Virus record (IMG/VR): IMGVR_UViG_2563366885_000004
Source of the DNA: a virus
Lineage: Duplodnaviria > Heunggongvirae > Uroviricota > Caudoviricetes
Length of the DNA: 15,471 bases
Reading direction: 5' to 3' (one strand)
The position numbers and the translations under genes were made by a program. Positions 1 through 15,471 of this stretch are shown one piece after another; positions within the stretch are counted from its first letter, which is position 1, and every line of letters starts with the position of its first letter. The notes below the pieces were generated by a model. It made no database searches. It worked only from the letters and a program-made list of their open reading frames with translations, and was not told where the DNA came from.

Positions 1-390
1 TTACTCTTTTTTCTCCGTATCTGCATCGGGTTCATCAGCAAATAGCTTGCCCTGCATCCGATCCAGTTCTTCTTTTCTTACCCGCTTAACCACGCTGTAG
101 ACCCACTGAAGCGAAACACCAAATTTGCGGGCCAGTTCGTGGTGGTTGCGTCCGTTAAACTCCCTGAAGATTTCCCGGTCGCGCTGACTGACCTTCCATA
201 CCATGCCCATCGGGAAATAAACGTTTTGCCCGCCCCAGACCTGCATCATTCGGTTCGCGACGGCCTGACCAATCTGGTCGGCAACTTCGGGCTCAATATC
301 AATAATCTCGCGAACGGTCTCAGAGGTATGCTGTGCCAGTTCCACCAGGAGTTCCGGCCCCTTACTTCGAAACTGATTCAGGTCGCTCAT
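1..390 (-). CDS. mor: Mor/C-family middle-operon transcriptional activator
   Basis: 129 aa, the same length as Mu Mor. C-terminal HTH pattern FNGRN..EL...GVS...VY shared with Mu Mor (from memory). Last gene of the leftward early operon; GGGAG RBS 6 nt upstream of ATG at 390. Confidence 0.75.
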   Translation of the reverse strand: MSDLNQFRSKGPELLVELAQHTSETVREIIDIEPEVADQIGQAVANRMMQVWGGQNVYFPMGMVWKVSQRDREIFREFNGRNHHELARKFGVSLQWVYSVVKRVRKEELDRMQGKLFADEPDADTEKKE

Positions 391-814
391 GTTTGACTCC
401 CGCAGCTCTGCGCTGCCACTTCTTCAGTTTCTCAATAACACTGCTTGCCTGTTCAGTACTGAGCCAGCGCAGGGCGCTGATGCCCGTTTCCCGCTTGATC
501 CACCCCGCTAATGCATTTTCTGAACGGTCACGAACAATGCCGGCAGCAGCCATTTCAAGCCATAGCGCACGAATTTTCCTGGACTGCGGATGGTTATCCA
601 GCGGTAAACCGGAGCTGGCTTTTCTGGCTGGTTTAACGCGAAAGCCTTTCTTTTTCATGGATTCCAGCACGCAGTTTAGTTGTGTGGTATCCATTCCTTT
701 GGTTGAGGCTTTACCGGTCAGCCCCTGTAACATCTGGCGGTAGGTGTCTTCATCCATACCCAGTTCATTACGGGCAATATGAATGAGCTGGATAAGACGT
801 TGTTTAGTCATCAT
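362..814 (-). CDS. gemA: GemA-like early protein (Mu gp16 family)
   Basis: Sits immediately upstream of mor, as in Mu. Track ORF runs to 853, but the ATG at 814 has an AAGGAG RBS with 5-nt spacer, so 814 is the preferred start. 3' end overlaps the mor start by 29 nt. Confidence 0.55.
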   Translation of the reverse strand: MMTKQRLIQLIHIARNELGMDEDTYRQMLQGLTGKASTKGMDTTQLNCVLESMKKKGFRVKPARKASSGLPLDNHPQSRKIRALWLEMAAAGIVRDRSENALAGWIKRETGISALRWLSTEQASSVIEKLKKWQRRAAGVKHERPESVSK

Positions 815-1019
815 CGTTGCTCCTTTTACCTGCGCCACCGATATAATCGACATATAAAGGAAGCGCCACAGGCCAGTACAGGAACATCACCGACCAACTA
901 ATCCAGTAGCCGGCACCACTGTAACGTGAATAAAACCCTGAACGGCGGTGCAGTTCAGCAGTACACCAACCGACAAAACAATACCAGAACAGGGCACATA
1001 CAACAGATTCAGCAGTCAT
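804..1019 (-). CDS. Small hydrophobic early protein (about 71 aa, predicted membrane protein)
   Basis: Internal ATG at 1019 of track ORF 804..1175. Trp/Tyr/Phe-rich hydrophobic sequence. Fits the operon frame chain, overlapping the upstream 76-aa gene by 11 nt. Confidence 0.35.
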   Translation of the reverse strand: MTAESVVCALFWYCFVGWCTAELHRRSGFYSRYSGAGYWISWSVMFLYWPVALPLYVDYIGGAGKRSNDDD

Positions 1020-1239
1020 TCTGAATATCCCCCCAACTGATATGAATATTACGGGCAGCAATGACAGGGTCGTTATTCCACCATGCACCTGACATGTATT
1101 TTTCAACCTGTTCGCGTCCGGCAATAACACCAATTGTGATCCCCGGCCTGACGTTCTTAAAAAAGGCGCGGGCAAAAAGGTATCTGGCAGATATTCGGCA
1201 GGCTTTTAATTTCCGGCTTTTACCTGATAGCGTAATCAT
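1009..1239 (-). CDS. Hypothetical small early protein (76 aa)
   Basis: Start codon overlaps the stop of the upstream DUF2786-like gene (ATGA overlap at 1236..1239), indicating translational coupling. Confidence 0.4.
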   Translation of the reverse strand: MITLSGKSRKLKACRISARYLFARAFFKNVRPGITIGVIAGREQVEKYMSGAWWNNDPVIAARNIHISWGDIQNDC

Positions 1240-1919
1240 CTGGCCTCCAGTTTCTGTTGTTCCTGCCCACTGACCGGGCGGTGCAGTCTGACGTTCTGCC
1301 CTTCACGAAACCCCGCATAGCGCGAGGCGTCGCCATTGCGGCTTCTTCCCGGTTTACGCGCCCTGGTGGTTTGCGTCTGCGGGTATTTATGTTCCAGCCA
1401 CTGCTGCATCAGTTCACGTTCGTCATCGGTCAAGGCGAAGGACTGTATTTCACTGATAACGGCCAGCACCCAGCCTTCAGCAAACTGGTCTCCACGGCTG
1501 GTGCGGGTGGCGGTTTTTATTCTTTTGTTCTGTGCACTGATATACTGCTGACGCGCCTTTTTCAGCTGACGGGCCAGCACTTCCCAGGTGTACGCGGCCA
1601 GTGCGGCCCGTTCCCGGTTGCCGTAGAACCCCACACCCGGATATGTGCCGGGGTGAATGATGGAGTTAACACCAAATGCCTCGCGGATGATGTTCATCAG
1701 GCCCAGCATGTAGCGCGGCGGACGGAGGCTGCCTGTCGGCCAGTAGTGACTGATGGTTTCATCAATATCACTCATGGCGATGTCGGAATGTGTGATGCCG
1801 TGAACATCCATCAGTTTACGGGCGCGGCGCAGTGCCAGAGCAGCCTCATTCGGGTTGCCGGATGCTGCCAGCGCCAGCAACTTTTTCAGTTTCTCAATGT
1901 GCTTATCCTGGTCTGTCAT
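1236..1919 (-). CDS. DUF2786-like phage protein (227 aa)
   Basis: N-terminal motif KLKKLLALAASGNPNEAALALRRARKLM resembles the DUF2786 signature as I recall it. ATGA overlap with the upstream gene at 1916..1919. Confidence 0.55.
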   Translation of the reverse strand: MTDQDKHIEKLKKLLALAASGNPNEAALALRRARKLMDVHGITHSDIAMSDIDETISHYWPTGSLRPPRYMLGLMNIIREAFGVNSIIHPGTYPGVGFYGNRERAALAAYTWEVLARQLKKARQQYISAQNKRIKTATRTSRGDQFAEGWVLAVISEIQSFALTDDERELMQQWLEHKYPQTQTTRARKPGRSRNGDASRYAGFREGQNVRLHRPVSGQEQQKLEAR

Positions 1920-2221
1920 TGTTCAGTATCTCCGGTGTACATGACGCCCAGCCGTGCGGCAAGGCGTTCCAGTTTTTTCTGTTTGTGGAAGTCAATCAGC
2001 CGGTCCATTCCCTGAAGGCGCAGCTGCTCTGTCATGATTTCCACGTCTGCCAGCTCTGCCGCGAGGTCACTTTCGCTGCCCTGTCCGTTCAGGTTGCGGG
2101 CGGCACTGGCCGCCAGTTCAGCAGCCTCTTCTGTCAGTTTCAGGGCCTGTGCATCCGGACCGAAACGCTGCAGGGCCAGACGGTAGAGGGCGGTGCGGGT
2201 GAGTTCGGTGTTCCGTGTCAT
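1916..2221 (-). CDS. Hypothetical early protein (101 aa)
   Basis: ORF in the operon chain; ATG confirmed at 2219..2221; acidic, helical-looking sequence. Confidence 0.5.
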   Translation of the reverse strand: MTRNTELTRTALYRLALQRFGPDAQALKLTEEAAELAASAARNLNGQGSESDLAAELADVEIMTEQLRLQGMDRLIDFHKQKKLERLAARLGVMYTGDTEQ

Positions 2222-2230
2222 GCCGCGCCC

Positions 2231-2503
2231 TCAGTGTTTCCGGTCGACGGTGATGTTCAGGCCGCCTTCTGCAGTGGTTTCCACCCGGTACGGCACCTCG
2301 TGCTCTGCCGTGTGGGTGAGTGTGTTCATCAGTACCTGCAGGGCAGCCGCCTTTCCGTTGGTTGCCACAATGGCCTGAGCGGCAATGCTGATTAACGCCG
2401 TCAGGACGTGCTTCACATCGGTGAGGTCGCGGCATTCACACTCGTTGACATAGTGTTCAACAAGGGTTCGGGTGCGCTGTCGTGCTTCCTGTGGGGTAAT
2501 CAT
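2231..2503 (-). CDS. Hypothetical early protein (90 aa)
   Basis: GGGAGG RBS 7 nt upstream of ATG at 2503; ATGA overlap with the upstream zinc-ribbon gene. Confidence 0.5.
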   Translation of the reverse strand: MITPQEARQRTRTLVEHYVNECECRDLTDVKHVLTALISIAAQAIVATNGKAAALQVLMNTLTHTAEHEVPYRVETTAEGGLNITVDRKH

Positions 2504-2694
2504 TGCGCGTCCTCCCTGTCAGGGCGGGAGAATTCCATGACGGGCACGTCCGCCGAAAAATGCTGGCTGCAGTACGGACAGACCAGGGTGACACGTACTG
2601 CAGGTACGTGGTACTTACCGGACATCACGGCGATGGCGCTGTGAAAACGCAGGGCTGTTATATCCCTCTCGCACTGAATACATTTAAATATCAT
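2500..2694 (-). CDS. Small zinc-ribbon protein (64 aa, CxxC ... CxxC)
   Basis: Two Cys pairs (CIQC and CPYC) in a 64-aa ORF. GAGGAG RBS upstream of ATG at 2694. Confidence 0.5.
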   Translation of the reverse strand: MIFKCIQCERDITALRFHSAIAVMSGKYHVPAVRVTLVCPYCSQHFSADVPVMEFSRPDREDAQ

Positions 2695-2791
2695 AATTTA
2701 ATTCTCCTCTGTTTCCGGCGTGCAGAAGCCCACGGCGCTGACGCCGGAATAAAAAAGAAAATGTTTTTATTAAATAATTAACGTGGTGTGT

Positions 2792-3322
2792 TTACTGCAC
2801 ATCCTGCTCAAAAGGAATTATTGAAAAATCCTCAATATCACTTTTTATGGTAATACCGGGAATATTTTTCACGGCGTCCTTTTCATTCAGGATAGCGTCT
2901 TTATTTATTTCCTCTTTTACACGAATAAAGCGCTCAAGCCCCAGACGTCTCAGTAATTCAATAACATTATCCGCCCCACGGATACTGACTGATGGCGGAC
3001 GGTTTCGTCACTGCACCTCGCCGGTGGTGAGGTTAGCGAACTTCACCTTCCCGTTGCCGGTCAGTTCATCACGGTGTGCCTCACACCATGTCTGAATACC
3101 GGACTGCAGTTCGGCCATGCGTTTTTTCAGGCTCTCGGTGAGCGGGGCATAACGTGCGGTGATATCGCCAATGGCGTCATTCATTTCTGTTTCAGCCCTG
3201 ACCAGTTCACGTTGTGCGTCACCGAGTAGTCTGATTCCCTCAATGACCTCTTCACGTGTCCCCGGCACCCAGAGTGCTGCTGCGGCCTTGATACGTTTTG
3301 CACCTTTTGTACTTTTTGCCAT
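2792..3322 (-). pseudogene. gam: Mu Gam-like host-nuclease inhibitor interrupted by one in-frame TGA at 3008..3010
   Basis: Translation of 3008..3322 closely matches the Mu Gam N-terminus (MAK..KRIKAAAA...ETEMNDAI...WCEA.RDELT). The same frame continues after the TGA (RNRPPSVSIRG ... GITIKSDIEDFSIIPFEQ) and matches the Mu Gam C-terminus to a TAA at 2792..2794. The TGA aligns with a Trp in Mu Gam as I recall it. Confidence 0.75.
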
Positions 3323-3349
3323 TTTTTATGATTTCTCCAGTTGTGCTGA

Positions 3350-3619
3350 TTACCACAAAGATTCCGGCCACACGACGCGACAGCCGTGCAGTTCGAAAAC
3401 GCCCTGACGGAAATATCCCCTGTGGTCATGTCCGGTATACAGATAACAGGCCTTTCCCTGCTCAAGCATGCGCATGCAATGCGCACTCCGGGAAACGCGG
3501 ATGACAGGTTTGTTACCCCTGATGGTGATGCTCTGTACATCCGTGTTCGTCGCCTTAAGCGCCATAATGGCTGACTGCACTTTGCTGATTTGCTGGTTGA
3601 TACCTGTGGTGGATTTCAT
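3350..3619 (-). CDS. Hypothetical early protein (89 aa) directly downstream of the B-like gene, where Mu has kil
   Basis: ORF starts 2 nt after the B-like stop. The kil analogy is by position only, not by sequence. Confidence 0.45.
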   Translation of the reverse strand: MKSTTGINQQISKVQSAIMALKATNTDVQSITIRGNKPVIRVSRSAHCMRMLEQGKACYLYTGHDHRGYFRQGVFELHGCRVVWPESLW

Positions 3620-3621
3620 TA

Positions 3622-4788
3622 TTAAACCCCTTTGACAACGTCAGCGTTGACCTGTGGAACCCCGATTTCAGCGGCCAGATTCATGGCGGCTATTACCAGG
3701 TTACTGACGGCCAGCGGATACAGCAGGCTGACCATATTTTTACGGTGACTTCCCGGATTGCTCAGGCGGGCACGTATGGCATCCACTGCACCGGCGTCCA
3801 TAATGTCCGTCAGCTGTTTACCGGCCCGTTGCAGTTTGAACGTCAGAAATTCTTCAAGGTTATTGTCCAGAGGCAGAAGTTCGACCACCTCACAGCGCTG
3901 AACGACTTCACGGACTTCCATATTGCGTTCAGACAGTTTTGTCGCCAGTTCCGGCTGGCCAATCAGCACGATGGACAGCAGTTTTTTGAAACCGGACTCC
4001 AGCTCAAAAAAGCGTTTGAGGTGTTTCAGTGTCGGAATGGGCAGACTGTGGGCCTCCTCAATCACCAGAACGTGGCTGAACCCCGCCTGGCTGCTGTCTT
4101 TCAGGACGCGATGCAACTGGCGAAAACGGGCGTCCTGACTGCGTCTGATGCTTTCCAGTGGTGCGATGGTACTGATAATGGCTTCGGCAATAGCTGCTGC
4201 CTTCAGGGTTTTCCCTTTCACATCGTTGTCTTCCATAGCGATGATGTATGGCTCGATAACAATTACCGGCGCATTCTCGCGGTTGATACGTTCAGTCAGG
4301 TCGCGGCGCAGCGTGGATTTACCCGCACCGGACTCACCGATGACGGCCATAAACCCACCATGACGGGCTGTCTGGTACAGCGCCTCACGCACGTAGCGAA
4401 TGTCCGGGGTGGTGAACACATCATCAGAACCCTGCATGGCTTCGTCGGCGAACGGGTCACGGAAAAGACCAAACGCTTTTTTGGTTGCTGGAAATAACAC
4501 CTGTTTTTTGAGTAACATATTCTCTTCCTCACTGAGGCTCGTTTTATCTGTGGTACCCGCTGTACGGGGCGTGGCCGCGCCCTGTACAGCATCAAAACTC
4601 TTCGTTGTATCAATCCCCTGACTTTCCAGCCAGGACGCAAGACGCCGGCGCACTTCTCCGGGGCTGGTGCGGGGCCACGCGTTATGATTCACAATCTGGG
4701 CCAGCGTGGCCTCAGAAACATCGACAGCTCTCGCCACCACCGCCTGTGGAATACGGGCCTCTTTCAGTTGCTGCTTCAGTACCAGCAT
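3622..4788 (-). CDS. Transposition/replication AAA+ ATPase (MuB-like, ExeA/TniB-like)
   Basis: N-terminal HTH region, Walker A VIGESGAGKST, Walker B-like VLVIEEAH and a VLIGQPEL motif. Lies directly downstream of the transposase. Start placed at ATG 4788 (GAGGAGG RBS) rather than the track start at 4827. Confidence 0.8.
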   Translation of the reverse strand: MLVLKQQLKEARIPQAVVARAVDVSEATLAQIVNHNAWPRTSPGEVRRRLASWLESQGIDTTKSFDAVQGAATPRTAGTTDKTSLSEEENMLLKKQVLFPATKKAFGLFRDPFADEAMQGSDDVFTTPDIRYVREALYQTARHGGFMAVIGESGAGKSTLRRDLTERINRENAPVIVIEPYIIAMEDNDVKGKTLKAAAIAEAIISTIAPLESIRRSQDARFRQLHRVLKDSSQAGFSHVLVIEEAHSLPIPTLKHLKRFFELESGFKKLLSIVLIGQPELATKLSERNMEVREVVQRCEVVELLPLDNNLEEFLTFKLQRAGKQLTDIMDAGAVDAIRARLSNPGSHRKNMVSLLYPLAVSNLVIAAMNLAAEIGVPQVNADVVKGV

Positions 4789-4798
4789 GTTTCCCTCC

Positions 4799-6568
4799 TC
4801 AGTTGCCGTTAACAATGCTGATAACACTGCTGCGGGCCGGTGTGGTCAGCGTGGCCATGACTTCATCCAGTGCGGCTTCCGGTACGCCGTCCGGGTACTG
4901 TGCCGTTAACTGGCGGTAATGTTCCGGCGTCCAGGTAAGGCCGTCGGCGCTGAACTTATCGCGCAGGGCTTTCGCGGCCTCCACATGAGTCATGGGACGT
5001 TGTTCAGTGCGCGGCCCGCGTACGTCAGAGGCCTGACCACGCTTCGGCATATAGGCCGGAAGTGTGGTGTCGTCGATATGTTTATACGGGTCAAGCCGCC
5101 CGCCGAACGGCAGCGCCTTCGCCTTGCGTGCGGCGGCTGCATCTGCGGCGTTGTCTGTACCGGTAACCAGCGCTTCGGTTTCTTTTGCCGCCATCTGTGC
5201 CGGGGTTTCCGGCAGGGCTTTGTAACTTTCGCCAAATACCGCCGCGCCTTCAGCAAAGCCAAACTCGTTCTTTCTGACCTCTTCGACCAGGAAGAACGTC
5301 TCGTGGCCGTCCTCACCGGTCAGAACCACCTGTGCCACATCGCTGCGCCATGGGTTACGGGTAATCATCAGTTTTTCACCAACCAGTACGCCCGGTACCG
5401 TTGATACGTCAAATTCAGTGCCCCGGAACGAGACACGAAGTTTTGGCGTGACTTTGCGGAGTTCTGGTGCCGCCACAGCCAGTTCACGACATACCTCAAC
5501 GGGAGGCGCTTTTTTCAGCTGCTCAGCAGTAATCTTCAGCCAGATATCCGTGCGGGTTTTACCGTGGCGGCTGTGAACAGCCGTGGCGTTAAAGTGGCTG
5601 CGCCATTTCGCGGCCAGCGCGTTGAGTTCTTCCAGACTGTGAACCGGCCGGAACTTCAGACCCGGCTCCAGCTTGCGTTCGATAATGTCCCGCGCCTTTT
5701 CCACCTGTCCGGTGGCGCGGGCGTTATGCGGCTTGTGCGCTATCAGGTCGATGCCCAGTGAGCGGCACATGTTTTTCGTCATACCCGCGGTGTTTGCCGA
5801 GCCGGGGTCGAGATAGAGTATTTTCGGCACGCCGTGCAGCACGTCTGCGCCGCCACGCTCCTGCATGGCGTTGATAAGCACAGAACACAGGTTCTCACCG
5901 GATTCCGCGCCCGTCACATACTCAACGTAAATCCAGCCGCTGGCATGGTCGGTAATCTCGTAACTCCACACGCGGTCACTGGCGATACGGGCAAGGTTAG
6001 CGGGCTTGTTCTTGTAGAACTTCGCGCTGTCCATCACCTGCAGCCCTTTATGTCCATTGCTCAGGTAGTAAAGCGTGCAGAGTGAGGCGTCAATCTGCCA
6101 GACATGATTGGGATGCAGACTGGCCACTTCGGTATGTGGTGCAGGGGCATCCAGTTGTTCCGGGTGCAGGCCATAGTTACGCAGAGCACGGCTGATGGCA
6201 TCTTCAGACAACGGGAAAAACTCACCGGTGGTTTCATCTGTTCTGCCTGCGGTGATAAAGCCGTTAGCCCGCAGGGTTTCCACTGCATCTGCGATGGAAT
6301 AGAGACGCTTACCGTTCTTGCGGGTGGCCTCACGCAGTGTGGCAGATATCAGCGCGGCTTCGTCGCGGGTCAGGGCGCTGCGCCCGGCATCGGCGCGTTT
6401 TTTGCGTTTATCAGTCACAGAGACCTCCTTCAGCCTGCGCAGCAGAGTGGCGCGGGACATGCCAAGTTCAGCACAGGCAGCGTCGTATATTGCACCGCGT
6501 TTACCATGCCCCGCGTCACGTGCCGCGCGGGCGACATAAACCAGTCGTTCAGTCAGGGCAGCATTCAT
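4799..6568 (-). CDS. DDE transposase (retroviral-integrase superfamily; resembles Tn552/TnsB/BcepMu TnpA type more than MuA)
   Basis: 589 aa with N-terminal HTH and candidate catalytic residues in HVWQIDAS, YLDPGSANT and QVEKARDIIE. GGAGG RBS upstream of ATG at 6568. Followed by the AAA+ ATPase partner gene. Confidence 0.85.
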   Translation of the reverse strand: MNAALTERLVYVARAARDAGHGKRGAIYDAACAELGMSRATLLRRLKEVSVTDKRKKRADAGRSALTRDEAALISATLREATRKNGKRLYSIADAVETLRANGFITAGRTDETTGEFFPLSEDAISRALRNYGLHPEQLDAPAPHTEVASLHPNHVWQIDASLCTLYYLSNGHKGLQVMDSAKFYKNKPANLARIASDRVWSYEITDHASGWIYVEYVTGAESGENLCSVLINAMQERGGADVLHGVPKILYLDPGSANTAGMTKNMCRSLGIDLIAHKPHNARATGQVEKARDIIERKLEPGLKFRPVHSLEELNALAAKWRSHFNATAVHSRHGKTRTDIWLKITAEQLKKAPPVEVCRELAVAAPELRKVTPKLRVSFRGTEFDVSTVPGVLVGEKLMITRNPWRSDVAQVVLTGEDGHETFFLVEEVRKNEFGFAEGAAVFGESYKALPETPAQMAAKETEALVTGTDNAADAAAARKAKALPFGGRLDPYKHIDDTTLPAYMPKRGQASDVRGPRTEQRPMTHVEAAKALRDKFSADGLTWTPEHYRQLTAQYPDGVPEAALDEVMATLTTPARSSVISIVNGN

Positions 6569-6571
6569 TGG

Positions 6572-7483
6572 TTATGCCTCCAGCCCGTTAATCTGTGGCG
6601 TCGGCTCAGTCAGCCATGAAGGCGCTGCATTGCCTGTTGGCTCGTCCGGCAGGTCAAATGTGGAGCGCAGGCTACGCGCTGTGCTTTCCAGTTGACAGAC
6701 CAGGCCTGCCATGAAGTCTCTGGGAGTATCAATCATGTTTTCAGCACAATATGCGCACAGTGTCTCAAAAGCGCTGGACAGTCGGACGGCGATAGCAGAT
6801 TCCGCCTCAACCGCTAATGCTGTCACTTCCGCCCGCAGCTTCTTAACCTCCTCATCAGGCTCAGGCGGCTGAATACGGGATTTCTTTTCCAGTCTGGTAG
6901 AGAGAGAATCAATTTTTTCATTTTTATCGGCGAGTACGCGCTGTTGTGCTGCGTTGGTTTCGCGCGCTTCGCGCAGGGCCTGGCGAAGTTCGCGTACTGA
7001 CATGCGATCAACGTCGTCAAGCGTCAGGCCGGCAACAGTGCCACCATCAGCCAGTTCGGCAAGGTTTTCATCGTCTTCCGTCATTAACTCGAATAATTTG
7101 GCTTTTCCTAAAAGCGCAAACGTCTGCGCTTTTGACTCAAGTTGTGGTGATAAATATTTTATTGATGCCTGCATCATTACCTGTGCAGTACGCTTTGACA
7201 TTGATAATTCAGACTCGACAATATTTATGAAATCACCATATGGTTCATTTTCTTTCAGTATTATCAGTCGTTTACCTGCCTCTAGCATGGCCTCAGCACT
7301 TTGTGCCATATAAAAGCGTGCTTCGTGAACAATGCGATCACGTTCATAAGGCAGACCATCGCCGAACTGCTGCATGATCTCCACGCGGTGTTGTGCCATG
7401 GTATTAAGACTGATGTTGAGATCATCAGACAGCGGCACCTCAGCATTCAGATCAGTGGACATTGGTGATTTGGTACGTCCCAT
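6572..7483 (-). CDS. Hypothetical coiled-coil protein (303 aa) between the ner-like gene and the transposase
   Basis: AAGGAG RBS 6 nt upstream of ATG at 7483. Central region is Glu/Lys/Arg/Ala-rich, consistent with coiled coil. No family recognised. Confidence 0.55.
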   Translation of the reverse strand: MGRTKSPMSTDLNAEVPLSDDLNISLNTMAQHRVEIMQQFGDGLPYERDRIVHEARFYMAQSAEAMLEAGKRLIILKENEPYGDFINIVESELSMSKRTAQVMMQASIKYLSPQLESKAQTFALLGKAKLFELMTEDDENLAELADGGTVAGLTLDDVDRMSVRELRQALREARETNAAQQRVLADKNEKIDSLSTRLEKKSRIQPPEPDEEVKKLRAEVTALAVEAESAIAVRLSSAFETLCAYCAENMIDTPRDFMAGLVCQLESTARSLRSTFDLPDEPTGNAAPSWLTEPTPQINGLEA

Positions 7484-7493
7484 TGATTACTCC

Positions 7494-7802
7494 TTATAAA
7501 CGACTACCTGAAATGACACGTTGGTTGATTTCGTTAATACGATCCTGCGCTCGTGCCATCTCGTTACTGTGAGCCATGGCGATCTGCAGTAACTGGATGC
7601 CCGGTGCAAAACGTCCATTCTCCAGTTTCAGGGCCAGCCCTTCTTCAATGAGGGTGTTGAGTGCCCGATTAATGTTTGCTGGTGACTCGTGCAGTGCTGC
7701 CGCCAGTTCACCGTTGGAGATACCGTTCAGAGCGTGGCCACGTAACGCCTTAAGAACACGCAAAATACGGGTACCTGCGCTTGATGTATTTGGTTTATTC
7801 AT
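7494..7802 (-). CDS. Small winged-HTH protein (IclR/MarR-like DNA-binding domain only, 102 aa)
   Basis: RILRVLKALRG...ISNGELAAAL..SPANINRALNTLIEEGLA resembles an IclR-type N-terminal wHTH. ATGA overlap with the ner-like stop. Confidence 0.5.
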   Translation of the reverse strand: MNKPNTSSAGTRILRVLKALRGHALNGISNGELAAALHESPANINRALNTLIEEGLALKLENGRFAPGIQLLQIAMAHSNEMARAQDRINEINQRVISGSRL

Positions 7803-8023
7803 GACACCTCCTTAAGGATACCGGGGGTAACTTCTTTACCTATTGCAACCGATAGATCTCGCAAAATCCGATAAGTCAAACGACCACGTGGTAGTTCACT
7901 TTTACCAGCCCAGCGACTGACTGCCTGTGTGACTGTTCGTGGCTCATAGCCTGCGTTAAGCGCGAACTGGCGCAAGCTACTGCCTCGTTCAACTAGTCGT
8001 GCCCGAACTTGTTGTTTATTCAT
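7799..8023 (-). CDS. ner: Ner-like DNA-binding protein (early negative regulator)
   Basis: 74 aa (Mu Ner is 75 aa). Core SLRQFALNAGYEPRTVTQAVSRW resembles Mu Ner LSALSRQFGYAPTTLANALERHW (from memory). First gene of the early operon, divergent from the repressor. Confidence 0.7.
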   Translation of the reverse strand: MNKQQVRARLVERGSSLRQFALNAGYEPRTVTQAVSRWAGKSELPRGRLTYRILRDLSVAIGKEVTPGILKEVS

Positions 8024-8111
8024 ATGCGGATAGTTCCAGTTGGGTTATCATGTACTCAATATGAATAAATGTACTTATTCAAAATAAATAAATCAAGTGG
8101 AATTACGCAAA
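8024..8111. promoter_or_regulatory. Divergent early/repressor control region with operator-like repeats
   Basis: 88-bp AT-rich spacer between the divergent ner-like and repressor genes. Inverted repeat TGAATAA-N6-TTATTCA at 8062..8081 and direct repeats TGTACTcAAT / TGTACTtATT at 8051..8060 and 8070..8079. Leftward candidate promoter TTGATT-17-TACATT on the minus strand. Confidence 0.5.
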
Positions 8112-8528
8112 ATGAATAACAAAGATGTTAACGCTGTGCTTTCCCGGTTAATGTCACTATTCCAAGCAGAGAATGATAGTGAGTTGGCAAGAGCGCTTAA
8201 CGTCAATAGGCAGACACTTGCAAGTTGGAGGAAGCGTGATTCTGTGCCTTATGCAATTTGCATAAACATCGCAGAAGAAAAGGGGGTTTCTTTAGATTGG
8301 TTGCTAACAGGTAGAAAACAAGGTTTATCAAAAGAAGTAGACGTAACTCCGACGCAAGTGCAGTTTAGCCAAGCTGACCTTACTATGCTTGAGCTTTTAA
8401 AGCAGCTAGACCCCGAGGTTCGTAACGATCTTCTGCGAGGCGCTGCGGAAAAACAGCGAGTGATCGAGATGGAAAAACAACTGAAGGAATTATCCGCAAC
8501 GATTGAGCGGTTAAAAAATGTGGGTTAA
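8112..8528 (+). CDS. Prophage repressor, CI-type HTH without a peptidase domain
   Basis: LARALNVNRQTLASWRKRDSVPYAICINIAEEKGVSLDWLLTG matches the phage CI-repressor HTH pattern. No S24 peptidase motifs. Divergent from the early operon. Track start is GTG 8097; ATG 8112 is an alternative. Confidence 0.75.
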   Translation: MNNKDVNAVLSRLMSLFQAENDSELARALNVNRQTLASWRKRDSVPYAICINIAEEKGVSLDWLLTGRKQGLSKEVDVTPTQVQFSQADLTMLELLKQLDPEVRNDLLRGAAEKQRVIEMEKQLKELSATIERLKNVG

Positions 8529-8650
8529 TCTATTCCCAATGAGAACAATTGACAAGGTTATCAAACCTCTTCGTTATATGCGCTGATTTAAACAGTAGGA
8601 TGTGCTGTTTGCACTAACCATCTGAACTTTCCGCGTTAAGGATTAATCGT

Positions 8651-9544
8651 ATGAGTGGTGATGTGAGAAATTATCGTATTGAGTTTCATCAGCTATCGTT
8701 TAAGGCCACAGATCAGCTGGCAAATCTCGGAGATGCTTTTCAATCTGTAATTGATAAACAGAGCCCTTCCTCTTCAAACCATGAGGGTTTTACTAGAGAA
8801 ATTTGGGGGTTGAAAAAACGCGCGGATGGTTCTTTTAGTGGAGAGTTGAGAAAATTTCGCAACTCGAACATTCCGGATAAAGGTGCACCAGGGAAACAGT
8901 CTACCCCTATTCCACTTGCCAAGGATGAAGGGATCATTGAGCGCAATTTCTTTGTATTCTATCCTCGAATCAATGTTATAGGTTGGCACTATAATCATAT
9001 GGCTTGTGGTATAAGCCGTTTTAGTGCATTTCTTTCAACTATCTTTGGTTCAAAGGTTAAGCCCGCACCTTTGCTGGAAAAAGATGCAATCGCTAGGCTT
9101 ATGAGAGGAGATGTCAAAATGAAAAAAATCCAGTTGACGATTCCTCGCCCCCGTAATCCTGAGTTTTACCCTGATACTGATTTCAGTCAAAAGACACTAC
9201 AACTGCTTGGTGATGCAGGTGCCGATACAATGCAAATTGTAATGGGGATTAATACTCGCCGTGGCGATAGTGATGGTAGGCTTAAGCAGAATATAAAATT
9301 TGCTATGCAAGAGTTAGTCGAGTTTGGGGCGAAAAAGGCTGTAATTGATGTGTTCGATGCTGATGGTGTTGTCCATCCTGTGGATTTGATTGCCGAGCGT
9401 ATTTCGTCCTATCAATCGGTAGTTACTGACGCTCGTTTCCCTCCAGCCGAAACCATGTACCGTCTAATCGATACTGCGTATGCTGAAAACCGGGAGAGTA
9501 TCAATGCATATATTGGAGAAGATGAACTCGGCCCTATTGCTTAG
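8651..9544 (+). CDS. Soluble 297-aa protein, candidate RexA-like component of a repressor-linked exclusion module
   Basis: AAGGA RBS upstream of ATG at 8651, same strand as and downstream of the repressor. Segment FFVFYPRINVIGW...ISRFSAFL...RLMRGDV resembles lambda RexA FLFVEGDTIGF...LTDFL...PLMRGTT, quoted from memory and unverified. Confidence 0.45.
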   Translation: MSGDVRNYRIEFHQLSFKATDQLANLGDAFQSVIDKQSPSSSNHEGFTREIWGLKKRADGSFSGELRKFRNSNIPDKGAPGKQSTPIPLAKDEGIIERNFFVFYPRINVIGWHYNHMACGISRFSAFLSTIFGSKVKPAPLLEKDAIARLMRGDVKMKKIQLTIPRPRNPEFYPDTDFSQKTLQLLGDAGADTMQIVMGINTRRGDSDGRLKQNIKFAMQELVEFGAKKAVIDVFDADGVVHPVDLIAERISSYQSVVTDARFPPAETMYRLIDTAYAENRESINAYIGEDELGPIA

Positions 9545-9941
9545 TTTATTGATTGGATGTGGGATTGGTTTTCTCTACTGGTTCAAGTTGCCCCATATGC
9601 CAGTAGCCGCAATCCCAAACTTCATGACTACATTGTCCAGTGTCTTTGCAACGTTGTTAGGTTTTATTATTACAGCAATTGCACTACTTGCATCATTGCT
9701 TGATAAACCGTTACTTAAAAACATGCAAAAAACCGGACATTACAAGCGTCTGATGACCGATGCATTCTACACTTGCTTAGTTTTGCTAGTGTTGGTGTTG
9801 ACATGTTTGATTGGGTTGATGCTGCAAAGTAAGCATCAAGAGATTGTAGCCGCTATTCTCATTGGGCTTGTTGTTATGTCTATGTTGTGTTTATTACAAA
9901 CAGGTAGGCGATTATTCAATATAATCAAAGTGATATCATAA
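9504..9941 (+). CDS. Four-TM membrane protein (about 145 aa), candidate RexB-like effector
   Basis: Four hydrophobic segments. Start at ATG 9504 (GGGAGAG RBS) overlaps the upstream gene's 3' end, indicating coupling. TTLSSVFATLLGFIITAIALL resembles lambda RexB ATLSSYAGTMIAILIAAL, from memory. Size is close to RexB (144 aa). Confidence 0.45.
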   Translation: MHILEKMNSALLLSLLIGCGIGFLYWFKLPHMPVAAIPNFMTTLSSVFATLLGFIITAIALLASLLDKPLLKNMQKTGHYKRLMTDAFYTCLVLLVLVLTCLIGLMLQSKHQEIVAAILIGLVVMSMLCLLQTGRRLFNIIKVIS

Positions 9942-9964
9942 CAATGCACCATCAGGTGCATTGT
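9941..9964. terminator. Perfect 10-bp stem / 4-nt loop hairpin between the convergent membrane-protein and dam genes
   Basis: ACAATGCACC-atca-GGTGCATTGT begins at the stop codon of the membrane-protein gene. No strong U-tract on the plus strand; moderately T-rich tail on the minus strand. Confidence 0.4.
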
Positions 9965-9993
9965 TATGCAAGACTACTTACCTCCTTCTGAGC

Positions 9994-10761
9994 CTACTCT
10001 AAATTACTTACAATAAGTTCGCGCCGTAGTGTTCCCTTTCCTGCAAGACTGTAGTTGACCTTCACACAGTGAATGTTCAGACCGTTAAAAACCTGCCGCA
10101 TTTCCGGGATATCGTTGACCGATATAATCATCTTTCCTCTGATGCACCGGGCCAGCTCTGCCAGCCGCGAGTAGTTCCCTTCAGGAAAATCCACACCATA
10201 GCCTTCCGTACCCAGGTACGGTGGGTCGCAGTAGAACAGCGTGTGCGGACGATCATAACGCTCAATGCACTGTTGCCAGTCCATGTGTTCTATGACTGTT
10301 CTGGAAAGCCGCAGGTGTGCCGCTGACAGTTCTTCTTCAATACGCAGCAGGTTGAAGCGTGGCGGGGATGTGGTGGAGGTACCGAAGCTGTGCTCTGCCA
10401 CCTTGCCGCCAAACGCCTGCTTCTGAAGGTAGTAAAACCGTGCCGCACGCTGGATATCCGTCAGTGTTTCTTCCGGGGTGATCTGCAGCCATTTGTAGAT
10501 CTGACGGCTGACCAGCGCCCATTTGAACTGGCGGACAAATTCTTCCAGGTGATGCTTTACCACCCGGTACAGATTCACCAGTTCACCGTTGATATCATTG
10601 ATGACTTCGATCTTGCCGGGTGTCTTAAGAAAATAGAGCGCTGCTGCCCCACAAAACGGCTCCACATAACATTCATGCGCCGGAAACAGCGGCAGAATGT
10701 GTTTTGCAAGGCGGCGTTTGCCACCAATCCACGGCACGATGGGTAATGTCTGCATTTTCAT
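9994..10761 (-). CDS. dam: DNA N6-adenine methyltransferase (Dam-like, DPPY motif)
   Basis: IVPWIGGKRRL N-terminus, FCGAAALYF (motif I-like) and FYCDPPYLGTEGY (DPPY catalytic motif). Track ORF extends to 10851, but the Dam-like N-terminus begins at the Met codons at 10761/10755. Confidence 0.85.
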   Translation of the reverse strand: MKMQTLPIVPWIGGKRRLAKHILPLFPAHECYVEPFCGAAALYFLKTPGKIEVINDINGELVNLYRVVKHHLEEFVRQFKWALVSRQIYKWLQITPEETLTDIQRAARFYYLQKQAFGGKVAEHSFGTSTTSPPRFNLLRIEEELSAAHLRLSRTVIEHMDWQQCIERYDRPHTLFYCDPPYLGTEGYGVDFPEGNYSRLAELARCIRGKMIISVNDIPEMRQVFNGLNIHCVKVNYSLAGKGTLRRELIVSNLE

Positions 10762-10865
10762 AATCTGTAAGCCTTTTACAATTATTAAAAAATATGGCAG
10801 TCTGGTCAGGTCTCGCGAGACTGACTGAACCTTGGTCGGCTCACAGCGCATTCCTGTGGGGCGAT

Positions 10866-10907
10866 GACCAGCCCGGCTTTCGGGTGCCGGGCTGGTCGTT
10901 CTTTCAT
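10866..10907 (+). terminator. GC-rich hairpin followed by a T-rich tract (terminator-like) in noncoding DNA
   Basis: GACCAGCCCGG-ctttcgggtg-CCGGGCTGGTC at 10866..10897, then GTTCTTTCAT. No plus-strand gene is evident upstream, so its function is uncertain. Confidence 0.3.
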
Positions 10908-10951
10908 GATGCGGCAGGGATGGCGGGATTTCTGTTAATGTGGTTTAGGGA

Positions 10952-11167
10952 TTATCCGGGGCGATTTTCTGACCTTATCCGGTCCAGGGCATAAGTAATA
11001 CCTTCTGCAAAAACAGAAGTATCAAACTGCTTTTGTATTCCCTGAAAATGAAAAGCGGCACGACAGACACTCAGTTCTCCGCGGTATAACCGGATAATAT
11101 CTTCCAGAACATTGTTCACTGCTTCAGCACGGCGCTGATGTTCTGTTAACGTTAATCGGGGATTCAT
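10952..11167 (-). CDS. Hypothetical 71-aa protein
   Basis: Strong AAGGAG RBS with 6-nt spacer upstream of the ATG (complement of 11165..11167). No family recognised. Confidence 0.5.
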   Translation of the reverse strand: MNPRLTLTEHQRRAEAVNNVLEDIIRLYRGELSVCRAAFHFQGIQKQFDTSVFAEGITYALDRIRSENRPG

Positions 11168-11570
11168 GATGCACTCCTTAAATGATGATTTTTATGTACT
11201 CACCGGCAAAATATTCTGCCGATTACTGAACACGCATCCGGCACCTCAGGTTTTGATTTATTCTGGTTTTTTCGATATCCCGGACCAGGTTGATCACGAC
11301 CAGAAAAAGTGCCGGTGTTTTATTGATACGCTGATATGGCTTCGGGATAACAGCTATATTCGTTACTCTCAGTTGCTGGCTGTGGGAGCGGCTGATGTCG
11401 TCCTCACGGAAAAAACGCTCTGTCTGCTCAATGCCATGCCGACCTTTCTGCAGCCCCGGCCCGTACCATTTAAAGAGTCACTTCTGGATGCAGTAAAAAC
11501 CGGTGAAAATGCAGTCATCGCTGAATGCGTATCCCGGATTATGCGTTACGTGTTTAATGAACGTAAGTGA
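11166..11570 (+). CDS. Hypothetical 134-aa protein (possible degenerate receiver-like fold; speculative)
   Basis: Codon usage looks host-like (CTG, CCG, GGC third positions). Weak GGGGA RBS. Its start codon overlaps the start codon of the divergent 71-aa gene. It fills an otherwise 378-bp noncoding gap. Confidence 0.4.
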   Translation: MMHSLNDDFYVLTGKIFCRLLNTHPAPQVLIYSGFFDIPDQVDHDQKKCRCFIDTLIWLRDNSYIRYSQLLAVGAADVVLTEKTLCLLNAMPTFLQPRPVPFKESLLDAVKTGENAVIAECVSRIMRYVFNERK

Positions 11571-12274
11571 GGTTTATCCGCTGTCTGCATAATCCCGATA
11601 GCCAGTGCGAGGGGAAGTAATTCCGGGGAAACTCTTTCAAACAGCGATGCCCATTCTCCTCTCGCCATCACTCTGTCCAGCCCGCCCCCCAACTGCATTT
11701 CAGCAATCTTCCTGATTTCCCGGAACAACGCCGCTTTGATCTCTTCATGCTCAGCTTTATTTTCCGGTGTCAGAAGGTATTCGTCGAAGAACCGGGGAGG
11801 CTGGTTAATCGGGATGTGTTCCTGTTTGCCGTACTTCGGGGACGAACAACATTCTGTTGACTGACCAGTGAGTTTACGTAACTCCTTCATGAGCAGCTCC
11901 TGATCGTAAACTGTCATCAGTGCCGCAATGGTGGCATGCAGTGCATCGGGCAGTATCCAGGGTTGCCGGCCCGTGGGGCATATAACATCCAGCAGCTCAT
12001 TCGTCCGACAGATACGCTCCTCGCCGTATGACAACAGGCCCTGTCCCGTGTATTCCTCCAGCCTGATCACTGTGCCAGCCCGTGGTTTCTGCCATGTGCT
12101 CAGATCATCCCCACTCATACGGCGCTCACCGTCCACGTCTGCGGCGTCGACAATGACGCTGTTTCCGAATTCCTGTTTCACCACTTCCTCTATCCGCGCC
12201 AATATGTAACTTTTACCGCTGCCCACAGGACCGGACACGGTGACAGTGATGACCGGATTCAGTGTCTGCGTCAT
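11546..12274 (-). CDS. P-loop NTPase (Walker A GPVGSGKS) with an uncharacterised C-terminal domain, 242 aa
   Basis: AGAGGAG RBS 8 nt upstream of ATG at 12274. Walker A sits at residues 15-22 within a compact N-terminal domain. The C-terminal roughly 150 aa match no family I recognise. Confidence 0.65.
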   Translation of the reverse strand: MTQTLNPVITVTVSGPVGSGKSYILARIEEVVKQEFGNSVIVDAADVDGERRMSGDDLSTWQKPRAGTVIRLEEYTGQGLLSYGEERICRTNELLDVICPTGRQPWILPDALHATIAALMTVYDQELLMKELRKLTGQSTECCSSPKYGKQEHIPINQPPRFFDEYLLTPENKAEHEEIKAALFREIRKIAEMQLGGGLDRVMARGEWASLFERVSPELLPLALAIGIMQTADKPHLRSLNT

Positions 12275-12404
12275 ATCGTATTCTCCTCTGTGAATAATTC
12301 ATCGTTTATCCTGCACATCCCGTATCCCCGGCTCTCTTAACGCGCTTTAAAATCCTTCGCGCCCTGTATTTGTGATGCTGTCTCCACCAGATAAGGAGAC
12401 ACAC

Positions 12405-12755
12405 ATGAAAAACCTGAAAAAATTCATTCCCCCTGTTAAAAAACCTCGCCTCAGCGGCTGGCTGCTGACCTCAGTGCTGTTGCTGGGCACCATCGCTCTG
12501 GTCTCACCACAGCAGCTGCCTGTTGTGATCTACAAGCTGGCACTCATCACGCTGGCAGCAGTGCTGGGTTACTGGCTTGACCGTTCGCTCTTCCCCAAAG
12601 CCCGTCCTGGTCAGTACCTGAAACATGACGACAGGCTGATGGCTGAAGGGCGTTTCCCGGTACAGACCGGCCTTCACCTGGTGTTTTCTGCTGCGTTAAT
12701 TCGCCGTGCACTGATTGTTGCAGCGGTCTGCCTGGCTGTTGCGATGGGGCTTTAA
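12405..12755 (+). CDS. Putative holin or lysis-associated membrane protein (116 aa, about 3 TM)
   Basis: AAGGAG RBS upstream of ATG at 12405. Three hydrophobic segments. Lies immediately upstream of, and coupled to, the endolysin gene (stop 12753..12755, next ATG at 12758). Confidence 0.5.
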   Translation: MKNLKKFIPPVKKPRLSGWLLTSVLLLGTIALVSPQQLPVVIYKLALITLAAVLGYWLDRSLFPKARPGQYLKHDDRLMAEGRFPVQTGLHLVFSAALIRRALIVAAVCLAVAMGL

Positions 12756-12757
12756 TC

Positions 12758-13498
12758 ATGAACTGGCCGCAGATCACCTGGATTGTATGCATGTCCCTGA
12801 AACTGGCTTTCGAAGCCTTTCGGGTCTTCATCAGAACCGAACGCCCGTCAGTCCGCGCCGGGACCTTTCTGGTTCATATGGCATGGGTATTCTTTGTCGC
12901 AATGTTGCTCTGGTGTGGCGGCTTTTTCAGCCAGGCATGCGCAGCACAACCTCCGCAGGCTGCGCTGCAGTATCGCGATGATGTGATCCGTAATGCCCGG
13001 CTTGAATGGGGACTGTCTGCGCCGGTGGCCGATTTCGCCGCGCAACTGCATCAGGAAAGCGGCTGGCGACCTGATGCGATCTCGCCGGCTGGCGCTCAGG
13101 GACTGGCGCAGTTCATGCCTGCCACTGCCGACTGGATAAGCCAGTTGATACCGATGCTGAGCAGTCGTGAGCCGTTTAATCCGGCATGGGCTATCCGGGC
13201 GCTGGTCAGCTATGACCGCTGGCTGTGGCAGCGTGTCAGCGCCGCCAGTGACTGCGAGCGTATGGCCATGACACTGTCGGGCTATAACGGTGGTCTGGGC
13301 TGGGTACAACGGGACAGGCGGCTTGCATCACAGAAAGGTCTGGACAGCACCCGCTGGTTCGGACATGTCGCCACGGTGAATGCCGGACGCAATGCGGCCA
13401 GCTGGCGGGAGAACCGCCATTATCCGCAGCGCATCCTGCGCGAACTGGCACCGCGATATCTCACATGGGGAGGCAGCAGTTGTGTGGCATCTGGTTAA
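12758..13498 (+). CDS. Endolysin, lytic transglycosylase (SLT domain)
   Basis: Motif QESGWRPDAISPAGAQGLAQFMPATA fits the SLT catalytic Glu-Ser region. A hydrophobic segment MAWVFFVAMLLWCGGFF precedes the domain (alternative start at 12878). Confidence 0.8.
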   Translation: MNWPQITWIVCMSLKLAFEAFRVFIRTERPSVRAGTFLVHMAWVFFVAMLLWCGGFFSQACAAQPPQAALQYRDDVIRNARLEWGLSAPVADFAAQLHQESGWRPDAISPAGAQGLAQFMPATADWISQLIPMLSSREPFNPAWAIRALVSYDRWLWQRVSAASDCERMAMTLSGYNGGLGWVQRDRRLASQKGLDSTRWFGHVATVNAGRNAASWRENRHYPQRILRELAPRYLTWGGSSCVASG

Positions 13499-14132
13499 AA
13501 AGCTGCCGTGGCGCGGCATTCTGCTGGCCATTCTTATCAATGCCTTTCTGGTCGGCCTGTATGCCATGGGATACAGAAGTGGTCATGACTCTGCAAAGCG
13601 TGACGGTGATACCGCGCTCAGTCAGTTGCAGTCAGCATTTGACGCGTACAAAACGGAGCAGGCAACGCTTGAGAATGCTGCGCTGCGGGCCTGGGCCAGA
13701 CGGTATCAGGAGCAGGTGGCCGCCGGGCAGCGGGCTGAAGCCGGTTATCTTGAGCAGATTGCTCAACTGGAGAGCCGGAATAAACAACTACAGGGGCAAA
13801 TTAACGATGTCACACAGCGCTGGATTGATGAAAAAGGTAAGAGCCATCCCATTGAGTGCGTGTTTACTCGCGGTTTCGTGCGCCAGTACAACGCCGCACT
13901 CGGATATGACAACGCATCCGTCGACACCGGTCATTCAGACTCAGTTGCCGCCGCTGGCACCCGCTCTGGCACAGCGACCGGGCAACCTGAAACCACTGAC
14001 ACCCGGTTACGCGATTCGGGTGTCTCCCAGCGTGACGTTCTCGCCAACATCATCGACAACGCAGGACAATGTCGTCGCTGGCGGAACCAGATAAACGCGT
14101 TACTGGATGAACGGGAAGGATTACAGAAATGA
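13482..14132 (+). CDS. Rz-like i-spanin (type II membrane protein with coiled-coil periplasmic domain)
   Basis: GTG start at 13482 with a GGGGAGG RBS, overlapping the endolysin stop. N-terminal TM segment LPWRGILLAILINAFLVGLYAM, followed by a Gln/Ala/Glu-rich helical region. Confidence 0.6.
   Translation: MWHLVKKLPWRGILLAILINAFLVGLYAMGYRSGHDSAKRDGDTALSQLQSAFDAYKTEQATLENAALRAWARRYQEQVAAGQRAEAGYLEQIAQLESRNKQLQGQINDVTQRWIDEKGKSHPIECVFTRGFVRQYNAALGYDNASVDTGHSDSVAAAGTRSGTATGQPETTDTRLRDSGVSQRDVLANIIDNAGQCRRWRNQINALLDEREGLQK
13828..14094 (+). CDS. Rz1-like o-spanin lipoprotein embedded in the +1 frame of Rz
   Basis: MKKVRAIPLSACLLAVSC signal-like N-terminus with Cys, followed by a Pro-rich mature region (TPVIQTQLPPLAPALAQRPGNLKPLTPG). 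Lies wholly inside the Rz gene. Alternative ATG at 13807. Confidence 0.45.
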   Translation: MKKVRAIPLSACLLAVSCASTTPHSDMTTHPSTPVIQTQLPPLAPALAQRPGNLKPLTPGYAIRVSPSVTFSPTSSTTQDNVVAGGTR

Positions 14133-14455
14133 CACTGCAGGTTGAATTCTGGACGGTGGTGAGTTTTCTGCTCACCTTCATGGGGTTTGTGGGAGGGCTC
14201 GCCAAATGGTTGTTCAGTAAAACAGAAGAACGCCAGGCGGCACGATTCGCCTCCCTTGAACAGGCCCTGCAACAATCCGCCTCCAACTGGGGCGAGCTGG
14301 AAAAAGAATTTATGCGATTTAAAGCGGATTTACCGCTGAATTATGTCCGTCGAGAGGATTATATCCGTGGCCAGACAGTCATTGAGGCCAAACTGGACGC
14401 GCTTTATAACAAACTGGAAGTGGTACAGCAGTACCGCAATACCGGAGGTCAATAA
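14129..14455 (+). CDS. Late-operon membrane protein (N-terminal TM plus coiled coil; Mu gp25-position)
   Basis: ATGA overlap with the Rz stop. GGAAGGA RBS. TM segment VVSFLLTFMGFVGGLAKWLF. Confidence 0.5.
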   Translation: MTLQVEFWTVVSFLLTFMGFVGGLAKWLFSKTEERQAARFASLEQALQQSASNWGELEKEFMRFKADLPLNYVRREDYIRGQTVIEAKLDALYNKLEVVQQYRNTGGQ

Positions 14456-14766
14456 TGGTCGATATTACCCGGGTACGCCGCGAATCCCTGCGCTGGAGTC
14501 TGCTGGTTGCCCTGAACAAGACCCGCCCTTACACCGCCAGCGAGACGCTGCTGCTGGATGTGTCCCGTGCCATCTACCCGGACACCACACCGCTGGAACT
14601 GCGACGCGAACTGGATTATCTGGCTGACCGTAAAATGGTTGATCTGGAGAAAAAACCTTCTGGCGACTGGTTTGCTGACCTGACCCGCCTCGGCGTAGAC
14701 CTGGTGGAATACACCGTGGAATGTGGTCCGGGTATTGCCCGCCCGGAAAAGTACTGGAGTGAATAA
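14455..14766 (+). CDS. Late-operon protein (Mu gp26-position), 103 aa
   Basis: GGAGG RBS. TAATG overlap with the upstream stop. No family recognised. Confidence 0.5.
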   Translation: MVDITRVRRESLRWSLLVALNKTRPYTASETLLLDVSRAIYPDTTPLELRRELDYLADRKMVDLEKKPSGDWFADLTRLGVDLVEYTVECGPGIARPEKYWSE

Positions 14767-15195
14767 TGGCCAGACGCAGCACAATAGAAAAGCTGCCGGA
14801 AGATGTGCGCCGCTGGCTTGAACGGGCGCTGACTGAATCCGGCTTCAGCGGGTATAACGAGCTGGAGTCCCTGCTGCGTGAGCGGGGGTACGTCATCAGC
14901 AAATCCGCTATCCATCGCTATGGACAGAAGATTGAGCGCCGCTATGGTGCTATCCGTGCGGCAACAGAAGCGGCCCGCATGCTGACCGAAGGCGCAGCAG
15001 ACGATCAGGATGCGCGTTCGGAGGCTGTGATAGCCCTTATTCAGACCGAGCTGTTCGAGAGTATTGTCCAGTTGCAGGAGGCGGAAGAAGGCGAAGTCGA
15101 TCCTAAAGAACGCGTGGCCCTGCTGTCGAAGGTGGCGAAGAATGTGGCTACGCTGTCCCGCGCGTCCGTCAACCTCAAAAAGTTCCAGTCTGAAG

Positions 15196-15471
<276 letters not shown>

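What the first reader, a model, noticed from the sequence alone, without database searches (positions are those of the whole stretch)
1..15195. Divergent (BcepMu-like) rather than Mu-like genome architecture
In Mu, every gene except the repressor is on one strand and late genes follow mor. Here the early operon runs leftward to mor at the window edge while the lysis and gp25-27-like genes run rightward from a central region. The transposase looks more like the Tn552/TnsB-type than MuA, yet Gam, Mor and Ner are clearly Mu-like. This points to a mosaic transposable phage, apparently from an enterobacterial-type host judging by composition.
Basis: partly seen in the sequence, partly recalled or inferred. 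Interest (0 to 1): 0.5.

Follow-up and report, generated by a model that had tools for sequence, protein, structure and literature searches.

The report
BcepMu-type transposable prophage of E. coli
The window is the left 15 kb of a common E. coli prophage that copies itself by transposition and is built like the Burkholderia phage BcepMu, not like phage Mu; this layout has been described before, so the finding is correct but ordinary.

Summary
Window 1-8023 is a leftward early operon: Ner/gp16-like, HTH, DUF3102, rve transposase, AAA+ ATPase, gam, GemA, Mor. From 8112 a CI-type repressor runs rightward. From 12405 a lysis cassette (holin, SLT endolysin, Rz/Rz1) and gp25-, gp26- and gp27(TerS)-like genes also run rightward.

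Gene order and strand match BcepMu genes 1-27, with 34-71% amino-acid identity. Against Mu, only Mor/C, GemA and Gam give BLAST matches; TerS and gp26 are linked to Mu only through shared Pfam/PHROG families. MuA and MuB show no pairwise similarity.

It is one element, not two lying head to head. In complete E. coli genomes the whole roughly 38-kb prophage has TG...CA ends with BcepMu-like subterminal repeats and is flanked by 6-bp target duplications at two independent sites. No end-like sequence lies inside the window.

- gam is a pseudogene (W105 to TGA).
- "Ner" is only weakly Mu-like.
- The target duplication is 6 bp, not 5 bp.
- Position 15196 is not a phage boundary. An IS21-family element interrupts terS there.

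This architecture was published for BcepMu and B3, and close relatives are already filed in GenBank as Bcepmuvirus.

Side observation: the two genes downstream of the repressor (8651-9941) form a fold-level RexA/RexB-like pair that is currently annotated only as DUF6731.

The parts
1..390 (-). mor: a Mor/C-family late-transcription activator, last gene of the leftward early operon. It is the ortholog of BcepMu gp1.
   Evidence: Pfam Mor 1.3e-43. 54% identity to BcepMu gp1; 30% to Mu Mor and 32% to Mu C.
362..853 (-). gemA (Mu gp16 family). RefSeq places the start at 811.
   Evidence: Pfam GemA 4e-41. 44% identity to BcepMu gp2 and 36% to Mu GemA.
804..2694 (-). Small early genes: 804-1019, 1009-1239, a DUF2786/DUF7168 protein at 1236-1919, a MazG-like ORF at 1916-2221, 2231-2503 and 2500-2694.
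   Evidence: Pfam and PHROG hits; RefSeq annotation.
2792..3322 (-). gam pseudogene (Mu-type host-nuclease inhibitor). Codon 105 is TGA instead of TGG, at 3008-3010.
   Evidence: Translation shows the internal stop. 62% identity to Mu Gam. The gene is intact in the ST131 copy, which differs at this codon. RefSeq marks it 'internal stop'.
3350..3619 (-). Conserved small early gene (phrog_2041).
3622..4827 (-). AAA+ transposition ATPase (ExeA/AAA_22 type), the functional counterpart of MuB and the ortholog of BcepMu gp8.
   Evidence: Pfam AAA_22 3.8e-20. 59% identity to BcepMu gp8. phrog_296 'DNA transposition protein', which also holds MuB. No BLASTP similarity to MuB.
4799..6568 (-). DDE (rve) transposase, ortholog of BcepMu gp9. 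Candidate catalytic residues D160, D254 and E290, inferred from invariance and typical DDE spacing.
   Evidence: Pfam rve only. 68% identity to BcepMu and 57% to B3. No MuA similarity. D160, D254 and E290 are invariant in a 23-sequence alignment. Best, but weak, fold matches are IstA and TnsB.
6572..7483 (-). DUF3102 protein, ortholog of BcepMu gp10.
   Evidence: 40% identity
7494..7802 (-). Winged-HTH regulator, ortholog of BcepMu gp12.
   Evidence: 34% identity
7799..8023 (-). First gene of the leftward operon: a small HTH protein in the position of Ner/Cro (BcepMu gp16 family).
   Evidence: NCBIfam BcepMu_gp16 7e-7, sub-threshold. Pfam HTH_35 0.007, sub-threshold. 33% over 42 aa to Mu Ner. 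phrog_769, the Mu Ner family, 5.4e-5.
8024..8111 (.). Divergent control region. It holds a perfect 20-bp palindrome, TGAATAAATGTACTTATTCA, at 8062-8081. Extra TTATTCA/TGAATAA half-sites overlap both start codons (8017-8023 and 8113-8119). These are candidate operators.
   Evidence: Read directly from the sequence; repeat finder families D1, I1-I3. Function is inferred.
8112..8528 (+). CI-type prophage repressor.
   Evidence: Pfam Phage_CI_repr 1.2e-17; PHROG transcriptional repressor families.
8651..9544 (+). RexA-like protein. Its relatives carry DUF6731.
9480..9941 (+). RexB-like membrane protein with four hydrophobic segments. The likely start is 9504, giving 145 aa. It overlaps the end of the upstream gene.
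   Evidence: Translation and hydropathy scan. A conserved partner, 39% identical, sits next to DUF6731 genes in lambdoid prophages.
9994..10851 (-). D12-class DNA adenine methylase. RefSeq places the start at 10761.
   Evidence: Pfam MethyltransfD12 1.2e-29; PADLOC MTase_II.
10952..12274 (.). Three conserved genes of unknown function on alternating strands: 10952-11167 (-), 11166-11570 (+) and 11546-12274 (-, with an N-terminal P-loop GPVGSGKS).
   Evidence: phrog_2266 and phrog_3787; translation; 99% conserved in the ST131 copy.
12345..12354 (+). Candidate late-promoter element CTTTAAAATC, about 50 bp upstream of the holin start.
   Evidence: The motif SWTTAAWATC recurs upstream of four further rightward genes in the full prophage. 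BcepMu has TAAAGCCGATTAAAAGACC before both its holin and gp32. The motif was derived from these same sequences, so its role is inferred.
12405..12755 (+). Holin
   Evidence: Pfam Holin_2-3 1.5e-41; 50% identity to BcepMu gp21.
12758..13498 (+). SLT-domain endolysin
   Evidence: Pfam SLT 1.8e-14; 55% identity to BcepMu gp22.
13482..14132 (+). Rz (i-spanin) with an N-terminal transmembrane helix. Rz1 (o-spanin; lipobox LAVSC; proline-rich) is embedded at 13828-14094 in the +1 frame.
   Evidence: Translations; coordinates and hydropathy. Both frames match the BcepMu Rz and Rz1 frames.
14129..14766 (+). gp25-like (14129-14455) and gp26-like (14455-14766) genes.
   Evidence: 52% and 57% identity to BcepMu gp25 and gp26. 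The gp26-like protein shares phrog_436 with Mu gp26, but the gp25-like protein does not share Mu gp25's family.
14766..15196 (+). terS (Mu gp27 family), truncated after about 143 codons by an IS insertion.
   Evidence: Pfam Phage_Mu_Gp27 7.3e-44. 71% identity to BcepMu gp27. The intact gene in L001 continues differently after this point.
15197..15471 (-). End of an ISEc62-family IS21-like element (terminal TGTCAACGCC..., 3' part of istB). It is not part of the phage.
   Evidence: 99% identical to IS21-like elements at many E. coli sites. The istB/istA annotation names ISEc62.

Best explanation
The window is the left arm of a single BcepMu-type transposable myovirus prophage of Escherichia coli. 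The prophage is 38,239 bp in the fully identical reference copy.

Lysogeny switch. A central switch holds a CI-type repressor reading rightward and a small Ner/Cro-like HTH gene reading leftward, with palindromic candidate operators between them.

Leftward early operon. It encodes the transposition machinery: a DDE/rve transposase of the BcepMu-B3 lineage and an AAA+ target-capture ATPase. It also encodes accessory early functions (Gam, GemA) and, last, one Mor/C-family activator. That activator is expected to act in trans.

Rightward late operons. The activator is expected to switch these on. They start with the lysis cassette and the gp25-27 packaging genes in the window, and continue into P2-like head and tail genes beyond it.

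Movement. The element inserts through its TG...CA ends, which carry paired GATAAATG-type repeats 23 bp apart, and makes 6-bp target duplications.

This copy is decayed. gam carries a nonsense codon and terS is split by an IS21-family element.

What is shown: gene content, order, strand, orthology, the ends, the duplications and the two lesions. What is inferred: operator function, Mor-dependent late promoters and replicative transposition.
For: - Collinearity with BcepMu genes 1-27 at 34-71% amino-acid identity, same strands.
- 97% nt identity to phage PhiKM, filed under Bcepmuvirus, and 87% to Klebsiella phage KP12.
- 443 of 5426 complete E. coli genomes hold at least 80% of the window as one contiguous block.
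- The rest of the prophage in L001/L007 carries terL, portal, Mu F/G-like head genes and a P2-like sheath/tube/baseplate.
- Ends mapped by comparing occupied sites, other insertion sites and an empty site. The left end reads TGATTAGACTTGAGATAAATG and the right end reads ...CATTTATCGCGCGGCGCATCA.
- 6-bp duplications CTTCTC (nagE/SLC13 site) and TTCTTC (ycaL/aroA site) flank the entire element.
- The end design matches BcepMu's own ends.
- No end-like motif lies in the window.
- Published descriptions match: BcepMu has two divergent clusters, a Tn552-IS1604-type transposase and TG/CA termini (PMC2771037, PMC2628397). B3-like phages have an inverted early operon and transposition proteins different from Mu's (PMC5977238).
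Against: - The centre is not a clean divergence point: dam and two other genes in 9994-12274 point leftward inside the 'rightward' arm.
- The consensus promoter scan found no sigma-70-like sites in the 8024-8111 switch region and no excess over shuffles overall, so the promoters are unproven.
- The left end of the prophage lies 163 bp outside the window, and the right end about 23 kb outside it. The ends and duplications are therefore read from other genomes, not from this one.
- Nucleotide identity to BcepMu itself is too low for megablast. 'Bcepmuvirus' is GenBank's label for PhiKM, not a tested genus assignment.
- This copy probably cannot produce particles, because terS is interrupted.
Confidence: 0.93

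Rival explanations
1. Two separate mobile elements lie head to head: a Tn552-like transposon carrying the early genes, and an unrelated defective phage carrying the lysis and structural genes. Their junction would lie in 8528-12400.
For: - The central segment has lower GC (0.42 against 0.54-0.57).
- The central segment is replaced in a sister prophage.
- Gene strands alternate in 9994-12274.
Against: - No sequence resembling the true ends (TGAT...GATAAATG) occurs anywhere in the window; only chance matches of 11 nt or less were found.
- The 6-bp target duplications flank the whole 38-kb unit at two independent sites, and an empty site shows a clean single insertion.
- The same arrangement is found in the plaque-forming phage BcepMu.
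- The replaced segment is bounded by 99%-identical phage DNA on its right and by homologous, more diverged (78%) phage DNA on its left. This is the pattern of an immunity-module swap.
Confidence: 0.02
2. It is a true Mu-like (Muvirus-type) prophage whose early region has been inverted by a recent rearrangement or an assembly error.
For: - Mor, GemA and Gam give BLAST matches to Mu, with Gam at 62%.
- TerS carries the Pfam Phage_Mu_Gp27 domain and the gp26-like protein shares phrog_436 with Mu gp26.
- PHROG remote-homology clusters place the transposase with MuA (phrog_310) and the ATPase with MuB (phrog_296).
Against: - There is no pairwise similarity to MuA, MuB or the Mu c repressor.
- The lysis genes differ from Mu's.
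- The tail module is P2-like.
- The same orientation is found in hundreds of independent complete genomes and in BcepMu.
- The duplication is 6 bp, not Mu's 5 bp.
Confidence: 0.02
3. It is a B3-like transposable siphovirus (the Pseudomonas B3 group) rather than a BcepMu-like myovirus. Both groups share the inverted early operon and the same transposase lineage.
For: - The transposase is 57% identical to the B3 transposase, which sits in the same minus-strand position in B3 records.
- B3-like phages are described as having an inverted early operon (PMC5977238).
Against: - Identity is higher to BcepMu (68%).
- The lysis cassette and gp25-27 are BcepMu orthologs.
- The remainder of the prophage encodes a tail sheath, tail tube and P2-type baseplate, which means a contractile tail.
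Confidence: 0.03

Closest known systems
Burkholderia phage BcepMu (NC_005882; genus Bcepmuvirus) and its published family of prophages in other Proteobacteria
   Same: - Two divergent clusters with mor at the extreme left.
- Orthologous Mor, GemA, AAA+ ATPase, rve transposase, gp10 and gp12.
- Holin, SLT endolysin and Rz/Rz1 followed by gp25, gp26 and TerS.
- P2-like tail.
- TG...CA ends with paired GATAWWT repeats about 23 bp apart.
(PMC2771037)
   Different: - Only 34-71% amino-acid identity, with no megablast-level DNA identity.
- The E. coli phage has Mu-type gam, a dam methylase block and, in this immunity type, a RexAB-like pair.
- The E. coli phage has a tail-fibre invertase with inverted fibre segments, which BcepMu is reported to lack.
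- tblastn found no window counterpart of BcepMu gp3-gp7, nor of gp13-gp15 and gp18-gp20.

Escherichia phage PhiKM (PQ738613), Klebsiella phage KP12 (OM835952) and the prophage in E. coli ST131
   Same: The same phage lineage. Nucleotide identity is 97% (PhiKM) and 87% (KP12) over the shared parts, with the same gene order.
   Different: - Different immunity module: window 7803-10036 is replaced in the ST131 copy, and PhiKM and KP12 cover only 79% and 60% of the window.
- gam is intact in the ST131 copy.
- Two extra small early genes are present in the ST131 and PhiKM copies.
- terS is not interrupted by an IS in the ST131 copy.

Escherichia phage Mu (NC_000929)
   Same: - A transposable temperate myovirus.
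- Mor/C, GemA and Gam (62%) give direct BLAST matches.
- The gp26 and gp27/TerS families are shared through PHROG and Pfam.
- TG...CA ends.
- An invertible tail-fibre segment in the full prophage.

   Different: - In Mu the early, middle and late genes all read rightward; here the early operon is inverted.
- No pairwise similarity to MuA, MuB or c, and Ner similarity is marginal.
- One Mor/C-type gene was found in the window, against two (mor and C) in Mu.
- 6-bp rather than 5-bp duplication.
- SLT endolysin and a P2-like tail.
Pseudomonas phage B3 group
   Same: Inverted early operon, and the same transposase lineage at 57% identity (PMC5977238).
   Different: B3 is a siphovirus with different structural genes. 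The prophage here has a contractile-tail module.
Lambda RexA/RexB exclusion system (applies to window 8651-9941 only)
   Same: - An overlapping or adjacent membrane protein of about 145 aa with four hydrophobic segments.
- Both sit directly downstream of a CI-type repressor on the same strand.

   Different: - No detectable sequence similarity: hhalign probability 3.4%, and BLASTP E 0.47 for the membrane partner.
- Neither Pfam RexA nor RexB is matched; relatives are filed as DUF6731.
- The same pair also occurs as a stand-alone insert near the Q antiterminator in lambdoid prophages.

Membership tests
BcepMu-type transposable phages | Two divergent gene clusters: the early/transposition genes on the bottom strand ending in mor at the left end, and the lysis and morphogenesis genes on the top strand | tested here: met
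   ORF and annotation layout compared with the BcepMu record and its published description (PMC2771037).
BcepMu-type transposable phages | rve-type transposase orthologous to BcepMu gp9 (the 'Tn552-IS1604' type), paired with an ExeA-like AAA+ ATPase (gp8) | tested here: met
   68% identity to gp9 and 59% to gp8. Pfam rve and AAA_22.
BcepMu-type transposable phages | 5'-TG...CA-3' termini with subterminal repeated transposase-binding-type sites | tested here: met
   Ends mapped in two E. coli genomes plus an empty site. GATAAATG sits at positions 14 and 37 of both ends, as in BcepMu. The ends lie outside the window.
BcepMu-type transposable phages | Lysis cassette of holin, SLT endolysin and Rz/Rz1, followed by gp25, gp26 and TerS (gp27) | tested here: met
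BcepMu-type transposable phages | P2-like contractile tail module | tested here: met
   RefSeq annotation of the identical prophage lists sheath, tube, tape measure, gpU/X/D, and baseplate V/W/J/I. This module is outside the window.
BcepMu-type transposable phages | Replication by transposition, with random host DNA attached to packaged genomes | not testable with these tools
   Indirect evidence only: different insertion sites in different genomes, each flanked by duplications.
Mu-like phages (Muvirus) | MuA-type transposase and MuB | tested here: not met
   No tblastn or BLASTP similarity. No MuA-specific Pfam domain. MuA is absent from the top 50 fold matches, although that model is poor. 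Only PHROG remote clusters join them.
Mu-like phages (Muvirus) | All genes except the repressor transcribed in one direction, with mor followed by C and the late genes | tested here: not met
Mu-like phages (Muvirus) | 5-bp target-site duplication (figure taken from general knowledge of Mu) | tested here: not met
   6-bp duplications at two sites.
Tn552/TnsB-type DDE transposases | DDE core followed by a beta-barrel domain, closer in fold to TnsB than to MuA | tested here: inconclusive
   The AF2 model is poor (pLDDT 59) and the catalytic core is modelled below pLDDT 50. A confident beta-rich segment follows the core at residues 369-430. Foldseek ranks IstA and TnsB first, but with TM scores of about 0.1. 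A sequence profile finds no transposase chain in the PDB (only a marginal hit to a retroviral integrase, E 0.79). No Tn552 sequence was available to compare directly.
Lambda RexAB exclusion system (window 8651-9941) | Sequence membership in Pfam RexA (PF15969) and RexB (PF15968) | tested here: not met
   No Pfam hit for either protein. hhalign probability 3.4%. BLASTP E 0.47.
Lambda RexAB exclusion system (window 8651-9941) | RexA two-domain fold | tested here: met
   [not shown]
Lambda RexAB exclusion system (window 8651-9941) | A four-helix membrane partner of about 144 aa immediately downstream, with both genes downstream of the CI repressor | tested here: met
Lambda RexAB exclusion system (window 8651-9941) | Excludes superinfecting phage | not testable with these tools
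   Needs plaque assays.

The most novel reading that the evidence does not exclude
The main finding holds nothing new. The most novel reading left open concerns the two genes downstream of the repressor (8651-9544 and about 9504-9941). They may form a sequence-unrecognisable RexA/RexB-type exclusion or switch-modulating system. That would give the DUF6731 family its first functional assignment. It would also show that Rex-type modules move between transposable and lambdoid prophages of enterobacteria.
Probability: 0.5. Interest if true: 0.4.

Novelty: already known. Interest (0 to 1): 0.15.

Why it matters
The main finding changes little. BcepMu-type organisation, its non-MuA transposase and its spread beyond Burkholderia have been in the literature for years (PMC2771037, which cites the 2004 BcepMu paper). 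Close relatives of this prophage are already deposited as Bcepmuvirus.

Practical value:
- About 8% of complete E. coli genomes (443 of 5426) carry most of this window.
- The prophage's exact ends and its 6-bp duplication are now stated.
- This copy can be labelled defective.

The RexAB-like pair is the only part that could open a new experiment.

Tried and rejected
- Two elements head to head. Rejected: no end-like sequence in the window, and the duplications flank the whole unit.
- MuA/MuB homology. Rejected at pairwise level.
- Mu Ner homology. Only marginal. The protein matches the BcepMu gp16 family better, though still below threshold.
- Sigma-70 promoter and terminator scan of 7700-12500. 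No excess over shuffles and nothing in the switch region, so uninformative.
- Transposase structure. The MSA was shallow (all sequences at least 68% identical), the model was poor (pLDDT 59), and the fold matches have TM scores of about 0.1. A profile search of PDB sequences found no transposase chain. The 'TnsB-type' claim therefore stays inconclusive.
- PADLOC scan of the central genes. Only the methylase matched.
- Sequence-level link of DUF6731 to RexA. None.
- Literature search for DUF6731. No papers.
- The B3 genome paper (PMC516594) is not held. The BcepMu JMB 2004 paper was not looked up, so I could not check BcepMu's published duplication length.
- Loci fetched several at a time were not all copied to the Python sandbox, which cost several repeat fetches.

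Full report
**What the window is.** A megablast of the whole window against complete E. coli genomes gives 100% identity over 1-15196 to several chromosomes. In all, 443 of 5426 genomes hold at least 80% of it. Among deposited phages, the best match is Escherichia phage PhiKM (97%, taxonomy Bcepmuvirus), followed by Klebsiella phage KP12 and Escherichia phage Phi06_2974 B at about 87%. Every match stops at 15196. The last 275 bases belong to an IS21-like element of the ISEc62 family (istB on the minus strand). It has inserted into the small-terminase gene, and the uninterrupted gene in the reference copy reads differently from 15197 onward. So the finding's right-hand limit is an IS junction, not a property of the phage. 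The host guess of an enterobacterium is correct.

**Checking the observation.**
- The ORF list and the RefSeq annotation of the identical copy show an unbroken run of minus-strand genes from 8023 down to 1.
- These genes are: a 74-aa HTH protein, a winged-HTH regulator, a DUF3102 protein, an rve transposase, an AAA_22 ATPase, a small ORF, gam, five small or DUF genes, GemA and Mor (Pfam and PHROG).
- On the plus strand lie a CI-type repressor (8112-8528) and two further genes (8651-9941).
- After a mixed block come the holin, an SLT endolysin, Rz with embedded Rz1, two small genes and TerS of the Mu gp27 family.
- The mixed block 9994-12274 (dam -, 71 aa -, 134 aa +, 242 aa P-loop -) shows that the centre is not a simple divergence point.
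- Overall the described layout is real.

**Comparison with BcepMu and Mu.** I translated each window gene and ran tblastn against the two phage genomes, then read the hits against the BcepMu and Mu annotations.
- Against BcepMu the hits are collinear and on matching strands. Identities: Mor 54%, GemA 44%, ATPase 59%, transposase 68%, gp10 40%, gp12 34%, holin 50%, endolysin 55%, Rz and Rz1 weak but in the correct two frames, gp25 52%, gp26 57%, TerS 71%.
- Against Mu only Mor (30% to Mor, 32% to C), GemA (36%) and Gam (62%) score.
- Direct BLASTP of the transposase against MuA, and of the ATPase against MuB, finds nothing.
- tblastn of the transposase against all phage records finds 69 records, listed under BcepMu-like, B3-like and a few other phages. 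No Mu record appears among the 60 listed.
- Pfam sees only an rve core, and NCBIfam gives weak IS481 and IS21 hits.
- PHROG's remote-homology clusters do place the transposase with MuA and the ATPase with MuB. The proteins are therefore very distant relatives rather than unrelated.
- An AlphaFold model built from 23 close homologs was poor (pLDDT 59). Its best Foldseek matches were IstA and TnsB, and MuA was not in the top 50. With TM scores near 0.1, I treat the 'TnsB-type' label as consistent but not demonstrated.

- I first located the real ends in the identical copy in strain FDAARGOS_1258. I compared its flanks with other insertion sites and with an empty site in strain UPEC_U013.
- I then repeated the mapping in ST131 strain 5506, where the prophage sits between ycaL and aroA.
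- The element begins TGATTAGACTTGAGATAAATG and ends CATTTATCGCGCGGCGCATCA.
- It is 38,239 bp in FDAARGOS_1258.
- It is flanked by 6-bp direct repeats: CTTCTC at one site and TTCTTC at the other. The second site resolves a 2-bp ambiguity at the first.
- Both ends carry GATAAATG-type repeats at positions 14 and 37. BcepMu's own ends have the same design.
- Searches of the window for this design, and blastn-short with both ends, return only chance-level matches.
- The duplications flank the entire unit, so it moved as one piece. The head-to-head rival is rejected.
- The left end lies 163 bp beyond window position 1.

**Corrections to the reading.**
- Gam is strongly Mu-like but is a pseudogene here. 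Codon 105 is TGA where the ST131 copy has TGG, and RefSeq flags it too.
- The 'Ner' candidate (7799-8023) matches Mu Ner at 33% over 42 residues, with a pairwise E of 5e-4. It falls below threshold for Pfam HTH_35 and for the NCBIfam 'BcepMu gp16 family'. Its position supports a Ner/Cro role, but 'clearly Mu-like' is too strong.
- The gp25-like protein is a BcepMu gp25 ortholog but does not share Mu gp25's family.
- The duplication is 6 bp, not the 5 bp expected for Mu.

**Mosaicism.** I aligned the window to the ST131 copy.
- Identity is 96-99% across 1-6559 apart from one small gap (828-980), and 99% across 10037-15196.
- Identity is only 78% across 6682-7802.
- There is no similarity at all across 7803-10036. 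That segment holds the Ner-like gene, the repressor and the two genes after it.
- This low-GC module (0.42) occurs in only 23 of 5426 genomes.
- It is an immunity-module swap of the kind known for Mu and D108 (the Mu/D108 comparison is from my own knowledge).
- The full prophage also has a recombinase and inverted tail-fibre fragments at its right end. BcepMu is reported to lack such a system (PMC2771037, PMC2628397).

**How it probably works.**
- Between the divergent Ner-like and repressor genes lies a perfect 20-bp palindrome, TGAATAAATGTACTTATTCA (8062-8081).
- Further half-sites overlap both start codons. These are candidate operators.
- A motif SWTTAAWATC lies about 50 bp upstream of the holin start, at 12345-12354.
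- The same motif recurs before the scaffold/protease gene, a tail gene and gpW in the full prophage. A reverse-strand copy lies between terS and terL.
- BcepMu has an exact 19-nt repeat, TAAAGCCGATTAAAAGACC, before its holin and before gp32.
- I infer that the single Mor/C-type protein made at the end of the leftward operon activates these rightward promoters in trans.
- The motif was derived from the same sequences in which I counted it, so the enrichment is not independent evidence. The generic promoter scan was uninformative.

**Relation to published knowledge.** The two-cluster organisation, the non-MuA 'Tn552-IS1604' transposase and the terminal CA dinucleotides of BcepMu, and the existence of related prophages in other bacteria, are described in PMC2771037 (which cites the 2004 BcepMu paper). 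The 5'-TG...CA-3' termini of BcepMu-related prophage elements are described in PMC2628397. The inverted early operon and different transposition proteins of B3-like phages are described in PMC5977238. Bcepmuvirus prophages in E. coli ST131 and in gut isolates are mentioned in 10.1101/2022.05.07.487787 and PMC12629997. The finding is therefore a correct recognition of a known kind.

**Side observation.**
- The 297-aa protein at 8651-9544 has no Pfam hit itself, but its relatives are DUF6731.
- The overlapping ORF that follows encodes about 145 aa with four hydrophobic segments.
- The same pair recurs in lambdoid prophages of Salmonella and Scandinavium, next to the Q antiterminator gene and on the opposite strand. 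There the membrane partner is 39% identical to the window's.
- An AlphaFold model of the 297-aa protein (pLDDT 75.5, pTM 0.73) has lambda RexA as its top PDB match by Foldseek (E 1.1e-7).
- Sequence methods see nothing.
- The position, directly downstream of a CI-type repressor, mirrors cI-rexA-rexB in lambda.
- This supports a Rex-like pair at the level of fold and synteny. Function is untested.

Noticed in passing
[not shown]
   Followed up: yes
L013-L016 (Scandinavium and Salmonella lambdoid prophages), e.g. L015 5001-6282: The same DUF6731 gene plus a 144-aa membrane-protein gene occurs as a stand-alone insert between antiterminator Q and an N6/N4 methylase or the lysis genes. It lies on the opposite strand to its neighbours, so the pair moves between unrelated prophage types.
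   Followed up: partly
window 3008-3010: gam carries a nonsense codon (TGG to TGA, W105*). The ST131 copy of the prophage has the intact gene.
   Followed up: yes
window 15196/15197-15471: An ISEc62-family IS21-like element (istB end) has inserted into terS. With the gam lesion, this makes the copy probably defective. The other IS junction and the rest of the prophage are outside the window.
   Followed up: yes
window 7803-10036: A low-GC (0.42) immunity module holding the Ner-like gene, the repressor and the Rex-like pair. It has no similarity to the corresponding segment of the ST131 sister prophage. It is present in only 23 of 5426 complete E. coli genomes, against 443 for the prophage backbone.
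   Followed up: partly
window 8006-8129: A perfect 20-bp palindrome, TGAATAAATGTACTTATTCA (8062-8081), lies between the divergent regulator genes. Matching half-sites overlap both start codons, and the first 18 nt of the two genes are inverted copies of each other. These are candidate operators.
   Followed up: partly
window 12345-12354; L001 32328, 36812, 42729; L007 1448: The motif SWTTAAWATC sits upstream of the holin gene and of three other rightward late genes, with a reverse-strand copy between terS and terL. BcepMu has an exact 19-nt repeat containing GATTAAAAG before its holin and gp32. This is a possible Mor-dependent late-promoter element, but the motif was derived from the same sequences.
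   Followed up: partly
L001 16838 and L007 7183 (outside the window); L009 366 and 37413: The prophage ends are TG...CA with GATAAATG-type repeats at positions 14 and 37 of both ends. The target duplication is 6 bp (CTTCTC, TTCTTC), not the 5 bp of Mu.
   Followed up: yes
L007 5339-7105 (right end of the reference prophage, outside the window): A serine recombinase gene lies next to inverted, partial tail-fibre and fibre-assembly genes. This looks like a Mu G-segment-like host-range switch, which BcepMu is reported to lack.
   Followed up: no
window 9994-12274: A conserved block on alternating strands inside the 'rightward' arm: a D12 Dam methylase (-), a 71-aa ORF (-), a 134-aa ORF (+) and a 242-aa protein with an N-terminal P-loop, GPVGSGKS (-). 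None has a counterpart in BcepMu, and apart from the methylase their functions are unknown.
   Followed up: no

Follow-up and report, generated by a model that had tools for sequence, protein, structure and literature searches.

In a BcepMu-like transposable prophage of E. coli, gam very probably carries a genuine, heritable TGG→TGA nonsense mutation (W105*), a presumed loss of gene function that the phage would tolerate and that is not accompanied by any programmed signal. The gene is located in a stretch of viral DNA of 15,471 nucleotides (IMG/VR record IMGVR_UViG_2563366885_000004), here called the window, which comprises the early half of the prophage. Translation would stop after 104 residues, and functional Gam, a Ku-like protein that shields ends from RecBCD, would essentially be lost. 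The loss would be tolerated since gam belongs to the accessory genes of the early "semi-essential" region. Any full-length Gam would arise solely from passive misreading of UGA-C by Trp-tRNA(Trp), with insertion of the wild-type residue and at a low level. The lesion as such is already known: the automated annotation of NCBI (PGAP) lists the identical locus, in each of the five complete genomes that carry it, as a pseudogene of a "host-nuclease inhibitor Gam family protein" with "internal stop".

The Mu-type gam frame of this prophage extends over positions 2792..3322 of the window on the minus strand and is read from 3322 to 2792. Its translation comprises 177 codons, from the ATG at 3322 to the natural TAA at 2792..2794, that is 176 sense positions of which one is now TGA: a run of 104 sense codons from the ATG (terminated ORF, 3011..3322, minus strand) is followed by the TGA, by 71 further sense codons (2795..3007, minus strand), which are in frame, identical to those of intact alleles and normally untranslated, and by the TAA. 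The TGA is codon 105 and the sole internal stop of the frame; it lies at plus-strand coordinates 3008..3010 (3010→3008 on the minus strand). The mutated base is the one at plus coordinate 3008, which is T in the window and C in the TGG alleles. Upstream of the ATG the motif GGAGA (3334..3338, minus strand), predicted from the sequence only, is likely the ribosome-binding site of gam.

The initial annotation had described the frame as Mu Gam-like on either side of a single TGA, and a Pfam scan bore this out. The N-terminal 104 amino acids match with residues 23-104 positions 1-81 of the Phage_Mu_Gam profile (PF07352) with an E value of 3.5e-19, the 71 amino acids past the stop match positions 83-148 with an E value of 3.5e-14, and the stop itself sits at profile position 82. 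Since both halves match the same profile, the match of the downstream frame is not coincidental. With the Trp restored, the protein matches the profile over its full length and scores 140.9 bits (cut-off 28.3); a solved homologue, PDB 2p2u, is matched at an E value of 4e-8. Gam from the window and Gam from phage Mu (NC_000929, Mup10) are 61% identical over the full length, and in their alignment the stop takes exactly the place of the Trp in VSWRVRPPSVSIRG, so that the TGG→TGA transition proposed for a Trp of Mu Gam is confirmed.

The Trp at the position of the stop is invariant in an alignment of 31 homologues with 55-78% identity, and alignments and allele counts agree that in every intact relative codon 105 specifies Trp. 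Among deposited phages the nearest is Escherichia phage PhiKM (PQ738613), which is classified as Bcepmuvirus; over nucleotides 1-443 of gam the sole difference between the window and PhiKM is G→A at nucleotide 315. Gam homologues are usually 172-176 amino acids long, and a homologue search revealed no other truncated form that is common. A second cluster of "104-aa" Gam proteins (P0105, 169 members) was considered as a set of further truncated alleles and was rejected, the sequence being a C-terminal contig-end fragment that contains the Trp. In the window the uninterrupted ORF of approximately 170-176 amino acids that characterizes the Phage_Mu_Gam family is broken by the TGA at codon 105; the locus therefore has to be classed as a pseudogene or nonsense allele of gam and not, as encoded, as a functional member of the family.

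How frequent the allele is was determined with 41-mers that have the variant base at their centre, so that no 28-base megablast seed can miss it. The 41-mer with TGA occurs in 5 of the 5426 complete E. coli genomes (5/618 carriers) and the 41-mer with TGG in 613, at 665 places. The five genomes with TGA are independent assemblies that originate from China, the USA, Japan, Argentina and the UK. In NCBI, ENA, JGI and Logan assemblies, 620 contigs (indexed in 998 blocks) encode the exact 104-aa product, and 173 contigs encode the exactly matching intact Gam of 176 amino acids. An exact 35-mer with TGA was absent from IMG/VR and JGI metagenome contigs, while the 35-mer with TGG gave 19 matches in IMG/VR. 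The TGA allele in gam is a derived, minority nonsense allele.

That the true sequence is TGG and the TGA an error of sequencing or assembly, as the initial annotation had allowed, has a vanishingly small probability. A single-base difference from the intact alleles is indeed the kind of change that an error could make, but five complete genomes, which come from different laboratories and countries, share the identical base, many draft genomes have it as well, the exact truncated product recurs on all of the 620 contigs mentioned above, and the change is a substitution rather than a homopolymer indel. The other proposal, a recent nonsense mutation, fared better, in that the allele differs by a single G→A from otherwise identical intact alleles and is in the minority among the carriers in complete genomes. 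Only the word "recent" needs qualification: the mutation is young relative to the phage family and yet old enough to have reached 620 contigs, at least four insertion sites and two backbones.

Over positions 1 to 15196 the window shows 100% identity with the prophages of three complete genomes and is one base off from those of two more. The genes are arranged in the order HTH regulator, DUF3102, DDE transposase, AAA ATPase, an ORF of 89 amino acids, gam, small ORFs, GemA and Mor. Thus gam lies in the early operon between the transposition genes and gemA/mor, and the order is comparable in Mu. The prophage shows the features of a BcepMu-like element, namely TG...CA ends, varied insertion sites, a DDE transposase with its ATPase, Mor and GemA, and the gene content also includes Mu-like head genes and P2-like tail genes.

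The two ends of the window are of interest for the state of this particular copy. Positions 1..3 are the stop codon of a Mor-family gene (minus strand, 1..390), approximately 160 bp inside the prophage end; the insertion site of the window's own prophage is therefore not visible. The last 275 bases (15197..15471) are the end of an IS21-family element, encoding on the minus strand the C-terminus of IstB (PF01695, E 7e-22), and match istB copies on chromosomes and plasmids of E. coli with 100% identity. At 15197 the element interrupts a DUF3486 gene (ORF 14766..15236), a head-packaging gene, which we take to be the small-terminase-like gene of Mu-like phages. The junction of prophage and IS element at 15197 was found in no complete RefSeq E. 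coli genome, so that the window must stem from a genome other than these. The copy of the prophage in the window is probably packaging-defective.

The exact ends of the prophage, TGATTAGAC...GCGCATCA (TG...CA), were defined by comparing the prophages of FDAARGOS_1258 and M22546. Target duplications of 6 bp were found at two sites, the nagE terminator (CTTCTC) and, in M22546, the interior of an M20-family hydrolase gene (GTCAGA) (L008 2439..2444 and 40684..40689; L007 2487..2492 and 40692..40697; for the empty site, L035). At the first site the prophage is inserted after nagE in the loop of the terminator hairpin, AAAAAGCGGCAGGGAT-CTTCTC-TGCCGCTTTTT; at the second, near fabR, both halves of the hydrolase gene flank the prophage of M22546. 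Four of the five complete genomes with TGA have the prophage at the nagE site, with host flanks that are identical (0 mismatches in 2850 bp); as judged from these flanks, the four nagE lysogens are one clone. In M22546 the nagE site is exactly preserved and unoccupied, and CTTCTC is present once. Of 2444 positions in its host flank there, 10 are different, and M22546 therefore belongs to another host lineage. Over 36 kb its prophage differs from that at nagE only in 3-4 isolated SNPs and in the tail-fibre cluster.

Via the 104-aa product two further junctions were found, one next to azoR/hrpA (L011) and one next to ycaL/cmk (L013). The same prophage end is thus abutted by four distinct host junctions, and prophages with TGA are present at no fewer than four chromosomal sites. 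Of the 24 long contigs with the 104-aa product that were read, 22 have the prophage at the nagE site; the abundance of the allele therefore probably reflects, for the most part, the clonal expansion of one lysogen.

Two side observations were made on these copies. In one copy at the nagE site (L014, GCA_949812115.1), in which the TGA is present, the transposase, the DUF2786 protein and nagE are split and there are 8 gaps relative to the window; the split genes are most likely indel errors of the assembly and not real decay. Beside a gene for a small serine recombinase, the tail-fibre region is arranged in opposite ways in L007 (38843..39975) and L008 (38839..39967), and PGAP reports partial tail-fibre and assembly genes there in prophages that are otherwise near-identical. 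This region looks like an invertible host-range switch of the type of the G segment of Mu.

The prophages L011 and L013 have the TGA on a PhiKM-type backbone. Between window coordinates 2400 and 6400 position 3008 is the sole difference between L013 and PhiKM, which carries TGG, and L011 differs from PhiKM only at position 3008 and at position 3533. The window is identical to L011 over 2880..5502 and diverges sharply 3' of nucleotide 443 of gam, which places a mosaic boundary inside the 3' part of gam, approximately 130 nucleotides 3' of the stop. In the adjoining 370 bp (2508..2879) there are 17 mismatches between the window and L011/L013, followed by approximately 5% divergence further on. 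The immunity regions (approximately 6700-7800 of the window) of the window and of the PhiKM-type prophages are only about 80% identical. The mosaic boundary and the divergent immunity regions are evidence of recombination among these phages.

The TGA and the TGG alleles each occur on both 3' haplotypes, which requires either recombination approximately 130 nucleotides from the stop or recurrent mutation. Recombination is favoured because an identical block of 2.6 kb is common to both backbones, and an independent identical G→A in near-identical phages is unlikely. Deamination at a Dcm site (CCWGG) was considered as a hotspot for such a recurrence and was rejected, the sequence context, GTGCAGTGGCGAAAC, being without CCWGG.

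Because prophages with TGA are found at these different sites and on both mosaic backbones, we infer that the phage kept moving after the mutation: phages with the stop appear to have since infected new hosts, transposed to new sites and probably recombined. By analogy, such continued movement fits the location of gam in the deletable "semi-essential" region of Mu. A Mu derivative from which the whole SE region, which holds gam, has been deleted still infects and lysogenises (PMC3325207), and by the same analogy gam would be dispensable also in a BcepMu-like phage.

What is left of Gam can be judged from an AlphaFold2 model of an intact homologue that is 98% identical (mean pLDDT 80.9). The model has one long helix, formed by residues 23-82, which is followed by a small sheet-and-helix domain with strands at 95-97, 101-107, 111-114, 157-160 and 164-170. 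W105 is located in the second of these strands (101-107), and three further strands and helices lie downstream. According to the model, the terminated ORF would encode a disordered N-terminus, then the long helix and, of the beta-strands of the Gam fold, the first and half of the second; the remainder of the beta-sheet domain and the motif EDFSIIPFEQ at the C-terminus are encoded by the 71 codons past the stop. The 104-aa product would thus keep the helix and lose more than half of the beta-sheet domain, from which we infer that the end-binding function is lost. A residual or a dominant-negative activity of the fragment, whose helix is said to hold a leucine zipper, is conceivable.

The initial annotation had also considered the TGA to be a read-through site giving low-level full-length Gam. 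The part of this proposal that concerns the context of the stop holds: the UGA is followed by C (position 3007..3007, minus strand; next codon CGA), and the tetranucleotide UGA-C is an inefficient terminator in bacteria (PMC5289835). In E. coli K-12 UGA is read through with an efficiency of approximately 2% at 37 °C and 4% at 25 °C, Trp-tRNATrp competing with RF2 (PMC10570021). Since UGA is misread by Trp-tRNATrp, read-through in gam would insert the wild-type residue. RF2 of K-12 is unusually weak, and with the RF2 of E. coli B-type the read-through of the native nudL UGA is no longer visible (PMC5373646); read-through of gam in natural isolates would therefore probably be lower than in K-12. 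By analogy with these cases, read-through at the gam UGA is plausible only as a passive process at a trace level. The other part of the proposal, that of a site maintained for read-through, found no such backing, as the stop is not conserved, is not followed by a stimulatory structure and gives no indication of selection.

This bears on the possibility that the stop is a functional one, leaky enough to provide, via tRNA-Trp, a useful low dose of wild-type Gam that is adequate or even advantageous and for which the allele persists. We regard it as unlikely. The documented weakness of UGA-C as a terminator (PMC5289835) speaks for it, as does the misreading of UGA by Trp-tRNATrp, which at the 2-4% observed in K-12 would restore the invariant Trp (PMC10570021); so do the 71 downstream codons, which are intact in all carriers examined, and the survival of the allele through several infection and integration events. 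Yet the stop is not conserved beyond one allele class (TGA in 5 versus TGG in 613 genomes; 0 versus 19 matches in IMG/VR), and a more efficient RF2 of the kind present in natural isolates abolished visible read-through of the nudL UGA (PMC5373646). The 88 nucleotides around and after the UGA have a predicted folding energy of -23.5 kcal/mol as compared with a mean of -24.0 for shuffled sequences (z 0.18), so neither a stimulatory nor a SECIS structure is apparent in them. An intact downstream frame is to be expected anyway in so young an allele: the downstream differences among the TGA carriers amount to only 6 nucleotides, all of which pre-exist in TGG alleles, and the intactness of the frame therefore carries no information. 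Finally, the dispensability of gam explains the persistence of the allele equally well (PMC3325207).

The fold is also of importance for the proposal that the UGA is recoded in a programmed manner, by insertion of selenocysteine or by frameshifting, or that Gam naturally ends at residue 104, to which we give practically no credence. Beyond the presence of an in-frame UGA there is nothing in its favour. After the UGA there is no SECIS-like or other significant structure, and an Rfam search of the sequence around it gave no match. The ancestral codon is that for Trp, in 613 genomes and in all homologues, the 31 aligned ones included, and what lies downstream is bona fide Gam in the same frame, which is incompatible with the view that the Gam proteins of this lineage naturally end at this point. 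Nor is there an in-frame restart codon nearby: by eye, no ATG or GTG is present past the stop until approximately codon 151. A separately translated C-terminal fragment of Gam was considered and rejected, as the ORF that starts with the overlapping GTG in CAGTGACG is short, out of frame and closed by a TAA.

In a preprint of 2025 it was reported that Mu-type Gam sensitises phages to the defence system Gabija, from which phages with point mutations in gam or with natural variants of Gam escape; in phage JBD30 Gam and GemA each license Gabija independently (PMC12407980). Loss of Gam could thus have been selected, because of a Gabija-type licensing or of toxicity for the lysogen, and the allele could have spread by positive selection and not by drift or hitch-hiking. 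We consider this very unlikely. The escape of gam mutants from Gabija (PMC12407980) could provide an advantage in some hosts, the allele has reached at least four insertion sites and two backbones, and the 104-aa product is commoner than its exact intact counterpart (620 versus 173 contigs). However, the GemA homologue is intact here, while GemA of JBD30 licenses Gabija without Gam; there is one common inactivating allele, where selection should give many kinds of lesion; with 22 of the 24 long contigs from one clone at one site, the abundance would reflect the expansion of the host clone; and no TGA matches were obtained in IMG/VR or JGI metagenomes. We also see only a slender chance that W105* is a circulating attenuated or null allele that is favoured in the face of a Gabija-type or similar defence and at the same time supplies traces of wild-type Gam by read-through of UGA-C. 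If true, it would be a natural example of a phage that tunes down an anti-RecBCD factor to evade a defence that senses it.

The preferred reading, a tolerated nonsense mutation, matters little on its own, being an ordinary lesion of an accessory phage gene, and is mildly notable only in that the phage with the lesion stayed mobile. As a natural experiment it indicates that a BcepMu-like phage that is gam-null, or nearly so, evidently still infects, transposes and recombines in wild E. coli, which supports the dispensability of Mu-type Gam in nature. For the claims on sensitisation to Gabija there is now a ready pair of TGA and TGG alleles that are otherwise identical, FDAARGOS_1258 (TGA) and PhiKM (TGG). 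For the scanning of genomes it follows that a prophage with a premature stop in one of its genes is not necessarily dead.

Among known systems the closest is Mu Gam (Mup10), the Ku-like protein that binds double-strand ends and blocks RecBCD. Gam from the window is of the same length class (176 amino acids versus 174 in Mu), its gene occupies the corresponding place in the early operon, following the genes for the transposase and the partner ATPase and preceding gemA and mor, and both proteins share the invariant motif W-R-x-R-P-P-S. Unlike in Mu, the codon for the invariant Trp is TGA, and the normal product is a fragment of 104 amino acids. The phage of the window also differs from Mu in being BcepMu-like, with an early operon that is transcribed towards the near end and with target duplications of 6 bp. 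From the intact gam of PhiKM and of the prophages in approximately 613 E. coli genomes it is distinguished by having TGA rather than TGG.

The A1 read-through protein of phage Qbeta is an example of passive UGA read-through. The gam stop resembles those of A1 and nudL in that it is a UGA in a weak context that could be decoded by Trp-tRNATrp in competition with RF2 (PMC10570021, PMC5289835). The stops of nudL and A1, however, are natural and conserved ends of ORFs that give rise to extended proteins, whereas the stop in gam is recent, premature, located inside a conserved domain and not conserved in relatives, and its read-through product is hypothetical. With the accessory-gene pseudogenes of prophages that are flagged by PGAP the locus has in common the label "internal stop". 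In contrast to the typical decay in a stranded, immobile prophage, the lesion in gam rides on phages that evidently still transposed into new genomes.

Follow-up and report, generated by a model that had tools for sequence, protein, structure and literature searches.

Does an AT-rich stretch that holds the immunity genes of a prophage betray an origin in a phage of lower GC content? The question is raised by positions 8040–9990 of a window of 15,471 nucleotides (the whole stretch of DNA analysed here), which the initial annotation interpreted as an immunity/exclusion module acquired as a unit, by recombination, from a different, lower-GC phage lineage. The window covers that end of a transposable, BcepMu-like E. 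coli prophage which carries the early, immunity and lysis genes. E. coli prophages that match it at 100% have annotated genes for Mor, gp16, Gam, ExeA, a DDE integrase-type transposase, a holin and SLT, and the RefSeq annotation of an identical prophage gives a leftward early operon (DDE transposase, ExeA/MuB-like ATPase, Gam, GemA and Mor) followed by rightward lysis and late genes. PhiKM, the nearest relative among isolated phages, has 97% identity over 79% of the window and is assigned to the genus Bcepmuvirus. The prophage family occurs in ∼12% of complete E. coli genomes, ST131 among them, with the backbone (6000–12400) matched in 637 of 5,426. An internal stop in Gam and an IS insertion make the prophage in the window look defective, and expression of its cassette is thus uncertain. 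An Rfam search of the window returned no RNA family.

We consider it probable (roughly 0.75) that the stretch is a hypervariable slot for lysogeny control and cargo in this BcepMu-like prophage, that it is mosaic, that its AT bias is shared by the whole pool of slot alleles, and that its cargo is Rex-like. The features on which the argument depends are as follows.

7061..10140, no strand: low-GC compositional segment (43.0% GC; likelihood segmentation, change-point scans and sliding GC)
7799..8023, minus strand: small Ner/Cro-like HTH protein of 74 aa; its gene opens the leftward early operon (phrog_8503, weak HTH_35; GC3 0.36)
8024..8111, no strand: divergent control region with three operator-like direct repeats, TAYTCAAWATRAATAA, at 8053, 8076 and 8104
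8112..8528, plus strand: prophage repressor (PF07022, 1.2e-17; PHROG transcriptional repressor families; RefSeq start; partial matches)
8529..8650, plus strand: repressor-cassette spacer (0 terminators; no plus-strand promoter; RNA structure z −0.67)
8651..9544, plus strand: orf297, a divergent DUF6731 protein with a RexA/RdgC-type fold
9504..9941, plus strand: membrane protein, 145 aa, four predicted TM helices (hydropathy; phrog_8552; homologs)
9937..9968, no strand: hairpin (14-bp stem, 4-nt loop) separating the convergent membrane and Dam genes (dG −21.7 kcal/mol, z −5.2)
9994..10140, minus strand: 3′ end of the Dam methylase gene (gene 9994–10761), which travels with the island (PF02086; blastn/alignment breakpoints)

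Base composition and codon usage of the AT-rich stretch

Positions 8040–9990 contain 41.1% GC (0.411) compared with 53.8% (0.538) in the remaining window, in agreement with the first impression of an AT-rich island. Only 0.2% of all 1,951-nt windows have a lower GC content, with the minimum at 8004–9954, and non-overlapping control windows range from 0.50 to 0.57. The low-GC domain is wider than first described and two-tiered. Likelihood segmentation yields a single low-GC segment from 7061 to 10140 (0.430) between flanks of 0.548 and 0.541, within which positions 7061–8005 have ∼48% GC (0.48–0.51) and positions 8005–10135 ∼40–42%, separated by a steep inner step at ∼8005 from 0.48–0.51 down to 0.40. 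The flanking genes had been placed in the mid-to-high 50s, which holds for the transposase and most early and lysis genes; several of these are also near 50%, however, and the immediately adjoining DUF3102, IclR-HTH and Dam genes are at ∼50–52%. The hairpin at which the island was said to end, near 9941..9964, does exist as a 14-bp stem, but the right-hand GC step lies at ∼10020–10135, 50–170 bp past it and within the 3′ end of the Dam gene.

Synonymous codon usage, which had been proposed as a check along with sliding-window GC, is strongly different as well. The GC content at third codon positions (GC3) is 0.36 in the Ner-like gene, 0.41 in the repressor gene, 0.36 in orf297 and 0.40–0.43 in the membrane gene, lower than in the other 24 genes (median 0.60; Mann–Whitney p=6e-4). 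A chi-square test of synonymous codons in island versus backbone genes gave 269 (41 df), where 300 random sets of four backbone genes gave a mean of 45 and a maximum of 93, and CTG accounts for 9% of leucine codons in the island compared with 61% in the backbone. These values bear on the explanation that low GC is a by-product of amino-acid composition, that is, of an Ile/Leu/Phe-rich membrane protein and Lys/Asn-rich regulators. The membrane gene does have the lowest GC1 (0.40) and GC2 (0.33) in the window, as this explanation would predict. However, GC3, which is largely independent of amino acids, is 0.35–0.43 in all four island genes, and the synonymous-codon test refutes amino-acid composition as the main cause, leaving this explanation exceedingly improbable.

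Exchange of the slot among related prophages

The island (8024–9993) is present in only 23 of the 637 genomes that carry the backbone, and all 23 copies are ≥99.7% identical. A comparison with related prophages had been proposed as a further check on module exchange, and in PhiKM the outcome is as anticipated: the transposase region is 98.8% identical and the Dam-through-lysis block 99.0% identical, while the island is replaced. Other alleles fill the same slot in related prophages with conserved breakpoints, at 7802 or 8060 on the left and at 10037 or 10070 on the right. Similarity to types B, C and D and to PhiKM stops at 7802, and that to KP12 and type E runs on to 8060; relative to most E. 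coli relatives, the Ner-like gene therefore lies within the swapped block (breakpoint 7802/7803). Right-hand breakpoints were located by blastn and alignment at 10036/10037, 10069/10070 and ∼10100–10150. The recombination joints fall inside genes, namely the repressor gene and the 3′ end of dam. Deviant GC and codons together with presence/absence polymorphism at discrete breakpoints support the interpretation of the island as a recombinationally swapped module on a conserved backbone; a single donor and a single unit are not what the comparisons reveal.

Identity across the island is block-wise when it is aligned with L014, KP12 and type E. The Ner-like gene and the left part of the operators are shared with KP12 and E. 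coli TUM13754 up to 8060, past which only the repressor C-terminus (8282/8391–8547) is in common. With the prophage of Limnobaculum, a block at ∼8450–10100 is 94–98% identical, the repressor N-terminus and operators 67–76% and the backbone 80–90%. Since the block is 94–98% identical in two lineages whose backbones are only 80–90% identical, the cassette may have been traded among Mu-like prophages. Sequence related to the control region is present in the Limnobaculum and Serratia prophages, whereas KP12 and type E diverge after 8060, and the C-terminal part of the repressor (∼8376–8547) is 78–87% identical to that of other immunity types. By these alignments, separate histories apply to the Ner-like gene, to the N-terminal part of the repressor with its operators, to its C-terminal part and to the cassette, and this is phage mosaicism of the ordinary kind.

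We therefore find it distinctly unlikely that the control region, repressor and cassette entered together in one recombination from a lower-GC phage lineage or host. The island is 12–13 GC points below the backbone with different codon usage, and its rarity and near invariance within E. coli fit a recent single origin in that species. However, the sub-blocks do not all show the same pattern of similarity to KP12, type E and the Limnobaculum prophage. Because the sub-blocks match KP12, TUM13754 and the Limnobaculum prophage differently and the cassette is also found without this repressor, acquisition as a single unit is not supported; what stands of the original proposal is that the module was swapped by recombination. 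A low-GC donor is not supported either. All six alternative alleles at the slot have 41–46% GC on backbones of 52–55% GC, the BcepMu-like prophages that carry the closest relatives of the cassette (97% and 80% aa identity) share the GC-rich backbone seen here, the cassette dips in GC elsewhere, and λ behaves likewise. The cassette tracks the GC content of its host and in most contexts is a few points below its surroundings. Specifically, it is lower in 10 of 12 other contexts measured (for example, 0.526 versus 0.627 and 0.546 versus 0.592), which include some at 57–63% GC; the exceptions are two Citrobacter island copies (L010, equal to the rest of its locus, and L011, above it). A low-GC donor cannot be deduced from the low GC of a phage module when every allele of the accessory pool has the same bias.

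The cause of the shared bias may instead lie in function. H-NS and IHF are established regulators of the Mu early region, AT-rich accessory genes are established targets of xenogeneic silencing, and AT-richness could be selected in every allele for H-NS/IHF/Fis binding, promoter melting or low expression of genes that are toxic when over-expressed. Consistent with this, every slot allele is AT-rich whatever genes it carries, the control region has 29.5% GC and λ shows the same pattern. Nevertheless, the low GC3 extends beyond regulatory DNA, evenly across 1.3 kb of coding sequence, and the cassette reaches 52–55% GC in high-GC contexts, so that low absolute GC is not required. Functional selection is thus possible, but we do not consider it the likely explanation.

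We favour the exchangeable slot. It has the leftward early operon, for transposition, on one side and the Dam/lysis genes on the other, and comprises a divergent control region, a Ner/Cro-like gene, a CI-type repressor, a co-oriented two-gene cassette and a closing hairpin. Related prophages would trade it by homologous recombination at conserved flanks, which are the 3′ end of dam on the right and, on the left, either the junction of IclR-HTH with Ner or the control region's left half. At least three pieces would have been exchanged independently: Ner with the left operators, the repressor N-terminus with the right operators, and the repressor C-terminus with the cassette. Low GC and deviant codons would then be a property of all slot alleles, of most cassette copies elsewhere and of λ cI-rexAB, not the signature of a low-GC donor. 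For annotation, the low-GC dip reliably marks an exchangeable immunity/cargo slot in a very common E. coli prophage family, in which different candidate defence cargos are carried from strain to strain. The literature search returned nothing specific on variation of the immunity region in E. coli BcepMu-like prophages.

Lysogeny control and the two-gene cassette

The repressor has an N-terminal CI-type HTH (residues 13–74 of a 143-aa ORF starting with GTG at 8097), and an S24 peptidase domain was not detected in it. For the operator-like repeats of the control region, 0.03 chance matches are expected with a pattern derived from these same copies. A fourth match (9913–9928) was considered as an analogue of λ OL and dismissed as coincidental; it lies within the LFNII codons of the membrane gene and has two differences in the Limnobaculum prophage. 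A consensus scan of 7700–10300 gave neither a plus-strand sigma-70 promoter nor an intrinsic terminator. The cassette adjoins the repressor in the same orientation with no terminator between them, and the spacer (8529..8650) has neither a terminator-like site nor significant RNA structure, so that read-through from the repressor promoter is possible. In a lysogen, the cassette is probably co-transcribed with the repressor. The hairpin that follows the membrane gene has the appearance of a bidirectional terminator but lacks a T-tract and was not called as an intrinsic terminator. A moron has a promoter of its own and a terminator downstream; the cassette is followed by this strong hairpin, and upstream of it the plus strand gave no sigma-70 match.

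The first cassette protein, orf297, has a globular domain split in two by a four-stranded dimerization domain, as in the RexA fold, and RexA is its top structural match by two methods. The global TM-score against RexA is low (0.38–0.41), which is attributed to a different domain orientation. A Foldseek search of predicted viral structures (BFVD) listed only uncharacterised gut-phage proteins and not λ RexA. By sequence, orf297 is 44–47% identical over 97% of its length to proteins above the threshold of PF20505 (DUF6731); one of these, P0007, scores 53.5 bits against the 27-bit cut-off and matches orf297 with E 2e-80 (phmmer-based). A direct match of orf297 to PF20505 falls below the HMMER reporting filters. 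Neither the Pfam (PF15969) nor the PADLOC RexA model matched it at E≤0.1, with λ RexA recovered as a positive control at 9e-110. Profile–profile alignment by hhalign of 136 DUF6731 and 23 RexA sequences gave E 2.6e-4 and a probability of 42% over 215 colinear columns spanning both proteins, and shallower profiles gave 3–8%; this link between DUF6731 and RexA is only suggestive. A sequence search of the PDB returned nothing for orf297 alone. Deep-profile matches to eIF2-alpha in the PDB were weak and were rejected as spurious.

The membrane gene overlaps orf297 by 41 nt. Its product is truncated in RefSeq (114 aa, start at 9597), whereas homologs start with M(R/H)ILE and are 145 aa long; ATLLGFIIT and TGHY are motifs that are conserved. 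The same hydropathy scan predicts four TM segments in this protein and 4–5 in RexB, and an AF2 model has four long helices at low confidence (pLDDT 62, pTM 0.45). The protein therefore resembles RexB in being a predicted four-TM inner-membrane protein of ∼144 aa encoded directly after a RexA-like gene. By sequence, neither it nor 15 homologs matched the RexB models of Pfam (PF15968) or PADLOC (λ RexB, 8.6e-61), hhalign gave a probability of 1.6% against RexB and BLASTP was likewise not significant. In searches of the cassette with Pfam, PADLOC and PHROGs, only PHROGs of unknown function were found. The description of the cassette as RexAB-like that was made at the outset is accordingly borne out by fold and layout, but not by the RexA and RexB sequence models.

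The failure of RexA, RexB or any other PADLOC model to match by sequence is consistent with other roles for the pair, which could be an addiction (toxin–antitoxin-like) pair, a superinfection-exclusion pair that blocks DNA entry, or solely a modulator of the lysis–lysogeny switch. RexA alone, independent of RexB, also modulates the λ switch (PMC11077077), the roles of the two proteins are reversed in the Butters system (PMC12894663), and in Citrobacter the cassette adjoins CbtA/CbeA toxin–antitoxin genes. Against such roles stand the RexA match by two structural methods, the strict pairing with a four-TM protein of ∼145 aa across gammaproteobacteria, the repeated capture of the cassette behind CI repressors and the experimentally demonstrated phage defence by a comparable pair. 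We therefore regard a role other than a Rex-type one as rather unlikely. As a RexAB-type exclusion system, the DUF6731 protein would be a DNA-binding sensor that activates the membrane effector, which may depolarise or arrest the superinfected cell.

Distribution of the cassette and relation to known systems

The membrane gene is paired with a DUF6731 gene in every locus examined, and the cassette is intact in 7 of 7 species from the genome scan, in Scandinavium and Citrobacter elements and in Pseudomonas phage AUS531phi. In three temperate phages that are unrelated to one another, those of the window and of Alloalcanivorax (where the repressor is of the HTH+S24 type) and AUS531phi, the cassette follows immediately after a CI-type repressor. 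Copies without the repressor of the window are found beside Q in lambdoid prophages, in the CbtA/CbeA island and, in Serratia, on the opposite side of Dam, and in several hosts the cassette does not adjoin a repressor. A profile search with DUF6731 yielded at least 1,051 representatives of 50%-identity clusters. Named members among the matches are from Acinetobacter, Shewanella, Vibrio, Pseudoalteromonas and Thiococcus, and Pseudomonas putida was not among the ten clusters sampled for names. There was no mention of DUF6731 in the literature searched.

DUF6731 and its four-TM partner may accordingly represent a large, unnamed RexAB-type exclusion branch that is missed by PADLOC 2.0 and the Pfam RexA/RexB models, repeatedly captured behind repressors and traded as a defence cassette independently of immunity specificity, a proposal to which we give even odds. 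If correct, the branch would comprise at least 1,051 clusters at 50% identity spread across Gammaproteobacteria, and the phages that captured it would be unrelated (BcepMu-like, Pseudomonas siphovirus-like and the Alloalcanivorax prophage). DUF6731 would gain a testable function, a Mu-like phage would join the short list of carriers of systems that are RexAB-type by fold and layout, and an E. coli-native relative would become available in which to study the communication between a RexA-fold sensor and its membrane partner.

The arrangement is closest to that of λ cI-rexA-rexB. In both, a divergent Cro/Ner-like gene and operators are followed by a repressor and then by a cytoplasmic protein of ∼280–300 aa and a four-TM protein of ∼140–145 aa on the repressor strand, and both have an AT-rich dip (42.3% versus 49.9% for the genome in λ; 41% versus 54% here). 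Unlike in λ, the cassette is not matched by PF15969, PF15968 or the PADLOC RexA and RexB models, its genes overlap by 41 nt, the repressor has no detected S24 peptidase domain, a second (OL-type) set of operators is not shown, and the carrier is a transposable BcepMu-like myovirus, not a lambdoid phage. RexABpp (PP_5643/PP_5644) of Pseudomonas putida prophage P1 differs in having two extra genes between it and the repressor (Sci Rep 2026, PMC12894663). Its HHpred probability to RexA is 98% (PMC12894663), compared with 42% for DUF6731 by hhalign here. The Pfam family DUF6731 (PF20505) is related to orf297 through members that pass its threshold, yet orf297 itself remains below the reporting filters. 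E. coli RdgC, a recombination-associated DNA-binding ring, is in contrast a chromosomal housekeeping protein with an extra tip domain and no membrane partner, and sequence similarity between RdgC and orf297 was not detected.

Mosaic immunity modules and morons, such as the lambdoid imm regions and the hot spots for defence or accessory genes in P2/P4, Mu-like and other prophages, share with the island a discrete block of lower GC between conserved flanking genes, polymorphism among close relatives, accessory genes expressed in the lysogen (predicted here) and a hairpin at the end. The island differs from them in that a promoter for its cargo was not detected, in that the block joins the immunity switch to cargo, and in that its joints lie inside the repressor and the 3′ end of dam.

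Composition and limits of the AT-rich stretch

The segment 8040–9990, singled out by eye as AT-rich in the initial annotation, has a GC content of 41.1% versus 53.8% elsewhere in the window. Just 0.2% of all 1,951-nt windows are lower, the minimum lying at 8004–9954, and non-overlapping control windows have 50–57% GC. The features concerned are:

7799–8023, minus strand: Ner-like gene, divergent from the repressor
8024–8111: control region between these two divergent genes, 29.5% GC
8112–8528, plus strand: CI-type HTH repressor (PF07022, 1.2e-17)
8651–9544, plus strand: orf297, DUF6731 protein, first cassette gene
9504–9941, plus strand: four-TM membrane gene, second cassette gene
9937–9968: hairpin, 14-bp stem, dG −21.7 kcal/mol, z = −5.2

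Codon usage is also clearly different. GC at third codon positions (GC3) is 0.35–0.43 in the four island genes versus a median of 0.60 in the other 24 (Mann–Whitney p = 6e-4), and the within-amino-acid codon chi-square of island genes against the backbone (the window outside the island) is 269, compared with a mean of 45 and a maximum of 93 for 300 random four-gene backbone sets. CTG accounts for 9% of leucine codons in the island versus 61% in the backbone. These three measures rule out an amino-acid effect as the source of the GC bias.

The extent had to be revised. Penalised likelihood segmentation yielded three segments, 1–7060 (54.8%), 7061–10140 (43.0%) and 10141–15471 (54.1%), with a second step near 8005 that divides the middle segment into 7061–8005 (∼48%) and a core of ∼40%. 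The hairpin at which the island was said to end is real, but the domain is wider and two-tiered, and its right-hand step lies at ∼10020–10135, 50–170 bp beyond the hairpin and within the 3′ end of dam. A consensus scan did not call the hairpin an intrinsic terminator because it lacks a T-run.

The DUF3102/IclR-HTH region from 7061 rightward forms the moderately AT-rich outer tier. Positions 6560–7802 (DUF3102 and IclR-HTH gene) are 78% identical to ST131-type and PhiKM prophages, with flanks at 98–99% and no alignment at 6560–6681; identity to the Limnobaculum prophage at 7001–7800 is just 74–79%. These early regulatory genes appear to form a further exchanged module. GC also falls (to 42%) at 2601–3000, in an intergenic region and the Gam 3′ end; just to its left, at 1935–2600, PhiKM has ∼220 bp extra and two different small ORFs.

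Exchange of the slot on a BcepMu-like backbone

Positions 1–15196 are 100% identical to E. coli chromosomes, and the matching region in E. coli FDAARGOS_1258 is a prophage annotated as follows:

Minus strand: Mor, gp16/GemA, Gam pseudogene, ExeA, DDE integrase-type transposase, DUF3102, HTH protein
Plus strand: HTH repressor and two hypothetical genes
Beyond these: dam, three hypothetical genes, holin, SLT transglycosylase and lipoprotein genes

The nearest isolated phage, Escherichia phage PhiKM (97% identity across 79% of the window), is classified as Bcepmuvirus, which makes the element a BcepMu-like transposable prophage. It or its near relatives are present in 724 of 5,426 complete E. coli genomes.

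Prophage homology ends at 15196, within a DUF3486 (terminase-small-subunit-like) gene. The last 275 bp (15197–15471) begin TGTCAACGCC... and contain repeated CGCCATTT motifs; a junction-spanning query (14900–15471) gave many additional matches (as many as 12 in a genome, and 121 on plasmids), consistent with an IS end, and a related genome carries an IS21-like IS100 element in the corresponding region. An IS insertion has probably disrupted this prophage copy. At codon 105 of the Gam (host-nuclease inhibitor) gene (2792–3322, minus strand) there is an in-frame stop, and RefSeq likewise marks the gene as a pseudogene in the identical prophage. Together, the stop and the insertion suggest a defective prophage.

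Region 6000–12400 was matched in 637 E. coli genomes, with at least 80% of it covered in just 23. Exactly 23 genomes contain the whole island (8024–9993), each with an identity of 99.7% or more, and in 19 others the match is restricted to 172 bp of the repressor 3′ part (86–87% identity). Representatives of the other alleles of this exchangeable slot were fetched and aligned to the window, and GC was computed for each.

Table. Alleles of the slot (content; length; GC)
Window: Ner-like gene, CI-type repressor, two-gene cassette; 7803–10036, 2,234 bp; 42%
B (USVAST219), C (ST131), PhiKM: different 62-aa DNA-binding protein, no cargo, additionally in B and C a different 112–118-aa HTH repressor; ∼840 bp replaced; 44–46%
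D (UPEC129): a further, different repressor, two proteins of unknown function (328 and 193 aa); 2,452 bp; 43%
E (TUM13754): Ner-like gene homologous to that of the window (∼92% DNA identity), different repressor, NA37 nucleoid-associated protein, 401-aa protein; 2,813 bp; 41%
KP12: Ner-like gene homologous to that of the window (∼86% DNA identity), repressor, 177-aa protein; 1,157 bp; 43%

The breakpoints are discrete. The left breakpoint, where similarity to the window ends, is 7802 for types B, C, D and PhiKM and 8060 for type E and KP12; on the right, similarity returns from 10037 or 10070, type D being the exception, with none before 11810. Between PhiKM and the window, the transposase-containing block is 98.8% and the dam-through-lysis block 99.0% identical. 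These breakpoints and block identities, with flanks in 637 genomes and the island in 23, show that the module is swapped on a conserved backbone, which confirms the prediction.

Other alleles also carry cargo behind the repressor. In type E (L007 2691–4906, ∼19 genomes) it is another pair of a DNA-binding and a membrane protein: a nucleoid-associated protein of the NA37/YejK type (PF04245, 1e-80) and, after it, the 401-aa protein, which at its C-terminus has a weak match (E 8e-5) to the Kiwa defence membrane protein KwaA. The 328-aa and 193-aa proteins of type D (L006 2656–4314) and the 177-aa protein of KP12 (L003 8446–8979) gave no Pfam or PADLOC match and are candidate lysogenic-conversion or defence genes. 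A second variable slot lies between dam and holin (10907–12333, 44–53% GC), encoding hyp71, hyp134 and a 242-aa protein with weak P-loop matches. These genes are replaced by 33 bp in the Limnobaculum prophage and lack counterparts in KP12 and the compared part of the type E locus; type D and E. coli JB2 have an ‘ABC transporter ATPase’ gene in this region.

Origin of the island and of its base composition

The proposal that the island was acquired as a unit is not supported, since similarity is block-wise and the cassette is found without this repressor. As far as 8060, the Ner-like gene and the left end of the control region are common to the window, KP12 and type E; past this point similarity is limited to the repressor C-terminus (8282/8391–8547, 78% identity). 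Across different immunity types the repressor 3′ part encoding the C-terminal domain (8376–8547) is 78–87% identical and the N-terminal HTH belongs to different Pfam families (PF07022 in the window, HTH_3 in type E and KP12), implying domain shuffling inside the repressor gene.

The Limnobaculum eriocheiris prophage is 80–93% identical to the window in its backbone and just 67–83% at 7001–8400 (DUF3102 N-terminal half, IclR, Ner, operators and repressor N-terminus), versus 94–98% at ∼8450–∼10100. It follows from this profile that two diverged prophage lineages recently exchanged the repressor C-terminus, cassette and dam 3′ end, independently of the specificity-determining part. The cassette occurs without this repressor next to antiterminator Q in lambdoid prophages of Scandinavium, Enterobacter, Kosakonia and Rouxiella, in a CbtA/CbeA-RadC-antirestriction island of Citrobacter, and on the other side of dam in a BcepMu-like prophage of Serratia nevei. 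DNA similarity to the Citrobacter copy is restricted to 8660–9824, the two genes. These results show the island itself to be a mosaic.

Nor do the data favour a lower-GC donor lineage. All six alternative alleles have 41–46% GC on backbones of 52–55%, and the nearest cassette relatives (97% and 80% amino-acid identity) belong to BcepMu-like prophages that have this same GC-rich backbone; an identical GC dip is seen for the Limnobaculum copy. In other contexts the cassette is usually a few points under its surroundings, yet tracks them; the exception is the Citrobacter island, where it equals the rest of the locus (L010) or exceeds it (L011).

Table. GC of cassette or cassette gene; GC of surrounding locus
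Limnobaculum and Serratia BcepMu-like prophages (L014, L015): 0.44; 0.54–0.55
Lambdoid prophages (L008, L009, L016–L018): 0.41–0.42; 0.47–0.50
Alloalcanivorax (L019): 0.526; 0.627
Lysobacterales MAG (L020): 0.546; 0.592
Pseudomonas phage AUS531phi (L021): 0.52–0.54; 0.572
Citrobacter island: 0.484; 0.484 (L010), 0.414 (L011), 0.526 (L012)

Lambda shows a comparable dip (rexB-rexA-cI block 42.3% versus 49.9% genome). The AT bias therefore characterizes these immunity and accessory genes as a class. Candidate causes are relaxed codon selection, selection for AT-rich DNA, or a mobile pool from which all of these genes come. AT-rich mosaic immunity and moron regions are well known in temperate phages, so the island itself is ordinary; what is added is the delineation of a hypervariable slot for cargo genes in a prophage family that is very common in E. 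coli.

A putative RexAB-type cassette and its control region

The orf297 protein has no Pfam, PADLOC or PDB sequence match of its own, and shares 44–47% identity, across 97% of its length, with proteins above the DUF6731 (PF20505) threshold. The family profile matches 1,051 cluster representatives at E ≤ 1e-3, those named being from Acinetobacter, Shewanella, Vibrio, Pseudoalteromonas and Thiococcus; no mention of DUF6731 was found in the literature searched. An AlphaFold2 model (pLDDT 75.6, pTM 0.74) has the strand/helix order published for lambda RexA, with an N-terminal beta-sheet domain, a four-stranded alpha/beta insertion and a return to the first domain (PMC11077077). In a Foldseek search of 350,542 chains, lambda RexA (8twq) also ranked first (E 8.9e-8) and RdgC second. 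Global TM-scores are low (∼0.4), which we attribute to a different inter-domain orientation; large domain movements have been argued for RexA (PMC11077077). Profile–profile comparison of 136 DUF6731 with 23 RexA sequences aligned 215 colinear columns (E 2.6e-4) at a probability of only 42%.

The membrane gene overlaps orf297 by 41 nt and most likely starts at 9504 rather than at the RefSeq position, 9597. Its homologues have 145 residues and an M(R/H)ILE N-terminus, and a PHROG match also supports a 145-aa product; the RefSeq CDS (9597–9941, 114 aa) leaves out the first TM helix. Four hydrophobic helices and invariant ATLLGFIIT and TGHY motifs characterize the protein, and its gene comes after the DUF6731 gene at each locus examined, even where identity falls to 32%. 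It did not match RexB models (hhalign probability 1.6%), and its AlphaFold2 model was of too low quality for a fold search. As a positive control, lambda RexA and RexB matched PADLOC models at 9e-110 and 9e-61. Because family matches were tested and did not emerge, the cassette is not filed, by sequence, under the RexA and RexB families.

Two unrelated temperate phages likewise have the cassette directly behind a CI-type repressor and in the same orientation, the Alloalcanivorax prophage (repressor with HTH and S24 peptidase domains) and Pseudomonas phage AUS531phi (genes annotated as Cro/CI regulator and HTH-XRE antirepressor), each with a divergent Cro-like gene opposite the repressor. By this analogy, an exclusion system of the RexAB type would be its most likely function, with a probability of roughly 0.5–0.6. 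The structure-based assignment of an uncharacterized DUF6731 and four-TM pair to this type is the second addition made here.

The control region contains three direct repeats of a 16–18-nt motif, at 8053, 8076 and 8104. Related sequence is present in the Limnobaculum and Serratia prophages, and KP12 and type E diverge right after 8060. An S24 peptidase domain was not detected in the window repressor. No terminator or significant structure was found in the 122-nt spacer between repressor and cassette, making read-through from the repressor promoter into the cassette plausible. The cassette has, at its far end (9913–9928) and 1.8 kb away from the control region, a fourth match to the operator-like repeat, with two mismatches, which recalls the lambda OL/OR arrangement; this match falls within LFNII codons, shows two differences in the Limnobaculum prophage, and is probably a coincidence.

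Follow-up and report, generated by a model that had tools for sequence, protein, structure and literature searches.

In phage lambda, RexA has a RexB-independent role in which it biases the bistable lysis-lysogeny switch towards lysis, and its DNA binding correlates with this role, not with exclusion (PMC11077077). Rex-like pairs of actinobacteriophages (Sbash gp30/31, CarolAnn gp44/43, Toast gp42), found by BLAST in an actinobacteriophage database, are two-gene exclusion systems expressed from the prophage; several are arranged in a synteny resembling cI-rexA-rexB, and their RexA homologues form dimers that bind DNA non-specifically (PMC11077077). Two further systems are RexAB-like without being matched by the Rex domains of Pfam. 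Sucellos of V. cholerae (SclA/SclB, VCA0367-0368) resembles RexAB structurally; both of its genes are required, SclB is a predicted membrane pore, the system acts by abortive infection, and its BLASTP homologues reside mainly in enterobacterial prophages (bioRxiv 10.1101/2024.07.02.601686). RexABpp, encoded by the P. putida prophage P1 (PP_5643/PP_5644), has been validated as well (PMC12894663), and with both systems infected cells undergo growth arrest or lysis (bioRxiv 10.1101/2024.07.02.601686; PMC12894663).

The window analysed here, a stretch of 15,471 nt taken from IMG/VR record IMGVR_UViG_2563366885_000004, derives from a Mu/BcepMu-like transposable prophage of E. coli, with genes for an rve transposase, an ExeA/MuB-like ATPase, Gam, Mor, and Mu-type portal and head proteins. 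Its immunity region and the two genes behind the repressor, here called A and B, comprise the following features:

7799..8023, minus strand: Ner/Cro-like small HTH gene, 74 aa (phrog_8503, E 1.1e-34; weak HTH_35 match)
8024..8111, no strand: AT-rich control region from which the Ner-like gene and the repressor diverge, from reading of the sequence
8112..8528, plus strand: CI-type repressor, 138 aa (PF07022 Phage_CI_repr, E 1.2e-17; repressor PHROGs; PGAP start)
8529..8650, plus strand: repressor-A intergenic spacer of 122 nt, containing TTGACA at 8549-8554
8651..9544, plus strand: gene A, soluble DUF6731-family protein of 297 aa, predicted to fold like RexA
9504..9941, plus strand: gene B, membrane protein of 145 aa with four TM segments (ORF opens at 9480; alternative start 9522)
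9937..9968, no strand: hairpin with a perfect 14-bp stem between the convergent B and dam genes (RNAfold -22.4 kcal/mol for 9931-10000)

The Ner-like gene, which carries no annotation in RefSeq record NZ_CP069500, is divergent from the repressor and leads the leftward early operon. The region between the two is presumed to hold operators and promoters, in a position analogous to that of lambda OR between cro and cI. For the repressor, whose reading frame opens at GTG 8097, we place the start at ATG 8112, as does PGAP. The best start of B is ATG 9504, preceded by GGGAGAG; it yields the 145-aa form given by most gene callers for homologues, with 41 nt shared between A and B, while the RefSeq/PGAP start at 9597 (114 aa) removes the first TM segment. 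ORF, domain and hydropathy analyses agree with the arrangement described in the original prediction, in which a repressor, a soluble protein of 297 aa and an overlapping four-TM protein of about 145 aa are encoded one after another on one strand. GC content is 38-43% in the immunity region and the A-B pair, compared to 54% in the flanks.

Protein A has no hydrophobic segment anywhere in its 297 aa. Its own match to PF20505 (DUF6731) falls below the reporting threshold; homologues found at E 1e-61 to 1e-146 carry the domain, which is matched by 112 of 122 aligned relatives, and by way of these homologues A can be assigned to the DUF6731 family. In the PHROGs scan it matched only phrog_7651, of unknown function. 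The AlphaFold model of A is confident (pLDDT 92.5, pTM 0.84). In the structural comparison that had been proposed as a check, two independent methods both ranked lambda RexA as the best match to this model across the PDB as a whole. Foldseek ranked 8TWQ_B first among 350,542 PDB chains (E 1.6e-7, probability 1.00), and 4.5 Z units separate RexA from the next-ranked fold match. In the model, a four-stranded alpha/beta domain is inserted into a globular domain with seven strands and splits it in two, and the order of its secondary-structure elements is that of the published RexA domain plan (PMC11077077). Whole-chain TM-scores between the model and RexA are low (0.36-0.38), probably owing to a hinge between the two domains. 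The same fold also occurs in RdgC (PDB 2OWL), previously reported as a fold relative of RexA (PMC11077077), and in the kinetochore proteins CENP-N/Chl4/Iml3, all of which score below RexA.

At the level of sequence, A and RexA are 13% identical, and BLASTP between them is not significant. Neither A nor any of its 122 relatives matched the RexA family of Pfam (PF15969) at E up to 10, and Pfam, PADLOC (which includes Rex models) and NCBIfam gave no Rex match for A, B or their relatives. With hhalign, the alignment of A with RexA is collinear and not significant (P 0.02-0.035, probability 1.5-3%), and when the A profile was searched against PDB sequences, 8TWQ was not found. This search gave only weak matches to eIF2-alpha (E 0.012), which we judged to be due to chance. 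Since the profile comparison is not significant, the homology of A to RexA rests on structure: in its predicted structure, A has the fold of lambda RexA.

For protein B, hydropathy and the secondary structure predicted by AlphaFold both give four long helices, with TM segments at approximately 1-23, 34-65, 76-105 and 105-129 (139-aa numbering), bearing out the RexB-like size and layout that had been proposed for the small protein. Its charge distribution follows the positive-inside pattern of RexB, with a K/R-rich TM2-TM3 loop and C-terminus and, in both proteins, five K/R residues in loop 2. Conserved within the B family are the motif NMxKTGH[Y/F] in this basic cytoplasmic loop and a C-terminal GRRF tail. 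B matched only phrog_8552 in the PHROGs scan, again of unknown function. Genuine RexB relatives all carry PF15968, for which neither B nor 20 of its relatives gave a match (E up to 10), and BLASTP of B against lambda RexB was not significant. An hhalign comparison of the B family (49-51 sequences) with the RexB family (13 sequences) aligned 56-61 columns collinearly at a probability of 30% and P 5.5e-4, to be read with the ease in mind with which small four-TM proteins over-match. This match strengthened as diversity was added to the B family (from P 0.0042 to 5.5e-4), depended on orientation, as reversing either profile gave P 0.03-0.08, and was reproduced with an independent divergent clade (P 0.004). 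The structural model of B, built from a shallow alignment, is poor (pLDDT 60), and a BFVD search with it, in which no match reached E <= 0.001 and RexB did not appear, is uninformative.

Two short motifs had been put forward as local resemblances, and both are indeed present in the lambda proteins, PLMRG at RexA 136-140 and TLSS at RexB 45-48. Every BLASTP and hhalign alignment brings TLSS of B and of RexB into register. RLMRG of A and PLMRG of RexA, however, are out of register: hhalign pairs the RexA motif with PLLEK of A, nine residues upstream, and their interpretation as a homologous site is not supported.

The association between the two genes is strict. Of 73 related loci, drawn from genomes, viral contigs, metagenomes and phages and including A proteins as little as about 20% identical, 72 have a B-family ORF immediately behind A in the same orientation, and in the sole exception the contig ends 69 nt after A. 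A followed by B is also found in AUS531phi, in the Vibrio element PE001 and in an E. coli locus (L103). A and B are an obligate pair across the family, and so strict a coupling points to a function that they share and that is linked to the membrane. The cI-A-B order recurs in lambdoid phages: two related loci (L036/L037) and the Pseudomonas phage AUS531phi show exact cro / cI-A-B synteny. The pair lies downstream of a repressor in a further locus (L008).

Related A-B loci are mostly found in prophages, and these are of many types. Their nearest neighbours include a Q antiterminator (10 cases), DUF968 (7), an S24 repressor (4), an integrase (4) and an N6 methylase (3). Some pairs lie far from any repressor, beside Q antiterminators and holins or beside integrases, and one version is located inside a type I R-M operon, between hsdR and hsdM. 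Since the family occupies so many kinds of prophage, its pairing with a transposable phage, which the original prediction had called unusual, is only mildly so. A profile search places the A family at no fewer than 1,051 clusters at 50% identity (at least this number), with a range covering enterobacteria, Pseudomonas, Vibrio, Halomonas and uncultured lineages; ten cluster representatives that we looked up were named only 'DUF6731 family protein' or not at all. No complete E. coli genome contains the enterobacterial clade at 45% identity (L020). Related Mu-like prophages are present in 635 E. coli genomes, of which only about 23-25 contain the pair and about 610 lack it; in two relatives without the pair that were examined, the repressor/Ner region is kept and dam follows directly behind the repressor. 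A-B is dispensable accessory cargo in the prophage immunity region.

The pair occupies the position directly 3' of the repressor, where lysogen-expressed genes sit. A TTGACA hexamer at about 8549 had been suggested to give the cassette its own promoter, a proposal for which we find no support: a consensus scan of the spacer (8529-8650) called no plus-strand promoter, the best -10 element at 16-18 nt spacing from the hexamer (8549-8554) matches at only 3/6 positions, and the hexamer reads TCGACG in a close relative (L014). The scan of the same interval called no terminator either. With neither promoter nor terminator in the spacer and the hexamer not conserved, read-through from the repressor promoter is the likeliest source of A-B transcription. 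Gene A is preceded by a ribosome-binding site, AAGGA, 8 nt upstream. At the other end of the pair, the hairpin at 9937-9968 may act as a bidirectional terminator or mRNA end; it was not called by the terminator scan because it lacks a U-tract 3' of the stem.

The original prediction of a RexA/RexB-like module 3' of the repressor of a Mu-like prophage is upheld by the fold of A, the topology of B, the weak profile match between B and RexB, the obligate pairing and the cI-A-B synteny. We consider it probable that A and B constitute a RexAB-type two-component module for abortive infection or exclusion, which a Mu-like prophage carries as an accessory element of its immunity region. If the pair works in the same way as lambda RexAB, RexABpp and Sucellos, both genes would be co-transcribed with the repressor in the lysogen, and A would serve as a sensor that binds DNA non-specifically as a dimer and responds to a product or DNA intermediate made by a superinfecting phage. 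Active A would then trigger oligomeric B in the inner membrane, leading to its opening or to permeabilisation, and the ensuing collapse of membrane potential and ATP would stop growth of the infected cell and abort the infection.

Defence need not be the sole function of such a pair, given that lambda RexA also has a switch role that is independent of RexB. One could therefore imagine that A-B serves the lysis-lysogeny decision of the prophage itself, with A acting on the repressor/Ner switch and B modulating or anchoring A. The RexA fold of A, together with the regulatory role of this kind in lambda (PMC11077077), and the location of the genes, immediately behind the repressor within the immunity region, are in line with such a function, but the pair is also encountered far from repressors, near Q antiterminators, holins and integrases or in a type I R-M operon, some 610 related E. 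coli Mu-like prophages (about 610) do without it, the two examined ones with their repressor/Ner region kept, and the strict coupling of A to B favours a joint membrane-linked function. We regard this explanation as unlikely, while noting that regulatory and defence roles are not mutually exclusive. Another objection would be that the likeness in fold is convergent or generic, and that A-B has a housekeeping or prophage-maintenance task unrelated to that of rexAB, such as that of a toxin-antitoxin-like addiction module. The 13% identity between A and RexA, the non-significant profile comparisons and the recurrence of the fold in RdgC and CENP-N/Chl4 could be taken this way; yet RexA leads the next match by the 4.5 Z units given above, and partner gene, gene order, sizes and cI-linked synteny independently agree with rexAB, and we consider this explanation very improbable.

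Small polytopic inner-membrane proteins of prophages often act at DNA injection. B is a protein of this build encoded in a prophage immunity region, and it might bring about a non-abortive superinfection exclusion at the envelope, blocking DNA entry, a receptor or transport in the manner of SieA or Imm, with A as an accessory and without cell death. Injection blockers, however, normally come without a 300-aa cytoplasmic partner of the DNA-clamp-like RexA/RdgC fold, and the structural analogues Sucellos and RexABpp arrest or lyse infected cells, so that we give this scenario little credence. The same set of parts, a small multi-TM protein and a soluble protein of ~300 aa that probably binds DNA, is also found in Kiwa, and a corresponding mechanism would involve a KwaA-like membrane sensor that detects attachment and frees a DNA-binding, KwaB-like effector to block phage replication or late transcription while the cell survives. 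Kiwa itself was rejected, as there was no PADLOC match (E up to 1), no Pfam DUF4868 and no KwaB among the top 50-60 PDB fold matches listed, and a Kiwa-like mode of action appears hardly credible.

Under the RexAB-type interpretation, DUF6731 and its unnamed membrane partner, both 'hypothetical protein' in RefSeq and the latter truncated by PGAP, gain a function-level label, and E. coli Mu-like transposable prophages can carry a RexAB-type module, predicted to be expressed in the lysogen, at the junction between repressor and dam. In clinical E. coli and Salmonella lineages, modules of this type influence which hosts a phage can infect. How a RexA-fold sensor signals its effector is a question that has been standing for decades in lambda, and with a confident model of A, natural variants and conserved motifs in B, the A-B family offers a good substrate for studying the path from sensor to membrane effector. 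It is conceivable, although we put this forward only tentatively, that DUF6731 and its four-TM partner form a separate and very large RexAB-like branch, distinct from Sucellos and RexABpp and uncovered by current defence-finding tools, in which the NMxKTGH[Y/F] loop and GRRF tail of B dock the RexA-fold DNA clamp. If so, it would provide a tractable model system, of high confidence, for the activation of RexB by RexA.

Compared with lambda RexA and RexB (PF15969/PF15968; 8TWQ), A is predicted to have the same two-domain architecture, and B (145 aa) and RexB (144 aa) are both four-TM proteins, but there is no HMM-level sequence similarity, and the NMxKTGH[Y/F] and GRRF motifs of B are absent from lambda RexB. 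While A and B overlap, 15 nt lie between rexA and rexB of lambda, and the phage that carries the rex genes is lambdoid, whereas the carrier of A-B is a Mu-like transposable phage. RdgC and CENP-N/Chl4/Iml3, with their lower scores, have no membrane partner and belong to a different biology. The actinobacteriophage pairs, likened to A-B by description only, have hosts among the Actinobacteria, unlike the E. coli pair. The published description of Sucellos fits the family of DUF6731 and four-TM proteins. A divergent, Vibrio-like clade of the A-B family occurs in a V. cyclitrophicus element and in 73 E. coli genomes; it is about 19-24% identical to the pair in the window, and its B proteins lack KTGH. 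If Sucellos is of the same family, the pair described here is a distant branch. In any case, RexAB-like systems that go unmatched by Pfam Rex have already been found and validated in Sucellos and RexABpp, and A-B is not the first of its kind.

The window belongs to a transposable, Mu/BcepMu-like prophage of E. coli, whose 2-kb region from 8000 to 10000 recurs at 99.9-100% identity in 23 of 5,426 complete E. coli genomes; in NZ_CP069500, the prophage adjoins nagE. The immunity region, with genes A and B, is placed between the two prophage arms:

Early operon, leftward: Ner-like HTH, second HTH, DUF3102, rve transposase, ExeA/MuB-like ATPase, Gam and Mor
7799-8023, minus strand: Ner/Cro-like HTH ORF, 74 aa (phrog_8503, E 1.1e-34), divergent from the repressor
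8112-8528, plus strand: CI-type repressor (PF07022, E 1.2e-17)
Between repressor and A: spacer of 122 nt
8651-9544, plus strand: gene A, 297 aa, without hydrophobic segment
9504-9941, plus strand: gene B, overlapping A; ORF opens at 9480, start ATG 9504, alternative start ATG 9522
9937-9968: hairpin with a perfect 14-bp stem between the convergent genes B and dam (-22.4 kcal/mol)
9994-10851, minus strand: dam methylase ORF, readable as 285 aa (255 aa as annotated in RefSeq)
Rightward side: dam, lysis genes, Mu-type portal, head and tail genes

The Ner/Cro-like ORF is unannotated in RefSeq record NZ_CP069500, and related prophages show a 'DNA-binding protein' at this place. Against PADLOC's model for type II methyltransferases, the dam ORF scores E 1.4e-112; a restriction partner was not seen in its vicinity. 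The hairpin is followed by a U-tract on neither strand. In a RefSeq record matching 8000-10000 at 100%, the Gam gene (about 2792-3322, minus strand) is flagged as a pseudogene carrying an internal stop; the prophage may be partly defective.

The original prediction described the repressor as followed by a soluble protein and an overlapping four-TM protein of about 145 aa, a layout that proved accurate in ORF, start and hydropathy data. B comprises four long hydrophobic helices, and its ATG at 9504 has a GGGAGAG ribosome-binding site, the resulting 145-aa form being the choice of most (metagenomic) gene callers for homologues. RefSeq/PGAP sets the start at 9597 (114 aa), by which the first TM helix is lost. 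The pair is positioned behind the repressor, and a scan of the spacer revealed no terminator-like site. The additional promoter proposed at 8549 did not hold up: the TTGACA hexamer exists at 8549-8554, but the best -10 element at 16-18 nt matches at 3/6 positions, the promoter scan reported no plus-strand site in the repressor-A region, and the hexamer reads TCGACG in a 94%-identical relative.

By sequence, A could not be connected to RexA: Pfam, PADLOC, NCBIfam, BLASTP against lambda RexA and a PDB sequence search all came back empty, and Pfam RexA was matched by 0 of 122 aligned relatives, 112 of which matched Pfam DUF6731. In a profile search, the A family comprises at least 1,051 clusters at 50% identity (E <= 1e-3), nearly all of about 290 aa. 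Collinear hhalign alignments of this family with three RexA sequences extended over 145-179 columns and were not significant (P 0.02-0.035; reversed controls, P 0.1-0.18). The AlphaFold2 model of A, built on the 122-sequence alignment (pLDDT 92.5, pTM 0.84), establishes a RexA fold at the level of predicted structure, as Foldseek against the PDB ranked lambda RexA (8TWQ_B) first, with E 1.6e-7 and probability 1.00. The paper on the RexA crystal structure names RdgC as a fold relative of RexA (PMC11077077). In the model, residues 4-140 form seven strands and helices, a four-stranded alpha/beta insert follows at 144-245, and the first domain resumes at 252-288, an element order that agrees with the published RexA plan. 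Whole-chain TM-scores against RexA are low (0.36-0.38), which we tentatively attribute to a flexible hinge joining the two domains. The likeness of A to RexA is one of predicted structure, not of sequence. The RLMRG and PLMRG strings cited in its favour are present in A and RexA, but lie nine residues off the profile-alignment register and therefore carry little weight.

B resembles RexB in length, in how many TM helices it has and how they are spaced, and in its positive-inside pattern; the TM2-TM3 loop carries five K/R residues in both, and the C-terminus of B is basic too. Pfam RexB matched no B-family member, while all genuine RexB relatives did match. Hhalign against the RexB family yielded a P of 0.0042 with 20 B sequences, and of 5.5e-4 with 49-51 diverse ones (probability 30%, 56-61 collinear columns); reversing either profile gave P 0.03-0.08, reversing both restored the signal (P 4.2e-4), and an independent divergent clade by itself aligned to the same RexB region (P 0.004). 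This profile signal is weak but well-behaved. The aligned block runs from the first periplasmic loop through TM2 to the TM2-TM3 loop and includes the TLSS motif pointed out in the original prediction. Since the alignment was shallow, the AlphaFold model of B was so poor (pLDDT 60) that a viral-structure search from it was uninformative. B is therefore best described as topologically RexB-like, with remote homology suggested, rather than demonstrated, by its sequence profile.

Pairing of the two genes is obligate. Among 73 loci drawn from species genomes, IMG/VR, metagenomes, assembly look-ups and GenBank phages, 72 have a B-family ORF immediately 3' of A on the same strand, mostly overlapping it; in the sole exception, the contig stops 69 nt past A. 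Two cytoplasmic motifs are sharply conserved in the four-TM family: NMxKTGH[Y/F], behind TM2, and GRRF, behind TM4. In 51 non-redundant loci, the Pfam families met most often among the two nearest genes per side were Q antiterminator (10), DUF968 (7), Peptidase_S24 (4), phage integrase (4) and N6_Mtase (3). Loci L036/L037 and Pseudomonas phage AUS531phi have the exact lambda-style order of Cro and divergent CI (with an S24 domain), A and B. A distant pair (L010-L012, 639-5774; A about 23% identical) is embedded in a type I R-M operon, flanked by hsdR on one side and hsdM/hsdS on the other; a Peptidase_M78 gene is found upstream. A second, divergent clade of the family, Vibrio-like, is carried by lambdoid prophages in 73 of 5,426 E. 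coli genomes. There it is flanked by the Q antiterminator and the lambda-family holin, at the position where Stx phages carry stx. Its A protein (313 aa) is about 19% identical to that of the window (HMM E 1e-39) and its B protein (149 aa) is without the KTGH motif. The clade, also represented on E. coli plasmid pHNAH212872-2 (L103, 3429-4841), shares 34% identity with a homologue from a Vinavirales element of V. cyclitrophicus. In a related Mu-like prophage of Serratia nevei (L004, 3964-7282), the pair (80% identity) is found beyond dam, and the repressor is followed instead by a 143-aa zinc-ribbon-like single-TM ORF.

The pair is also an accessory one. Related Mu-like prophages occur in 635 E. 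coli genomes, only about 23-25 of which have it, and in two relatives examined, a different repressor allele is followed directly by dam, without A or B. GC content is 38-43% across repressor, A and B (8097-9941) versus about 54% in both prophage arms, so that, together with the other allele, immunity region and pair look like a single acquired block. The spread of sites, the rarity among related prophages and the GC contrast identify the pair as mobile cargo that the prophage can do without, carried at classic accessory sites of prophages, a pattern characteristic of a defence module.

By analogy with lambda RexAB, RexABpp of P. putida (PP_5643/PP_5644) and Sucellos of V. cholerae, the lysogen would transcribe A and B together with the repressor. 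A would act as a dimeric DNA-binding sensor, turned on by a superinfecting phage; active A would then trigger oligomeric B, and the inner membrane would be permeabilised or depolarised, aborting the infection.

Sucellos (SclA/SclB, cassette 367-368) is abortive, requires both genes and has BLASTP homologues chiefly in prophages, often of Salmonella (Darracq et al.); it is by now routinely reported in DefenseFinder-based papers. DUF6731 is mentioned nowhere in the literature searched. The DUF6731 and four-TM family, with its Vibrio-like clade in enterobacterial prophages, agrees with the published description of Sucellos and probably includes it. The pairing with a transposable phage, predicted to be unusual, is real as to its Mu-like setting, but is more an agreeable detail than something unexpected. 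Whether or not the two families coincide, the kind of system is already known and the module of the window is a further member; if they are the same, it represents a distant branch.

What the first reader, a model, noticed from the sequence alone, without database searches (positions are those of the whole stretch)
10952..12274. Uncharacterised three-gene cluster with a P-loop NTPase between dam and the lysis cassette
The cluster holds a 242-aa protein with an N-terminal Walker A (GPVGSGKS) and an unrecognised C-terminal domain, a 134-aa protein convergent with and overlapping its 3' end by 25 nt, and a 71-aa protein with a strong RBS. None matches a family I recognise. The location in the variable central region makes them candidates for an accessory, defence or regulatory function.
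Basis: inference. Interest (0 to 1): 0.55.

Follow-up and report, generated by a model that had tools for sequence, protein, structure and literature searches.

The report
Nested accessory gene modules in Mu-like prophage
The three genes are real, but they are two nested uncharacterised accessory modules in a variable spot of an E. coli Mu-like prophage: a tiny phosphate-loop domain with a swappable tail, and a head-to-head overlapping gene pair also found next to the defence hotspot of P2-like phages.

Summary
All three ORFs, the Walker A motif, the 25-nt tail overlap and the strong RBS are confirmed. The window is a BcepMu-like transposable prophage of E. coli, 99.6% identical to phage PhiKM.

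The cluster is accessory. Relatives join dam directly to the holin gene, carry other cargo, or carry truncated versions. It is not one unit.

(1) The 242-aa protein has a conserved 75-aa "mini-P-loop" domain. This domain also exists as free-standing 70-90-aa proteins in other phages. Here it is fused to a mosaic of shuffled helical modules.

(2) The 134-aa gene (phrog_2266) and the 71-aa gene form a pair whose start codons overlap head-to-head in the tetranucleotide CATG. The same geometry holds in 42 of 42 P2-like phage loci, where the pair borders the gpA-gpQ defence hotspot. Both genes there are under purifying selection (dN/dS 0.08 and 0.12-0.19).

(3) The last ~80 residues of the 242-aa protein co-occur with this pair in four lineages. 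In a Serratia-type phage they are a separate gene.

No Pfam, NCBIfam, PADLOC or PDB family fits, and the structure models were poor.

Best guess, inferred: an antisense-coupled effector (134 aa) and antagonist (71 aa) module. Function is unproven.

The parts
11546..12274 (-). Gene for the 242-aa protein (phrog_3787). It is the first gene of a leftward unit divergent from the holin gene.
   Evidence: ORF list. phrog_3787 E 2.5e-169 over 1-242. A family member occupies this position next to holin in 31 of the 35 BcepMu-like loci examined (L001, L002, L005, L006, L011-L034, L062-L065). In L046 only its C-terminal module sits there, and L003, L004 and L007 have no such gene.
12047..12274 (-). Mini-P-loop N-terminal domain (residues 1-76). 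This is the only part conserved across the wider family.
   Evidence: An HMMER search of 1.84 billion representatives matched only query residues 1-76 in proteins with unrelated C-termini. Alignment A1 has G20 and K21 invariant, and G15, G18, S22 and W61 conserved in at least 90% of sequences. Free-standing 70-90-aa homologues exist. AF2 pLDDT is 73-86 here only.
12209..12232 (-). Walker A motif GPVGSGKS (residues 15-22).
   Evidence: Translation and conservation in A1. PDB profile hits are limited to Walker A plus the following strand of ABC nucleotide-binding domains.
11870..11962 (-). Internal helical module (residues 105-135, PWILPDALHATIAALMTVYDQELLMKELRKL). It recurs at the C-terminus of other family members.
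   Evidence: The same segment is at the C-termini of P0037, P0039 and P0060, and in the fragment P0072.
11546..11794 (-). C-terminal 'module F' (residues ~161-242), co-inherited with the 134/71-aa pair.
   Evidence: In L046 it is a separate 102-aa ORF with no P-loop domain (phrog_3787 positions 176-230, E 9.6e-8). An HMM of module F hits the C-termini of P0050 (E 8e-7) and P0046 (E 4e-5). Their loci also carry phrog_2266 plus a small partner.
11166..11570 (+). Gene for the 134-aa protein (phrog_2266). It lies antisense in the whole gap between the 242-aa and 71-aa genes.
   Evidence: phrog_2266 E 2.6e-44. Homologues: Serratia-type P0031 at 52-53% identity; P2-like phages at ~31%; L062 and L065 at 29-32%. 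dN/dS is 0.08 in P2-like loci.
10952..11167 (-). Gene for the 71-aa helical partner protein (phrog_4490).
   Evidence: phrog_4490 E 7e-53. A 25%-identical homologue holds the same position in L046. Analogous partners of 63-69 aa (phrog_25421, phrog_2454) are found in L062, L065 and P2-like phages.
11165..11168 (.). CATG: head-to-head overlap of the two start codons (CAT for the 71-aa gene, ATG for the 134-aa gene).
   Evidence: Sequence. The same 2-nt overlap is annotated in Midge, ST147-VIM1phi7.1 and FSL SP-004. It is also found in L065 and in 42 of 42 IMG/VR P2-like loci.
11546..11570 (.). 25-nt tail-to-tail overlap of the 134-aa and 242-aa genes.
   Evidence: ORF coordinates. Analogous 3' overlaps occur in L046 (2654-2690), L062 (5622-5675) and L065 (5774-5777).
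11174..11179 (-). Shine-Dalgarno AAGGAG of the 71-aa gene, lying inside codons 3-5 of the 134-aa gene.
   Evidence: Sequence. It is retained, together with the first ~18 codons of the 134-aa gene, in the natural deletion variant L021.
10856..10907 (.). Strong GC-rich hairpin between the 71-aa gene and dam.
   Evidence: RNA fold of -36.3 kcal/mol (z -5.1) on the plus strand and -28.7 kcal/mol (z -6.1) on the minus strand. Only the plus strand has a U-rich tail after the stem.
12337..12350 (.). Conserved dyad TTAA(A/C)GCGCTTTAA, midway between the divergent start codons of the P-loop gene and the holin gene.
   Evidence: The alignment of seven diverged intergenic regions shows this as the best-conserved block. 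Its role as a binding site for a late activator is inferred.
9994..10851 (-). Context: Dam methylase, downstream of the 71-aa gene on the same strand.
   Evidence: PF02086 E 1.2e-29. The true start is probably 10761.
12405..12755 (+). Context: holin gene, the first gene of the lysis and late genes.
   Evidence: PF13272 E 1.5e-41. The start at 12405 has an AAGGAG RBS inside the hairpin 12380-12400. PGAP annotates 351 nt.

Best explanation
The segment is a composite accessory locus in the hypervariable dam-holin interval of a BcepMu-like transposable prophage. It has two parts and a link between them.

(A) The 242-aa gene encodes a 75-aa autonomous mini-P-loop domain. I infer that this domain binds phosphate or a nucleotide and probably works as an oligomer. 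It is fused to a recombining string of small helical modules.

(B) Nested inside the same leftward transcription unit is a mobile two-gene cassette. It consists of the 134-aa gene on the opposite strand and the 71-aa gene, with start codons overlapping head-to-head in CATG. Each gene's ribosome-binding site therefore lies in the other's first codons, and each gene's promoter must lie inside or beyond the other gene.

I propose that the cassette is an antisense-coupled effector-antagonist pair. The 134-aa protein is the active, potentially harmful or restrictive component, made from its own promoter. Leftward transcription (P-loop gene, then antisense of the 134-aa gene, then the 71-aa gene) both silences it and supplies the 71-aa antagonist.

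(C) The C-terminal module F of the P-loop protein is a possible paralogue of the 71-aa protein. I propose it is a second binding partner that ties the P-loop protein to the cassette.

Shown: the gene anatomy, its conservation, modularity and co-occurrence, purifying selection, the asymmetric pattern of losses, and the accessory status of the locus.

Inferred: nucleotide binding, the antagonism, the expression logic, and any role in exclusion, defence or counter-defence.
For: Accessory and modular status:
- Relatives lack the cluster (L003, L007), replace it (L004, DUF2441) or truncate it (L002, L025-L030, L033).
- L033 has the same left arm as the window (99.6-100% protein identity for the repressor-like, 297-aa, 153-aa and Dam proteins) but different content in the dam-holin interval.

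Mini-P-loop domain:
- Only residues 1-76 are conserved in 58 HMMER hits, and the C-termini are mosaic.
- Free-standing 70-90-aa homologues occur in unrelated phages.

Conservation of the pair:
- phrog_2266 plus a small partner with head-to-head start overlap occurs in the window group, L046, L062 and L065. It also occurs in three annotated P2-like phages and in 42 of 42 IMG/VR P2-like loci.
- dN/dS is 0.08 for the larger gene and 0.12-0.19 for the partner.
- Third-codon diversity is reduced in the overlapping 5' ends.

Link to module F:
- Module F occurs with the pair in four lineages and is a separate ORF in L046. Lineages without module F lack the pair.
- hhalign of the 71-aa family against the module F family gives probability 58% and E 1e-4.
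- phrog_25421, the partner family in L062 and L065, also hits an internal module of the P-loop protein P0047.

Asymmetric loss:
- The larger gene is lost while the partner is kept in L021/L023, L006 and L070. The reverse was never seen in the loci examined.

Hotspot context:
- In P2-like prophages the pair borders the gpA-gpQ defence hotspot, next to retron-type reverse transcriptase, Fic and DUF262-like cargo.
- Rousset et al. 2022 (PMC9122126), Table S5, lists its proteins as 'hypothetical' in hotspot arrangements.
Against: - No expression, interaction or phenotype data exist.
- Promoter scans found no convincing promoters inside either gene.
- AF2 models are poor (pLDDT 57-58) and fold searches gave nothing. 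No effector chemistry can therefore be named for the 134-aa protein, whose invariant residues are all hydrophobic or structural.
- The asymmetric-loss argument rests on only three or four independent events.
- The homology between module F and the 71-aa protein is weak (58%).
- Within E. coli alleles, dN/dS is only ~0.5 for the 71-aa and 134-aa genes, at very low divergence.
- In P2-like phages the pair diverges at dS ~0.85 like a backbone gene. That could mean a phage regulatory function rather than a conflict module.
Confidence: 0.4

Rival explanations
1. Counter-defence or host-takeover operon. The leftward unit (P-loop protein, then the 71-aa protein, then Dam) is made during lytic growth and protects phage DNA or replication. 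Dam would act by methylation. The mini-P-loop protein would sequester or mimic a nucleotide-dependent host immune component, and its mosaic tail would track variable targets.
For: - The unit is co-directional with and adjacent to dam.
- It is divergent from the late lysis genes, with a conserved dyad placed symmetrically between the two start codons.
- Free-standing mini-P-loop homologues sit in lytic early and late regions of lambdoid prophages and in large phage contigs. Some are two genes to about 4.4 kb from Acb2/Tad1-hairpin proteins (L043, L044, L074, L075) or about 600 bp from a weak Lar-like restriction-alleviation match (L040).
- Mosaic C-termini are typical of arms-race proteins.
Against: - This is guilt by association only.
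- There is no similarity to any known anti-defence protein.
- dam probably has its own promoter, and a strong hairpin separates it from the 71-aa gene.
- It does not explain the antisense 134-aa gene, or the pair's presence in P2-like phages without a P-loop gene.
Confidence: 0.22
2. Prophage-encoded anti-phage defence or superinfection-exclusion system built from all three genes. The P-loop protein would be the sensor ATPase and the small proteins effectors.
For: - The locus is a variable hotspot next to the immunity region. Alternative cargo occupies the same place in relatives.
- The pair lies at the P2 gpA-gpQ defence hotspot, beside retron-type and DUF262-like genes.
Against: - No PADLOC model matches any of the three proteins or any phrog_2266 member.
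- The three genes are separable: the P-loop gene occurs alone, the pair occurs alone, and module F occurs alone.
- The P-loop domain is 75 aa with no recognisable effector domain.
- Homologues of the domain occur in lytic operons and on large phage contigs, some likely from virulent phages, where defence genes are less expected.
Confidence: 0.2
3. Phage regulatory switch. The 134-aa protein is a DNA-binding regulator and the 71-aa protein its small counter-regulator, arranged with face-to-face promoters like C/Cox of P2 or CI/Apl of phage 186. The switch would control neighbouring cargo or lytic timing rather than act in conflict.
For: - The geometry is divergent with overlapping 5' ends.
- In P2-like phages the pair diverges like a backbone gene and stays fixed at the edge of the variable cargo.
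- The 134-aa family has a motif (WL..NGYI..[10-12 residues]..LTEKAL..LN) that resembles the end of winged-helix domains (this resemblance is from memory and was not tested).
- The Midge record annotates the homologue as 'putative transcriptional regulator'.
Against: - No HTH or winged-helix family hits in Pfam or NCBIfam.
- The AF2 model is all-helical and of low confidence.
- hhalign rejects the T7 gp5.5/5.7 similarity cited in the Midge annotation.
- Many relatives live without the pair.
Confidence: 0.13
4. Housekeeping phage function for the P-loop protein, such as a nucleotide kinase or a replication or transposition factor.
For: A weak, non-significant alignment to guanylate kinase (E 0.35). 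Walker A is present.
Against: - The gene is absent from related prophages (L003, L004, L007) and truncated to 141-158 aa in many.
- The conserved part is only 75 aa.
- The transposition ATPase is encoded elsewhere in the window (3622-4827).
- No kinase lid or substrate motifs are conserved.
Confidence: 0.03

Closest known systems
Cargo of the P2-like phage gpA-gpQ (old/tin) hotspot (Rousset et al. 2022, PMC9122126)
   Same: Homologues of the 134-aa protein (~31% identity, phrog_2266) and a small partner lie in this hotspot in 94 of 5426 E. coli genomes and in 42 IMG/VR P2-like contigs, next to hypervariable defence cargo. Their accessions appear in Table S5 of that paper as 'hypothetical'. The window's locus is likewise a variable accessory interval of a temperate phage.
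   Different: No anti-phage activity has been shown for the pair. In P2-like phages it behaves as a fixed edge of the hotspot rather than as swapped cargo. The host phage here is Mu-like, and the pair is nested inside another gene unit.
P-loop NTPases, in particular the Walker A region of ABC ATPase domains, and engineered minimal 'phosphate-loop proteins' (PDB 6c2u; designed ATPase 9jix)
   Same: A strand, then GxxGxGK[ST], then a helix, followed by a short strand. The profile of the domain matches this part of ABC nucleotide-binding domains (E 2e-5), the engineered phosphate-loop protein (E 1.3e-4) and a designed ATPase.
   Different: The conserved domain is 70-77 aa and occurs as a free-standing protein. 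It has no ABC signature motif, D-loop or H-loop, and no invariant Walker B aspartate. All Pfam P-loop hits are below their cut-offs.
Face-to-face promoter switches of P2 (C/Cox) and phage 186 (CI/Apl); antisense-coupled gene pairs (from general knowledge)
   Same: Two divergent small genes whose 5' transcript ends must overlap. This is expected to give transcriptional interference and mutually exclusive expression.
   Different: Here the coding sequences themselves overlap at the start codons (CATG). There is no sequence similarity to C, Cox, CI or Apl, and no promoters have been mapped.
Type II toxin-antitoxin and abortive-infection gene pairs
   Same: Two small adjacent genes on mobile elements in hotspots. 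The larger gene is lost while the small one is kept, but not the reverse.
   Different: The genes are divergent and not in one operon. No known toxin or antitoxin domain is present, there are no PADLOC hits, and toxicity is untested.
Mosaic phage proteins with a conserved N-terminal domain and shuffled C-terminal modules (for example BRO/KilA-N-type and antirepressor families; from general knowledge)
   Same: One conserved N-terminal domain is fused to different combinations of short modules. The same modules also exist as separate small phage ORFs (phrog_18255, phrog_21394, phrog_25421).
   Different: The N-terminal domain is a P-loop unit, not a DNA-binding domain. There is no sequence relation to those families.

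Membership tests
P-loop NTPase superfamily (242-aa protein) | Walker A motif GxxxxGK[ST] after a beta-strand | tested here: met
   GPVGSGKS at residues 15-22. G20 and K21 are invariant; G15, G18 and S22 are conserved in at least 90% of 22 diverse homologues.
P-loop NTPase superfamily (242-aa protein) | Walker B motif (hhhhD/E) on a strand next to the P-loop strand | tested here: inconclusive
   The Asp after strand 2 (IVDAAD) is not conserved. A Glu at the end of strand 3 (TVIRLEE, E74) is conserved in at least 90% of sequences in A3. Its role is unknown.
P-loop NTPase superfamily (242-aa protein) | A complete alpha/beta core of about five strands (about 150 aa or more in known enzymes; from general knowledge) | tested here: not met
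   Homology ends at residue ~76. Free-standing homologues are 70-90 aa. AF2 shows no sheet in the monomer.
P-loop NTPase superfamily (242-aa protein) | Nucleotide binding or hydrolysis | not testable with these tools
   Needs biochemistry.
ABC transporter ATPase (the name NCBI gives to truncated homologues) | Pfam ABC_tran above its cut-off; signature LSGGQ motif, Walker B, D-loop and H-loop | tested here: not met
   ABC_tran did not reach the E <= 1 report limit for the 242-aa query. Homologues score 13.7-23.4 bits against a cut-off of 25, and only over the Walker A region. No signature motif is present in the sequence.
KAP family NTPase (the name NCBI gives to fragments) | Pfam KAP_NTPase at or above 20 bits over the ~290-position domain | tested here: not met
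   13.8 bits, residues 3-43 only.
Known or candidate anti-phage defence systems (PADLOC-DB v2) | A significant match of any component to a PADLOC model | tested here: not met
   The 242-aa protein gives only weak P-loop hits (E >= 0.002). The 134-aa and 71-aa proteins give none, and none of the nine phrog_2266 members hits.
DUF2513 (the UniRef name of the Serratia homologue P0031) | A match to Pfam PF10711 | tested here: not met
   No such hit at E <= 1 for the 134-aa protein, P0031, or six other family members.
Helix-turn-helix or winged-helix transcription regulators (134-aa protein) | A recognisable HTH or wHTH domain by profile or by fold | tested here: inconclusive
Type II toxin-antitoxin module (134/71-aa pair) | A co-directional bicistronic operon with a known toxin or antitoxin fold | tested here: not met
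   The genes are divergent with overlapping starts, and no toxin or antitoxin family matches.
Type II toxin-antitoxin module (134/71-aa pair) | The toxin cannot be kept without the antitoxin (asymmetric loss) | tested here: met
   The larger gene is lost with the partner kept in L021/L023, L006 and L070. The partner is intact in 42 of 42 P2-like loci and in L069. The number of independent events is small.
T7 gp5.5/gp5.7 (cited in the Midge annotation of the homologue) | Profile similarity to gp5.5 or gp5.7 | tested here: not met
   hhalign probability 0.2% and 0.1%.

The most novel reading that the evidence does not exclude
Two things may be new. First, the 134/71-aa pair may be a previously unrecognised class of antisense-coupled effector-antagonist module. 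Its hallmark is start codons sharing the palindrome CATG. It has been kept for long evolutionary times at the edge of cargo hotspots in two unrelated temperate phage families (P2-like and BcepMu-like), and it may act in exclusion, addiction or hotspot control. Second, the 70-77-aa mini-P-loop unit may be a natural autonomous phosphate-loop domain, smaller than any characterised P-loop NTPase that I know of. It would work as an oligomer or as a decoy, and phages would use it as a portable nucleotide-binding head for swappable adaptor modules.
Probability: 0.25. Interest if true: 0.75.

Novelty: new variant of a known kind. Interest (0 to 1): 0.55.

Why it matters
This prophage, or at least its lysis genes, is in about 12% of complete E. 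coli genomes (636 of 5426), including the pandemic ST131 lineage (EC958). The genes are therefore common and entirely uncharacterised.

The head-to-head CATG gene pair is a compact architecture shared by Mu-like and P2-like phages, and it sits beside known defence hotspots. If it is an effector-antagonist or switch module, it would add a new type of phage conflict or regulatory element, and a marker for finding cargo hotspots.

The free-standing 70-aa P-loop proteins would be a natural counterpart to the engineered minimal P-loop proteins used to study the origin of nucleotide-binding folds.

If the genes turn out to have no phenotype, the result is still a clear case of module shuffling in phage accessory regions.

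Tried and rejected
- **Family searches.** Pfam, NCBIfam, PADLOC and PDB sequence searches of all three proteins and of family alignments gave only sub-threshold P-loop matches.
- **Structure prediction.** The AF2 model of the 242-aa protein (64-sequence alignment) has mean pLDDT 57.6. The model of the 134-aa protein (5 sequences) has 57.4.
- **T7 gp5.5/5.7.** The similarity cited in the Midge annotation was rejected by hhalign.
- **DUF2513.** The name given to the Serratia homologue was not reproduced.
- **False positives.** Two long repeat proteins in the HMMER list (P0042, P0079) are compositional false positives.
- **Promoter and terminator scans.** The number of sites was close to the shuffle expectation, and there was no convincing promoter inside either gene of the pair.
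- **Literature.** Searches for the PHROG identifiers, the protein accessions and DUF2513 found nothing relevant.
- **Spurious-ORF idea.** I considered and rejected the idea that the 134-aa ORF is a spurious antisense ORF. The reasons are its cross-family conservation and dN/dS of 0.08.
- **Orientation argument dropped.** I dropped an argument that its orientation marks lysogenic expression. In P2-like phages both flanking directions are lytic (early gpA and late gpQ), so orientation does not decide expression timing.
Full report
**1. What the window is.**
The region 10700-12500 is 99.6% identical to Escherichia phage PhiKM (PQ738613, genus Bcepmuvirus). The rest of the window carries the matching early and late genes:
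- a DDE transposase at 4799-6568;
- a repressor-like HTH gene at 8097-8528;
- a D12 Dam methylase at 9994-10851;
- a holin and an SLT transglycosylase from 12405 onward.

This is therefore a BcepMu-like transposable prophage of E. coli. Its lysis genes are found in 636 of 5426 complete E. coli genomes, including ST131 strain EC958.

**2.
The three ORFs are at the stated coordinates:
- 71 aa at 10952-11167 (-);
- 134 aa at 11166-11570 (+);
- 242 aa at 11546-12274 (-).

Walker A (GPVGSGKS) is at residues 15-22. The 3' overlap is 25 nt. The 71-aa gene has AAGGAG 6 nt before its ATG.

As a result, the 134-aa gene fills, on the opposite strand, the entire gap between two minus-strand genes.

All three proteins match PHROG families of unknown function over their full length (phrog_3787, phrog_2266, phrog_4490).

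**3. No known family fits.**
- Pfam, NCBIfam and PADLOC give only sub-threshold P-loop hits for the 242-aa protein. They give nothing for the other two proteins.
- PDB sequence searches give nothing significant.
- NCBI's names for truncated homologues ('ABC transporter ATPase', 'KAP family NTPase') rest on the Walker A region alone.

**4. The locus is accessory and modular.**
Of the 636 genomes with the lysis genes, 475 carry at least 80% of the cluster and 583 carry some part of it. This sample is clonally biased toward ST131.

The alternatives seen in related prophages are:

| Locus | Content of the dam-holin interval |
|---|---|
| L003, L007 | dam directly next to holin |
| L004 | a DUF2441 gene |
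| L002, L025-L030 | a 158-aa truncated P-loop gene; no dam, 71-aa or 134-aa gene |
| L006 | a 182-aa internal-deletion variant; frameshifted 134-aa gene |
| L021, L023 | 134-aa gene deleted, 71-aa gene kept |
| L005, L022 | an extra phrog_2266 paralogue inserted next to dam |
| L033 | left arm as in the window (99.6-100% protein identity); a 141-aa P-loop gene plus an unrelated 173-aa ORF |

**5. The 242-aa protein is a mini-P-loop domain with a mosaic tail.**
- A word-index search found only E. coli homologues.
- An exhaustive HMMER search of 1.84 billion representatives found 58 hits. Outside close relatives, only query residues 1-76 match (about 35-55% identity). The matching proteins are 150-364 aa long, and their C-termini are different combinations of short helical modules.
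- Some of these modules are also separate small phage ORFs (phrog_18255, phrog_21394, phrog_35734, phrog_25421).
- Two long repeat proteins in the hit list are false positives.
- The N-domain alignment has G20 and K21 invariant, and G15, G18, S22 and W61 nearly invariant. There is no invariant Walker B aspartate. A Glu at the end of the third strand is conserved in at least 90% of sequences.
- A profile search returned many free-standing proteins of 70-90 aa.
- Against the PDB, the profile aligns only with Walker A plus the following strand of ABC domains. It also aligns with an engineered 'phosphate-loop protein' and a designed ATPase.
- AF2 gave pLDDT 73-86 for this domain and low values elsewhere.

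My inference is that the domain is an autonomous unit that binds phosphate or a nucleotide. It is too small for a canonical NTPase core, so it probably acts as an oligomer or together with a partner.

**6. Where the mini-P-loop family is found.**
- In most BcepMu-like loci recovered (31 of the 35 examined), including diverged ones (transposase 52-64% identical), a family member is the gene immediately divergent from holin. The exceptions are L003, L004 and L007, which have no such gene, and L046 (section 8).
- Free-standing members lie just before the terminase genes of lambdoid prophages of Acinetobacter, Pseudomonas and others.
- They also lie on large phage contigs next to an NAD-dependent ligase.
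- Acb2/Tad1-hairpin genes lie two genes away in L043/L044 and about 4.4 kb away in L074/L075. A weak Lar-like match lies about 600 bp away in L040.

This context points to expression in the lytic cycle. It is compatible with a counter-defence role, but it is association only.

**7. The 134/71-aa pair is a conserved cassette with a peculiar geometry.**
- tblastn found ~31%-identical homologues of the 134-aa protein in the P2-like phages Midge, ST147-VIM1phi7.1 and FSL SP-004.
- In each of these records the gene is paired with a divergent 63-64-aa gene whose start codon overlaps by 2 nt, exactly as in the window.
- In 42 of 42 IMG/VR P2-like loci the junction reads GCATGTC, and the partner ORF is intact. 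There are 31 distinct partner sequences.
- In those loci dN/dS is 0.08 for the larger gene (dS 0.85) and 0.12-0.19 for the partner. Both genes therefore encode proteins under purifying selection.
- Third-codon diversity is lower in the first 8 codons of the partner and the first 16 codons of the larger gene. This is expected if each gene's 5' end also carries the other gene's translation signals.
- The pair is present in 94 of 5426 E. coli genomes.
- It lies between the portal gene (gpQ) and gene A, at the edge of highly variable cargo. That cargo includes retron-type reverse transcriptase, a metallo-beta-lactamase-fold protein, Fic and a DUF262-like protein.
- This interval is the defence hotspot defined by Rousset et al. 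2022 (PMC9122126). Their Table S5 lists the pair's accessions as 'hypothetical'.
- I found no paper on these genes.

**8. The link between the two modules.**
- In the Serratia-type phage L046, the gene convergent with the phrog_2266 homologue is a 102-aa ORF. It corresponds only to the C-terminal ~80 residues ('module F') of the 242-aa protein and has no P-loop domain. A 25%-identical homologue of the 71-aa protein holds the head-to-head position.
- Two further BcepMu-like lineages (P0046 in L062-L064; P0050 in L065) have P-loop proteins that end in module F (E 4e-5 and 8e-7).
- Both of these lineages also carry a convergent, overlapping phrog_2266 gene and a head-to-head 65-69-aa partner (phrog_25421).
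- Lineages whose P-loop protein lacks module F lack the pair (L002, L025-L034).
- The 71-aa family and the module F family align with hhalign probability 58% and E 1e-4.
- phrog_25421 also matches an internal module of another P-loop protein.

Module F may therefore be a fused paralogue of the small partner. This last point is only suggestive.

**9. Asymmetric loss.**
- The larger gene of the pair has been deleted or frameshifted while the partner was kept. This happened in L021/L023, in L006, and in the P2-like L070 (also seen in H66 and H67).
- I saw no locus that keeps the larger gene without an intact partner. This holds for 42 of 42 P2-like loci, for L069 and for all window-type loci.

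This is the pattern expected if the small protein neutralises the larger one. It rests on only three or four independent events.

**10. Surroundings.**
- A conserved dyad, TTAA(A/C)GCGCTTTAA (12337-12350), lies midway between the start codons of the P-loop gene and the holin gene in all seven lineages aligned.
- A hairpin (12380-12400) sequesters the holin Shine-Dalgarno sequence. I infer that the dyad is a shared activator site for divergent promoters.
- A strong hairpin (10856-10907, z of -5 to -6) separates the 71-aa gene from dam.
- Consensus scans found no convincing promoters within the pair.

**11. Most likely mechanism (inferred).**
- The pair is an antisense-coupled effector-antagonist module. 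The 134-aa protein is the active component.
- Leftward transcription from the promoter of the P-loop gene runs antisense through the 134-aa gene and then expresses the 71-aa antagonist.
- Module F links the P-loop protein to this pair.
- Whether the outcome is exclusion or defence, addiction, counter-defence or regulation cannot be decided here. Orientation does not settle when each gene is expressed.

Rivals and their weights are listed separately. My confidence in this model is about 0.4. My confidence that the locus is accessory, composite and uncharacterised is high.

**12. Limits.**
- Both structure models were poor, and the fold searches were uninformative.
- The E. coli collection is dominated by a few clones.
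- dN/dS within E. coli alleles is noisy.
- There are no expression or phenotype data.

Noticed in passing
window 8651-9941 (+): A 297-aa ORF (phrog_7651) and an overlapping 153-aa, strongly hydrophobic ORF (weak Pfam matches to membrane-protein families; phrog_8552) lie just downstream of the repressor-like gene, in the same orientation. Only about 22 of the 636 E. coli genomes with this prophage match this part of the window. Relatives carry other cargo here: 328 + 193 aa, a nucleoid-associated protein plus 401 aa, or 175 aa. This may be an exclusion or defence pair co-transcribed with the repressor.
   Followed up: partly
window 12337-12400: A conserved dyad, TTAA(A/C)GCGCTTTAA, sits midway between the divergent P-loop and holin genes. 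A conserved hairpin, GTCTCC..GGAGAC, sequesters the holin Shine-Dalgarno sequence. Both are kept in seven diverged BcepMu-like lineages.
   Followed up: partly
window 10856-10907: A very stable GC-rich hairpin lies between the 71-aa gene and dam (-36 kcal/mol, z -5.1). Only the plus strand has a U-rich tail after the stem, so it looks like a terminator for transcripts entering from the dam-antisense side.
   Followed up: partly
window 9994-10851 and 12372-12755: The mechanical ORF starts are probably too far upstream. The first ~30 codons of the dam ORF are not conserved in relatives, and PGAP starts at MKMQTLP (10761). The holin gene most likely starts at ATG 12405, which has an AAGGAG RBS, and not at GTG 12372.
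   Followed up: partly
L005 3421-3801 and L022 ~7627-7944: A second phrog_2266 paralogue (126 aa, 26-27% identical to the 134-aa protein) is inserted between dam and the 71-aa gene, flanked by a duplicated 5' fragment of dam. This suggests that the family spreads by recombination into this interval.
   Followed up: partly
L033 6502-7023: A phage with the same left arm as the window carries, in place of the 71/134-aa pair, a 173-aa ORF (phrog_1244). The ORF has a coiled-coil region and weak, sub-threshold RING/zinc-finger-like Pfam hits.
   Followed up: no
L043 6730-6960; L074 180-596: Free-standing mini-P-loop genes in a Pseudomonas prophage and on a large phage contig lie two genes (L043) and about 4.4 kb (L074) from proteins with the Acb2/Tad1 hairpin domain, which marks anti-CBASS and anti-Thoeris sponges.
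   Followed up: no
window 11546-12274; homologues P0001-P0007: Most E. coli alleles of the P-loop protein are 247 aa, with a 5-residue insertion (VNT[I/L]P) in the low-confidence linker before module F. The window and PhiKM carry the 242-aa form.
   Followed up: no

Follow-up and report, generated by a model that had tools for sequence, protein, structure and literature searches.

The window, by which we mean the whole stretch of 15,471 nucleotides that was analysed, shares 99.4% identity with Escherichia phage PhiKM (Bcepmuvirus), and its gene order is that of BcepMu genes 21-27, gene for gene. The element that hosts the genes described here is a transposable, BcepMu-like E. coli prophage. 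Its lysis genes begin with a holin, which is preceded by an AAGGAG motif upstream of its ATG (from reading of the sequence), and an SLT-domain endolysin with an N-terminal hydrophobic segment (residues ~37-55; hydropathy maximum at FLVHMAWVFFVAMLLWCGG). These two genes lie directly upstream of a pair of spanin genes, which thus occupy a lysis cassette position, and the last 17 nt of the endolysin gene overlap the start of the i-spanin gene (Table 1). The cassette was found in 638 of 5,426 complete E. coli genomes and is also spread across the Enterobacterales. The small-terminase gene of this prophage copy is interrupted by an IS21-family element, so the cassette may never serve virion release in this strain.

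Table 1. Features of the lysis cassette, with positions in the window.
Feature	Position	Strand	Basis and remarks
Holin, first lysis cassette gene	12405..12755	+	Pfam PF13272 Holin_2-3, E=1e-41; PHROG 1528, E=5.5e-55
SLT-domain lytic transglycosylase endolysin	12758..13498	+	PF01464 SLT, E=1.8e-14; PHROG 669 endolysin, E=3.8e-69
Shine-Dalgarno GGAGG for i-spanin	13469..13473	+	Sequence reading; 8 nt before GTG 13482
i-spanin (Rz-like), 216 aa	13482..14132	+	GTG 13482, stop 14130-14132; PHROG 1403 'Rz-like spanin', E=6.8e-92, full length
i-spanin N-terminal transmembrane domain, residues 12-30, GILLAILINAFLVGLYAMG	13515..13571	+	Kyte-Doolittle 19-residue window maximum 2.15
i-spanin periplasmic Cys126, motif CVFTRGF	13857..13859	+	Invariant in homologue alignment A1; aligned with BcepMu gp23
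i-spanin Cys197, C-terminal helix	14070..14072	+	Invariant in A1; candidate homotypic disulfide like lambda Rz C152
o-spanin (Rz1-like) prolipoprotein gene, 95 aa	13807..14094	+	+1 frame of Rz, wholly embedded; alternative start 13828 (88 aa)
o-spanin signal peptide, MSHSAGLMKKVRAIPLSACLLAVS	13807..13878	+	Lipobox A-V-S-C at 13870-13881; PROSITE PS51257-type pattern match
o-spanin lipobox Cys25, predicted +1 of mature protein	13879..13881	+	TGC; aligned with lipobox Cys of B3, Tom33 and BcepMu gp24
Conserved core of mature o-spanin, ASTTP...LPPLAPALAQRPGNLKPLTPGY	13882..14019	+	Overlies disordered linker of i-spanin
o-spanin C-terminal tail, 24 aa and TAA	14020..14094	+	Overlaps i-spanin C-terminal helix; own frame less constrained
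BcepMu gp25-like membrane protein, not o-spanin	14129..14455	+	PHROG 462 'lipoprotein'; syntenic with BcepMu gp25

The GTG start of the i-spanin gene is also the one used in GenBank (PhiKM, KP12) and in RefSeq, and the first two residues of the protein (M1 and W2) are invariant across 26 homologue clusters. The protein is related to BcepMu gp23 (Rz; BLASTP E=1e-10), and tblastn matches include B3-like genes labelled 'Rz-like spanin'. A Pfam scan gave no Rz match, so similarity to the lambda Rz family was not detectable by this route. The transmembrane domain is preceded by KK and R. The AF2 model is of low confidence (pLDDT 61) and was used only for the layout of secondary structure, with no fold search; it places helices at residues 10-118 and 183-215 and disorder at 140-168. 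The long helices, with the transmembrane domain and the PHROG 1403 match, are in line with the initial annotation, which had described an Rz-like reading frame with an N-terminal transmembrane segment and a coiled coil.

Two periplasmic cysteines are predicted in the i-spanin. The CVFTRGF motif that contains Cys126 is common to BcepMu and B3. Cys197 has no equivalent in the Rz proteins of BcepMu and B3, whose o-spanins have a periplasmic cysteine instead. By analogy with lambda Rz C152 (PMC6139136), we infer that Cys197 may form a homotypic disulfide.

The o-spanin gene occupies the +1 frame of Rz ((13807-13482) mod 3 = 1), where ATGs occur at 13807 and at 13828 and the stop codon is the TAA at 14092-14094. 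It spans 0.50-0.94 of the Rz length, and embedded o-spanin genes typically extend from 0.4-0.5 to 0.9-1 of that length (PMC6139136). A Rz1-like gene wholly inside Rz in this frame had been proposed in the initial annotation, and the coordinates bear this out (13807-14094 within 13482-14132); the peptide quoted there, MKKVRAIPLSACLLAVSC, is present in the translation. The lipoprotein signal and proline-rich body that it ascribed to the inner frame were also found, as an AVSC lipobox and a mature protein of 71 aa (Cys + 70 aa) with 11 Pro, 12 Thr and 8 Ser. The signal was identified with our own re-implementation of the PROSITE PS51257-type pattern.

Cys25 (AVSC/A) is the predicted processing site because BcepMu gp24, B3 and Tom33 align at this second cysteine. 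Processing at Cys19 (PLSAC, with LSAC six residues upstream of AVSC) was considered and rejected, as the hydrophobic region that precedes it has only ~6 residues and the homologues align at the second cysteine, followed by [AGS][ST].TP. The lipobox varies among loci (AVSC, AASC, VVSC and VASC). Alanine at -3 departs from the strict [LVI][ASTVI][GAS]C consensus, with a precedent in the AAGC of B3, and an AWAC lipobox has been demonstrated to be functional (PMC6139136). The mature part, at 71 aa, falls between those of BcepMu (56 aa) and B3 (76 aa). The lipobox and the mature part, described at the outset as non-canonical and long, are both normal traits of the family. The processing site, also considered uncertain at the outset, is settled at Cys25 by homology.

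Sorting of lipoproteins to the outer membrane requires that there be no Asp at +2 of the mature protein. Here the position is held by Ala, and in relatives by A, V, S or G; sorting of the o-spanin to the outer membrane is thus expected. Within the conserved core, a P-x-L-x-x-R-P...L-x-P-x-Y motif is invariant in the enteric, B3, Tom33 and BcepMu o-spanins. Similarity to KP12 and Phi06 in tblastn searches ends at residue 71. In the enteric clade, the mature o-spanin has no cysteine besides the one predicted to be lipidated.

The start codon, called uncertain in the initial annotation, is most likely 13807. In favour of this start, the second Met is not shared by every relative: the codon at 13828 is missing in two intermediate loci (L093 and L094) and in B3 and Tom33, and the upstream Met is kept in each of the 50 distinct IMG/VR variants as well as in BcepMu, B3 and Tom33. 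The Shine-Dalgarno sequence of 13807 (AGGGG, 10-nt spacing) is mediocre and is not kept in every relative. The alternative is a genuine o-spanin that begins at 13828 (MKKVR...), with an 18-residue signal peptide and an identical mature product. This shorter form satisfies the full PROSITE-type rule, with K/R in the first seven residues and Cys at position 18. The 21 nt between the ATGs are near-invariant and could be a ribosome-binding region rather than coding sequence, and the residues between them allow some changes (S2L, A5T and S4N). Against this, the drop in synonymous variation described below starts at 13806-13809 and not at 13828, the second ATG is preceded only by GGA at 3-nt spacing, and BcepMu gp24 begins at the upstream Met in GenBank and in the portions of SpaninDB that were searched. 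We consider initiation at 13828 unlikely, though plausible.

The evidence that the +1 frame is a gene comes mainly from the distribution of variation among codon positions, which was analysed in sets of 13 and 57 distinct sequences. Upstream of the o-spanin gene, 83 of 101 third-codon positions of Rz are variable (82%); in the signal-peptide region this falls to 4 of 25 (16%; Fisher p=9e-10), and the drop occurs exactly at 13807. Over 13807-14020 as a whole, 21 of 71 are variable (p=3e-12). In the set of 57, the entropy at Rz position 3 falls from 0.85 to 0.16-0.21 bits, and in the core (13882-14019) Rz position 1, which is the wobble position of the o-spanin frame, has 0.49 bits vs 0.21 at position 3. 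The variable position moves to the o-spanin wobble position over 13941-14010 and returns to Rz position 3 in the tail (14020-14094; 0.475 bits vs 0.167 at position 1). Both frames are under purifying selection, which indicates that both genes are real.

The +1 lipoprotein frame is intact, lipobox Cys included, in 79 of 80 IMG/VR viral contigs (50 distinct proteins) and in 10 of 11 enterobacterial genome loci; in the eleventh the frame is open and the Cys is replaced by Tyr. Start, stop and lipobox Cys persist at Rz identities as low as 20-35%. The +2 frame contains stops throughout, in all sequences examined. Length of the open frame is not by itself evidence, because in the window the +1 frame is already open from 13465, for 209 codons. 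Relatives have stops upstream of 13807 in this frame, and only 13807-14094 stays open. Chance alone gave an out-of-frame ORF of 40 aa or more that carries a PROSITE-type lipoprotein signal in 1.1-1.4% of 5000 shuffles of the Rz codons, and in 0.3-0.4% of synonymous-codon resamplings.

It could be argued that the +1 frame is untranslated and that it is open and conserved as a side effect of selection acting on the Rz protein, codon usage or RNA structure. Alternative-frame ORFs are common in GC-rich genes, and the 209 open codons here would be one more case. Furthermore, Pfam and PHROG scans assigned the o-spanin to no family (only a spurious SEEK1 match at E=0.009), and no clean copy was found among 5.8 billion protein clusters, just seven chimeric or frameshifted gene calls. 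The missing family is uninformative because embedded genes are rarely included in such libraries, and since gene callers leave embedded genes out, absence from the protein databases is to be expected. If Rz alone were under selection, position 1 could not become more variable than position 3 over 13941-14010, nor could synonymous change drop from 82% to 16% precisely at an ATG. In addition, the conserved o-spanin core overlies a disordered and poorly conserved part of Rz, and the lipobox Cys, start and stop are retained in 79 of the 80 loci despite divergence of Rz. An untranslated frame is therefore highly improbable.

A separated spanin pair with the 14129-14455 product as outer-membrane partner, or Rz acting alone, is the least probable reading of all: the downstream gene follows Rz directly, with start and stop overlapping, is called 'lipoprotein' in PHROG 462 and in RefSeq for B3 (ORF28) and JBD67, and weakly matches the Rz-like phrog_739 (E=0.036), but its product has an N-terminal transmembrane-like segment (hydrophobic residues 7-25) in place of a lipobox signal peptide and cannot be lipidated because it has no cysteine, and Rz is not a unimolecular spanin because it lacks an N-terminal lipobox. 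BcepMu gp25, its counterpart, is annotated as 'putative inner membrane protein', and the RefSeq name in E. coli is 'membrane protein'. A releasin of the Mu gp25 type (DUF2730; PMC9239132) was also looked for, and the product gave no Pfam DUF2730 match at E<=0.1. The unimolecular type, exemplified by T1 gp11, was ruled out for Rz given its N-terminal transmembrane domain and the lack of both an N-terminal lipobox and a C-terminal hydrophobic segment.

The embedded Rz1-like gene is thus the preferred partner of Rz, and its closest known relatives are in the BcepMu and B3 groups. Searches of phage records with the o-spanin by tblastn recovered three close relatives only; distant ones were reached via the Rz frame and then by reading the +1 frame. 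The o-spanin is 35% identical to BcepMu gp24 (E=6e-6), which is annotated as 'Rz1, out of frame, embedded proline-rich protein', and can also be aligned to the +1 ORFs of B3 and Tom33. Identity of its core to distant relatives is 41-58%. Intermediate loci (L093-L101), with 40-52% Rz identity, bridge the groups. A signal peptidase II-type lipobox with a conserved cysteine is present, and conservation of the +1 frame reaches through related prophages as far as BcepMu and B3, so neither of the two grounds for rejection given in the initial annotation holds. To our knowledge, the spanin assignments of BcepMu and B3 are bioinformatic only. In the portions of the curated set SpaninDB that were searched (Kongari et al., 2018), BcepMu and B3 are listed as embedded i/o-spanin families, with the BcepMu o-spanin at 0.51-0.94 of the Rz length (0.50-0.94 here); the lipobox 'AVSC' does not occur in the portions of its supplement that were searched.

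The pair of Burkholderia phage BcepMu (gp23/gp24), grouped with phiE255 in the SpaninDB portions covered, resembles the enteric pair in its surroundings, with a holin, an SLT endolysin, Rz with a +1 Rz1, a gp25-like membrane protein, gp26 and TerS. It also shares a CVFT.GFVR motif in Rz and an RP...L.PGY motif in Rz1. However, identity is only 20-43% for Rz and 35% for Rz1, the lipobox of gp24 is LSAC rather than AVSC, its mature part is shorter, and in the enteric o-spanin a 7-aa insertion follows the N-terminal TTP. The enteric pair has lost the periplasmic Cys of gp24, its i-spanin gains the second cysteine, Cys197, and its host is a member of the Enterobacterales. Given the low identity, the enteric pair would probably form its own family, separate from BcepMu, under the BLASTCLUST clustering of SpaninDB. 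The family of Pseudomonas phage B3 (ORF27, with JBD18, JBD25 and JBD67 in the same SpaninDB portions) has an Rz homologue of 29-33% identity and an embedded +1 lipoprotein with an AAGC lipobox, a 76-aa mature part and a PPALKQRPG...LTP.Y core. Unlike the enteric pair, its o-spanin has a periplasmic Cys and extends 7 nt beyond the Rz stop as read here, and its i-spanin has one periplasmic Cys. With both subunits homologous and the cassette syntenic, the pair belongs to the lineage of BcepMu gp23/gp24 and B3 ORF27.

The Mu spanin genes overlap but are not embedded. The spanins of Mu-like D108 are classed as 'ovl' in the searched portions of SpaninDB. Mu gp23/gp23.1 is likewise a two-component spanin of a transposable phage, with its genes flanked by those for the endolysin and a gp25-type membrane protein (PMC9239132). 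The cassette described here differs from that of Mu in having a holin, and no sequence similarity was found between the two pairs. Likeness to lambda Rz/Rz1 is architectural: the o-spanin is in +1 and wholly embedded, the topology of both subunits is the same, the o-spanin is Pro-rich and unstructured, the i-spanin has two helical domains and a linker, and the genes end the lysis cassette (PMC6139136). In contrast, the mature lambda o-spanin has 40 aa vs 71 here, Rz1 C29 has no counterpart, and the endolysin here is an SLT transglycosylase with an N-terminal hydrophobic segment.

We conclude that the locus very probably encodes a two-component spanin with the embedded lambda Rz/Rz1 architecture, within the lysis cassette of a BcepMu-like E. 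coli prophage. Homology, selection in both frames and the conserved lipobox Cys are direct observations. The lambda and T4 paradigm serves as the model for the steps of function. In this scheme, signal peptidase II would cut the o-spanin before Cys25, which would then be lipidated, and the mature protein, 71 aa long and rich in Pro, Thr and Ser, would be carried by the Lol system to the inner leaflet of the outer membrane. The i-spanin would bind to the o-spanin, each through its periplasmic end, forming a complex that crosses the periplasm by way of the peptidoglycan mesh. Once peptidoglycan is removed by holin and endolysin, the complexes may oligomerise and collapse, fusing the inner and outer membranes so that the last barrier to virion release is gone. 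Homotypic i-spanin disulfides (Cys126 and Cys197) could provide covalent stabilisation, which is placed on the i-spanin because the mature o-spanin lacks any cysteine beyond the lipidated one. At least one periplasmic Cys is present in 507 of 528 spanin systems, and two in the i-spanin with none in the o-spanin is a common combination (PMC6139136).

Beyond this, we tentatively propose, as a rather doubtful extension, that the enterobacterial branch is a distinct spanin family in which the o-spanin has no periplasmic disulfide and stabilisation has shifted to i-spanin Cys197. Only the first ~46 mature o-spanin residues would be selected in their own right, with the last 24 a passenger of the i-spanin C-terminal helix. 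If so, the contact between i-spanin and o-spanin would be in the Pro-rich core and not at the extreme C-terminus, and the two conserved in-frame starts might also yield two precursor forms.

In summary, the two genes form a commonplace phage lysis pair of lambda Rz/Rz1 type, the sole notable feature of which is that it was missed by public annotation. The o-spanin gene is unannotated in GenBank phage records and in RefSeq, and the i-spanin is labelled 'lipoprotein' (RefSeq), 'hypothetical protein' or even 'OmpH family'. The main value of the finding is thus for annotation, as correct labels complete the lysis cassette of BcepMu-like prophages. The pair leaves the current picture of spanins unchallenged, and the series of relatives indicates that the cysteine requirement can shift between two overlapping genes.

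The locus at 13482-14132 very probably encodes an embedded pair of spanins, with an Rz-like i-spanin as the outer gene and an Rz1-like o-spanin in its +1 frame. This pair was proposed in the initial annotation, whose coordinates for both ORFs match the ORF list and the raw sequence, and the proposal is borne out by homology, a codon-position signature, distribution and lysis-cassette context. All defining features of an embedded two-component spanin that can be tested by sequence analysis are present.

Features of the spanin locus and its surroundings (window coordinates)
Feature	Position	Strand	Details
Holin	12405-12755	+	PF13272, PHROG 1528
SLT lytic transglycosylase	12758-13498	+	profile matches
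Rz-like ORF (i-spanin)	13482-14132	+	GTG 13482, stop 14130-14132; 216 aa
Embedded +1 ORF (o-spanin)	13807-14094	+	ATGs at 13807 and 13828; TAA 14092-14094
Small membrane protein	14129-14455	+	after Rz-like ORF
gp26-like protein	between 14129-14455 gene and small terminase	+	
Small terminase, Mu gp27 type	14766-15236	+	PF11985
IstB C-terminus	15253-15468	-	IS21/IS100-family element

The outer gene is an i-spanin. GGAGG lies 8 nt upstream of its GTG, and its first 17 nt are shared with the 3′ end of the preceding gene. Across its entire length the protein matches PHROG 1403 ('Rz-like spanin', E=6.8e-92); it also has weak matches to three further Rz-like PHROGs and aligns by BLASTP with BcepMu gp23 (E=1e-10; common motif CVFT.GFVR..NAA.G). 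Searches with tblastn recovered 'Rz-like spanin' genes in 45 B3-like Pseudomonas phages (29-33% identity). The N-terminal transmembrane segment and coiled coil originally proposed are in line with the predictions: residues 12-30 form the sole strongly hydrophobic segment, and an AF2 model (26 homologues; low confidence, pLDDT 61) predicts a long helix (10-118), a disordered stretch (140-168) and a C-terminal helix (183-215). Despite the low pLDDT, the predicted secondary-structure layout is clear, and it is the anchor-helix-linker-helix layout described for lambda Rz.

Escherichia phage PhiKM (genus Bcepmuvirus) shares 99.4% identity with the region; for Klebsiella phage KP12 and Escherichia phage Phi06_2974 B the figure is 85-88%. 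The plus-strand genes follow an order identical, gene for gene, to BcepMu genes 21-27, where gp23 is annotated as Rz and gp24 as 'Rz1, out of frame, embedded proline-rich protein'. Mu-type early genes (Mor activator, AAA transposition protein, rve transposase and Dam methylase) occupy the other strand in the remainder of the window. In the SLT endolysin ORF, about 36 residues precede a hydrophobic segment (37-55, FLVHMAWVFFVAMLLWCGG), which is followed by AQPP; the product may be a SAR or signal-anchored endolysin, or translation may begin at an internal codon. The small-terminase gene is interrupted at about 15195-15200 by an IS21/IS100-family element (within 14766-15471), the end of which reads TGTCAACGCCAAGATTATTGG...; DNA packaging by the prophage copy in the window is probably blocked. 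IS100 also disrupts this gene in E. coli 510016, at another point.

Three independent lines of sequence evidence (homology, codon positions and distribution) indicate that the inner +1 gene, with the product MSHSAGLMKKVRAIPLSACLLAVSC ASTTPHSDMTTHPSTPVIQTQLPPLAPALAQRPGNLKPLTPGYAIRVSPSVTFSPTSSTTQDNVVAGGTR, is real and under selection. A chance origin is improbable: when the codons of the Rz gene were shuffled 5000 times, 1.1-1.4% of the shuffles gave an out-of-frame ORF of 40 aa or more carrying a PROSITE-type lipoprotein signal (our own re-implementation of the pattern), as did 0.3-0.4% of synonymous resamplings. The +2 frame of the Rz gene is full of stops. In the window, the +1 frame already opens at 13465, and the 114 further codons upstream of the o-spanin start give a 209-aa ORF. 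This longer ORF arose by accident and does not merit annotation, because in relatives the +1 frame is interrupted by stops before 13807 and only 13807-14094 is conserved.

The +1 product aligns with BcepMu gp24 (35% identity, E=6e-6) and with +1 ORFs nested in Rz of B3, JBD67, Tom33 and TAB03; the lipobox Cys is in register across all of them. The aligned o-spanins have in common an invariant core, P-x-L-x-x-R-P-(4-5)-L-x-P-x-Y, which overlies the Rz linker, the stretch where Rz proteins are not alignable. In relatives with Rz N-terminal halves 20-48% identical, the o-spanin is 33-53% identical and its core 41-58%.

Of the 101 Rz codons upstream of 13807, 83 have a variable third position among 13 enterobacterial sequences. 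The proportion is 4 of 25 in 13807-13881 (Fisher p=9e-10 against upstream) and 21 of 71 across 13807-14020 (p=3e-12), with an abrupt fall at 13806-13809. Within 13941-14010, Rz codon position 1 (the third position of the +1 frame) accounts for nearly all of the variation. Mean entropies at Rz positions 1/2/3 (57 distinct sequences) are 0.47/0.34/0.85 bits upstream of 13807, 0.03/0.01/0.16 in the signal region, 0.49/0.17/0.21 in the o-spanin core and 0.17/0.18/0.48 over the last 25 o-spanin codons. This pattern implies that the +1 frame prevails between its start and roughly residue 71, and that the Rz frame regains dominance in the o-spanin tail, which coincides with the Rz C-terminal helix. 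We rejected RNA structure and selection on Rz alone as causes of the conservation, as neither would switch the wobble position.

Related prophages retain the ORF. Start, lipobox Cys and stop are kept in 79 of 80 IMG/VR loci (50 distinct proteins) and in 10 of 11 enterobacterial genome loci (Pantoea, Buttiauxella, Erwinia, Mixta, Trabulsiella and others). The exceptions, loci L018 and L090, both have a truncated Rz and seem to belong to prophages in decay, with damage to each of the overlapping genes. L018 (Mixta mediterraneensis, 2501-3094) was so marked because its lipobox Cys is replaced by Tyr (LLAVSY) and its Rz is truncated.

Uncertainty about the processing site, raised initially, is removed by the alignment, which sets cleavage before the second Cys (AVS/C-ASTTP; Cys at 13879-13881). 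The upstream LSAC motif was rejected as the site, since the hydrophobic core would be too short. Ala at +2 of the mature protein predicts sorting to the outer membrane by the established +2 rule for lipoproteins. The start was also considered uncertain; we favor 13807 over 13828 as the probable start, because the upstream Met is kept in all relatives and its counterpart in BcepMu gp24 is the start used both in the annotation and in SpaninDB. The second Met is absent from L093, L094, B3 and Tom33. The mature o-spanin is identical from either start. The lipobox was noted as non-canonical; it has Ala at -3, but variants across the enterobacterial clade (AVSC, AASC, VVSC, VASC) and in B3 (AAGC; BcepMu has LSAC) make it a family trait, and AWAC, also with Ala at -3, works experimentally (PMC6139136). 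The body is proline-rich as described (11 Pro, 12 Thr and 8 Ser in the 70 residues past the second Cys). At 71 aa, the mature part is long relative to lambda Rz1 only, falling between BcepMu (56) and B3 (76) in SpaninDB.

Two overlapping genes, both selected, thus lie within the lysis cassette, and their topology signals are those of an inner-membrane anchored helical protein and an outer-membrane lipoprotein. From lambda and T4 work (summarised in PMC6139136), the two proteins would join across the periplasm and be restrained by peptidoglycan; after endolysin action they would collapse, fusing the inner and outer membranes. By analogy, a disulfide confined to the i-spanin seems likely, because periplasmic Cys is absent from the mature o-spanin of the E. 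coli clade and invariant at two positions of the i-spanin (Cys126, 13857-13859; Cys197, 14070-14072), Rz C152 or Rz1 C29 alone suffices in lambda, and 124 of 526 o-spanins are without Cys (PMC6139136). We compared relative loci L005, L006, L008 and L093-L099 with the window. BcepMu and B3 have one periplasmic Cys in each protein; Tom33 (L006) has two in the i-spanin, the second not at the Cys197 position, and one in the o-spanin; the intermediates L096-L099 have two and one to two, respectively; and the E. coli clade and L093 have two and none. This shift along the lineage suggests that the two overlapping genes have handed the disulfide requirement from one to the other.

The gene following the spanins (14129-14455) matches PHROG 462, labelled 'lipoprotein', a label also carried by B3 ORF28 and JBD67 gp23. 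Its product, which lacks cysteine, combines a transmembrane-like segment at the N-terminus with an otherwise helical body, and is similar in position and topology to Mu gp25 'releasin' (PMC9239132). A Pfam search of this product gave no DUF2730 match at E≤0.1.

The pair is homologous to, and predicted to work like, BcepMu gp23/gp24 and the B3 embedded spanins, both entered in SpaninDB as embedded families; it is a divergent member of this kind and probably forms a sequence family of its own. The cassette was found in 638 of 5426 complete E. coli genomes. In PhiKM (XRL29435.1) and KP12 (UNI73688.1) the i-spanin is named 'putative lipoprotein' and the o-spanin is omitted; the RefSeq E. coli i-spanin (WP_000264664.1; L021 1683-2333) is named 'lipoprotein' and its embedded o-spanin is unannotated. 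Most i-spanin homologue clusters (n=414) are named 'hypothetical protein', and some 'OmpH family outer membrane protein' or 'aldo-keto reductase family protein'. The seven database proteins that contain the o-spanin sequence are all chimeric or frameshifted calls. The architecture is a textbook one in a known phage lineage, and the main use of the finding is annotation correction: the missing piece is a true lipoprotein gene, embedded in a gene misnamed 'lipoprotein'.
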